From assembly GCF_004010195.1 (NCBI RefSeq), contig NC_057749.1, positions 16,308,524-16,372,523 of the forward strand: DNA of 64,000 nt, written 5' to 3'. Shown piece by piece: positions 1 through 64,000 of this stretch. A model generated the notes under the pieces. It saw nothing but the letters and a program-made list of their open reading frames with translations, made no database searches and was not told the origin of the DNA. How positions within the stretch are numbered: the first letter of the stretch is position 1; each line of letters opens with the position of its first letter. The position numbers and the translations under genes were made by a program. The stretch is from Chiloscyllium plagiosum (lineage: Eukaryota).

Positions 1-290
1 ACACACTTCCTGTAGACATAATAGTCAGTAACATGGAAACTCTGCCTAATCTCCCACATCTGCCTGGAAGAGCACACCACTCTATTAAAGGCCATCATTG
101 CACTTTAACAATCTACAGACCCAGAAAACAGCAGTCTTACTGCTCCAAAAAAGACACTGCTCCAGGCTAAATAAATACCTATATTTCATATTTTTAAAAT
201 TTAATCAAGAGACAGAGCTTAATAAAACATAATAAAAAAAACCCCACTCTACTCACTATTGTTGATTTACAGAAAAAAGTAAGCCCACAA
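1..290 (-). mobile_element. CR1 LINE 5' end / ORF1 N-terminus (runs off window)
   Basis: Minus-strand MAFNRVVCSSRQMWEIRQSFHVTDYYVYRKC from ATG near 95 resembles the Cys-rich start of CR1 ORF1, degenerate. Confidence 0.6.
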
Positions 291-1067
291 GTGACTAAAA
301 TAAAAAAATTGCATTTGGGAACTTACGCAGAGATTAACTTGAGATCAATTACTGTTGTTTATAGAAGATGCTTCAGATTGGTATATCTTTGGCCTAACAT
401 CTTAGAGGAATCAAGTTATTTCCAGACGAGCGAGACCAGCCGGAAAGATTTAGTGTTTTTATTCAATCTTTTTACCTCTAAAACCAGTGTTTAGTTGTAC
501 TTTATTGATATCTTTCATATGTCTTCTGCAATATGACAGATGCATCATGAACATTTTGATTTTTTGTAAAGAACTGATGCTATTTGTAGCTCTGAGTGAT
601 TTAAGGATCATGGTGGTTGAATAGCCTACCAATAGCAATGGTTATGACCAATATTTGAAGACTAAGGCCTTTCTTGAGGGCGAAGGAGGGCAGCCAGCAT
701 CCATAGAAATGTACATGAGTTGTAGTCTGGACAGACAACATCTAAGCTCCATCAGCTCAGTGCTGACATTTCTGCCTCAGAGTCAGATGGTTCAAAGTTT
801 CACTCTTGAAAGCTAAGCACAGAAACCAGGCTTCACATCATACTGAGCAAATCCTACATGTCTCCAATATATGGTCCTTTGGATGGGTCATTAAGCCATG
901 ACACCTACTAGGCAGAGGGTAAAATCAGACATAAGGTGCACAGCAATCAAACAGCCTGTTTCCACTCCATGGCTTTGGAGCAGACAAAAAAAAAGCTTGA
1001 AGACATTAAAAAAACCTGAATTTCAGATGTTAAATCACAACTGCACAAGTGCACTTTTAAAAATAAA

Positions 1068-1104
1068 TTTATTATACATTATGTACACAAACACATTATG
1101 TACA
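1068..1104 (-). terminator. Candidate VPS33B distal poly(A) signal with two upstream UGUACAUA motifs
   Basis: Minus-strand AATAAA at 1068-1073 preceded by TGTACATA at 1080-1087 and 1097-1104; other AATAAA candidates near 2080 and 2120. Confidence 0.5.
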
Positions 1105-2934
1105 GTGCACATCTTCACAGTACAGGTGAAATTTCACATCCTCAATAACCAAAACTTTCAAATATTACTAGTAATAAATGTTACATACTTGAAGATTTTG
1201 CCAGGAACTGCAACAGTCCAACTCAAAAAGGCTTTCAGACATTAGTTACTAAAGTACCTACAATTATACCACATTAAAGTAAATTACACAGAACTTGTAA
1301 ACAGAGGAATGTAAAAATATATACTGTACAAGGGGCAGGAAAATTAAATTAAAAGGGAAGTGCTTCAGTTGAAGAGTACCAGTGAAATGGAACAAACAAC
1401 CTCTCCCTTTGTGGTTTTCTGTAACACAATCAGCCAGTTTTCATGTTCAAACTGCCCTGAGTAACCTGGTCAAAGTCAGGACATTATCTGAGGAGATTCC
1501 CATTGATGTCAAACACCCTAGGACACAGGAAAGGAAAAAAGTCAGGCTGTCTGCTACTATGTCTCACCAATCCTATGTAAAATGAGTGCAGACAGGTGTT
1601 TATCAGGCTTTGCTAAATTCTTTTCACTTACACCCCTCAAATTATCATACTTGATGTTTGCCATTAACAGGCCCCCATATCAACTTATCGAGGAACCAGA
1701 GGTCAAAATCCAGGAATTAGTGCTTTTGAGACAGTAGAGGATAAAGTTCAAGATCTAAAATATACTTTAGTTGAACATTTTAAACTTTAGAGTCTTTGAA
1801 TTAAATGCGTTCCTTCAAACACAAATCACAGGTATTTACAGAGGTTCCATGTGTTTTCAGGGCAGAATAGTTCCAGCCCGACAGATCATGCATTTTTGGC
1901 ATATCATAAAAATGAATTAAAATTAACTCTCCACAATTCACAGAACCATAGTTTTGCTCTTGTGCAGAAACATTTCCTCACAATAAAGAAGTTTCAAATC
2001 TCATATCCAATTTCAAAAGAAAATGCTGAATGTTCCATTTCCAATCCTTTGTCAGACACCCAATGCAAAACATGAATTTTTATTTGTTCTTCAGATGCAG
2101 CTGCTGGACATTGCTACTTTTATTAATACAGCTTCTGTTTCTGTCAAGACTCTCAATTTTAATATTTAACAATTCCTTAAGAAATCTAATTCTGGTTTTC
2201 CAAATATATTTCACTCAAACTGGTTGGGTCTGAATGGGAGACTAACGAACAAGGTTTACGTTCTTGGCTGTCTGAGGGCTAGTCATGGGGAGAAGTGAAT
2301 CTAATGCAGAATTCCCAATACCAGGTCAGATTATTTTGGTATGATCTTGTTGCTGTTTGTGGGAGCTTACTACACAAACTAACTGCCATATCCTCTCAGC
2401 AGCAAGTAATTAGACTTTGAAAGTAGGTGATTAGCTGTAAAAATAAAAGCTTCAGGTACATGAAAGGCGTTGCATAAAACCAAGTTCTTCCCCTCTAATC
2501 TCCAAACTCAAAACTGATGCAATGCAACGTGAATTCAACTCTTGCCCAGGCAAATGTGTTAAACATTCTTTACTTCTTCCTCTTAAGCTAGAACCCATTC
2601 TGACCTTCCCCAAATCAAAGTTATCCCCACAGTCAAGTTCCTTTGCCCGAGCAATCATGAGATTGATTTCGACAGACCCAGTTCACAAATCATATTTTGT
2701 GTATAGCCATTTTATAGGCTAAGTACCTCAAAAAACTTTGAGCACAGGAAAAGGTTTAAATCTCAGAATGTGGCCATGGTTTTGTTCGATGTTGATGATT
2801 CCTGTGTTTCACCATTAGACTTCAGTCAGTTAATTTACAGTGAGATTAATGCAAATTCCTCTCTTGGGTCTACTGTTAGGTTTAATTTTGTTTCATCGCT
2901 CTGTAGTTCTAATATTGACGACACTGCTCCATTT

Positions 2935-3008
2935 TTATGATTCTAACAGAGATTCCAGCATCCGAAAACTGTTTGTGATTGCTGTGGTAACAAAAACAAA
3001 CTTGAATC
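2935..3008 (-). CDS. VPS33B: VPS33B exon 23 (last)
   Basis: [24 protein letters not shown] ; cag acceptor, TAA 2935-2937. Confidence 0.93.
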
Positions 3009-6000
3009 CTGTGGGGAAAAGAAAGAGAGAAAGAATAGGTTTGGCTGGAGTCAAATATTATCTACCCCTTGACAAGTGACTGAGCAAAATGCAATTTTGC
3101 TCTCCAGCTCCTCTTCTGAAGCCTCGATTCAGGTCTGATCGAAGCCTAAACTTTAAAAATGCCAACTGGCTGTAGCAGTCTGAAATGTGTTACATGAGTG
3201 TGAGCATTAACAGGCTATCTGCTGTGACATCAAGGGAAATAAGAGGTAAGATGGCCCTTCCCTCACACACCTCTCTCATGCATGAAGACATAGCACTCAC
3301 CCACACCCAATATGCACAGCACATCTTCCAGTGGGAGATGCTGAACATCACCTCAGGAGTTGGAGCATGGCATACTTTATTTCAGTTCCAGGAACAGTGA
3401 TCATTTGGTACACTGTGTCTGTTCTAGATCTTTTGTAGTGCTACCCATTAATCCCACTTTTTCCCCAAATTCCTGCATCTTTTCTTTCCATCAATTTTCT
3501 TATTGATATATAACATTTTGGAGTTTGCACATTCTCCCCGTGTCTGCGTGGGTTTCCTCTGGGTGCCCTGGTTTCCTCCCACAGTCCAAAGATGTGCAGG
3601 TTAGGTGAATTGGCCATGCTAAATTGCCCATAGTGTTAGGTGGATCAGTCAGGGGTAAACGTAGGGGAATGGGTCTGGGTGGGTTGCTCTTCGGAGGGTC
3701 GGTGTGGACTTGTTGGGCCGAAGAGCCTGTTTCCACACTGTAGGGAATCTAATCTAATCTAATTATCTTATTCACTTTTCAGTCTTACTGAATCTGCTTT
3801 AACCCTACAGAACTCAACATGTAAATAAAACTTCCTCATGCTGTCTGTAGCTCTTTTGGCAATTATCTATAATCTGTGCCCTGCTGGTAACCAAGCCTCT
3901 GCCACTGGAAATGGCCAATTACATCCCTCTTCATGCTGAAATGAATTCATTCTGTGCAGCCTAGAGACTGAATCCAGAGGTTTCTGGCTCTTATCGTGCA
4001 ATGAACCAACAGGAGAGGTCAGTTCTTGGTCTTGCTGACAATCCTGGCACTAAGTATATTCCCTTTGGATTGACAAGGCTGTCATTTCTCCATTACAGAA
4101 GTTCAATATTTCAAATACATTTTTAAAATAAAAGCAAAAAATATTGGAAATAATGAGCTCGTGATGCAGCATGTTTCTATTAGTGATGCTTCATCAGAAT
4201 TCTGCTCCTTTCTATATTACCAGCATTTTGTTTTTTTTAATCTGAGCTTCAGAGCCTGCAGCATTTTGCTTTTGTATTAAAATTTAAAATGCAGCTTCAT
4301 GAGAACAATCATACAATAATGTCACTGGAAGAAGTGCAGGAATAATTCATGATATCAGATAATTAGTGTTACCTTTCTCTTTACCCAGGAACCTTAGCGC
4401 TGCAATTTCTGAAAAAGTGCAGCCTCCAAGAAACACCACAAGAATGACTCGTTGCGCATTGCAAGAATACCCTGCGTCCATGGATCTTTCTATTAAAAAA
4501 CCAAGAACAGCACTTTAAATACATTATCAATACTTGGGATTATATCACAACACTTCTTACAAAGTATATGTTGCCTCCAAATCCTTCCATCTCTCAATGT
4601 AAAAGATAAAGTTGCCATGTTCCCAGAGGAAAATAGAGCAGCCCTCTCATTAAAGAGGACTGTTTTTGTTTAACCTGAGGGTCAACAGATCTCAGATGAG
4701 GAGTAAGCTTGAGAAGGTGGAAGCTTCATGGTAATCTCAGCTGATTTGGAAACTGACGCTGCATCTGATGCCTTACAGTTCTATCAGTAATTTACACTAG
4801 GGGAGAAAACGGTGGTAATAAGGAATCGTTGATTAACCACACTTTCAGCCAGTGTACTCCAGACACTAATCACTCACTGCATGATAAAAGCTTTTTCTAA
4901 AACTGATTTTGCTTCTTTTGCAACTTATTTAAAATCGCTGCCCTCTCATTCTTGATCCGTTTGCATGTGGGAAGTTTCTCCCTAACTATATTGTCCTGTC
5001 CTGTGTTTGAATACTTCTATCAGACCTGATCTCAGTCTTTTCTGCTCCAATGAAAACAATCCTAACTTCTCCAATCTATCTTCACAATTGAAATTTCTAT
5101 GTTGCTAATAGTAAAGCTGAGAATACTATATATTTTATAACTGCCCTTTCCACCTGTCTGGCCACCTTTATTGGCATGTACACCCACACCCCCATTAGAG
5201 TAGTACCCTTTATGTTATCTACTCATGTTCCCCTGACTAAAATGAATCACCTCCCATTTCTTTGCATTGAATTTCATCTGCCAGCTGTCTGCCCATTCCA
5301 CTGTCAATGGACTAATGATAGAGGCCTGCGTTAATGGTCTGGCAACATGGCTTTAATTCCCACCACAGCAGCTGGTGGAACTTAACTTCAATTAATTTTT
5401 AAAAATCTTGAATATAAAACTAATCTCAGTAGGGATGACCAAATCAACTATCTTAATTGTTGTAAAAATCCATCCACTTAACTAACTTCCTTTTGGGGAA
5501 GGAAATCTGTCATCTTTTCCCTCTAAGTGGCTCTAGACCCAAAACAAGTTGATTTACTCCTGGAAAGCCACTCAGTTCAATGGCAATTAGCAGTGGGAAA
5601 CAGACACCAACATCCTATGAAAGAACAAAAAGATGATGACTAATTATTTATGTACAAGCCTCGATTGGGAAATCATCACAGGTTACTCTCCTGTTGAGGA
5701 AATGCAAGTCTATACTCAGATATCCGGTCCCCGTGGTATCCCCATACACAAAGCTTCAGCAAGCTGTTACAAGGCTGTCAATGTCCATAAGACACCGACA
5801 CTTGCAAGTACCCCTTTAAGCCACACATCATCCTGACTTGGAAATCTATCTTTGCTCCTTCACTGTTACTGGATCAAAATTCTGGAACTTTCTCTGTTAA
5901 GGCACTGTGGGTCTTCCTACACAGAGTGCACCAGTTCGAGTGGGCAGCTTGTCACCAACCTCTCCAGGTCAGTTTGGGAAAGGTGATAAACGTTGATCCA

Positions 6001-9000
6001 ACCAGCAATGCCCACATCTCACAAATGGATAAAAAGAAAATAATCTGTCCAGCAACCCTCAGCATCTTCAGAAGAGGGCTGAGACCACAAGGTGGAGGAA
6101 CAAAAGACAATGCAATTGCTAATGGAACTTTGGAGAGAGCACAGCATGCCATCAAATCTGAACCATTCATAGTCTTACCTATAGTGATAAATTCATTGTT
6201 GTTTAGTAATCGTGACACCTCCTCCATTCCTGCCCAGCTGTCACGCTCTAGCACCTGATGCAATATAAAGAGCTGTCATACACAACATGGGGCAGAGAGA
6301 AAAACAGCATGACATGCATTTATATAGCACCTGCATCACAGCAAAATACTCCAAGGATCAGCATAAAATAGAAACAACATGTTGGTCAGAAGTAAAGGAA
6401 GTGACTAGACATCAGAGGAAAAGATGGGAGAGATAAAGCATGTTGAAGGGTATGCTGGTTGAAGGCAATGCCTCTGACAGTGTGCACCAACACACAAGTT
6501 GAAAGCACTTGATTCTGAAGCTGAGGATGATATTGCAACAATGTATTACAAAGTAATTTAGCAATAGGATGGTCATAGACACATACAAAAAGTACACTCA
6601 CGACTAAGTTCTTTATTTACAACTTGTGCTTGCTGTTATAATCAATGTTCAGAAAATATATTTACACCCCACTAAATCAACTTATTTAACAACAATCAAA
6701 TAAATTGCTTAAATACCCAGCTTCATTTAAATTTAGTTAAATAGATTATTTTTCATTGTAGTCTCACTCAAGTACAAGACAAGTGAGTTTATTCTCTCTC
6801 CTGTGTAGTTGTTAACATTTCTGTGTCATGTATTAGAGTGCACATAACTCACCTGTTCTATAATCTTGCAGCTCAATGGAATGTATGCACCACTGAATAC
6901 ATAGGCCATATCCCGTGGAACCTTCAAATCATACTCTTCTTCAGTGCGGGGTATCTGGAAAGGGACAGAAAATGCTGAATTCAACAGCATGAGAACACGA
7001 GGAAAAAGTGAAGCAGGTCTCAGTAGACTGCACATTTCTATCATGGTCTGTTAGTTTAATATTATCACAATTATTCAGCTCTTCTTTGAAACCTTTCCCT
7101 GCCTGAGTATATTCTCTGTAACTACAAAGTCGAAGAAAGAAGTTTTTTTTGTAAGCCTACATTTCACTGAGGAGACTTCATTCAATTTTACATCCAACAA
7201 CTTGCTTTGAAACTCTGCTCACATTTTGACAGCTGTGAAAATATCCTCCACAGCAGCTGAGAAACCCATAACATTCCAAACTAATCAACAGGATTTAAAT
7301 TAAATAACTAAATTTTCTAAAAGGAAAAAGTCAATTCCCCCTAATTTTCAACTTTAATGGATCCTTTAAAAATCCCCAGATCCTAGGTGCTTGCCTTCAG
7401 AAAAGCTAACGAGTTCTTTGTGAGCCACACCTTGTCTGTATACCAAGTTTCATTAAACATATCCACGTTTGAGTCTTGGAGATCTGTTATTTATAATTAG
7501 AGTAACAGGGCTAAACCATTACTTCTTCCACTGGAAGTCAGTTGAAATGATCAGAATAGTGAAAGAGGCCTTTAACCAGCTCATTCTATGCCATGTTTGC
7601 TCTAGATTGTGACATATTAGTAAAATCACTGGACTAGTAATCCACAGTCCCTGACTAATGCTGGTGGAATTTTGAATTAAAATTAATAAATCTAGAATAT
7701 AAAGATAGTCTCAATAGCAATGATCATGACAACTATCATTGATCATCATTTTAAAAAAAAACAGTTCACTGTCCTTTAGGGAACTTTCTCAGCCTCCAGA
7801 TCCACACACTCAACTGTCCTTTGCAATGTCTCACTAATGTCATTTTAAGGGTAATCAGGGATGGGCCATTGCCAGCAACATTCATATCCCATGAAAAAAT
7901 AAAGAAACAAAAGTCAATAAAGAGGAGTACAGTGAATTTCCCATAATGTGGAAGCACAGACAAATTTAATGAAAATAAAACAAGTAAACAGAAATACAAT
8001 AACTGCTATACTCCTCAGTCAGAAGTAGATTTAAAATATCAAATTGAAAAAAGTCATTGTACTCATTAAATACACTCCCTGCAATACAACCATCATCAAA
8101 TCTGTTCAATCCATTTAATGAGTTAAAGGAGTAAGAAATCACACTGAATTTTGTCAGGCTGTTTCACCATGGGGAACATCACAACTAAGCTGAACCCTAT
8201 CCTCATGTATATAATCCAATTGTTGAACAGTGATCAGTGACCTTCCCAGCTTAATAGCATAAAGTATCACCCAACTCAGCTCAAACCAAACCAAACGTAA
8301 TCCCGCTGAGGGAATTGGTCAGTTCTCAAGTGAAAACAAATGCAAGACTTGTATTTATTTAGCATTTTCCACAACCAGTGAACATCTCACGCTCCCTATT
8401 ACCAATTGCATATTTTCAAAGTGTGGTCACCATTGCAATTTAGGAAACTTGACAACCAATTTGTAGACAGGAAGCTCACAAATCAACTATGTAATGATGG
8501 CCAGCTATTTTTGCGATATTAATTGATGGATAAATATTGATCAAGAAAGCAGGGAAACACCCCCCTCCCCAGCTTCTAGTGCTTACCAGATTCAGTCGTT
8601 TGCTCAAAGCTCTGAAATGACTTTTCCTGGCCAGAGATGAAAAGGCATCAGTCAATTTCCCTGAAAATAAATTATTCTATTTAATTTCCAGTCATTATGT
8701 AAAATTACCACAGAAACAAACCTGCAAATACGTGCAATAGAAATGGGACCCAGAGGAACATAGTGTTGGAATTACAATGTATGGTGACACAAATGGGACA
8801 GTGGATTAGAATAGTTAGGTAGTTGTTTCTGTCCGACACAGATCTGATGGGATAAAGGGCCTTTTTTTTGTATTGTACACTTCTGTGATGTAATGATTAT
8901 AGCTGCCTTGAGCTTGTACTATTCACAGCTTTGTAGCCATTGGCAAGATTGAATTTTGCAACCAAACAGACAGACAGCTATGGAATACATTTAGCATGCG

Positions 9001-12000
9001 AGATGGTGGGTTGTTTCATCATGAGAGTCACCACAAGCCCAATCCTAACTTCACCCAATGGCCATACAGGTAAAAATAAGTAAATCGTTTCACTGTTTGG
9101 TTTCAGGAGATTACAAGACATTTCACAGTCACTGAAACATGTTTGCAATTCAGTCGCTGTTGTAATGAAGAACATTAAATTGCATGTAATAAAACGACTT
9201 AGTCTTTTAGAGTTTAGAATATCATTAAATAATCCTGTTATGATCTCCCAATGTCTGGTATATCACCATCTTATGTTTCCAGTGTCCCCTTACCGACTGC
9301 TTTGTCCGTCACAAGCTTTCCCATGGTGCTCTCCACTGCAGTCAATGTCTCTCCAGGCTGTTGTTCTGTTAACAGTCCAATTTGTTTCAGGTTGGCGAAC
9401 GTAAGGATGTGATCATAACCATAACTCTGAACAGAAATAAATGCGAACAGAGTTACAGATCAGGCGAGTAAAGTGCCAAAGGGAAGCGGTCTGTTAATTG
9501 TGGTTGGATATACTGTACACAACTATAATAAAATGTACAGTCAGGGTACAAATCCCACAAAAGCTTTAATTAGAAATTGTCCCTTGTACAATCAGATACC
9601 ACTCAGTCTGGTTTCAGAGATCACTGCATTACACCAGAAGTCAAATTTCCCACAATCATGAAGATCTTGATGAATTTGTGTTATTAACAGACCATGTCCC
9701 AGTTCAAAAAATCAGGAATTGTAAAACCCATTTCTTTATAGTCAATGAAGACAAGATAGTTTGAGCTGACATATATTTACACCATATCAAGGTGATCAAT
9801 AATGGATGGTGACGGAGGTCGGCTGTGGAGTAAATATCACTGCTTGCTTCAATCACATTAAGCCTGGGTTGGGTGTCAGAACACATTGTCAATGTCATAG
9901 TTGGATATATAATGCATCAATCAATCAAAGACTCTAGGTGTGGATATCACGTTCACCCTTGGTTTAATATATCAGTTCGCCATGAATAAATGAACTGGCA
10001 ACCCTGCAAAGTGAGGAGTCCACTTTGGGACTGATAGAATACAGCAGTTCTACATAATGTACTCTAGACAATTGTGATTTAACTACTATGTCAACATGAT
10101 CCATTGAAGCAGATCCTATTGCAATACTGATGCCTCCAGAACTTTAAAGGAATATATCCTCCATTATTGCTACTGCAGGACAAATGTAGAGGTAGAGACC
10201 ACTGTCTTTTTGGATATGACTGTATGGTCAGGTTGAGCAACATTTCTTCCTGATCTCTTCCACTCCTTTCGTCATCACTTCATACCTTCTAGCTGTCAAC
10301 CTGTGACCTCTCCATCTTTAGCTTTCCTCCAATCCCCTAATCCATAGGTATTTCTCTTATGCTTGTGAAAATTCCTTCCTAATCTTCAAGAAAGGACAGT
10401 TGACAAAAGATAAAGTTATGATTTTTAGCCTCTAAGCAGCATAATAGAAAATATTTTTCCCTCAGTCCATAGCATCAAAATTAGCTCAGTGGGAAGCACT
10501 CACAGTAGTGGATCAAAAGGTTGACAATTCAAATTCCAGGAGTGGAACTTGAACAAATAATCCAGACTGATGCTCAAGTGGAGGACAACAGGATGAAGGC
10601 CCACCATCATTGTCTCAATATTGCCCACAGCCCAAGGACAAAACATAATCCAAATAGCTCACATTCATGATCACTGCTGTATCAGTGATATCTTTCTTTG
10701 CCTACCTGCAAATACTGAGTTTTCAATGACCGATAATCCTTAGAAATCAATCCTGAGGGGAAATAACACAAACACACAAAATCATCAGAAGAAAAATAGC
10801 AAACGCAAAGTCTGAATGAATCCACAAACAATTAAGGTATTTTTCAATATATAATTTCAGTTACATCACACCGTAAATTTTTGCTATAAATTCTGTGTCT
10901 TACAACTGTGTCCTCGATAACCACGTGATGAAGGAGCAGTGCTCCGAAAGCTAGTGTGCTTCCAATTAAACTTATTGGACTATAACCTGGTGTTGTGTGA
11001 TTTTCAACAAAGTCTGAAGTGAAGACAGAAAATGTGACATGGCCAAGACAGCCTGTCAGCATCTCGAATGAGAATGGATAGAGGAATGTTTCAGGAAAGG
11101 ATCCTTCATTAGAGAAAAGATCCAGATATATAAAGCAGGGAAACTTAAACGGCCAATTAAAAAGAAATGTCCAAAATAATTTGCTTGTGCTCTAACTCGT
11201 CTTTAAGATTTGGACGGACATGGGTGCTCATTTAGGCTTCAAACTTACCATTTTCTGTCTGTGAAAGGAGACACATCAGTCGAAGACTCTCAAGTGGCGA
11301 AATCTGAAAGATCAAAATGATTCAGGCATAAACAGGATGTGGGTGGTAACAGTTGCCTGTAAAGTTTGGAGACATAAAACACCAGGCTCAGAAGTTTGTT
11401 ATTCTTCTGCAAATCACTTTTTTTGCCTCCCAACCAACCATACATCAACTAAATTGCCTTCCAGTAGTTCGTTCACGTGTGTACGTCTTAACCGCAAGTG
11501 GTGGTTGGGTATTGAGCTAATTATGGGGCAAAACACAGCCAGGTTCACATCTCTCCAATGGCACTGCAACTTTCACCACCTGTCTCAGCAACTCACAATG
11601 GAATGGGAATTAAACTTGGGACCTTGTTGGTCTGTTTAGTTACTTAAACAGTGCTTTCACTAACATATCGTTACTGAAGTTTTGGTCTTATGCAAAAGAT
11701 TGTTAGCACACTTTTAGTACACTTTCCAAGTGTACACTCTATGGAAATACCAATTACAGGCAATCCACAAAATACAGTATCATAGCTATTTTACTGTGAG
11801 GAATGACCATTTCTGAAATATGTTTCTCAGAGCCTCTGCAAATGAAGTGACCTGCCCAGTACTGGTATATTATCCAATAATTACTCACAATTAATAATAC
11901 CCATTCCAATTGTTACAATACACTTTTACACACACATAATTTCTTGTATATTCTGAACACGACTACCTCAATCTCAATAGCTGCACTTCAGGGTGAATGA

Positions 12001-15000
12001 GTGACTGAAAACCTTGTATACTAATGTACCTGCCGGTTAATGTGCTCCTCAACACAGTTGGTGCTCTCTCGGATCTCAAATCCCTCTAATAGCGCTGTAG
12101 AGGAAAAGTCAGTCCATGAACAAAACACCAACGAAAAGCACATGAAAGAATTTCAGAAAACTAGGAAACGAACGAAAGGCAAGTTAAACCTGGATACACT
12201 TTGACAAGAGAATGCTTGCAAAAGGCACAGACATACAACAAAACGTCTTCACTGTTATCTGTATAGCTTCCTGATGTTACCTCCTAAAATGAGACATTCC
12301 TGGTATCAGAAGTTGTCCCTCCCATGATACAATCGGCAATTTGCCATTGGAATTTTAAAAATCTATTAATTTCTGATATAAAGAAATTCCCAGAATTGTC
12401 CTAATATGTGAAATGCGGTTCCAAATAATAGTTTGCCCCTTTGTACTAACAATATCATCAATAATTTCAACACAATGATAAGTCTCTTAGATTCTCTGTG
12501 ATTTTATGCAGAAATTATGATTCGTCACACTGCAGCCTGACCCACAATCTTTGTCTGGAAACTCCAGACTGCGGAATTCTCTCTCATCTTTGATTTACAA
12601 TTTTAAATGCTTTATTAATCACTGCTCCCTCAATTGTTTTATTTCTTTTCTATTTTTTGGCCACCATCTTGATACTTTGCAGACCCCACCATTTGACTTT
12701 GAATCCTTAATTTACAACAAAGTAGCTGTCCTGTGGTAACTGAGTTGCTGCCCACTGGTTAGAATTCTCTGTGATCCACACCATGTTCAGACTTCAGCAG
12801 CTCCTGAAAGTCTTGTTTCGTTTTCTTCTTCATAATTGACTCACATGCTCCAATATCTAAAAGAAAAACAAACCAAAAAAGTATTAGTCGCTGACATAGA
12901 GTTTGTCCAGAACAGAAGAACAGCATACATGCTGCAAGAACAATACTTTAGCAAGCAGGTTGTTAATTCACAGAACTATCTCCCTAGGGGCATAGCATAA
13001 GGAATTTGTGTTGATTCATTCAAATTAGGTAAATTTCTTGCATGAAATGGCACAGAGATCCATTACATGAGCAACTCGAGTCATGATGTGTGGCAGGGCA
13101 ACAGGCTCAGGATGAACACATGACTTTGAATTTATTCTTGCCACATCTCTCTAGCATTTTCCTCATCTCTTGTCTGATGTAAACTCACTGACAGATACTG
13201 ATCACTGTGTTTGATCAATAACTCCCATTATCACTGTATCCTGTGATCATCAGGATGGTGGAAGGTAAACAAGTTGAATATTAGTTTTTTTTTGCCTAGC
13301 AATTTCTGTATTATAAAATATAAGAGGTTATTTCATCTGCTATTTCAGAGGTCCTATTGTTTAGGGGCAGAAAGAAAATCTGAACCTTAAAAACAATTCA
13401 AAAATGTAACGTCTAATTCATCTGACATAAATCATTATTTCCAGTGGCTTCCCACATGTATATCTTGCCTGCCCCAAGCTGTCCCAACTTGCTCTTTGCC
13501 TCTCCTAAAAACAATAAGACTGAAAACGAATATTCACCTCAGAAGCTCTGCTGGTTCAGCTCCCCTATGTAAATTCTCCAGCAGAGGTTCTTTCTCATTG
13601 ACCAGGAGGGTTGGCGGGAGGCGGGGGGAAGAAGGTGAGGAGAGCAGCAGGGAAGGTCTGGGCTAATCCTTTAATTACAGCCTCATTGAGACTAGGGATG
13701 ACCAGACCATGCTCCGGTCTCATTATCACTCAGTACCAAATCACGTATAATCAAACATAGAAGTGCCAAGAACAAAATAAAACTGCTGAGGCTCATCTAG
13801 TTAACCTCACACCTTCCTAGCTACAACAAAAACATAATTATTGACTGATCATAGCAATCAACCTCAACTGATTTGTCTACAACAGACCTCACAGTAGGTG
13901 AGGAAACATACACTTCTATCATGACTTAAAATAATAAAAACTCTTTTGACAGTTCTCGTTTTCGTAGCTGAAATCTTGACGGGAATCCAAGGAACTAATG
14001 GCACTAGGGGACATTACTATACCATGTGAATACTCACTGCTGGGAAAGGCCCTCAAAATGGATTCAACTAGTGGTTAAAGGAAAGATCTGTATTTCTAAT
14101 GAGCCAGATTTCCCCAGGTGTGGTAACCACAGTCAGGCTGCCACTCTACTAATTTTTCACATTAAGAGCAAGCTCCACATTTCTGAAAGGAGGTTCCAAC
14201 CTGGGCTTCTTCAGAATCATGAACTCTACTTTAAATCTAACAGGTCCCTCAGACAGCAAAATAGTCAGAGGAAGGGAAACCACAGCTCCTTTTTCACAGC
14301 AGTCCTCAATATATTCCATTATTTAAACAATCAGGATGTGACTGTGTAATGTTAAAAGATTAAATAGGAATATCTTTCTAGACATTAATGTAATATTAAA
14401 GAGTTAGACCACAAAACTGAACATTCTGGAGGTAGGTGGGTGTGACACTCTGTCTCACAAAAGCATGCAGAATGCAGGTGACTATACATTGTAATTTACA
14501 CTTCATTTAGACAGTCATTTGCTATTACTCGCCTGCTATTGTCAAGTTAAACTATCAATTCAATCTTTTCTATCCAGAAATGCTTTCTGGCCAAATGTAT
14601 GTCGCACCTGCACTGTCTTGGGGAAACAGAGTCAGGAAATCGTTTGCATAAGGCTTCCTCAGGATTAGCGTGTTAGCATTTGCATTATTTCAGAAGATGA
14701 CCTCATCCTGCCACTGTACCTGGGGTAACATGTGACTGTGAGTGACTGAGGGGTTGTCTTGAGTGGCATGAGACTATAAGGGAGTGGCTAAGCATCTGTA
14801 GCATTGCCAACTGACTTGTATAAAGGGGATGTATTTTCTTTGTTCAGGGCTTCACTTTGACCCAATTTTGCTTGCCTGCGAAGAGGGCCAAAGGGGGTCA
14901 CCCAGCTTGTACAAGCTTTATTAAACTTTAATAACTTTAAGTTTGCAGATGTTGATGTGTGCGATTTGCATCTCGTGTGCGAAACCTCAGGAAAAGAATC

Positions 15001-18000
15001 CAACAACTGGAGAGAGTGAGCATAAGTGTCTGGAGAGGTGTGTGTGTCTGTGGAGGTGGTGGTACGCATTTGTCAAGTATTGGGAATAGGTCCGGGTGTC
15101 TTTTGGCTCTGTACATACTGAAGAGTTGGAGTGGATATTTAATAGCTTTCTTGGAAGCTAATTGTTTAGCTGCAGAAGAACCCGCCAAATTTGCTGACTT
15201 AAACAGTTCTTTTACAGTGGTCGAGACACAGCGGAATGCCAATCGGAATCAACTTCCCAGGCAATCCCTACATCAGGGATTCTGCAGGGTCCACACACAC
15301 AACTCCCACCTATGCTGCTGAAATGACTACAGGTCGTTCTGCTATAATGCATGTTTCGTTAATGTGAATTTGCTATAACACAATTAATGAAATAGGGACA
15401 CTGTTTCTAAAGCACGAACCTTTAAAGCAGATATTGGTTATAATGTGATTTTCTTATAACATGGGATTGCCTGAGAACGGAACTACCGTGTTATAGCAGA
15501 CTGACTGTACTTCCTGAAGAAGGGCTAATGCCCGAAACGTCGATTCTCCTATTCCCTAGATGCTGCCTGACCTGCTGCGCTTTTCCAGCAACACATTTCC
15601 ATCTCTGATCTCCAGCATCTGCAGACCTCACTTTCTCCTGACTGTACTCCTAGGTTATTTGAAAAAGTGGAGGGAGTTAGTGATAAGAATGTTAGCAAGA
15701 AGTGTCCTGGTGATAAAATTGCGGGTGGTGCATGCAAAAGAAAGGCTATAACACTGGAAGAGAAGCCAGATATTATAAAGCGTTTTGAGCGTAAGGACAG
15801 AATATATGATATAGCTCGCTTAACAGGAATGAGAGAGTGTACCTTACAATGATGATCCTCTGTCCCCGCATTAACAATATAAGTACTGTGTTCAATTTAC
15901 TTTCGTTTTGTTGGTAATATCATTTATACATTCATTCAGGCTGTGCTATACTTTGTGTTAGGCTTTTGGGTGATTTTTGAGCGATCATGAGTGATATTTT
16001 TTTGCTGGGCTGCCCCAAGCCCCACTTTTCCCATAGGCCCCATTATTTATATTAAGTGATTTTCTATTAAGCAAGGGTTCGCTGGAACACAACTATGGCA
16101 TTATAGGAGAATTACTTGTATCTGGCCATTGGAAAACCTGGACCATTATGTTTTATCATGTTTCTCAGCATCCCAAATGCTTCAAATACAAGTCATTTGA
16201 AACTTGGATAATTATTACCATATGGGAATCAGAATAGCCAGTTTGTGCATAGCAATATAACAAATAGAAATGTCTAAGAGGCTGCTGGAACTCTCTATGC
16301 TCCAAATAAAGGAAGGGCCTCGAAAGGAAGATGGAACTTCAATTTAATGTCTCACCTCTGATGACGCAGCATTTCTTCAGCAAATCAATAGTGCTTCAAT
16401 CCACATTTTGTACTCCAGTACCAAATAAGATTAAAGCCACAATATTTTCAATATTTTGACTCAGATGTGTGAATCCCACCAGCAGTTAATCACCTGTGGC
16501 ACAATTCTCTTATGTAACTCCAGGCTAGACTCTCGGGTACTTACGAAGACTCAATAATCGATGCTCTTGCTTTAAGTTCTTTAATTCCTGAGATACAAAA
16601 TCCTTCATCTGTTTAATGTCCATCCCTTGGCGTTTCTGCATGCAATAGTGAAAAGGAGTCACTCTCAGCCAGATCTGTAATACCTACAATGAAATAGCCC
16701 CTTATTCTTTGCTGATTTTCTCAACTCCTCTCCTGAAGATGCTGAATCTTGCTGTAGTAACTCACACCAAGACCAGTTTTCTGATCAACCCCCAAGCTCA
16801 TTCACCGATAGTAGATATGGAATTTCCTCTCTGTTTCTCACGCTTTAAGATACTCCTTAAAAACTGCCACTGTACATCCTATTCCCATTCTAATATCTCA
16901 GTGTCAAATCACATTTTGTAACTCTGTGATATATCTGGGGAAGGGGGAAATAAATATGTTGAGACATTACATAAATTAAAGTTGTTTTTGTGGGGTGCAG
17001 TTCTGTAGTAAAAACCCTCAGACACCTCTTTATTGTTCACAGGATGTTGGCATTACCCACAGGGGGAGCTTTTATTGCCCATCCATATTTGCCCTTAGGA
17101 TGGTAGTGGGAAGCTGCCTCCTTGATCTGCAGACAAATTGACCCTTCTTCAAGAGTGAACCTGAACTCAGGGTGTCAGCGAGTTTGGGATCTTGAATGGT
17201 ACCACTGCCGAGCTCGATTTTGTCCACAAATAACAGACTCTCGCAAGTGCATGAACCACAGAAGGTTAGTATGGATGTAGGGCAAGTAATCAGGAAAGAT
17301 AATAGAACTTTATGTTTTATTTTGACGGGAATGGCATGCAAGAGTAGAGAGGTTACACTTTAGTTATATAGGGCATTGGTGTGACCACATCGGAGTACAC
17401 TGGTCACTGTACTTATGGAAGGATGTTAAAGTGCTGGAAGTGGTTCAGAGAAGCTTTACAGGACTGAAACCTGGAATGAGCAGATTGCTTTATGAGGAAA
17501 GGACGCAGAGGCTAGGCCTGAATTCTCTGGAGTTTTGGAAGAGTCATGGGTGACTTAAGTGAAACATATAACATCCTGAGAGAACTTGACCGGGTGTATG
17601 TCAAAAGGATATTTCCTCTTGCGCAGGTGTCTCGATCTGAGACTTTATAGTTTAAAAATAAGGGCTCACCCATTTAAGACAGGTGAGGAAACATTTACTA
17701 TTTTTTTTCCTCAGAGGACTGAGTGTCTTTGGAATTTCCTCCCTGAGAAGACAATGAATGCAGAAGCTTTAAATATTCTTAAAGCAGAGGTAGATAGATT
17801 CTTGATGACCAAAGGGATGTGCAGGAATGTAGGGTTGAGGTTAAAATCAGATCAGCCACGATGTGATTGAATGGGAAAGCAGGCTTGAAGGGATGTGTGG
17901 CTTATTGTTATTCCGTGCACATCTGGACTGTGAGCCCTGTCTTGTTTTTCATCCTGCCTAACTCATGGCGCTGAACACTCCCCCAGTTATGAATAGGAAA

Positions 18001-21000
18001 GGCTAAAAATCTAGCTGCAATTGCCTGCTCTGCATCATTGACAGGACAGTGCTGCACTGACTGAGCCATCAATCAAACTTGGGATCTAGATTATTGGATC
18101 TGAACAAAGAAGAAATTAGGCAATTCACCCATGTAAACACAATGTACTTGTGCCAAATCTTTCTGTGCTCTCTTCCTGAAGGTGCTAACTCATGAGTTTA
18201 GTTAAAATAATTTAGCAGGGACACCACCAATTGTAATCTGTACAATATTTCTCAAAAGACAAAAGGTGCCTCTCACAGGATGGCATTACTATGATTGAAG
18301 AGCTATCTTTCATTGATACTCACATCATACTGTGTCTGAAGCCTTCTTGCTTTCTGACTTAAGAAACCGAATACATTGGAGAAATGCTCATTCCGAATCT
18401 CTTTGAAAACCTGTAAAAGTAGCAACATATAAACAATCAATTTACTTGCAACAGTTAAAAACACACAAGTAAACGCTGCTCAGCTTGATTGCTGAACCCC
18501 AACCTTAGGGTAACCAAAGGGTAATAGAGTTATTGAATAATTTGTCAAGGAGGCTGCTGAAGCAGAAAATATAAATAAACACACAGGATAATTTGAGAAG
18601 AGAAAAAAAAGAGAAAATTAATGAAAAGGAAAATTAATGGAAAGGAAAATTAATGGAAAGATTAACATAAATAAAGAATAGCTTTTAGCATCATAAGTAT
18701 GCCCAATCACAGATCTATACAATTCGGAATCAATTTAATTCCTCTTTGGAAATTTCATCTTAACTAGGGATTGCTACTTTAGGTGTCAGTGTAATGCTTG
18801 TGTCAATACAAACCTTCATAAACAGCTGATAAAAACATCATCACATCTGAAGCACTGACCCTGTCTGAACCTACCCCTCACAATCCCTCAGCCCCATGCA
18901 AACTCCTGTGGGAGAGAAATGCACAGAATAAATGTTCCACAGACACTGAGACATTTCCTGTCTGAAATGAGTGTTACTGGACAGAAGCATCACCCAAAAA
19001 CCCCATCTCCCCTCCATGCAATGTATGTCCAGAAAGAATATGTTCAGCTCCCTTCTCAAATACATAGTTGGCAACTTTTTCGAACAGTTGACTGCTCTTT
19101 TCCAAACCAGTCCCTCAATTAACACACATTATATCAATCAACCTAACAATCATCGGTTCAAAATGTGAAAATTATTGCCTGGGGATTTGTTTGTCGTTCA
19201 ACATACTGTGGTGTTCATCGACTTTCACACCATCAGCTCCCTTGGCTGGTATAAATACTTAGCCCGTTATCCGACAGACTTGCTTCTCTCTCTATGGATG
19301 CCACCAGCATATTTTGATAAGTATTCTGAGCATTTTCCACTTTGCTTCAAACTACCAGCTGCAGCAATACTTTCATAGAGTCATAAAGCATGGAAACAGA
19401 CCTTTCAATTCAACTAGTCCACACCAACCACATTCCCAAACTAAACTAATCCCACCTGTCTGTGCTTGGTCCATATCCTTCCAAACCTTTCCTAATTGTC
19501 CAGATGTCTTTTAAATGTTGTAACTGTATCTGCATCCACCACTTCCTCTAGCAGTTCATTTTACACATGAACCACTGTGTAAAACAAAATCGCTCCACAT
19601 GTCCTATTTAAAACTCTCATCGCTCCTTAAGAATATGTCGCTTAGTTTTGAACTTCCTCACTTTAGGGAAAAGACCCATGCTATTCACTTTATCTATACA
19701 CCTTATGATTTTATAAGGTCACCCCTGAACCTCGTAAACTCCAGTCTATCCTGCCTATTTTTATATCTCAAATCCGCGCCCCCCCCCCCCCATTGTGAAG
19801 AGTGCACTTGCTTTCTTATTCATTCATTTATTGCCCATCCCTAATTGCCCACAGACCAGTTAAGAACCAATCACATTGCTGTGGGTCTGGAGTTACATAT
19901 CGCCCAGACCATGTAAGGAAGGCAATTTCCTTCCCTAAAAGATATTAGTTGAGCTCGATGGATTTTTCCCAACAATCAACAGAGAGTTCATTATTAGACT
20001 CTTAATTCCAGACTTTTTTTAAAAAAATTGAAACGATTCTCCCCCTTTGGCCATGGCAAGATTTGAACTCAGGGCCTAAGATCTCTCTGGATCAATAGAG
20101 ATAATCGAACTAGGCTATCAACTCCTCTACATCATCTTGTGGGCTACAAGTTGCTGTTACAAACTGGAGAAGTGATTTAGGATTTGTTCTCATGAGGTAA
20201 CGGCACTAACATTAGTCATTGCTAAACACCTGCACTGACAACATTCAATCAGAACAAATTAACAGTACAAAACCATTACAAATTTGGCAGACTGCACCTT
20301 GCACATTTATAAACAATAAAGGAAGAATCTGGGAAGTGAGAAAAATGGGATTTTTTGCCACATTACTAAACAAAAAAAAAAGCAGCTCAGACTGTAAACA
20401 AATGATAAGAGACTCTGGAGATTGCGTCAGTTCGATTAATGACCTTTTTCACTGCTGAAAGGTTTTTCACTTTTGTACTCACCTTATCCTGAGAGTTCAG
20501 CAACACTTTCACACTTTTATTCAACGAAGTCACTTCTGAGCCAAAGTCCACACTTCCTGAAATTTACCAGATTCCACAGTTAATTCTCCAGAGAGGAGGC
20601 CAGTTATGTGCATCCACAGGCTGAAAATGAGGGACTGCATCAAGGACAATAATGAACTGTCCACCATCGTAACCAATCCAAAGGCCTAATAGTCTCACAC
20701 TCAGAAATCAATTACCTTCAATCACACATTCTTCTTGTATTCCTGTTCTCCAGAAAACACTGACGGAGCGATGATACGGTTTTCTCCACCTCAACAGAGT
20801 CCCAGTATGCTACCTGAGTGACCATTCTTAATCTTGTGTTGTATTAATATAGTAACGTAGGTCTTAGCAGCAGGGTTAGGCCACTTAACGTTTCAATCTT
20901 GCTCTATCATTCAATAAGATCATGATAGATTATAAGAAATTGCTGGCGAAATTCAGCAGATCTGACAGCGTCTCCGGCGAGAAAGAGATAACGTTTCGAG

Positions 21001-24000
21001 CTCATTGATCCTTCTTCAGAATGTTCCAATAAACCATTCTGGAGGAGGAGCTTTGGACTTGAAACATTAACTCTTTCTCTCCGCAGATCTTGAGAGACCT
21101 GACGTTCTCCAGTAATTTCTGCTTTTGTTTCATTAGCATTTCCAGCATCTGCAGTTTTGTTTTATGAAAGATATGAGTACTGTCTCAACTCCTCTTTCCT
21201 GCTTGCCGCTATAACCCTTGTCTACCAAAAGTCCATTAAACCCCGCCTTGAATAAAATCAATTACCCTGCCTTCAGTGCTTTCTTGGGAACAGAACTTCA
21301 CACATTTTAAAACTCATTGTGAAAAGAACTTCCATCTCCATCTTAAAAAGGGAGATTTTTAATACAGCAAACGTTTTATTAACTGACACCTATGGGACCA
21401 GAAGTGTGACAGCTGATCAAATATTCCAGTCAATCAAGAGGTCCACAATGCAAAAACACACCCAAAGTAATTAAAATATAATACAGGGGGTATACGTATT
21501 GCTGTTAGACTTTATTTACAGCACATAAATCACTTTAATAATGATGCAACTTTGCCTTCAATTAAACTTAACGGCAGACAGTCTTTTCATTCACACCCTC
21601 TGACTACTTGGACATTACGAAGATCTTCCAGTATTTGAGATATATAATTTTTGCCGCTAGTCGCAACTGCTGGTTCATTAGATGCCTGTTAAAACAAAGT
21701 TTGCTGTACTTAAAATGTACCCTCTAATTCGGGTCTCTACCACAAAAGGGAATGTCATGCCAACATTCATTCTACCAAGCTTTCACAGGATCATATGTGT
21801 TTCAATAAAATCACCACGGTAGTGTTAATAGCCTGTTCGACCATACTGGTTTGGTAGGTAATATTCTGACTTAAGTCAAATCTCATAGGTTCAAGTCCCG
21901 AAACAGATACTTCAGCACACAATATTCCCAATATTCCTTCTTTTTCAGCAGATCATTCCTTTTTCTCTAAAAGTATAAAACCCATCACATTTCCACCTCT
22001 CTTCAGTTCCAAAAAAGATTTATATTAAACTTGTAACCTTCACTCCGTTCCCCTCCCCACAGATGATGCTAGACCTACTGAGTTTCTGCAGCACTTTGTT
22101 TTTATAGCCTTTGTGATGAGGCATTAAACCATAGTTACAACTACCTTATAATGATGCAAAAGGCTGCACATCACTCTCACAAATCCCAGAAGTGAAGATC
22201 GCTATTTACCACTTCACTCCCACTCTGCCTGCCTTCAGCTCTAGTCAATTCTAAAAATACATTTGCTGTTAATACACCATCAATAAAAGCAATAAAGTGG
22301 AAACTCACCGCATTTTATTCTGAACACATCATCCACAAGTCCTTCATATACAACTTGAGAACACATGGGAGTCACATAATCCACATCTGCAAACAAAGCA
22401 AATGGATTCAAATTCAAAGTATAGTAAGGCTATAATAATCGATACATAACCCATTTACAGGTAGACCTACACCAGGAACTGTATTAATTCAGGTTCAACA
22501 GGTTAAAATGCTGACTTGTGATTCTTTTCATGTATAATGTGGGATTTGGGAGTCACTGGCTATAACAGCATTGTTTTCTATCTCCAAATGCCCTTGAGAA
22601 GGTAATGGTGAGCCACCTTTCTTGAACCACTGAAGAGCATGTGGTGCAGATACACTCTCAAGGTTGTGATGAAGGAAGTTCCAGAATTTTTACCCAATGA
22701 CAGAACTATAATGCTGTTGCCTTGCTAAGGCAGGATGATGTGTAGTTTGGAAAGAAACTTGCAGGTAGTGATGTTCCCATGTATCTGCTGTGCTTGTCCT
22801 AATATGTAGTACTTGAGAAAGGATGTACTGGTACTGGACGGGGTGCAGAGGAAGTTCACTAGGTTGATTCTGAATTCATTGGAATTCAGAAGATGAGGGA
22901 GAATCATATAGAAACATATAAAATTATGAAGGGAATACATAAGATAGAAGTAGAGAGGATGTTTCCAATGGCAGGTGAAGCTAGGACAAGAGAGTATAGC
23001 CTCAAGATTAGAGGGAGCAGACTGAATTGAGAAGGAACTTCTTCACCCAGAGGGTTGTTAATCTATGGAATGCCCTGCCCAGTGAAGTAGTTGACGTTAC
23101 TTCAGCAAATATTTTTAAAGCTAAGGTAGATGTTTTTTGAACAATAAAGAAATTAAGGGATACGATGAGAGCTCGGGTAAGTGGGGTTGAGTCCACAAGA
23201 AGATCACCCATGATCTACTGAATGGCAGAGCAGGCTCAAAGGGCTGGATGGTCTACTCCTACTCCTAGTTTTTATGTTCTTATTAGAGTGAAACAGAAAC
23301 AGAAATTTCTGGAAAAACTCAATTGGTGTGGCAGCCTCTATGGAGAGAAAGCAGAGTTAATGTTTTGGGTACAATGACCCTTCCTCAGAAGAAGCTGTAG
23401 AGTAAGTTTGAAAGGAGGTGCTTTGGCAAGTTGCTGCTGTGTATCTTGTGGATGGCAGACATGGCTGGTGTGAATGCTGGAGGTGGGAAGTGCCAGTCAA
23501 ATAGACTCATTTGTTTTCGATGAGCTTCTTGAGACATGTCAGAGATACACTCATCTAGGCAAGTGGGAAGTATTCAATCACACTCTTGACTTGCCCTCTG
23601 TAGAATCTTTGAAGAGTCAGGACGCGGGTTACTGATTGCAGGATTCCCAGCAACTGGCTTGTTCCTGAAGCCACGGTACGCGTATGGCTGATCCAGTTCA
23701 GTTTGTGGTCAATAGTAACCCCCAAAATATTGTGTACAGGAACCTGACAAGTCAGGGAATTAGAAATGTTCTGAGAAGCGCAAGTATATGCATCACAACT
23801 GTCCTTGGTGCCCCTTAGGACCAACATTTCCTGCACCTGATGATTATCCAGCAAATCATGCAGGGAAGTGAGAAGGTTATGCCCCTTGGGTTAAATGAAA
23901 AAAAGTGAAAGAACGCAAACAGCAACATAAAACTGTTGAGAAACAGTCGGTTTCCCTACTGCTCACTGTGTTATTGACTTATCACAGAATCCCAACCATG

Positions 24001-27000
24001 TGGAAGCAGGCCATTTGGCTCATTGAGTCCACACCATTGTTCGGAAGAGCATCCCATCCAGATTGTGACCCCCCCAACCCTATCCTGTAATCCTGCATTT
24101 CCCCATGGTTAATCTACATAGCATTCATATCCTGGACTCTATGGGCAATTTTGCTTGGCCAATCCACTTAAACTGCACATCTTTTGACTGTCGTAGAAAA
24201 CTGGAGCACCCAGAAGAAACCCATGCAGACACGGGGAGAATGTGCAAACTCCACACAGTCACCAGAGGCTGGAATCGAGCTGGCTCTCTGGCTTAGAGGC
24301 AACAATGCTAATCACTGTGTTTGAACAATGGCCGAATACTGAGTCTGCTGCACCTACAATGCTTTCTCACTACAGGCAGACAGCCTTCCTACCCTTATAC
24401 CCAAGCAACGTCCCTGAATAGATACCAGAGAGGAGCCAGTGGAACAGTATCTCAGCCATGGTCAGTGCCTGCTGTACAGGCAGGAAGATACATCGCTCAA
24501 ACAAGCTGCCCCAGGTTGACTGGACAATCATTGCTCCAATTTCAGGACTCTTTTCTGCATATTGCTGAGTTTTGTTATATTGCAGTACCTCGGTCGAGAA
24601 AGAAAACTCGACCAATCTCAGCCTGACGTGGTTTAATTTCATTCTCTGAATCCTCCACCATCTCCTTCCAGAGCTCATAGGTCATCTAATCCAGAGGGAA
24701 AAAGAGAGGGAAGAGATTAAAATAATCAGAAACCAAAACAGTAATTTTGCATGTTTGATAGTAATTTTGCATTCATCAAAATGGGGGAAGAATGTGCTGA
24801 GTGTGAAGTACTTCAGGGCAGATATATCACAAGGCTAAACAGAGCAAAGATCCCTCTACACTGTCTTATCAAACGCTTCCAGGACTGGCAAGTGTAGGAC
24901 TCTGAGGCCTATGCACAGCAGTGAATTCTGGAACCAGAATTCAATGCCATTGGCGGGGTGCTGACACCAATGACTGTGTGTGGAACATTGGAATGGTTTT
25001 GTGTGTGTACAGCCTAAGGGGAAAATGTTACAGCACTGGGTTAGACATAGAAGGAAGTTCCCTCTACAATGTGCCCATTAAACATTCTCAGGGGAGGTAT
25101 AGCATGGAATCAGATGGATGGTAAAGCTCCTTTTATACTGTTCCATCAATTACTCCAACGGTTAAGTAAATCGCAACTTGGATAGAGAAGTGTTCCTTTA
25201 TTTTATCCAAACAAGACTCAGTCAAAAGTTCAAAACAATATGCCATTTGGCCCTTTTGCACACAAGCCACTCAGAAATGTCTGTGGATGACTGAATTAAA
25301 GATGCTGAATACTGTGGACCTGAAAACACTAGGAAGCGGTCAGAGACCACATTCAAAGTGAATTCATGCAGCATCCTTATAAATTACAAGAGGAAAGTTT
25401 CCTTCCCAAAGTCTGAGATGGAGATACGGCCAATATCGCAAAAATAGAAGGTCTCACAGTCAACTTAACTCAGCGCCTTTACCTTTTTATAGTCTGTGCA
25501 GGAATAAAGCGCATTATCTGGACTTGCACTTTAGTCATAGTTCAATTCTCAAACCCTGCTACGTCTGTACATGTGTGGAGGGAAGAACACAACTCAAAAT
25601 TACATAGTGACCTTTCATCTCTGCAGCCTTGATTTCAAAGAAACACTGACTGATGGCTGTAACAATTCAATACGGAACGAGTTCACCGACACAAATGACA
25701 AGGTTCAGAAGATGAATAGGCTCGTGTAATTCTAACCAGCCACTTTCCACATCCTTTCTTCATTAGGAAACTAATGGTTCCACAGAGGTGATCAGATGAA
25801 TTGTCCAATTAATAATTCATTTTCATTTCATGTTCTATTACCTTCGCACATCTGCCAATTCCGTACGTCTTTATGAAAGGTCCAAACAGGGAGTACAACA
25901 AGTGTAGAGCCTTTGCCACCGTACAGATCCATCGATGGTCACCCTCCTGAGGGCAAACACATGGAAATATATGGTACTGGACCCCAGTTGCAACAGCCAT
26001 CTTAAAATGCAACCTTGAACTATGATATTACTTTCCTATCCCTCACTGCTTTCAGAATGTGGTGAAGCTCCTTGAACCATTGTATTTAATATCAGAGTGT
26101 CTAATGAGGCCAGTTTAGGGAACATGAGGGAAGAAAAAAAAAGTAACTTATAAATTGAGATGGAAGGTAGGAGAAGGCTTACATGGAACATAAAATCTTG
26201 ACAAATGGCAAGTTTCAGGCTGTAAATTCCAAGTTAGTGTAGATTGAGTGGCTCAATAACTTGGCACAGTGACTTTACCAACTGACCCACACACTTCATT
26301 ACATTTAGACAGATAGTTCAAAACCACTTCAAGACCTTATTTCCTCCCCTAAGAGGTTACTTAAACCCCAAACCCCCAAGTATTAAAGCTTTTTGTCACC
26401 TGTTCCGAGTCAGATTTTGTTTGATATTACTTCTGTAAAGTGGCTTGGCACATTCTGTGAAGCTAAAGGTGCGAATGTGGGAAAATATGACATTGTCGAT
26501 TTTGACAAGAACAAAAAGCAAATTGTCTAAATGGTGAGAGATTGCAGAGTTCTGAGGTGAAGAACGTGGGAGTCCTAGAGCATGAATGGCAAAACTTTGT
26601 ATACAGTGGGTACAGCAAGTCATTAGGTAAGTAATAGAATGTTATCATTCATTGCAAAGGGACTCGATTACAAAAATCGGGAGGTGATACTTCAGTTATA
26701 CAGGGTACTGGTGAGACCTCATCTGTAGTACCATGTACAGTATTGATCTCCTTACTGAAGAAAGGATGTTAATGTGTTGGAATCAATTCAGAGAAGGTTT
26801 ACCACACTAATATCTGGAATAGGCAGGTTGCCTTATTATGAAAGGTGACACAGGTTGGGTTTGTATCTATTGGAGTTTAGTGAGTAAGAGGAGATTTGAT
26901 TGAAATACATAGGGACCTTGAGAGGTCTTGACAGGAATGATGCGGATCAGATGCTTTCTCTTGTAGGAGAATCTAGGTTTAGGGGTGACTATTCAGAAAT

Positions 27001-30000
27001 CAGAGATCACTCATTTGAGAAAGGAGATGAGGTAATTGTGTTCTCATAGAGGGTTGAGGACTTTGGAATTCTTCCTGAGAAGACAGTGGAAGCTGAGTCT
27101 TTGTATATTTTTAAGGCAGAGGTAGAAAAATACTTGGTAAGCACAGGGATGAAAGGTTGTCAGGCATAAGTGAGAATACAAATGTGCTGCTACAATTAGT
27201 TCAAATCGAGCCAGCTCCAGAGGCTACTCCTGCTCCTCATTCCTACGTCAAGAAATGGAAATTGTTATCGAGGCAGATATTTGCTGGGAAGACCTGGAAG
27301 GCCCTCAGCATAAAGCCTATCACTTACCAAAAAATAGTCACGGAAAAACTCAGGCAACTCCATGCTGATGATGTCATCATCCAAAGGCAACAGGTAAAAG
27401 GCCCACTCATCAAAGGTTACGTCTGAAATTTCCCAACACAAAGCACAAAATTAAAGATGGTATGAATCAATTTAGTCATCTTCCTCCTTTCACAGCACCA
27501 AGCCCCTAACCCAGGGCTTTCATATTCTTTAACTTTAAACTGTTGTGTTACAATCAAGGAGTCAAAACCATGTGCAGTCATCGGGGGAAGTAAAACTGTG
27601 GGTGGCATATAATCAAATTGGGCCTGCAGATGTAATTCCATTTCCATTTTGAAGAAACACATTCGAACCTTACTTTACTTTTCATCATATTTGCCGTGGA
27701 ATTTACTATGTAAACTTGTCACACTGCACCTGCACCATTCCACCAGAAGTGATGCTGCGCTATAAATGTGGACATAGGAACTTACAATGGAAAAAGGCAA
27801 CAGGGAAACTTTACACCGTATCTAGATTAAACATCAGCCTTGGATCACTTTCTCCCAGGTCAAAGAGCTTACAGGTTCAACTGCACCCAGAAACTGAACA
27901 GATATGTCCAGACTAGTAATGAAGCAGTACTGCATTGTCAGAAAGTGATGTCTTTCATATGAAATGTTAAACTAAGGCCCCGCCTACCTGTATGGAGCCC
28001 CTTTTGAAGAAAGAGCTAAAAAGAGTTTCTCTCCAGTGCCTTGACCAAATTTTACATCTCAACCAACATTAAAAAAGGATTCTGGTCATTTATCTCATTG
28101 CTGTGCATGGATATTGCTGCATACACACTAGCTTCTAAATTTGCCTACATTGCAACATCTGGTATGCCCCAAAAATAACAAAAGGTGCAACGCAAATACA
28201 AGTTCTTTCCTTCCTTTCTTATTTTTCCACCCTGGAGAAAATGTAACTGTTGCCATGGCGTCTGTCTTTGTAACCAAATGAACCAAGCTCAGGAGCTTCC
28301 AAACTTTGTCTCCTTGAGTTGGCTTTTTGAAAGCCATGTTAATACTTGCATTTGTGTGGCAATTGATCACAAAGCTGAAGAATACATTTTGAAGCAAGCA
28401 GCACAATCTCAAACATCTAGGAGATGCATAATCATATATTCATTATTGAGTTTTCTTTGGGTGGTTTTGAATAAAGGTGCAATGTTGATTGGAGCATTAG
28501 GAAAATTTCTTGCTCTTCTTCCAGCACCACCATTTGTACTTGTAAAGCAGAATCACAGGAATAGTCAAACTAGGTGGCACTTTAATATCTTCTAAGAAAA
28601 AAAACAGCAGCTCAGTCCTCCCTCAATATTGCACTGGAGAGTCAGCTTAGAGTTCAAAGAGCTTGACCCCAACAATTCTACATCAGATTTCTAACATACA
28701 AAGTAGGCTGAGAAATTGCTTACCTCCAAAGATCCCCTCCTCCTCAAGCACAGTCTCACACATGAAGAACTGGAAAAAAAAGTGGAAAGATTTAACAGGG
28801 ACTTCAGAGGCAACGTTTTCACACATAGGATGGTGAATGTGTGGAATGTGCTGCCAAAGGAAGTGGTAGAGGCTGGTACAATTACAACATTTAAAAGGTT
28901 TCTGGATGGGTACACGAATAGGAAGGGCTTCGAGAGATGTGGGCCAAATGCTGACAAATGGACTAGATCAGGTTAGAATATTTGATTGGCATGGACGAGT
29001 TGGATGAAGAGTCTGATTCCATGATGTGTAACTCTATGAGATTATAACACACAGGAATATGGGAATTTGGACTCAGGAACAGGAGTCAATATGGTTTTGT
29101 GAAAGGGAAACCATGTTTAACCAATTTATTGTAATCCTTTGAAGAAGTAGCATGTGCCATGGATAAATGGGAAATCAATGGATCCATTATACTGTATTTG
29201 AATATCCAGAAGGCTTTTGATACAAAGCCAGAAAGGTCACTACACAATATAAATGCTCAAGATGTAAAAACTTATAAAAGCTTATTTAGGGGGCCTCAAA
29301 ACTACAAGTGATTTTTTACCTTTTACTACTTCTTATCTCTACTTTAACTGACTCTGTGTTTTGATTTTTCAAGTTAATTTCTCAGGTCTGAACCAATGCT
29401 ATTTTTAATTAACAGCGTCACTCTGCTTCCTTTTCATTGCTTCCTGTCATGCAATTATGTCAAATCCCCTGCCACACTGAAGTCCTAGCCTTTGTGATCT
29501 TTCAACCATGATTCTGTGATGCCAATTAGGTTATGTATACTTAGTTCATACGCATTTATTCCCATCTCCACATTAACACACACTCAGCTCTGACATTCAA
29601 ACATACCAGCTTCACATTCTAACATGGTTTCTAATACAGTAACATGGATTTCAGTGGTAAGGCCAGTGTTTATTACTAATCCCAGACTCCAGGACCTGCT
29701 GATTGTCCATCACAGTATTCCAAACCTATAAATTAAGAAGCTAGCCTAAAGACAACTACATAACCACAGCTGATTGTTGTAAAAACCAACTGGTTCACTA
29801 ATGCCTTCAGGGAGGGAAATCTGACATCTTTACCCAATCTTGCCTACTTAAGACTCCAGACCAACAGCAATGTGGCTGAATTGTAACTATCCTTGAGGTA
29901 ATTAGGGATGGGCATTAAATGCTGGCCAAGTCAGCAACACTTACATCTAGTGATTGAATATAAATAAAAATAAAAAGCATGAACCAAAGCAACTTTCTCT

Positions 30001-33000
30001 GGAGACAGCAAAGATCCATGGAATGCATGTCTTGTGAAAGCATGACAGAATAACCGCGGTTATCTGAACATCAATTATCCGAATTTTGAATTATCCGAAC
30101 AAGATCAAGGTCCAGTAAATGCTTCCTTTGCTTATGATCGGATCAGTTATCTGAACAAAATGCTCCCTGCCCATCTCATGCAGATAATAGAGGTTGTTCT
30201 GTATAGATTTACCAAACTTTGCCTTGTATCTTCAACTAGCGTTGATAAAAAAATGAGAAGATAAATGCGGTTGGGGGCCAGTACCAGGAAGCCAAATATT
30301 GTCACTCACTGCAACCTGAATCATCAACTCACAACCAAAAGCAGCAATTTGGGAATCATCACTACAAAAAGAAGACTGTGAGCAAGGAGTTGGTTGGAAT
30401 TTTCTCTTGCTCCTCAAAGGGGCTGAAATTAGCTAGTCTGAGCTGAAATTTAACCTCAAGCGCCCCGGTCTGAACCTTTACATTTCCCAATCATATACAG
30501 CTCTGCTGCAACCTTCATCAACCCAGCACAGCCATGATGTTGAGCTCTGGGTGTTCTGCTCACCTTTTGGGGAGTGAATATGATTTTGTATTTGCGCAGC
30601 CTTGCACTAGCTTTGTCTGCGTTGACGATTTCTGGAAGGAGACGGAGGAAAGAATCACTTATGCAATCTGTAACAGTAAGGCAGTGTGCATGAAGATAGG
30701 GACAAGCAAAACTCCACAACAATTGTAAAGGATACTGAAAACATAATTATATGGAGAAAAACCCCTCATCATCCAATTTGAAAGAATAAAGAAGAAAGAA
30801 AGTTATACCAAAGCCCAGTGAGGCCTATCAGGAAGATCTAAAAGACTCAGTGGTACTAACTGAAGCATGCAGGTGGGTTTGTTGGACAAACCAGACAGTA
30901 ACCCTCAAATATCACAACAAGCCATTTATTGTTAGTCTCATTCAAAAACAGAAATGGCTGGAGAAACTCAGCAGATCCAGCAGCACTTGTGGAGGGAAAG
31001 CAGAGTTAACGTTTTGGGTCCAGCGACCCGCTTTCAGTCAGTTTCTCCAGCAATTTCTGTTTCACATTTCCAGCATCCATGATTCTTCATTTTTAAACAA
31101 AAATTCATTATCTTATTTTCTTTGTTGAACCTTGACATGTGAAAAGTGGTTGCTGCATTTCCTACATAATAACATGGCAAAAGCAATTCATTGTGAAGCA
31201 ATTTGGAACACAGCAAGTGTGAGAAAGGCACTACAGAATTGCAAATTTTGTCCTTACTGAAGGCTAGACTCTGAAGCCGTATGTATAATTCTGGATCATG
31301 GGGATCTTTTATTTATTTCATTTTCAGAATTGCTTTTGCAAATGCTGACTTGTTAGATAATAGCACTCTCAAGAAACATCAACATTTTAGAAGGGAGAGG
31401 TGACTTTGCAGAGTATATTGTTGAGTTTGTGGAGGCGAGGTGGTGAGTTAGTAACATGCTGCGCCACCTTCTGGTTGTACTGTAAATGCGAAGATCTGAC
31501 ACTTCCCAAGACAACAACCAAACTGACATGACTGAGGAAATTACCAAGTGATTCCCTGCAGATTGTGAGAGAAACTGTGGGGATTAACATCATTTCACAC
31601 TTGCTAGTGGTCATGCACAAATGGGGACTCCAGGTCAACTCACTGTGCAAAATCGCTCTCTCTCATACGCATATTCAAGACAGTGTGTGAGCTCTCATAC
31701 CTGCAACATGCTTCACACTGGCTATCCGAGGTCGGACCAGGAAACACAGTCTGTGTAAGGAGACAGGTAGTGAAGACCAGTTAAACACTCAGGAACCATT
31801 CATTAATCAACAGAAATCAAACTTCACATCACATTACATTCCTTCCCGCAGACTCCATTCTCCTGCCAATTGTCCGCAGGCTCTCTAGCCCCTTGGCAAT
31901 CACCCACAGACTCCAATACCTGGCAATTGCCCAAAATCCATTGTCTCACTGTTGAACAATGCTCATTATCCTTCTCTCCTTCACACAATGACCTTTCCCC
32001 ATTCCCACTGAGTAATACTCACTGGTCACTCACTCCCTGAACCATTTTATTTTCCAATTTGTACAACTTCTCTACATCATGTTGCTGTGAAATAAACAGA
32101 ATAATAATTGTTAGTCTTTCTTGCTGCATACTTAATTCTACCAGCATTAAATTGCCAGTAATAAACTAAATTCATATCAAAATAAAACCAGAAACACGTT
32201 GCAAATACAGAAATAAAAGAGAAGAAAGATTAAATATTTCAGATGGAGATGACTCACAAATTAGAACTAATTTGCTGAAATGCAAGCTTCTCAGCTGTCT
32301 AAGTAAGTATCTGCATTGTTAGAAACTAATCAGGCCAATCAAAGTACTTTATACAAAGGTGGAGAATGTAATACTGTTGTTCATAAAGGTAGCAGTAACA
32401 CAGGTTTGATTCCAATCTCAGGCAACTGCCTGCACATTCTCTCCATGTCTGCATGGATTTCCTCCCACATTCCAAAGATTTGCAGGTGAGGTGGATTGGC
32501 CTTGCTAAATTATTCTGAAGTGTCCAGGAATGTGCAGGCGAGTGGGTTATCCTTGGAAATTTCTGGGTGGAATGTTCTCCCGAGGGTCAGTGCAGACTTG
32601 ATGAATCAAATAGCTTTTATCTGCACTGCAGGGTTTCTTTGATACTGTACGCACTCCCTCAGTGCTGCACTTCAGGGTGAAAGGTGTTGACAGGTTAGAA
32701 TAAAGTATTAGCAGTAGATAGAAAGAAAGGTTTTAAATTCAGCATGGGATGGAGAGAACCCCCAAATCACTGCTGACAGGTACAAATGGAGCAAGCAATT
32801 AAAAATGGCATCTGATGGGTGTGCAAAGGCTGCAGAAATGCTGGCAGCAGCTGTGAGGAATGATTTAGTCCAAATTTCAAATGCAAGAAAATTCCTGCTC
32901 AGCCGTGACTTGTTAACAGCTGGGAAGCCTCCCAACAGAAGGATAATTGCAAGATTGAGTAATGGGATAGAGAGTTGAAACTGAGCTTGAGCCTTCGGAT

Positions 33001-33643
33001 ATTGGCTAAGGAAGGAGCCCTAAGGAATTGAGAAAGCTGACAGTGTAGCAGCTACAGAGATTTCCATTGTTAGAGTTCTGTCGAGTGCAATAAGGCAGAC
33101 AGGAATGGGATCCAGAGCAGTCTCACCAAGGTGATCCATAAAAGCATCCTGATGTAATCGTTTGTGTTCAGGGCTGCAGGGAGGGGAGAGGAATATGCTG
33201 CCATGGCCTGGGTGATGAAGGATATGGGCAGGATAGGTTGAGGGACAGTATAAAGTGAGTATTAACTGACCTTCAGGATGGAGACATTCGCGATGCGATC
33301 CAGAGGGCTCATCAGATCAGCTTCAATAAACAAATCCTTCTTTCCCGGCAACTGGCAACATGGAAATTCCATTAAACAGGAGAATAAATGGAAATAAGGA
33401 ATTGTCACAGTTCACTGTGTTTTTATTTCCATAAAATACCACTTCTGGAGGGGGGGGAGGCGGGGAAGGGGGTCACACCCCTCCTCTTCCTCTCCCTCTC
33501 CCCCCAAAACCCCTCACCCCCACTTCCCGGGGGGGTATCAGCCTCTCCCTCACCTGCTCCAGTAAATAGACGAGTTGATCCCGGGCCAGTCTTTTCAAGA
33601 TGTCGAAATCCGGCAGCTCCGGAGCATCCAAGCGGCCCGCCAT
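2935..33643 (-). CDS. VPS33B: VPS33B, Sec1/Munc18-family trafficking protein; 23 coding exons, 1842 nt, 613 aa
   Basis: All 23 exons found with GT-AG and consistent phases; translation follows recalled human VPS33B from [17 protein letters not shown] to [14 protein letters not shown]. Confidence 0.97.
3519..3763 (+). mobile_element. HE1-like V-SINE (5'-truncated)
   Basis: V-domain tggagtttgcacattctccccgtgtctgcgtgggtttcc, CR1-like tail, (aatct)n end. Confidence 0.85.
4373..4489 (-). CDS. VPS33B: VPS33B exon 22
   Basis: ..[27 protein letters not shown]; 117 nt. Confidence 0.93.
6179..6254 (-). CDS. VPS33B: VPS33B exon 21
   Basis: [25 protein letters not shown]; 76 nt. Confidence 0.93.
6853..6954 (-). 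CDS. VPS33B: VPS33B exon 20
   Basis: [34 protein letters not shown]; 102 nt. Confidence 0.95.
8587..8660 (-). CDS. VPS33B: VPS33B exon 19
   Basis: [25 protein letters not shown]; 74 nt. Confidence 0.95.
9294..9426 (-). CDS. VPS33B: VPS33B exon 18
   Basis: [44 protein letters not shown]; 133 nt. Confidence 0.95.
10706..10752 (-). CDS. VPS33B: VPS33B exon 17
   Basis: [16 protein letters not shown]; 47 nt. Confidence 0.95.
10817..11007 (+). mobile_element. Short Penelope-derived element with mutated hammerhead (10925-10953)
   Basis: cac-GTGATGA-a-GGAGC-agt-GCTCC-GAAA-GC-TA-gtg; 11-bp TSD caaagtctgaa at 10806-10816 and 11008-11018. Confidence 0.7.
11249..11303 (-). CDS. VPS33B: VPS33B exon 16
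   Basis: [18 protein letters not shown]; 55 nt. Confidence 0.95.
12030..12094 (-). CDS. VPS33B: VPS33B exon 15
   Basis: [22 protein letters not shown]; 65 nt. Confidence 0.95.
12782..12856 (-). CDS. VPS33B: VPS33B exon 14
   Basis: [25 protein letters not shown]; 75 nt. Confidence 0.95.
15330..15507. mobile_element. Tc1/mariner-pogo MITE
   Basis: TIRs CAGGTCGTTCTGCTATAA / TTATAGCAGACTGACTG flanked by TA; sister copy at about 34430-34641. Confidence 0.8.
15512..15637 (+). mobile_element. Short Penelope-derived element with intact hammerhead core (15514-15541)
   Basis: CTGAAGA-a-GGGC-taat-GCCC-GAAA-CG-TC; 11-bp TSD ctgactgtact at 15501-15511 and 15638-15648. Confidence 0.75.
15650..16118 (+). 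mobile_element. Tigger/pogo transposon remnant with CENP-B-type HTH
   Basis: [37 protein letters not shown]; right TIR ttataggagaattacttg+TA resembles the 15330 MITE. Confidence 0.75.
16545..16635 (-). CDS. VPS33B: VPS33B exon 13
   Basis: [30 protein letters not shown]; 91 nt. Confidence 0.95.
17290..17900 (+). mobile_element. CR1 LINE 3' fragment
   Basis: Degenerate ORF2 C-terminus plus 3' UTR. Confidence 0.8.
18324..18410 (-). CDS. VPS33B: VPS33B exon 12
   Basis: [29 protein letters not shown]; 87 nt. Confidence 0.95.
20483..20556 (-). CDS. VPS33B: VPS33B exon 11
   Basis: [25 protein letters not shown]; 74 nt. Confidence 0.95.
21365..21706. mobile_element. Tigger-like MITE
   Basis: Imperfect TIRs CAGCAAAC.. 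/ ..GTTTGCTG with TA on both sides. Confidence 0.75.
22309..22386 (-). CDS. VPS33B: VPS33B exon 10
   Basis: [26 protein letters not shown]; 78 nt. Confidence 0.95.
22540..23740 (-). mobile_element. CR1/L2-clade LINE fragment hosting a nested CR1 (about 22860-23283, +) and a hairpin-family arm (about 23290-23390)
   Basis: [30 protein letters not shown]-terminal peptide; nested CR1 ends cctactcctagtttttatgttctt. Confidence 0.75.
23980..24320 (-). mobile_element. HE1-like V-SINE
   Basis: Reverse complement of the 3519 element; another copy at about 32385-32645 (+). Confidence 0.8.
24589..24685 (-). CDS. VPS33B: VPS33B exon 9
   Basis: [32 protein letters not shown]; 97 nt. Confidence 0.95.
24820..25200 (+). 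repeat. Degenerate roughly 65-bp dispersed/tandem repeat (ccctctacactgtc..atcaaaca..cagg..acagca..ttagatacagagtaaagct)
   Basis: About 3 diverged units; reverse copies at about 43290-43500 and 46150-46400. Confidence 0.55.
25842..25946 (-). CDS. VPS33B: VPS33B exon 8
   Basis: [35 protein letters not shown]; 105 nt. Confidence 0.95.
26450..27245 (+). mobile_element. CR1 LINE 3' fragment
   Basis: Degenerate ORF2 C-terminus and 3' UTR. Confidence 0.8.
27328..27422 (-). CDS. VPS33B: VPS33B exon 7
   Basis: [32 protein letters not shown]; 95 nt. Confidence 0.95.
28724..28769 (-). CDS. VPS33B: VPS33B exon 6
   Basis: [15 protein letters not shown]; 46 nt. Confidence 0.93.
28781..29040 (+). mobile_element. 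CR1 3' end abutting the VPS33B exon 6 acceptor
   Basis: [34 protein letters not shown]; related 3' ends at about 33955-34125, 38180-38360 and 56290-56660. Confidence 0.85.
30046..30201. mobile_element. Tigger-like MITE
   Basis: Imperfect TIRs cagaataaccgcggttatctg / cagataatagaggttgttctg; internal ttatc(c/t)gaa repeats. Confidence 0.7.
30564..30631 (-). CDS. VPS33B: VPS33B exon 5
   Basis: [23 protein letters not shown]; 68 nt. Confidence 0.95.
31701..31750 (-). CDS. VPS33B: VPS33B exon 4
   Basis: [16 protein letters not shown]; 50 nt. Confidence 0.95.
32023..32084 (-). CDS. VPS33B: VPS33B exon 3
   Basis: [20 protein letters not shown]; 62 nt. Confidence 0.93.
33271..33351 (-). CDS. VPS33B: VPS33B exon 2
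   Basis: [27 protein letters not shown]; 81 nt. Confidence 0.96.
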
Positions 33644-33790
33644 CTTGTCCCGGGACAACCGCTTCCGGCGGTCACGGCCGGCGCTTCCGGTGACCCGAGT
33701 CCTGAGTGCAGGCTTCCCCAGGAAAGGTAGGCCTCCCCCACCCCTCACCCCCCACCACCGACCCCCCACGCTCACCCCCCCACACTCANN
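33450..33790 (-). promoter_or_regulatory. VPS33B CpG-rich promoter with two ETS-type CCGGAAG motifs and a YY1-type motif over the start codon
   Basis: CTTCCGG at about 33662 and 33684; AAGATGGCGG spans the ATG; GC/CpG-rich; next to the N-gap. Confidence 0.7.
33554..33643 (-). CDS. VPS33B: VPS33B exon 1 (coding part)
   Basis: [30 protein letters not shown], then gtgagg donor. Confidence 0.96.
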
Positions 33791-33870
33791 NNNNNNNNNN
33801 NNNNNNNNNNNNNNNNNNNNNNNNNNNNNNNNNNNNNNNNNNNNNNNNNCCCCACACTCACCCCCCACAC
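33770..33870. repeat. (CCCCCCACACTCA)-like tandem repeat collapsed into the assembly gap
   Basis: Same unit on both sides of Ns 33789-33849. Confidence 0.6.
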
Positions 33871-34429
33871 TCTGATCTCCAGCATTTGCAGACCTCACTT
33901 TCTCCTCTTCAGTTTTGCACTCGACCTCAATCTCTCCGTTACAACCGACTTAAATGTACAATTGCAACATTTAAGAGGCATTTGGATGGGTATATGAAGA
34001 GGAAGGATTTAGAGGGATATGGGCCGGGTACTGGCAGGTGGGACTAGATTGGGTTGGGACATCTGGTCGGCATGGACAGGTTGGACCGAAGGGTCTGTTT
34101 CCATGCTGTACATCTCTATGACTCTAAGGCGACTCGCAGATGTGTCCTGATTCCAATCTACCATGTTATGGTTCATCAGTTTGTCCTCAATGAAGTTTTA
34201 CACTACTGGTGTTGCAAATTTCTGAAAGCATCGGTCAATCATTTGACGAAAAGTTTTGATGTGTCTGCATGAGAAAAACATGTTTTTTGTATTTCTTCCC
34301 TTGTAGGGATGGTAGTTGTGGTATGGACTAGGCTTGAATTGAATTATATTTATTGTCACATGTACTCGCATGAGTCCAGTGAAAACTTTACAAGCCGCCA
34401 ATAACGGCACTACCTTAGGTACAAAGATA

Positions 34430-34641
34430 CAGGTTGTTCTGTTACAATGTGTGTTTCATCAATGCTGTAATGCGATTGACGAATTGGGGATGCTGTTTCT
34501 ATAGCGCGAATGTTTAAAACCTGTGTTGACTGTAATGCACTTACAGTGATAACACTTTAAGTGCTGTTTCTAAAGTGTGATATTTCTAACAATAAGGGGT
34601 TGCACAAGAACATAACTATCGCATGAAAGAAGAACTGACTG
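34430..34641. mobile_element. Tc1/mariner-pogo MITE (same family as 15330)
   Basis: TA-caggttgttctgttacaa ... agaactgactg-TA. Confidence 0.7.
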
Positions 34642-35124
34642 TACCTAGGTACAGCGTCTTAGATACAAAGCAGAAAAATAAGGAAAACAAAATTAAAAAG
34701 TTGAACATTACAGTCTTTCTTACTAAAAAGTGGAAAAACAAAGAAACACAGTTAACAGTTCGACAACACATTTCATAAGCGCCCGGCCATACTGGGCTTG
34801 CACTCCTCACAAAGGCTCGACCTATCTGGCTCTGGGCTCAACTTCACCCAGTGCAGTTTGTTCCTGCTCCTGCCAGCCACCTCAGGCTGCCTGTTCCCGC
34901 TCTTGCTGCTCTTAATCACTAGAATATTTATGCACTATATGAGGAATGAACTGATCATAACAGAAAATGGCCCTGACACTGCACAAAAACAGATGGAGGT
35001 GAATAACAGGAAAAAACTGCCTCAAATTGCAAGTTGCCACCAGGAGCAAGGGGTGCGAGTAAATTAAAATAATAGATTCCTTGTTGTTAGGAACAAATAG
35101 TACTCAAACTAAGCATTACCCTTA

Positions 35125-35445
35125 GAATCATAGAATCCCTACAGTGTGGAAACATTCAGCACAAGTCAACACCGACCCTCTAAAGAACAACCCATCCAGA
35201 CTCAGCCCCTACCCGAGCCCTGTAACCCTGCATTTTCCATAGCTAATCCACTGCACATCCCTGGACACTATGGACAATTTAGCATGGCCAATCCACCCTG
35301 ACCTTCACATCATTGGACTGTGGGAGAAAAAAGGAGCACCCGGAGGAAACTCACTCTGACACAGGGAGAACGAGCAAACTCCACACAGACAGTCGCCTGA
35401 GTCCCTGTGAGGCAGTAGTGCTACGCACTGAGCATTGTGCTGTCC
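35125..35445 (-). mobile_element. HE1-like V-SINE
   Basis: Same family, with tRNA-like head. Confidence 0.8.
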
Positions 35446-35470
35446 CATGGTGAGGGGAAGATATCCTTGC

Positions 35471-35880
35471 TGAGAAAAATATGTGAGTAATGGATGTAGT
35501 TTGGTCTCTGAGCTGGAAGGTAACATTATCAGTGAGCCTCCGGATGAGGCACTGGTGGCATGGCCCACTTTCTATTTATGTGTTCTGGTTGGATCCAACC
35601 AGGACTCTATCAACAAACACATTGACTTGGATCCCATTTGCCACCCCCTAAGAAAAAGAACAGGAAATGGTATCACCACAGGAAATAACATCACCACCCC
35701 CAAGGAAACCTAAACACATAAATAGAAAGTGGGTCATGCCACCAGTTTTTCATGGAGGCTCACTGATGATGTTACCTAGTATGGTGTCGAAACGTCTGAA
35801 AATGTACCTCCCAGCTCAGCGAGCAAACCTACATCCAGCACATCAACGTGAGTTACAAATCTTACTCAAAACTCGCTAAT
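35471..35880 (+). mobile_element. Penelope-like element 3' end with inverted pLTR copy
   Basis: SNQDSINKHIDLDPICHPLRKR resembles the endonuclease-region C-terminus; 35471-35585 is a reverse complement (with deletions) of 35713-35870; hammerhead motif inside. Confidence 0.8.
35760..35799 (+). ncRNA. Minimal type-I hammerhead ribozyme motif
   Basis: tca-CTGATGA-t-GTTACC-tagtat-GGTGTC-GAAA-CG-TC-tga: core intact, one stem II mismatch, 3-bp stem I, palindromic ACGT stem III. Confidence 0.7.
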
Positions 35881-36748
35881 GTGTGAGCAATGTCCTTTTA
35901 GGTTCAAAATGCTACATCTGCATGTAGAGATCCTGTGAGAGCCAGGCAGACATTCCAGAGTATTAACGACCAATCAGACTTGCTGTTAATTCAACCTGGT
36001 GAACCTGTCAGTGGCAGCTGAGATTTTCATCATTTACCTCAACAGAACTGTGCAAGCCATTGCCAGAATGGGTTGTGAGATTCTGGTTTTCAGAAGGCTT
36101 AGCAGCTCTCGTTACTACTTAACTGGACGAGTCTAGCCTCTTGAGGTGTTTGTGTGTTGGTTGAGGGTCTTGTGGCCTTGGATCTTTAAGAGGGTGCCTA
36201 AGCTCTCTGAATTTGTACAGTGCAGAGTCTTCCTACAGAATAAGTGTGCTGTCATATCAGGCAAACTGAAATTCTTTTTGTGTGGATTCCTTAATAGTTC
36301 AAGGTAAAGACTCAAACATGGAGATGGATTTCCATGTGTTGGACTAAAAGAATTGAGAAATACCCTCCCCTATAAAGTGTACCTGCTATGAAAATTACAA
36401 GATACAATTTGAAACATGTCTAAGTTAATCATTTAGAAGCAAAATAGGTCAGATTAATTAAAAATATGATGATACAAGAATGGTAGCCCAACAGGACAAA
36501 AATACTTTATTTTCAAGACAATAAAACAGAGAGGAATTCACAGAAACAAGATAAATGAGCAGCAAAAATATATTCATTCCAACGAAAATGTCAGAAATTC
36601 AATCTGATCATAAAGTACATTCTTGAATATTTAAATTTAGAGATTGTTACCTTGTCATTTACAACTTCATTTCACACTGATAGACCCAATGGTAAAGTAC
36701 TGCTCGATCTTCCATCTCAAAATCTAATCTCTTTCAAACAGAATCTCA

Positions 36749-36882
36749 TTATCCAGTAAGAATATTTCTTTCTTTGAAAAGTGCATCCAGGCTCTTTTCA
36801 AGGGTCTGATTCGTTCCTCGAAGTCCAGCAATGACTTGGGAAGCCCAGATGAAATACTGTTCAACGCGTTTCTCCGTCCATC
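36749..36882 (-). CDS. HDDC3: HDDC3 exon 4 (last)
   Basis: GWTEKRVEQYFIWASQV...KERNILTG*; minus-strand AATAAA at 36506-36511. Confidence 0.95.
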
Positions 36883-39800
36883 CTGAGGAAGGATTCAACA
36901 GAGCAAAGGTCAGGCCTGTTCCCACGAGGTTACTTAACCCTCTGAGCTTTCCCATTATATTCCTCAGCCCAGTCCCTGGGGCTAATCTTGGTTCTTCAAA
37001 TAATACCACGGAGTCTTCAACATTATCTGAGCCATTGTGGAGATTACTTAGCTCAGTTGGCTTGATACCATGGACAAGTTGGGCCGAAGGGCCTATTTCC
37101 ATGCTGTTAACTGGTGCCAATCTCACAGGCTGAATTCCCTAGCAGGCTGTGATAGTTCACGGAGGCTTTGGGTCATTGCCTTGATGTGGAATGGTGCTAT
37201 ATAACCATTTCTCTCTCTCTCTCTCCCGCCCCACAAGAGCATAATGCCTATGGTTTCTCATGGATTTAACTAATCACCATTATCTGAGCCACCATAATTG
37301 GTAGGGAGGACCCTGAGTGCATTTCCCAAAGGTCAACAGCTCTGATAGTGCAGCATTCCTCCACCTCTGCACTGCGTTGCCAGTCTAGGTGTGTGCTCAA
37401 TTGGGTTTTGAACCCAAACTCACACAACGTGCAGGGAGGGACTGGGAACCAGGCTGTGCTTGCCTGCAGAGACAGCTAAAGAAGAAACACTGGAAACCTG
37501 GGAACCCAATAATAATCAGACATGCGCTGGGAACCTGATGGGAGAGAAACAAAAAGGATTGCATTGCTGACCTGCTGGAGTGCAGCTTTTGAGATCCCTC
37601 AAGTTGTACAGTTTATCTGCCAGTTTCACCAGTTTAGCTTCGTAACTGCAGTGAGGGGCATGTTGGATCTGTAACTCCTTCCGTTTCTCCTTTGAAAGAG
37701 ATTTATCATCTGTCACTTCAGCAACAATACTCCGCACCTTCTCTCCAAACCTTTCCTCAATCTCTGTAAATGTAGTGTTTGTATCTTCAACAGTGTCGTG
37801 CAGAAGTGCGGCCTTGCCAGAAAGAAAAAGAAAGATAAATCTCAATTGTTACACACATCATGATTCAATTGTTGTTTTGGCTCCAGTGAGCTGTGGCTAA
37901 CATGCTCAGCTCTGAATATAAAGGCTCACTTTTGAATTTTCACACTTCACTTCAGGACTCAAGCACACAATCTAAGGTGACACTGAGGGAGTGCAGCATG
38001 GTCAGCGCTGGTGTCTCACATAATGATATTTCACAAAATTGTTACAGCTTGAAAGGGGGCCATTTGGCCCATCATTTCTGCACTGGCTGTCCGAATGAAC
38101 AATTCACTTCATGCCATTCCCCTACCACTTTCTATCATGGTGCACAGTCTTCCATTTCAAAGAACTGTCAAATTCCTGGTAGAGACTGGTACAATTGCAA
38201 CATTTAAGAAGCATTTGGATGGGTATATGAATAGGAAGGGTTTGGAGGGATATGGGCCGGGTGCTGGCAGGTGGGACTAGATTGGGTTGGGATATCTAAT
38301 CGGCATGGACGGGTTGGGCCGAAAGATGCTGTACATCTCTAGGACTCTATGACTCTATAAATGCCCTGATTGAACCTTGTGAAAATTTTAAAGGGCTGTG
38401 CTGGAATAGTGAGTAAGAGTAAGATGAAATGTCATTGAGCTGAAATGTTAAACCTGTTTCTCTCTTCATTGATGCTTGCCAGACCTGCTGAGTTTCTCCA
38501 GTTTATCGGTGTTTGTCACAGATCTCTAGCATTCGCAGTATTTTGCTTTTGTGCAGAGTAGGAGACAATATGTATGGATTATAAACACAGGCAGACTGGT
38601 TACACTGAACAGTTATAAACCCAACGCAGATACATCAGAACCCTCCCCATTTTTACCTGTAAGACAACCACATCTGTAATTCCAGCTTCATGGGCCAAAA
38701 TTCGGGCAACACCTTTAAACAAACAGAAAAACAATGAATCCCACTGAGTCCATATGTCAATCAACTTGAGAAGAATTAAAGGAGATCTAATTGACATATA
38801 TAAGATATTAAAAAGGAAATGACAAAACAGGTATAGAGACGATGTTTCTCGTTATGGGGCAACTGAGAATTATTGGGCTAAATGCTGGCAAAATTTAGAA
38901 CATCTAGTTGTCATGGACGAGTTGGACCAAAGGGTCTGTTTCCATGCTGTATAACTCTGACAGTAGAACGAGAGGTCATCATTTCAGGCCAAGGGGTGGC
39001 AGATTTAAAACAGGGATAAGGAGGAATTACTTCTCTTAGAGGATCAGGAATCAGAGGGTGGACACCAGGACACTGATTAAATTTAAGGAGGAGATAGATC
39101 ATTATTTAATTAGTAACAAGTTAAACAGTAATGGGAAGGGACAGGAATGTGGAGCTGAGGCTGACATGAGATCAGCTGAGATCGTGTGAAATGGCGGAGC
39201 AGACTCGAGGGTCTGAAGGTCCTACTCCTGCTCCTAGTTCTTATGTTCTAACTTTTAAACTCAGCAAATGCAAAACTAATGTCCATTATAGCACACAAAA
39301 ACAATAACTTATATTTATGTAATATCCTTCATGTCAAGGAATTTCAGAATGGGGAAAAAGAGACACAAGTGGATAAGACAAATGAGGGAACTCGGCTGAC
39401 AGGAGTTAGGAACATATAGAGGTAACCTGGTGAAAGAAAGGTTTTAAAGTATGTTTGAAATCAGCAGCAACTATTTGTAATGACTGATGTCTGATGATGT
39501 TAGATTAGATTAGATTACTTACAGTGTGGAAACAGGCCCTTCGGCCTGGTGAAAGAAAGGTTTTAAAGTATGTTTGAAATCAGCAGCAACTATTTGTAAT
39601 GACTGATGTCTGATGATGTTAGTACCAGTTTAGAGTGGAGGACAATGTCTGAGGGCTCAGCAAGTTATGACGATCTGGAATGTGCTGCCTGAAAGAATGG
39701 TAGAAACCGATTCAATCACAATCTTCAAAAGGAAACTGGATAAATGCTGAAAGGCTGAAAACATGCAGAGTGCCAGAGAAAGGGGCAGGATGCGGTGGGC

Positions 39801-41226
39801 ACTAATTGGCACTCTCTCACTGGGCTGGCATATTCACAATGGACCAAAGGTCTGCCTTTAGTGCTGTAAGATTCTGGGATAACAGCAGAGGCAGTACTCA
39901 ACAGTCCTACAATGAATGGACCAAACACCTTAAAGTCAGAGAGATCTACAACATAGAAAAAGGCCCTTTGGCCCACCATGCCTGTGCCGGTCAAATACAA
40001 GCACCAACTCTCTAATTCCATTATCCAGCACCTTGGCCCATAGCCCTGTATATATTCTGCTTGAAAAATAAATCTGCTTTTGTACAAACTTTAATAAATA
40101 TCAGTAATATCTCTGTTCTTGTATGGTGAGCTGTGTTTAGAATTGGAGCTGGGTTTAGGATTGGAGCTGGGTTTTGGGAGTGGAACTGGGTTTAGGATTG
40201 GAGCTGAGTTTTGGGAGTGGAGCTGGGTTTAGGGAGTGGAGCTGGGTTTTAGGAGTGGAGCTGGGTTTTGGGCGTGGAGCTGGGTTTTGGGCGTGGAGCT
40301 GGGTTTTGAGCGTGGAGCTGGGTTTTGGGCGTGGAGTGAGCTGGGTTTTGGGAGTGGAGCTGGGTTTAGGGAGTGGAGCTGGGTTTAGGGAGTGGAGCTG
40401 GGTTTAGGGAGTGGAGCTGGGTTTAGGATTGGAGCTGGGTTTTAGGAGTGGAACTGGGTTTAGGAGTGGAGCTGGGTTTTAGGATTGGAGCTGGGTTTTG
40501 GGAGTGGAGCTGGGCTTTGGGAGTGGAGCTGGGTTTAGGATTGGAGCTGGGTTTTGGGAGTGGAGCTGGGTTTAGGGAGTGGAACTGGGTTTAGAGAGTG
40601 GAACTGGGTTTAGGAGTAGAGCTGGGTTTAGGATTGGAGCTGGGTTTTGGGAGTGGAGCTGGGTGTAGGATTGGAGCGAGCTGGGTTTTGGGAGTGGAGC
40701 TGGGTGTAGGATTGGAGCTGGGTTTTACGAGTGGAACTGGGTTTAGGATTGGAGCTGGGTTTTAGGATCGGAGCTGGGTTTTGGGAGTGGAGCTGGGTTT
40801 AGGAGTGGAGCTGGGTTTTAGGATTGGAGCTGGGTTTTGGGAGTGGAGCTGGGTTTTGGGAGTGGAGCTGGGTTTAGGGAGTGGAGCTGGGTTTAGGGAG
40901 TGGAGCTGGGTTTAGGATTGGAGCTGGGTTTTGGGAGTGGAGCTGGGTTTTGGGAGTGGAGCTGGGTTTACGGAGTGGAGCTGGGTTTTAGGAGTGGAAC
41001 TGGGTTTAGGGAGTGGTGCCGTGTTTAGGGTTTGACTTGGGTTTAAGATTGGAGCTGGGTTTGGGGTTGGAACTGAATTTTGGGATATGATCTCAGGTTC
41101 TGAGCTGCCCTTACCCAGTGGGTGGTTGATGTATGGGGTCCCCTCCGGGTCTTTGCGCCGCTGATGTTTGTGCTTTTTTGCTGCAAAATCAGCGGCTTCC
41201 AGGACCAGTACCACGTCTGAACTCAT
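36749..41226 (-). CDS. HDDC3: HDDC3/MESH1 (ppGpp hydrolase / NADPH phosphatase, HD domain); 4 exons, 180 aa
   Basis: Motifs HQRRKDPEGTPYINHP, AALLHDTVEDT, KLVKLADKLYNLRDL; phases consistent; 543 nt including stop. Confidence 0.97.
37572..37812 (-). CDS. HDDC3: HDDC3 exon 3
   Basis: AALLHDTVEDT...LRDLKSCTPA; 241 nt. Confidence 0.95.
38657..38712 (-). CDS. HDDC3: HDDC3 exon 2
   Basis: GVARILAHEAGITDVVVLQ; 56 nt. Confidence 0.95.
40142..41075 (+). repeat. G-rich minisatellite, about 19-21 bp unit GGAGCTGGGTTT(T)(A/G)GG(GAGT/ATT), roughly 45 copies
   Basis: Directly visible tandem array in HDDC3 intron 1. Confidence 0.95.
41115..41226 (-). CDS. HDDC3: HDDC3 exon 1 (coding part)
   Basis: MSSDVVLVLEAADFAAKKHKHQRRKDPEGTPYINHPL; gtaag donor. 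Confidence 0.94.
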
Positions 41227-41599
41227 TTTACCTTCCGCATCCGGATCATGTGGGGCTGCAGCAGGAAAAATATACACTTCCCACAAACAGCAGAGGATTC
41301 ACACAATCCGCGGAAAGTGCACCCACGCTCCAGGCAGAACAGCAGATCCTGAAGGAGGATAAACTCTTTTATTAGACCCTCCCACACACAGAGACACACA
41401 AACTGACAGTAATCTCCAGATCAACCCAGAAAGAAAAGAGCAGAAATAGAAACAGAAAGTGCTGAAACCACGCAGCAACTGTGGAAAGAGGAACAAGGTT
41501 GATACCTTTTCGAGTCCAGTATGCCTTCTTCAAAGTGGGGTCCCTTGCACAGTTTATAAGTTGGTTACACTCATTATATTTGAGACTGGCTCACTGCTG

Positions 41600-42470
41600 C
41601 ATAGATAGTCATAGAGATGTACAGTATGCAATCAGACCCTTCGGTCCATCTCGACTAAATTAATCTAGTCCCATTTGCCAGCATTTGGTCCATTTCCCTC
41701 TAAATCCTTCCTATTCATGTACCAAACCCGGAGCCTGTTAAATGCTGCAATTGTACCAGCCCGCACTACAAGGTGGTGGCATCAGAGTAGGCTTGGTCCA
41801 CCTTGTCTGCATTATGCTTTTTCCTTCTATCCCTGGTTTTTCCTCAAACTTTATTTGATAACGAGATCTCCTCGGCAGGAAGCAGCTTCACTAGGATCCT
41901 GAGCGGCGGTGGTGTTTTCAGAGACAGTGTGGCTACAGAGACGGTCTGGGAAGCCCTGAGTGAGCTGGGAAGTCCAGAGCAGGACTCTAGAAGCAGTACG
42001 CTATAGCAGCAAAGAATGAAGAGTTGGACTCTCTTTATTTCTGTGAAAGCTGCCTGTGCACACTTTTCACTCTATTTTATATTGGATGTACATGACAATA
42101 GAGACAATATTCAAATTCAGATTCCTCTGGCTGCTCATTCCATACACGCACCACCCTCTCCATGGTGCGTTTTCAATCTTTCCCCTCTCACCTTAAACCT
42201 ATGCCCTCTAGTTTTGGACTCCCCTACCCTGGTGAAAAGACCTTGGACCTTGTGTATTCACCCTACCCATGCTCCTCATGATTTTATAAGGTCACCCCTC
42301 AGCCTCCAACACTCCAGGGAAAATACCACCAGCCTGTTTAGCCTCTCCCTATAGCTCAAACCCTCCAACCCTGGCAGCATTCTTGTAAATATTTTTTGAA
42401 CCGTTTCAAGTTTCCCAACATCTTTCCTACAGAGGGATACAAGAATTAGAACTAAGTATTCCAAAATCTA
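41600..42470 (-). mobile_element. CR1 3' fragment with a nested plus-strand insertion (about 41770-42120)
   Basis: RMLPGLEGLSYRERLNRL..RLRGDLI peptide. Confidence 0.75.
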
Positions 42471-42977
42471 GAGTTATATCAGTCTCAAAACATTAACTCT
42501 GTTTCTTCCTTCACATATGCTGTCAGAACTTGCTGAGTTTTTCCAGTATTTTATATTTTTATTTCAGATCTCCAGTCAACTTGTACTGTACCTTTACTTC
42601 TGTGAAGCAGAGCATGTCTAAATGAGCTATGTAACCTCAGATCACGTGGAAATTGATCCTGTAAAGCTCCAGGTAAGATGTCCCCTTTTATCATCCTCCA
42701 TAGATGGTTATGTCCAATCAAACTAGTGCTCCTTGGTCATTACAGAAATTGTGTAAAGAATGAACAAGGTGCACATTTTTAAAGGCACATGCACTCAACA
42801 TATGTTAGCTCTTCTCCAAGTTATAGAGCAGGATGGGCAATACTGGAATCCAGATACTGCTGTCAGTGGCCCCTGCAGATACTTTTAAGTTGGACACAGG
42901 AGCTGCAGCTACTGTTTTGTCAGACAGCCTTAGGTAGCTGAGAGAGGTTACCTTAGAATCTTCAGCTGGTCTCTGTC

Positions 42978-43290
42978 CTGAATTGAATTTGTCACATGTA
43001 CCGAGACACAGTGAAAAGCTTTGTCTTGCAGGTAATACAGGCAGATCATATAGTTACGTAACAAAGTTAAGTAAATAATAGATAGCAGCAAAAACAAAAA
43101 AACACAGGTACAGGCGAATGTTAGAGTTTGAGAGTCCATTCAGTATTCTATCAACAGTAGGGTAGAAACTGTTTCGAAACCAGTTGGTGCGTGTGTTCAG
43201 GCTTCTGTATCTTCTCCCTGATGGTAGCAGTTGTAGAAAAACATTGCCAGGGTGGGATGGATCTTTGAGAATGCTGGTAGCCTTTCCTTG
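42978..43290 (-). mobile_element. Rex1/Babar-type LINE 3' end
   Basis: SILKDPSHPGNVFLQLLPSGRRYRSLNTRT..FRNSFYP, and (attca)n tail. Confidence 0.8.
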
Positions 43291-43769
43291 AATGTTTGGG
43301 AATTCCTGGGAATGTTTGAGGGGGATGGTGTCAAGGGAACTTTGTTTAAAATAATCAAGTAGCTTTAATTTCAGTTTAAAAGAATAGAAAGCTTTACTTT
43401 CAATTTAAAAAAAGAGTAAAGTGAACTTTCTTCTGTATTTAACTCAATGCTGTCCGTTCTGGGAGTATTTGATGGGGATGGCGTTGAGGGAACTTCATTT
43501 TCCATTTTCTTGCAGTTTTAAAAGAGTATAATCTTCAGCTATCCCACCACTTAGCCCAAAAAGAACCAACCTCATAGTCATAGACCAGCTTCACCCAACA
43601 TTAGGACACAAAGATAAAGAAATTATTCAAAACCAGCCATATTCACTCTCAATCTCATTCTTAAAAGTAGATGCAGTCGTCAGCCAAACCCACAGCATAA
43701 ATTTCTGACCTGCTGCTGGGCAAAGATTAAAGTAAATGCAGGGAAACCAGGTTTAAATTGAATATTGGG

Positions 43770-45540
43770 CAGACAATGCTACACTATGGTTCAGGCCAAA
43801 AATGCTCAGGACATCATCCATTAACCTTTGGTGCATGGAAAGTATGTTACAAACAGAAGTCTGACATATGCTAAGCTTTGTTACAATGGAAAAACAATTA
43901 TGGAGACCTCATGCTGTTCTTGGTCATTGCAGGTTTTTATTATATAGGGCAACTTGTATAGATTTAGATTTCTTTAGTTAGCAGACTCCAAAGACTCTCC
44001 CGTCCAAGCATTATAAGAAGTTGGTCAGACTTTTCATTTTTCTCAAAGTATAAGTTGGAAATGGTGGGAAAATAAGGCACCAAAAGGCAATGTCCAGCCA
44101 CCAGTAGACATTCTAGCCAGAGACTTGCTCTTTTGGAACATTGTTATAGAGAAGGAAACCAGAATACAAGTTGCTCTTTTACTAAAATCCAAAATTGTAG
44201 ACCTTCCTGTACTTTGGGACACTAAGAATCCAGCCGTCTCTTTTGAGGAGAATTAGTTATTTCTTGAAGAAGGTGGAATAAATAGTTTACTTACCACACA
44301 GAATCTGCCAAGGTGGTGCAGCAACTACAGTCACAGTTAGATGAAGCAACAGCTGACAGAGTACATTGACTGATCCCTGCTGCGAAGCAAGAAAATAGTC
44401 GTATACTAACTTAATCACTAAGGAAAGCAAACTTCAAAGTTTTAAAGGTGGCCACAGAATCTCCTGCAATTTATGAAGTTATGAGATCTTCTAGTCATGC
44501 AAGGAAGAGGTCTCAGAACTTCAAAGCAAATTTAAAACGGTTGAAGCTTTAGAGAGAATGGGTGGTGTCGCACCCAAATAGGCAGAAGTCAGTCAATCAT
44601 TTGCAATAAATCTTTTTAATTGTGCACACAGAACATGAATGTGAGTTTGACATCCTGAGAGAAAACCCTCAGCAAAGGCCCAACAAGAAGAAATATAAAA
44701 ACTTCCAAGTAGAGGCATAGATAGTCATAGAGTCATACAGCACGGAAACAGACCCTTTGGTTCAATCAGTCCACACCAACTACGTTCCTAAACTAAACTA
44801 GTCCCACGTGCCTGCGCTTGGCCCAGATCCCTCCAAATCTTTTCTATTCATGACCTTATCTAAACGTCTTTTAAAAGTTATACAGAGTTATAGAATATGG
44901 AAACAGACCCTTTGGTCCAACCAGTCCACGCTGACCATGTTTAGTTAATGATAAACTACCCAGCGAAAGAGAGATCCTTAAATTGTACAGAGTTAATACT
45001 CAACAGGAAGAAATTGTTAATCTGAAAGAGAAACATCAGCATGACAAGGAAACTCTAGAGAGCTTTTTACAGCAAGGCCATGAACTCAACCAGAATTGGC
45101 ATAGTCTCATTCCATGAGTGGGATGACTGGGTCCAGCTGTTGGTTGTCAGGCAGTACAATCAAGCTCTGTAGGCTGGAAACAGGCAATCAACAGAAGGTT
45201 AACAAAAAGAGCTCTCACAGTGAAGAGATATATTAGAGGAAAAGACATTTTCGTACAGAAATGTTCAGAATTTCAAGATCAAAATGAACTATTAGCTGCT
45301 GAAGATATTTGCTACAATTAATGAACAACTACTTAGTCTTTCTAAAAGGAAGAAAGTGAGGACTGCAGATGCTGGAGATCAATGTCAAAAAGTTGGCACA
45401 GCCGGTCAGGCAACGTCTGAGGAGCAGGAGGTTGCTGTTTCGAGAGATGCTCTTCCTGATGAAGAGCCTTCTAAAAGGAAACCTAGAGGAAGAGAACTAT
45501 TTCTTATTAATGACAGAGATCATCTTTGGAAACTGTCCTT
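43770..45540 (+). pseudogene. Decayed, apparently intronless CCDC88 (Girdin/Daple)/HOOK-like sequence
   Basis: Colinear broken peptides PLV.W, DLPVLWDTKNP..FEE, HDKETL..HELN/RIGI, KGNLEEEN with stops, frameshifts and two TE insertions; similarity judged from memory. Confidence 0.55.
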
Positions 45541-47260
45541 CATGTAGCTCTGCAAATCAGAATACCACAAACAAAGCTCCCGTTGGTCCTGCATGGGCAG
45601 TTTATTCTGCTGCTCATGCCGTTACAGTTCCACTTTCTCAGGGAATCCTTCCAGGTCCTTACCTATACCTGAACATGCAGCAAATATTGAAATATTATAA
45701 ATTCCTGTCCTGGAACTTGAAGTCTTCCTGGATTTGGAGGGGGCACACTCACTCACGCTCCCTTCCCTCCTTTCACTACAACCTCACACTCCCAGCAAAT
45801 CATTTAATCCCAGCACACATGCATAGTCTAGCAGGGCATTAGAACAGGAGAATGAAGTGCTAGTCTAGATAATGTACTTGCGTCACGAGGGGACAGTGTT
45901 GAACCTGGCACAACCACGGAGTAAATCCAACTCTTAAGCAGGGTTTTTAGAATCTTGGCCTCATTTCCAGCTAGAGTCTGTGAGGGAATGTTTCCTGTGT
46001 TTATAAGGCATATTCAGGAGTTTAAGCAGTTTCCTGCCCCACGTCCTGGCACTCGTGGGTCCCGAATCCACATCTTCCTTAATTCAGTCTCAGAACTGGC
46101 ATCGAGCTGTGTAGGAAAGGGACACCTGCCTCAATGGTGCAATTATTATTTATGAATGTTTACTCTGTGTCTAACCCCATGCTGTCCTGGGAATGTTGAT
46201 TGGGACAGATGAAGCAGCCTCTAGACAGGGGAAAGGTGGAAACTGGCATTGGTGTTAACCTCTGGACTAACAAAAAAATGCCTCAAAAATCTCAGTCTTT
46301 TGCTACTATATACAACATATGGCCATCAGTCTGTTAAATACCTGAGAATGCTCGACCAGGACAATGTAGAGGAAATGTTACACTGTACCTAACCAAAGAA
46401 CGGAAATGACCAGACACCTTCATTTATTTAAAGTTTGCACACACTTAGAAAACACTGGGTTTGATTTTTTTTAAATAGTGATATAAGACTACGTACCAAG
46501 TTTAACAAAAAAAAAATGAAGTTGTTCCAAATGCCATCAGACAATATAACCGTCGCAGAATTCATTTACTCACTGGAGTGTTTCCTGTTACTATCAGGCC
46601 TCTTTCATTATTTTACACACTTCAACACATTGATATCCCCAGTGTCTCAAAATGAAATTGAATTATTTGGGTCGATCTCTGTTCTAGCTGCTCACACTGA
46701 TCTGTGAAGCAGATATCTAGGCTCCTCTTCCTCAGTATAAACCATGACCCAGCAGAGTGAATCCTCTCCCCACCAACAAACAGCCTATATGCCTTGGCTC
46801 ATGTCCTGATTGATCCGAGTTGTGATGCTGACTGGTTAAATGTTCAGAGAATGGCCACTTGGGTAAGGGAGGAGGAGCAAATGACAGACGTGAACTCTAT
46901 CCAGGCTGAAGTAATCAAAAATTTGTCAACCTTTACTTTAAATATATTCATGGAGGGAGTTTCCTCTGGGGCAGAGAATTGTAAAGAGTCATCACCCTTT
47001 GAGTTCTCATCTCAATGCTAAATTACATTTCTTTTAGTTTAAAATTGTGCCACCAGTTCTAGACTTCCCAACCAGGGGGAACGCGTTACCTGCATCTATA
47101 CTGTCTGTCCATTTTAAGTATTTTGTAAGTTGCAATGAGATCATCTCTTTCTTTGTAATGTTGAAGAATACAGGCCCAGTTTGTCCAGTATCTGTTCAGT
47201 AATGCCATCTAATTAACAGTAATGCAAACCTTAGATTCATGAGTGATTTTATTGTACAAA

Positions 47261-47924
47261 TTAATTTTCCTGTTTAGGGTTATTTAAGGAGTCCACATGA
47301 CTAACCCTGTACAGAAAGTTGCCTTCCTGGTCATAAAATTCACAACCCTTTTGTACAACTTCAATATGGTTTTCAGACCCACTTGCAATGAACATCTGCA
47401 AATCCTCATCAGTCTCTGGAAGACCCAGTAATTGTTCCCCATCAGATGTACTGCTGCTGGTTTCATTGTATTCTTCCCTCTCCACACAATCAACCACCTT
47501 TCTTCCAGACCTGACCTCCTTCATATCAGCACTGCTTTGAGATTGGAGCTTCTTGGAGACACTCTGTTGGACAAGATCCATTCTGCCAGTTTTCTCTCCA
47601 GTGGTTTTGTGCATTTTACTATTTAAGTCAGATTGTGCAGGATGGATTACTATGTCCGAAGAGAGTCTGGGCTGGATGGTGTCATCTGTGATCGGTTTAG
47701 ATTCGATCACTGCTTTTACATTCAGAGAACTGGCAGTCAGTTGCTTTGCCCTCTGTGGGAGAGTCAGAGTCTGTCCTTTAACATTTGCATCTTGCTTCAT
47801 CATCCTCTTCAATGAAGGGGTGAACTTGCTTCTCAGCACTCTCAGGACAACATCTTCACTCACTGAAAATCCCTCTGCCAGCTGTGACACACTCCACTCC
47901 TCTGGGGACTTTGCTCTCAAAAAC
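47261..47924 (-). CDS. NGRN: NGRN exon 3 (last)
   Basis: FLRAKSPEEWSVSQLAEGF...NNPKQEN*; cag acceptor. Confidence 0.94.
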
Positions 47925-49876
47925 CTGAAACATGTTAGAAATCAAATTAATTTAAAAATCAATCTAATCCAGGGACCCAAGAAATTTTCTGGGGACCTGG
48001 ACTGGAATTCTATCATGGCAGATGGTGGAATTTGAATTAAATAAAGTCTGGAATTAAGAGTCTAATAATGACCATGAAACAATTGTCAATTGTCAGAAAA
48101 ATCCATCTGGTTCATTAAGTCCTTTAGGTAAAGAAATCTATTGTCTTTACCTGGTCTGGCCTATTTGTGAGTCCAGACCTACAGCAATGTGGTTGATTCT
48201 TAACTCCCTTCTGGGTAATCAGGGACAGGTAATAAATGCTGGCCTGGCCAAAGATACCCAAATCCTACAAATGAAGATAATCTATAATTCTGCCATATTG
48301 ATCACAACCCAAGAAAATGTATGCCCAGCTATTGAATCTCACGAGGCATTGCAGCTCAACTGAGCTCATACTCAATGGCTACGTAAAACTCAGCTGTTTC
48401 CTATCTTGCTGGCTCAGAACACTGAATCCAACTCAGCCATGTCCACACTGATGAGGGTTTCTGGGCAAGCCCTGCTCATTACAGTAACTAGTAGGGTGTT
48501 GATATTTTAGTTGTCAGGAAGCCTCTCCACTCTCCTGCTGCTCGTTTCAGTGGAAATTCAAGACTAACAAGCAACAGTCACAATCACAGTGAACAGTCCT
48601 GGCTTTAACTCTTACCTCATCTGCTGCATTGCTTGTGTCGTTAGGGTCCGTGGGGGAGGACCAGAAAGACCCAACTCTGCCTGAATTCTCCGATACTTAA
48701 TGGCTTTCTGTTTCCGCTTCTCAGCTCTGCATGTGAGATGTGGAACAGAACAATAATTTCCAAAACCTACTTTGACAATTCAAAGAGCACCTTTGCTGAT
48801 TATTACTAATGCAGCATACAACGGATAACTGAAGTTATTCAAATGTTTGAACATTTTTGTTTGTATGGTTACCACTTATCAAATGTATCTTGTTAACCAA
48901 TTCTACAGTAGTTAGTTTAAGTTAATTCCTGTGATGTGGTACTTAAAGTTAACTAATATGGCAATAGTTAGTATGAGTTTATTAATAATGTAATAGTTAA
49001 CTAATAATGTAGTAGCCAGTATGAGTTAACGTGGCAGTTAATGAGAGCTAACAAATGCTGTAGTAGTGATGATTTGGAGATGCCAGTGTTGGACTAGGGT
49101 GGACAAAGTTAAAACGTAGATTTCGCTGCTCCTCGGATGCTGCCTGAACTGCTGTGCTCTTCCAGCACCACTGATCCAGAATCTGGTTTCCAACATCTGC
49201 AGTCATTGTTTTTACCAACACCAGGTTATAGGCCAACAGGCTTATTTGGCGGCACTAGCTTTCGAAGCATTAGTGCATTATCTGAGCTGAGATGGCACCT
49301 ATTGTTAAAAGGTATCTTAAAAATGTAACTTTTTATAAGTTCTGGCATTTATATATGAAGGAACTGAAACTACCATGATTATAAAAGATGAAAAACTCAA
49401 GCTAAATTTGCTTAATGTTACATTCCATGACACTGCAATCCCATTAGTATCTTGTCCTCCACAACCACCTGATGAAGCTGGTGCTTCCCAATTAAACCTG
49501 TTGGACTATAACCTGGTGTTGTGGGATTTATAACTCGATAGCAGTGAGTATGAGCTGATGTGGTCGTTAGTGAATTTGTTAATCAGCTGGTAGTTACTGA
49601 GTTAACTAACGCTGCGGGAGTTAACTCTCAGTATGAGTCAATGCGGTGGTTAGTCTGGGTTAATGTGGTAGTTACTGAGAGTTAATGAATGAACCGCTTT
49701 CACCTGATTATTTCCTCCAACTCCTTCCCCTCGGCCTCGGCCTCAGGCTCAGAGCCGGCCCCGGGCTCTCCGCCGCCTCTGGAGCCCCGCAGGGAGCGGG
49801 CGGCCTGGGCCGGGACCGGGGCCTGAGCCCGGGGCAGGAGGCGGAGGATCCCCCGAGCCACCACCGAGACCCACAT
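47261..49876 (-). CDS. NGRN: Neugrin (mitochondrial 16S rRNA/mitoribosome module); 3 exons, about 315 aa
   Basis: PPRTLTTQAMQQMRFL..PEEWSVSQLAEGFSVSEDVVLRVLRSKF and C-terminal EFYDQEGNFLYRV match neugrin; Arg-rich presequence-like N-terminus. Confidence 0.93.
47960..48280 (+). mobile_element. Second SINE-like family
   Basis: Shared core ccatctggttcactaatgtcctttagggaaggaaatct; further copies at about 5300-5630, 7610-7905, 29700-29970 (+) and 19820-20110 (-). Confidence 0.7.
48616..48726 (-). CDS. NGRN: NGRN exon 2
   Basis: AEKRKQKAIKYRRIQAELGLSGPPPRTLTTQAMQQM; 111 nt. Confidence 0.93.
48900..49690 (+). repeat. Degenerate (gagttaactaatgtggtagttagtat)-like tandem array split by nested Penelope-derived elements (about 49065-49535)
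   Basis: The same motif occurs on both sides of the insertion in NGRN intron 1. Confidence 0.6.
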
Positions 49877-49960
49877 GAAGCTCCGCCGGATCCGGAAATC
49901 GCCACAATCCCGTCCGGGCGGAAACGGCAGTCGCTGAAGAATCGTTCCGCCTTTCACTTG
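49690..49960 (-). promoter_or_regulatory. NGRN CpG island / promoter
   Basis: Very GC/CpG-rich; GGGCGG and CCGGAA motifs upstream of the ATG. Confidence 0.7.
49704..49876 (-). CDS. NGRN: NGRN exon 1 (coding part)
   Basis: MWVSVVARGILRLLPRAQAP...KELEEII; gtgaaa donor; lies in CpG island; start codon inferred. Confidence 0.8.
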
Positions 49961-51469
49961 GCCCTAGTCAGAGAACTGCAGCTGACACTTGACCCAGTTG
50001 ACTTGGAGACATTTCAAATTTATAGATATTTATAATCAGACTGTTAAGAGGCGTTCTGGCACGCCCTGGAGAAGTTAGGACTTGACTCCACACCTCCTGA
50101 CTTAGAGACAGGGACACTACCACTCCACCACAAGAGCCCTGCCAATTCATTCATTCATTTGTCTCCATTCTTCCTGCTCTGAAAGTGCTGGTTCTGGCGA
50201 GGGACAGAAACTCACCCAAGTAGCCATCAGTATCTGTACAATATTGGACCATGTATTCCAACAAAACTCCTTGTCCTGGTTATCCAAAGACAAGAGAATT
50301 GCATTTATTTAGCACTTATAATCACCACTGGACATCCCAAAGCGCCTCAGTTTAATGAACTACTTGTGAAATGTTGTAGGAAAAGCTATAGCGATTGTAT
50401 CAATGGGAAGCTCCCTAATGTGAAACAAATACAGAAATTGCTGGAGAAACCCAGCAATTCTGTCAGCATCTGGGGAGAGAAAATAGTTAACATTTCATGC
50501 CCAGTGACCCTTCTTCAGAAACCCACAATATGATCATGACTAGATAAAGATGCTGATTTGGGATAAATGTAGGACACATCCCTTGCTCTTTTCCCTGCAC
50601 CATGGTATTTTAAAAATTTCATTCGAGGCAGAGAGTTGTCGGGGTAGCTTATCTCACCCAAAAGATTTAGGATGACCAGATTTCCCAGTTTGGCCAAACA
50701 GTCTCTGCCCAGAAGGTAAAATAAGTAAAACTTGAGAATGACACACATTGGCTGGACCTGTCTTGCATACATCCAGTACAACTGGCATATTAATTTCTAA
50801 ATATTACTGTGTAACCTTTTGGGTCATTTTTCCCTCTGGACAGCTTTTCATATAATGCTTCTTTGTCTTGATAATTATCTAGAAATTATTCTCATGTTCA
50901 ATGGAGTTCTGACCCATTCCTTTTTGTGATCTTTGTGAAATTTTGTCCTCTGTTTTGTATGCACCCACCAAATTGCATTGCATGCAGCAAACCTGTATTC
51001 CTTCTTCCCCTCCTGCCTACTTGATGTGTCCAAGATATTTGTTGCCACCTGTTTGGCACCTACACCTCCTTTGCTGAGTTGCCTTTTAAATGATTTGAGG
51101 AATTAGGTCACCAACTCTGGCTGGACATATTCTGCATGTTGTCATGACATGAACCCCCTTCTGTAATTGGCCATCAACATGTCATACATTGGGAGTCCCA
51201 AGGCTTTTCAATGTTTTGACTTTTGAAAATTTGGTCACTTGCTTAGTACTGCACTGGACTGCTAAACTGGAATTTTGTGATTAAGCCTGGGATAAGGTCA
51301 GGAGCTTCAACACAAAAACCTAGTGACTTAGTGAGAGCCATGGACAACACCATATCCATGAATATGCAATTCCAGCAGCTTATTTAATTCTTTACCATCA
51401 CTTGGTGCTGAAGCCAATCACATCTGTCAGGCCCCTGGTCAGTTAACGTGGCAGAAACTTGTTTCAGGA

Positions 51470-51900
51470 ATGATAAACTCAGTTATGAGGGCAGATTTAA
51501 AAATTGGGGCTGTTCATCTTCGAGAGAAGAAAGCTGAGAGAAGATTTGATAGAAGGTTTTAAAACCATGAGCGGGTTGGACAGAGTAGACAGGGAGAAGC
51601 TGTTGCTGCTCATTAAAGAGAAAAGGATGAGAGGGCAGAGATTTAAAGTGATGTGCAAAAGAAGCAAGCGTTACGGAGGAAAAAATGTTTTCACACAGCA
51701 AGTGGTTTGAGTATTGAGTGCACTGCCTGGAGATGTAATCAAGTCCAGTTCAAGTGAGGCTTTCAAGAGGGCGATGATTGATTATTTCGTTCAAAACAGT
51801 ATTCAGAGATACAGGGAAAGGGCAGCGGATTGGCAGTACGTAATAGAACTGATGCAGGCATAAGGGCCAAATGGCCTCCTCCTGCATCGTACCGATTCTG
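51470..51900 (+). mobile_element. CR1 3' fragment
   Basis: GLFIFERRKLREDLIE..DRVDREKL; similar copy at about 60530-60900. Confidence 0.8.
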
Positions 51901-53881
51901 TGTCTGTCAGAATACCCTCAGGCATTGAACCTTCTTTTATAAGGTCACAAATTTCAATGCATTTTGGAACTCTTCATTGTGAATTTTAGGTTCTCAAAGT
52001 CTCACTGTAACTTAATATTATACTAATCTCTGGCTTAATATTATACTAGATGAAAATGTAACTAACATTACACTGCCATGCTGAGTCTATTCTGATTTGC
52101 TGCAGAGAACATTGTTTTGGATGTAATGTTAATGCTTTTAGTTTGAAAAGACCAATTGTACTTTTCAAACAGCAGCAGGGTGTTTTGCAGGGAGCTGTGG
52201 CCAGCATTTCTGTCTCAAACTATTACCAAAAAATGTTTAGCCAGCCATTTATCACACTTGTGGCACCTTTTAGCTGCAATGTTTATAAACACAATGACCT
52301 TAAGTGTCCAAATATTAATTCATCTTAAAATACTTTGAGATATTGATGCTTTGCAAGCATCTTTTATGGTTTCTCCAATACAAACACATAACCTAATGGC
52401 CAAACAAAAACCTGCATGGTTTAGTTTAAGGAAAGAATTATACAAGACTTTCCACAAAGGTCTGAAAGCTCTTCACAGCCAATAATTTTGAAGATTAGTC
52501 AAACGCAGGTATGCAATATTCAATTTGCAGATCACATAGATGTTGGGGAGTTAGGGGGCAGCATTAACATCCAGATAATTTATCTTCTTTGCTTGATGGA
52601 CAACTATTGGCCTGAACAACAGGACAGGAACAAAGCTTCTTTGAATCGTACTGTGGGATCTCTTACATCCACCTGGGAGAGGTCATTCTGCACTTGTTGT
52701 TCCATATGATGGCAAATTCTAATGTGCACCTCCCCAACAATGCAGTTGGGATGTTTTTCTCAAGTCTCTGGCTGACACCATATTATCCACTATTTGTAGA
52801 CCACTTTTCTTTCTACCTTGTTTCTCAATATAGATGCCGTGATCCATAGGCTTTTAGGTTTTTGATTACAATCTGTTTGACAACGGGTATATGACTGAAT
52901 TGGCTAAACTTCTCATCCTACTCTTTTCATGTTGTAAAGTAACAAAGAGAATATTATTCAAAGGCTGACGATATTCCAAATACCAATAGAACCAAACTCC
53001 TCAATATTATATTTTCTGAGCAAGCTGTGTCTGCCAAGATTCCAGAGGCAACCATATATTGCCACATGTTAGAACATCAGAGTGACAGACCTTGGAACAT
53101 TGTACACTTTATCCTTTATTGCCTTCAAGAGTAGCGTCAATGGGCAGAAAGTGAATTTTAGTTCTGAAGTGAATGTCTGCTGTGGGAAATCCAATTATTT
53201 TTCTCTTCTCCTGAGGATGTGTGTATAGGTATATGTTTGGGTTATTTAGAGAGATAAACATTCATTCTTTCATACGACCTACTATATATATTACCAGTTA
53301 TAGTACCTTCACTAAATAAGTGTTGTTTTGACAATAAACCAATAATTTAATTTTTATAAGATACCTGTTTAGTAGATGTTTTAGTTAAAACCTGATATGG
53401 AAAAGGTATTTAATTTAATTAGTCACCTCAATAACTGGGAAAGGTATTTTATCGATGGTGTGACTCATGGAATAGTGGGATAAGACTGATGGTGCATTCC
53501 TCCAGCTTCCGTCATGACACACAAGAATAATTTTATCTTTGCATGATTACAGGTTTCAAACTCAAAAAAAAGAGAATTAAGGTGCTTTCAATAATTTATG
53601 TGGAGCTTTGCTGTGCAAACTGTTTCCAAAAATCTAAAAATTAACTTAACAAAGTTACAACGTTCATATGACAATTTCCAATTCCTGGGAACCATGAAAT
53701 GATTACAGATAACAGCAGGAAGGGTTTCATCTGCACCACGATGCTGTTGGTCTTGTATAGTTTCAAAGTGGCTCATGAAGAAATCAGTACACACAAAGAA
53801 TGCAACGTAGATATCAATGACTGCAGAGTCCAGAAAACTGCACCCTATCAGCATCTTTGACATTTTTCTTTAACAACATAC

Positions 53882-54633
53882 TGTTAAGACAGACCCGCGG
53901 GGTCCCGTCTTTGCGTGTTCTTTCGGAAGGAGAGACTCACACTGGCAACTATGATTAGACGCAGACAGCAGTTTATTCACAGAATCTTAACTGATACAAC
54001 GAATCTACAGGCATGCATTCGTTGGAGAAGGCGTTCTGCCTTCCCGTTCAAAGTTGACACAATTATACTTCGCGCTGCCTGGAGTCCCCGGTCAGTTTGC
54101 CTTCCCCATTGGTCCATTCATCTGCGCGCGCTGGGGATCCGTCCTCCTATTGGCCGCATCGAAGTGCCTGTCCAGCTCCTGCTGTGCTTGACAATGGCTC
54201 AGCCATCCCTGGGAGCGGTTCCGATCCCGTATTCAATAGTTCATTGTTTCAAGGAATTACTATGTGTCTGACAGGCTAGCCATTTTCAATAGTTTTAGTT
54301 TAACTAAATTGTCAATTACACTTATCAACTTTAGACTTAAATAGAGCCATTCACACTCACTAGTTACAGGTTCTGATAGAGCAATTCACACTTGTCTAAC
54401 AGTTACAGATTCCGATCGGTTTCTTTATTAATCCCGAGTTTCGATGGGGCAATTGATACTGGCTGGTATTTACAGGCTCCAAGATTTAATTAACATTATG
54501 CATATCCCTTACAAGCTCCAGCAGTCATGCAATCGCCTGCAGCAGCTCGCTTGGCTGTTGTTAACCATTTCAGGGCTGGAAGTGTCACCCTCCCTAGCCC
54601 TACATTAAACACCGCAGTGAAATCTCCCCAACA
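53882..54633 (-). mobile_element. Solo LTR (752 bp)
   Basis: TGTT...AACA ends; ATAC TSD at 53878-53881 and 54634-54637; minus-strand CCAAT x2, TATAA and AATAAA in the expected order. Confidence 0.85.
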
Positions 54634-55304
54634 ATACTGTCAGTTTTTTTGAAGATTTGGGTTATGAATGTGGTGTCAATTTCAGCTTCCAGTGGCTGAA
54701 ATGAATATTTCAGGTGAGATACAGCATATGGCATGAGGGTAAAATGAAGTGATTTGTTGCAAATTCTATTTTTAGAAGCTTTTTTTAAAAGCAAAATGTC
54801 AGAGTTCCCTGTGGAATATGCAGGGAAAACAATCTTAAAAGCTTCAGTATAACTGTTGGCATTGAACTAAAACTTCCACAGGTTCTGCCCAATGATATGT
54901 TTTGAACCTTGAGTCAGTATTGCATCACCTACTGTAAAAGGGTAGTTTTCCCCATTTCTGATTGAACACGATCTTGAGACGCTGTGAGAACATTCTCTCA
55001 CTAGTCTACATGGAAACTGGGTCGAAATTACTCATGCAAATGGGGAAATAATAAAAGTAAATAAAAAGCAGGAAAGGCTTTGCTTTTCTCCACATGTTGT
55101 GCTTGTTTTCTGTGCGCACTTGGCCATTTAATTATATTTATTTAATTTAACCTCAGTGAAGGGATAAAAACATCAGACCTGAGTTCAACTGTAAGAAAGG
55201 GAAGACTGACATTCAGGCAGTCAATTTAGAAAGAACATCATTGTCTTCCCTCGATGAAAGACCTGGAATCACTACAACAAGGGAAGGAGAAACAAAAAAT
55301 TCCC

Positions 55305-55770
55305 AGAATGTGAAGGCAGGACATTACGCCCACCGAGTTCACACTGACCCTCCAAAGAGTTTCCTACCCAAACCCACCCATCCTTGTAGCCCTGCATTTC
55401 CCATGGCTAACCCACCTAGCTGCACATTCCTGGAGACTTTGGGCAATTTATCATGGTCATTCCAAGTAATCTACACATCTTTGGACTATAGGAGGAAACC
55501 GGTGCACCTAGAGGAAACCCAGTAGACACGGGGAGAATGTGCAAACTCCACACAGACAGTCACCAAAGGCTGGAATTGAACTTGGCACTCTAAGATAACA
55601 GAGGTAAAAACAATGACTGCAGATGCTGGAAACCAGATTCTGGATCAGTGGTGCTGGAAGAGCACAGCAATTCAGGCAGGATTTCGAAGCTCCTCGGATG
55701 CTGCCTGAATTGCTGTGCTCTTCCAGCACCACTGATCCAGACTCTAAGATAACAGTGCTAACCATTGAGT
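55305..55770 (-). mobile_element. HE1-like V-SINE interrupted by a hairpin element
   Basis: SINE body 55305-55601, resuming after 55741. Confidence 0.75.
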
Positions 55771-58700
55771 AGACTAAGTATGTTCTACAAAACTTGGAGT
55801 GGACTGGTGGGAATTGACAGAAACAAGTAGCTGGTCCTCTCCAGTAATGACAAAACACCAGGCAGCTGCCCATGTAAACAACAAAGACCATTTGTTCCAA
55901 AGAAAGTGTATCTTCACAAGGACAACCCCCATGTTGGACAAGCTGTCAAAGGAAATAGTTCCAGCCCCAACTTTGGAAATCCTGAAGACCCATTTACAGG
56001 TTATGTCCATTTCAAAGTTTCTCATCATCTGGATGATCATTTCAGTGGGTCATGCTCAATTTAGCTGGTGCTACCCACAGAAATGTTGGCAGAAAATAGA
56101 TATTAGTCTGTGACGCTGCAACTAAAGCAGATAAAAAGAGGTGGTGGCCAGATTTTCAATGCAGGGTCAGGAATCCAACACTCTGATGAAATCTGTGCTC
56201 TGACCCCATATCCAAGTTGCGTCATTCTCATGGCGCTACTTCTGAAATGCAAATAGCTTCTTTGATCAGGAACTGAGTTTGGTGCTCAGTACGTCAGAGG
56301 CTGAGGGGTGTAAAATCATGAGGGCTGGGATAAGGTAATTAGACAAGGTCTTTTCCCTGGGGTGGGGTAGCCCAGAACTAGAGGGCATAGGTTTAGGGTG
56401 GGAGGGGAAAAATTTAAAATAGACCTAATGTTTTCATGCAGAGGGTGTGTGTATATGGAATGAGTTGCCAGAGGAAGTGGTGGAGGCTGGTACAATTACA
56501 ACATTGAAAAGGCATCTGGATGGATATATTAATAGGAAGGGTTTAGAGGGATATGGACCAAGTGCAACAAATGGGACTAGATTAGGTTAGGATATTTGGT
56601 CAGTATGGATGAGTTGGACCGAAGGAGTTGTTTCCATGCTGTACATCGTTATGACTCTCAGTGGCTTTGAGCTGCTGCAGAAGGTGGGATTGCCTCTCGA
56701 CTATAAGCGATAGAGGGGTTGCCATGCTGCAAACTGCCTCTTGCCTTGCTGATGACAGCAGGCAGCTCCTTTGGGGGAACAGAGCCACAGACAAGATGGG
56801 TAGGAGCAGTGCTCATAGTGCTACGGCATAAATTTTAAAACCAATGGTGTGTAGTTTACCATGATCTCATGATGAACCCAACTAATGTGCACAAGACTGT
56901 TCGGGCTTTCCAGAAAAAGACAGTCACAAACAAAGAAGCTCTTAACGATCTCCTGACAGGGGCATGAACTGGCAGTGACTACATCTCCTGCTCCTTCCCC
57001 ACCAGCCAATCCTTTGAAAATCTGAAACTGTCCTGGAGCCACCAGGATCCCAAAACAACCTCCACGGCCTTGATTTTTAATTCCTGCCCACTCCAAGTCC
57101 TGGGCACTTTCAGAACCTGGCAAAAGATGTTCCAAAGTTTGAGGCCCAGGAAAGGTAAAGAGTGACAGTAATGGGAAAGACTTTTGGGATAGTTAGTTTT
57201 CAGGAGCAAGGTACACCTTGTGCTACAGAATATTTAGGCTGCAAAGAGGAACTCACAACCAACAACCTCTATTTATAAAGGACTTTTAATGTAACAATAC
57301 TGCACCATGTAGCTTCCCAGAAATATCATAAAGAATCAATGTACTTTAATCAGAGTAAAAAAAATCGGAACAGCAGTATCTATAGAAACAAGAAAAGGCT
57401 ATTCAGCCTGTCAAATTCCACTATTCAGTTAAGATCTTTTAGTGGGTGGGTAAATGGAGCTGAATTCACAAGAAGATCAGCCATGATCTTATTGAATGGC
57501 AGAGCAGGCTCAAGGAGCCAGATGATAGATTAGAGAGGCGCTGGAAAAGCATAGTAGGTCAGGCAGCATCTGAGGAGCAGGAAAATTGGGCAAAATGTCT
57601 TTTTTCCTGCTCCTCGGATGCTGCCTGACCTGCAGTGCTTTTCCAGCACCACATCTCCAGCATCTGCTATCCTCACTTATACTTCAAGGAGCCAGATGAC
57701 CTACTCCTGCTCCAAGTTCTTATGGTCTCATCATGGCTGATTGGTATCAGAACTTCATCCACTTGCCTTGGATCTGTTATCCTCACAGGCAGTCGAAAGC
57801 AGTTTTAGCAGGTGCATATCTCACATCAGAACATATTACATTTCATCATTTTAACTTTTATTGGTAAATTTATGCTGGGGCCAACAACTGAGATCAGCTA
57901 ACTCAACACAGGCAAGAATCAAACTGCAACCGTTGAATGGAACTTTAATGGTTTTGCTGTTACATTGATGACAATACAACTTCAGGGACAGAGAAAGGTA
58001 AAGTAACTGGATCAATCTAATAGCTTGCTTACAGCTGTGTAAGAGTTTCAGTTATTGTAGGAGGGATATAATTATGTATTGCTAAAATAGGCAACCTATA
58101 TGAAGAAGAAATACTTTAGCAAGACAATGTTAAAAAAAAATATCATTTTCATTTATTTGGATAATTTGTCCAACCCTTAGAAAAGAGTTTGTGCATGAAC
58201 ATTCCTCAATCTTTGGCAAACCATCCATCTTCCCTACCCCACCGTGGATTGTACAATGGAACCTGTTCAGACCCAGTTCAGTGTCTCCAGTATCCTGCTG
58301 CCAACATGAAATGCGTTTGTCTCTCTTCTCAGTTCATGCTTAGGTTCCTTTTATTTTTCCCCACCTCTTCCCACCCTGGGGAGAAGGAGTTTAAAAGCAT
58401 AGACTTCACCAGGTGGTGAAAATGTTCTCCAGCTCGAAGAGTTGGAAGGGGAATCCAGCAATCCGCTTCTCGAAATTAGTTCAGCCGTCTAACAAGGAAG
58501 AATTGGTGAAATTTGTTACTAACTGCTCTGTTGAAAGCACTACCCCCAACTGGGGCACAATTCCATGGACGCTAACCCCAGGTGGTCATTCTGCTATAGC
58601 CTGATAATCTTTGTGTTCTGCCCTTGAGCATCACTCAATGAACCTTGACTTTGACCTTTCCTTAATTTCTGCTATAAAGATGTTTTCTATTTTTACCATA

Positions 58701-59226
58701 ATTGCTTTTCTTTTCCATCATTATTTCAGCTGAATGAACAGTGGCCTTAACTCTCAATAATTCTCTTCATCCTCATGCATGCTGTGAGCAGTAACTTAGA
58801 AATAAAATTTTATTAATGTTTGCCTTTGTAGATAACCCAAATATTTGGCATCTTATTCCCATATTCCCCTCTTTGCACAATTTCTTTTGTTCCTAAAAAA
58901 ACCTCCAATTTATGATCTGTGTAAGATTAGTTATGGAGTTAACCAATATGCCTGCTACAAAAATTATGCTATTTTCCTAAAGCTACCCTTGTTTTGTAAT
59001 TTGGAACTCCTTGTCAATTTCCAGACCGTTTGGTCCCACCAAGCTGTATAATGTGATCAGCACTGCCTGGGTGTTCTGACATCAAATATAGGATCACTAC
59101 CAATATTAAATACATTATAAACCCAATCCCAGTTAAAAGCAGAGTTGCAGGACATCCTGCAGCAACTGCCATTTTTAAACCAAAAGGTTTGTAAACAGGC
59201 AATAGTCACTTGGAAGAATTTTAGAT

Positions 59227-59489
59227 TTACCTGTTGATATTGGACTGGAATAAGCTCAGTATATTTGCTCGTCTTGTTAAGTGAGCTCGTTGATTGATGG
59301 GGGCCCGAGCTGACACCACAGTCAGCCCATGGCTCGGAGGGTTGATGACATTCATCTTCATGTTCCACATATTGGAGCCACTGCCTGTGGTGCTCATTCG
59401 TGCTGCACTCATTGGGATGTTGAGGCTGGTTTCACAGTCTGATGGCATGCTCTTGCTTTGGGACCCTTTTGACTCCGTCAGGGAGTTTT
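59227..59489 (-). CDS. Probable last coding exon of upstream gene (TTLL13/TTLL6-like C-terminus by synteny)
   Basis: tttctgtacag acceptor, phase 1 matches the previous exon; ENSLTESKG...FQSNINR*; a gtaaat donor overlaps the stop, so a further exon is possible; minus-strand AATAAA at 58808-58813. Confidence 0.6.
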
Positions 59490-61589
59490 CTGTACAGAAA
59501 CACATTGCAGTCAATGGATTCCGTTCTCACCCTCCCTGCCCATCAATCCCCTTGCCCCTGTTGTACCCTGGCTGCCCTTCAGTGAAAGACTACCAATATG
59601 TTTTTTACTTAACTTTTATTTCTAACAGACAGATCAGTAATGTATACAGAATTGGTGTTCTCCAAAAGCATGTCATATTTTCCTCACTGAAGATGATAAC
59701 ATTGGATGTATTTCAGTATCGAGGACACTTTACTGTAAAGATAGGAACATATAAGTAAGTGAGCTGGGTGGATAATATTGAGTTTAAAGTTATTAAGATT
59801 GAAACATAACGGATTTAAAACCGGAATTTCACCACATTGATGTGTAGTGTAAGAACTGGGAATTACTGCAATATAAATGGTAACATAATACAATAATGGG
59901 CTACATCAAAGGTTTCTAACAAAGCTATGGCCTGGAGAAGGCAATGATAGGAAGTAAAAGTATGATGTGAAAAGCCATGATTTATCCTTCCTGGTTTGCA
60001 ATCAGGTCAAATAACTGATTGGCCAAAAAATATCAGATGATGTGTCCAAAAGAAAACAGGTCAGAAAGAAAATGGTGCATGAAAGTTACAAGATTTTCAC
60101 TCAGCCAGAAAGGCATTTAACTTATATCAGCATCCAGTGTGTAAATGTAAATTGAGAAGCCATTTTCACAGCTCCTTATTAAATCTGCACAGGTCAGCTT
60201 ACAATGAGAGGCTGTGCACTACGTTCAATGAGTCTTTAAAATCAATGTTATAATTGCAACAGATAAAGTGAATCCACAGATATGCTAGAGACTTCAGCTT
60301 TTAGAATCTGTTAAAAGGGTGAAAAACAGCCACATCTAGTACCTTGCTAAAATGTCCTTCCTTTGTGCATGTCTACGCAGCAAGTATTGGCAACAAAGTC
60401 TGCCCTTGTTCTGGTTTAATGACCAAACACTTGCACTTGTCAACAGGGGTCACTAGGATGACATCTGGAGCAGGATGTTTCCTTTCGTAATCCAATTCCC
60501 TTTCCGGGGGAAAAAGTGAAGACCTTGGGACTTATTTCCTTGGAGAGGTGATCTGATAGAAGTTGTCAAAATCATGAGGGCTCTGGACAGAGTGGATAGG
60601 GAGAAACTGTTCCCTCTCATAAAAGGATTAAGAACTAGAGGGTGTGGTTTTAAAACGTTTTACAAAAGAGGCAAATGTAAGGTAAGAAAAAATGATTTCA
60701 CGCAGCAAGTAATTTAATGCACTGCCCTGATGTCTGGTGGAGGCAGGTTCAGTTCAGGCATTCAAGGGGCATTGGATGATTATTTAAACAGAAACAATGT
60801 GCAGTGCTATGGGGAAAGGCAGGAGATTGTCACTAAGTTAAAATGCTTAGACAGCCAATGCATACACAAACGGCCCGCTTCTGCACCATGAAATTCTGTG
60901 ATTTTAACACCCCAGCTGGGATTACCGCAGACAGGAACTGTCTGACCTTCGTAATTTAATTGCTATTAATAGACATAGAAAGTAGGAAGAGTGTGCACCA
61001 CAGCAAACTTGGGGCTTAGAATGAAGTTAAGAAGTATTGGCAGTAGTAGTATTGTATACTATTCATTTACCTGTTTCATGTTCAATATTTGTTCTCTAGT
61101 AGCTGAGCTGTGATCTGACAATGTAATGAATTTCGCTAAGCCAGAGTTCAATGGAAAGGGCTCTCTCTTTGAACGCTTACCTATTTATTGGGTGGAAAGA
61201 GGCACATCAGGGCCACTTATAACAGCAGCTTCTTGCACTGAATCCAAGGACCATATTCAAAAATATAACACAGTTACAGGGTAGTGATTGAGAGCAGGCT
61301 GCACCATTAGTGATTTCTGGCTAACAGGGCAACACTCCACATTCCTACCAGCACTGCCGCTAAAAACAGCTAAATCAATGCTGGCAGATTGTACCCAGGG
61401 ACCTGGTAAGGATGACTGTAACTTACATCACACAGTGTACTCTCTCACCAAGATACTGCCTGGGGATGTTGAAACAAAAGTGCACTCTGCATATAACCTA
61501 GTCTGAAACAGATAACACAATTGCACACTTAACACTCCACACACACATAGAAACAAAGACACATTGAGAATAACAGATCATTTTCTTAC

Positions 61590-61965
61590 CGGGGTTTAGT
61601 TTGGCACTTGGTGAACGAGGATAAGTCATTCGTAACTCTGAAGATCCTGTAGTTCTTGACGTGACAACGGTTTCAAATGACATTTGTATAGGGTTTCCTG
61701 CCGTCCATGTCAGACCCCTGCGGATGGGATAGCGATGGTTAAAGCGCTGAAGGGGGAGTCCAATTCCCAGACTGGGATTTCCCTTTTGACCGACGTGAAT
61801 TGGAGCCTGGCCTCTAGGACTCAGCAGTGTGGACCAGTTAATGGTAGATGGGTTGAGGATCCCCAGCTCGGACGCAGTATTCCTTTCGAAAGAGGATAAG
61901 GGACCAATATATGTCAATCCTTCCATCTCCTGGAAGGGTCTATATGAGGTTTGGTAAACCAATGA
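61590..61965 (-). CDS. Internal coding exon of upstream gene (TTLL13-like by synteny)
   Basis: 376-nt open exon, tttctag acceptor and gtaaga donor; SLVYQTSYRPFQEMEGL...PSAKLNP. Confidence 0.7.
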
Positions 61966-63946
61966 CTAGAAAGTTAAAGAAATATAGAAGATGAGTGATG
62001 ACAAGACACAAACACAAGCTAGAAGAACCTTATGCTAAACCTCGGCTATCCATATATATCCTGGTTATATGTACACACCTAGGCTTTAATCATGTTTTCT
62101 TGTCTGATTGCCTCACCATGAGAGTGCTAACTCAGACTGATATACAGTTCAAGATATACTTGCTGAGACAGAAGGACTGCGCATGAGGAGAATCGAGACC
62201 ATTGGGATAGAGCAGGAAAGTAAGGTTGGTGCAGAAAATCAGCTGTGATTTTTATTGAATGGTGGAAGAAGCTTGAGGGGCTGCTTTCATTCCTATTTAA
62301 TATGGTCTTGTGACTCACCACTAATTTGTCCAAGTCACTGTAACAGTGAGAATCACATTTATTTAAGCACCGAAGGGGTCAAGGTACATCCAATTATATG
62401 GTCTGATAATATGTGAGACACAGGAATTGTGACGAATTCGATACATTTTTCAAACACCTGCACAGGCATAATGAGACAAATGGCCTTCTTCTGTCCTGTA
62501 AGGTTCTATTCCATATTAAAATGTACAGATAGCTGCTCAAACAGGAAATTCAGCACCAGGCAGTGTAGGGAGCTGATACGGTTTTTGCTGGTCAGTCTCC
62601 TGTCTGAGCCTTGGTTGTTCCAGTCTGCAGCTGCACCCATTTTCAGCTTACAATCATAAAAACATTACAGCACAGTAGGCCATTTAGTCCATCTAAACCT
62701 GATGTTTCTCTGAAAAATTAACTTTGCTACACAAAAGGGGTAGGAGTGGACAATATAGCCGCTCGAGTCTGTTCCATCATTCAAAAAGATCATTTCTGAT
62801 TGTCTACATTAACCCCACCTTCCAGACTTCTCTCATTAACTCTAAGTTTCCTTTGTGCCCAAACTATCCATTCCAACAGGAACATATTGAATTATATATT
62901 CTTACACTTTTACGGTCATGGTCCATTTGAAACATTGAGAATCCTTGGGTAGATTCATGCCACCAATCCTTCTTATTGGTATTGCTCTGAGCTACTGACA
63001 CAATTTGAGAAATCATACCCATAAGGAGATTTGGCAGAAGGTAGGCCCAATATTGAAAATAGTAATGATAGCGAGTTACATTACAGCTAAAATACATGAT
63101 GGTCTATTGTGAGATATCACACTCAACTCAAAAACAAATACATAATATAGTTAGCATATTGCAACACTTGGACACACATTAGTAACTCATTAGAAAACTG
63201 GTTAGTTCCTCCTAGGAAGTCTTTTATTTTCTTAAGAGCAGAGTTTATCTCATGATATCGATTCACCCTTTCAGGTACTAACTGTCTAATACTATATCTT
63301 CCCCAAGCTCTTTTTTTGCTTCATAAAATTCTTTATGCGACTGTTTCAAATAAGTAGGTTTACCACTACCACATCTCCTCCCTAAATTTGTGACTTTATA
63401 AATGGCTGGTGACTTGTTTGGTTTGAAAGTCTGCTGTTTGATGATGAATAATTCATAGAAATACTAATGAGTTGCTCAATTAAAACCTTTGCAGACGACA
63501 TCCTCTGGTACTGATGCCACTGTGGAAGGTTTTCATTTCTTTGGAGGATCTTTAGTTTGAGTCATGCCAGAGAAGACAGTTGTGATTGTGAAAGCAGTAA
63601 TCTTCTCCATTTGACATAAAAATGTGCTCTCGCCATTGTTTATTTTATTCTTGTACTTATGGTTTTGGCTAACAATGTTATTTTACCAGATTCAATCAAA
63701 GAGAGTAGAAATGACTGTGTTGCTTTGGTACTGGTTCTTCAAAACAGATTGGCTAAATGAAGATCTACAACAAACTTTGGCAAGTGTGGTGTCAGGGATA
63801 TCCAACATTACATTGTGAAGATTTATTCCATGGTTGGAAGATGACTGGATAATTCCTCCAAACCTGAGCAGTCAATAACATCTTCTGATCTCTCAATCAT
63901 GAAGAGTTGTCCTACATCAAAGTAATTAATCTCAAGACGTGCCTAC

Positions 63947-64000
63947 TTTATCTTGGGATTGGTGAACATTCTCCTGAGCCCTATGAAGTACTCCTCCTGT
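63947..64000 (-). CDS. Possible 3' part of a further exon of the same gene (runs off window)
   Basis: TGGVLHRAQENVHQSQDK then gtaggc; phase 0 matches the 61965 acceptor. Confidence 0.4.

Follow-up and report, generated by a model that had tools for sequence, protein, structure and literature searches.

Minimal hammerhead ribozymes are an established feature of Penelope-like elements (PLEs). In the available text of the published survey of these motifs, they carry an extra base between A9 and G10.1, a G10.1-C11.1 pair, a short stem I and a palindromic 15.2-16.2, and they occur as many families per genome, mostly as single motifs ascribed to truncated PLEs and with opposite-strand pairs. The repeats in the 64,000-nt stretch of the Chiloscyllium plagiosum genome analyzed here (the window) resemble them in all these respects. 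They differ in number: family A has more than 31,000 exact cores, versus about 4,000 in coelacanth and about 9,000 in Xenopus by the survey's descriptor. The same text of the survey names no shark and describes no pile of 5′ ends at stem I.

In the green anole, the PLE Poseidon_Ac works on uncut RNA; both strands are cut and extended, and the starts are two internal sites bounding a 30–40 nt tail (Frangieh et al., 2024, PMC11167929). The two starts, the extension of both strands and the dispensability of cleavage are its points of likeness to our repeats; its main text, in the part available, neither maps the RNA start nor describes short stubs ending at the ribozyme edge. Complex insertions of EN+ PLEs also share a pLTR, an inverted truncated copy, a tail, solo pLTRs, and a TATA box with initiator; a pLTR promoter has been demonstrated in fly Penelope, and rotifer elements are predicted to have one (PMC8557442; PMC3846280; PMC2377424). 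According to the same sources, the internal promoter of fly Penelope lacks a TATA box and its ribozyme is preceded by an intron, whereas in our families the RNA would open with the ribozyme as its first 32 nt. Recombination is the origin given for the few solo pLTRs of rotifers; ours are numerous and come with target-site repeats. Non-LTR retrozymes (PMC7229834; bioRxiv 10.64898/2026.07.22.740005) share the type-I hammerhead and a kinship with PLEs, and A2 mini-elements of 224 and 320 nt fall within their size range. Retrozymes, however, give circular RNA and are built as tandem arrays in which every unit has a ribozyme, while the window copies are single or head-to-head; head-to-tail units each bearing a ribozyme are absent from the window and present at a minority of A2 loci.

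In a literature search that covered few subscription papers, neither these shark families nor stubs anchored at a start site were described. The families are ordinary, though very abundant, members of a class already known, and what is added here is promoter and cap evidence.

Hammerhead end units in the window

The repeats are pLTR end units (a minimal hammerhead plus ~90–125 nt) of four PLE families that bear open reading frames (ORFs). Seventeen insertion groups lie in the window. In 247,886 unselected bases we counted 66, or about one per 3.8 kb where the first-pass annotation had estimated one per 5 kb, and none in the reversed control; arms on both strands in 20 of the 66 agree with its remark that inverted pairs are common. 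Its placement of the repeats in introns holds for copies between ~4.5 and 33.5 kb, where the exons are of the Sec1 family, and is putative for the remaining copies. Bamboo-shark proteins are the nearest named relatives of the ORF, as expected for the shark-type genome it had supposed.

Positions such as -3 or +125 are counted from core C3, which lies at 10925, 15514 and 35763 on the plus strand and at 21019, 23388, 31037 and 50518 on the minus strand. Only one window copy has an intact core (15514..15541, plus strand; stem II GGGC/GCCC, palindrome ACGT, predicted cut after 15541), and it is a short copy of family A running from -3 to ~+125 (15511..15639). A plus-strand tail of the same family (33870..33907, +89..+126) adjoins an assembly gap. 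Older A-like copies comprise one on the minus strand (45351..45467, -8..+122), two head-to-head pairs without core (55602..55740 and 57526..57683), and a plus-strand copy that starts at +21 (49112) and interrupts a minus-strand arm of family B (49070..49268).

Family B is further represented by a plus-strand piece (49481..49535, +31..+84) and by an end piece at 10817..11007 (plus strand) that comprises 3′ UTR and core, ends at ~+83 and lacks a tail. The core of the latter, at 10925..10953 (stem II GGAGC/GCTCC, palindrome AGCT), has C3 replaced by G; a TATAAAT box at 10885..10891, 40 nt upstream of the core position and also present in locus L181, is a putative promoter element. The family D copy (35491..35879, plus strand; core start 35763) has upstream 3′ UTR, an inverted arm at its left end, an end at ~+115, an ATG where stem II begins and a T-T mismatch within that stem.

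Family C contributes a decayed head-to-head pair (20937..21156, with a minus arm -2..+87 at 20937-21021 and a plus arm -2..+119 at 21037-21156), and minus-strand short copies at 23289..23390 (-2..+99, GAAA box mutated), 30945..31037 (0..+92, core decayed) and 50422..50520 (-2..+98, stem II broken). All four of its window cores are broken in stem II or GAAA. On the plus strand are a fragment at 22060..22105 (+50..+96) and old copies at 38423..38539 (+2..+118) and 42488..42575 (+23..+108).

Five direct repeats of 11–16 bp had been noted, and exact ones were found at five of the 14 window insertions tested: 10806-10816/11008-11018 around the B end piece and 15501-15511/15638-15648 around the short A copy (11 bp each), 45340/45469 around the minus-strand A-like copy (12 bp), and 55587/55741 (15 bp) and 57510/57684 (16 bp) around the coreless pairs. 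A perfect minimal-hammerhead descriptor matched once in the window (15514) and never in 20 simulated 64-kb sequences, while a looser one gave nine matches in the unselected bases, all of them family members, against none in the reversed sequence and one in 20 shuffles. With at least two mismatches allowed, the 11 window matches are at chance level (2–10 in simulated sequences), so the degenerate copies rest on family homology rather than on the motif. A search of the window against Rfam, with E values up to 10 admitted, gave no hammerhead family, which indicates that these minimal forms escape it. The motif positions first named all fall at or within copies, although most of the window cores are broken.

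Ribozyme structure and links to PLE reading frames

The core, stem II, stem I, palindromic stem III and covariation are those of a minimal type-I hammerhead, and the palindrome is dominantly ACGT or AGCT in all families, which confirms the palindromic form proposed at the outset. Covariation is likewise present in the source elements, but it is clearest in stem I (AUUC/GAAU in A2 versus AGUU/AACU in C; CCA/UGG versus UCA/UGA within D) and not, as had been suggested, in stem II, where variation in family A is almost confined to the loop. In folding predictions, stems I and II form in monomers and the catalytic dimer is not the lowest-energy form; cutting is predicted to require either a dimer or the element protein. 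A second cut just before A(-4), where UC is followed by A, was discounted, since that register does not allow stems I and III to pair.

The repeats are real, and each of the four families is tied to the RT/GIY-YIG end of a PLE ORF, which upholds the proposed PLE origin. Judged from motifs by eye and from tblastn, 28 of 30 ORF-selected loci have the family A unit downstream of the ORF and in sense orientation; ORF ends are linked to B in four of 30 loci and to C in two of 30, and a link to D was also seen. Relatives of the A ORF carry RVT_1 (PF00078), with GIY-YIG (PF01541) in 5 of 23, while a Pfam search of four fragments gave no matches, nor did a PDB search with an ORF piece and the first host exon. 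By motif and similarity rather than by a tree, A, B and C are assigned to the Neptune type and D to the Poseidon type. The zinc motif CNRRRCNTC in the family A linker fits the Neptune CX2-5CxxC between RT and endonuclease; C has a decayed CX2-5CxxC linker (locus L325), and B, represented by endonuclease end and thumb only, is placed through its similarity to A. Family D has no linker zinc finger and an ORF that starts at stem II, which matches the Penelope/Poseidon clade as described in the available text of PMC11167929.

No intact element of the form pLTR-ORF-pLTR was seen among the loci examined, owing to their assembly gaps; locus L251, for example, shows an N-terminal frame, a gap, a GIY-YIG end and then the unit. 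Three frames of more than 1,000 aa were rejected as long ORFs, being runs of N. A, B and C differ from Poseidon_Ac in being Neptune-type, and a further difference is seen at the family A locus L223, where the first ORF ATG is downstream of both start sites.

Copy ends and putative promoter elements

To score 5′ ends in family A we used copies chosen only by their tail (66 examined, two dropped for gaps). Among these 64, 43 begin within -10..+12 of C3, two at +28..+33 (the cut site) and six further upstream. A second set, which includes tail-selected loci, has ends within 6 nt in 45 of 49 copies and further away in four, with none at 7–27. Of 52 A hits at loci selected without regard to A, 23 start at -11..+12 and none is long; a cluster at +45 in those loci represents older subfamilies and was left out of the counts. 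Genome-wide, 31,668 exact A cores reach -4 (23,260 + 8,408), and 21 of 30 copies in the C-preceded class are long, from which we estimate that ~49% (37–63%) of exact cores stop at -4..-6. About 7,000 short copies run on to include the C at -5, which means that no single base marks the end. In family B the ends scatter more widely (-18..+16 in 16 of 30), and D has no pile: 52 of 70 copies are long, three end at -16..-18, the site indicated by its TATA, and three at -5..-1.

TATAAA starts at -33 or -31 in all four long C references and at -38 in one of four B references, the others having variants; the corresponding position in A is just a T-rich TTTTATC. The last base of each initiator-like motif, TCAGTT in C and TCATTC in A, is at -1. 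The nucleotide before ATTCC, which is non-templated, is G in 55, A in 32 and T in 13 of the first 100 copies listed (26% G expected, p = 5e-10). This excess is partly confounded, as all nine inverted copies carry a G, which the inverted arm can supply; among plain insertions it is G in 10 of 21 (p = 0.025, counting both members of one near-duplicate pair). A recurrent "tac" before several copies was discarded as a product of query-flank selection, and a 3′ splice site at -26, absent in A2 and away from the edge, was rejected. RNA ends had been proposed as a check, and the one run with reads, a polyA single-cell library ill-suited to unit-length linear or circular RNA, has reads from both strands, with neither starts nor ends piling up.

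The shortest Neptune-type copies, among the end units of these four PLE families, are probably cDNAs that extend from an internal start as far as the 5′ terminus of an uncut, capped RNA beginning at the first stem of the ribozyme. That is, copies begin at the front edge of the ribozyme likely because the element RNA starts there and is copied uncut. TATA and initiator would set the start at -4/-5 in A and C and at ~-8 in B, the stubs, which lack the upstream TATA, would be dead ends, and ribozyme cutting was apparently off the path that made these copies.

It is unlikely that the same ends arose by ordinary 5′ truncation, with a folded or protein-bound ribozyme dropping the enzyme at its edge during copying from the downstream pLTR of a long transcript. 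PLE insertions are indeed heavily 5′-truncated, with inverted copies and tails (PMC8557442), many junctions are spread over -3..+12, and a few D copies end at the ribozyme edge though their TATA points upstream. A structural block, however, should halt the enzyme 3′ of the stems and not just past the last paired base, and it leaves the TATA spacing, the initiator-like motifs and the G excess unexplained.

A further reading, which we regard as doubtful, is that the Neptune pLTR acts like a retroviral U3-R-U5. U3 would hold the TATA box, the capped RNA would open with the 32-nt ribozyme, and U5 would end at the two priming sites; the stubs would then be integrated strong-stop cDNAs, and cutting of the downstream ribozyme copy would leave the same 32 nt at the RNA 3′ end, to act as R in strand transfer. 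Jumps from the -2..-4 edge to internal positions in L221, L226, L236 and L244 favor this reading, while the difference between the two units in L231, L242 and L248 speaks against it. If true, it would give the PLE hammerhead a role and explain pLTR regeneration.

Inverted pairs and what the copies record

Two classes of 3′ end lie ~35 nt apart (A +90/+125, B +83/+122, D +75/+115), a spacing that fits the optional 30–40 nt tail of EN+ PLEs. The adjacent inverted 5′-truncated copy and the target-site repeats of those elements are found as well: repeats of at least 7 bp flank 44 of 64 family A copies (mode 14–15) and are mostly 13–17 bp. Inverted arms occur in 33 of 66 tail-chosen A copies, with the inner end at -11..+11 in 27 of the 33. 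In the copying of uncut RNA favored above, the element protein would nick both target strands and prime at +90 on one strand and at +125 on its partner; each cDNA would run to the RNA 5′ end, and the two would then join by microhomology. Self-priming (fold-back) of one cDNA, or an antisense template, has been proposed for rotifer PLEs from palindromic junctions (PMC3846280), which occur among these copies too. As the source of the inverted pairs in place of both-strand priming, it seems improbable to us, since the outer end of the inverted arm falls in the other 3′ class in 25 of 33 A insertions (at 83–96) and in 11 of 12 distinct B cases (one long and one short arm).

Least credible are independent non-autonomous retrozymes, transcribed as short units, self-cleaved, circularized and reinserted by PLE proteins: internally deleted tandem A2 minis do recur (+203 to -18, 224-nt spacing, at three loci; +250 to -70, 320-nt, at five; nine pairs 224 apart in the first 100 of 393 matches) and animal retrozymes have been proposed as pLTR-derived (bioRxiv 10.64898/2026.07.22.740005), but window copies are never tandem, the 5′ ends scored in family A do not map to the cut site, all families continue into a PLE ORF, and the read-through motif marking the minis has 393 matches versus 29,917 for the tail. 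What the first-pass annotation took for separate retrozyme-like families are single pLTR units of ORF-bearing families, which lack the tandem build of retrozymes and rarely start at the cut site (2 of 64 in family A). Tandem minis with hammerhead spacing make up a small minority elsewhere in the genome, at A2 loci.

Tens of thousands of copies record where copying began and ended. They suggest an RNA that starts on the ribozyme and is copied uncut, which bears on the role of the PLE hammerhead and on the origin of pLTRs and inverted copies, and head-to-head pairs, abundant in introns, may form short double-stranded RNA.

Abundance and genomic setting of the copies

The repeats in the window are real and numerous and belong to a known class. 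Homology to natural copies recovered 17 insertion groups here and 66 in 247,886 bases of unselected DNA; reversed sequence gave 0. Exact matches across the 3.56 Gb assembly (which includes the window at 16308524–16372523) numbered 29,917 for a 32-mer from the family A tail, 32,610 for a family B 30-mer, at least 303 for the C core and at least 136 for a D 29-mer, the last two counts being floors for older, diverged families; each reversed control gave 0. The hammerhead motifs reported in the first-pass annotation are present, but the one perfect match to the minimal descriptor is at 15514 (20 simulated windows gave 0), the core at 10925 differs by one change, and with two mismatches allowed the descriptor performs at chance level. 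The 11–16 bp direct repeats that the annotation gave for five copies were recovered as exact flanking repeats in 5 of 14 insertions tested. Decayed core-like stretches at 11112, 41535 and 4197 (all minus strand), below the threshold of the homology search, are probably older relatives.

Minus-strand Sec1-family exons lie at 4350–4514, 18306–18479 and 22283–22429 (3 of 25 frames), with a likely first exon at 33554–33643 (minus strand); we take this gene (4350–33643) to be VPS33B-like. Because of these exon positions, copies from 10.8 to 31 kb are intronic, and for that interval the earlier description of insertions in shark introns holds. Also on the minus strand are an HD-domain exon (37519–37848), presumably of an HDDC3-like gene, and a Neugrin exon (47264–47941). 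A 19-bp G-rich unit is repeated about 50 times at 40128–41085, with TTTAGGG in some of the copies. Two other abundant repeat families, the first at 3519–3762, 24136–24261, 35161–35391 and 55436–55558 and the second at 28833–29004, 33956–34123, 38155–38350 and 56447–56650, look to us like a tRNA-type SINE and a CR1-type LINE 3′ end.

Penelope-like ORFs and ribozyme structure

Upstream, longer family A copies continue into an ORF that has an RT thumb, a CNRRRCNTC linker and GIY-YIG motifs, and at 28 of 30 ORF-selected loci the A unit lies downstream of it in sense. A related endonuclease end was found a few hundred bases upstream of B (4 of 30 loci) and upstream of C (2 of 30), and a Poseidon-type one upstream of D, in which, as in the anole element, an ATG falls at the start of stem II. 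These ORF ends bear out the proposed origin from Penelope-like elements; the clade names, Neptune-type and Poseidon-type, are putative, being assigned from motifs. Of the 23 hits to the A ORF, two bamboo-shark proteins (78% and 74%) are its closest named relatives. The A N-terminal frame has an ATG start downstream of the tail (loci L223/L251), where it enters a 12-residue proline-rich tandem repeat adjoining an assembly gap, and this may account for the absence of full-length A copies. At loci L061–L090, part of the thumb-to-3′ UTR region is missing from most A copies that carry an ORF, with varying breakpoints and some without N, reflecting either real deletions or assembly collapse. Elsewhere, four contigs (L181/L182, L288, L290, L293) share a recurring chimera in which an older A-like ORF piece is joined to the B 3′ UTR at an identical position, and a fifth, D-related hammerhead family has another stem II and upstream sequence (L058, L063, L293, L297).

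Most loci that continue beyond the tail (393 matches) are minis with internal deletions, whose junctions recur with core spacings of 224 nt at 3 separate loci and 320 nt at 5. They are the only part resembling the non-autonomous, retrozyme-like class first proposed, and the window contains none of them. Composite tandem arrays combine units with different deletion junctions (L224–L227, L243–L245, L249–L250 and others of L221–L250), some units restarting exactly at −2 to −4. One study (bioRxiv 10.64898/2026.07.22.740005) sampled one chondrichthyan, and its supplements may list related families; shark terms were not found in two supplementary files of PMC4209133.

Among core-bearing copies from all loci, the ribozyme palindrome is ACGT in 146/165 A, 28/32 C and 11/19 D copies, and AGCT in 44/47 B copies. 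Stem I is compensatory between subfamily A2 (AUUC/GAAU) and C (AGUU/AACU), and within D (CCA/UGG in 8 copies, UCA/UGA in 4); A1 has a U-U mismatch. These patterns support selection on the structure of the putative ribozyme in the source elements. The covariation had been claimed for stem II; it is clearest in stem I, and stem II of A varies almost only in its loop.

Copy ends and inverted pairs

Unit positions are numbered from C3 of the core CUGA (0), with the predicted cut between +27 and +28. The 3′ ends of A, B and D fall into two classes about 35 nt apart, matching the element of PMC11167929, whose tail lies between two internal start sites. Among 64 tail-selected, gapless A copies, a sample that under-counts long copies (an upstream 31-mer has 16,177 genome matches), 43 5′ ends fell at −10 to +12, 1 at +13 to +27, and 2 at +28 to +33, with 12 more ends downstream of these ranges and 6 upstream. 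Cores preceded by A, G or T number 8,408 and those with C in that place 23,260; among 30 of the latter that were inspected, 21 were long copies (18 identified by alignment and 3, from another subfamily, by eye). Pooled, the two classes indicate that about 49% (37–63%) of A copies reaching −4 end within three bases. RNA reads and contigs of related samples showed a depth step at this edge on both strands (in sample X19, from ~57/73 to 313/394) and no end piles there, as expected of host read-through.

The second arm of an inverted pair spans the same sequence as the first. In A its inner end lies at the ribozyme edge in 27 of 33 cases and its outer end at the other 3′ class in 25 of 33; in B the outer end does so in 11 of 12 distinct insertions. 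For a protein extending both strands from two sites, the simplest reading is that both target strands were primed; a fold-back origin is possible (PMC3846280).

Promoter-like geometry at the ribozyme edge

In family C, the A of TCAGTT lies at −4 and TATAAA begins 29 nt upstream of it; family A has TCATTC at the same place, with a T-rich patch ~32 nt upstream, and B has TATAAAT at −38. We take TCAGTT and TCATTC to match the TCAKTY initiator; the usual TATA-to-start spacing is ~30 nt. ATTCC is preceded by G in 55 of 100 copies listed, but in only 10 of 21 when plain insertions alone are counted (p = 0.025). Retrocopies can carry an extra, cap-templated G. In plain insertions the G lies mostly inside the target repeat, as would be expected were annealing aided by a C at the end of the cDNA. 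Family D has no 5′-end pile, and the claim is therefore limited to the Neptune-type families, for which the coincidence of the pile with core-promoter geometry and a G excess is the added, testable point.
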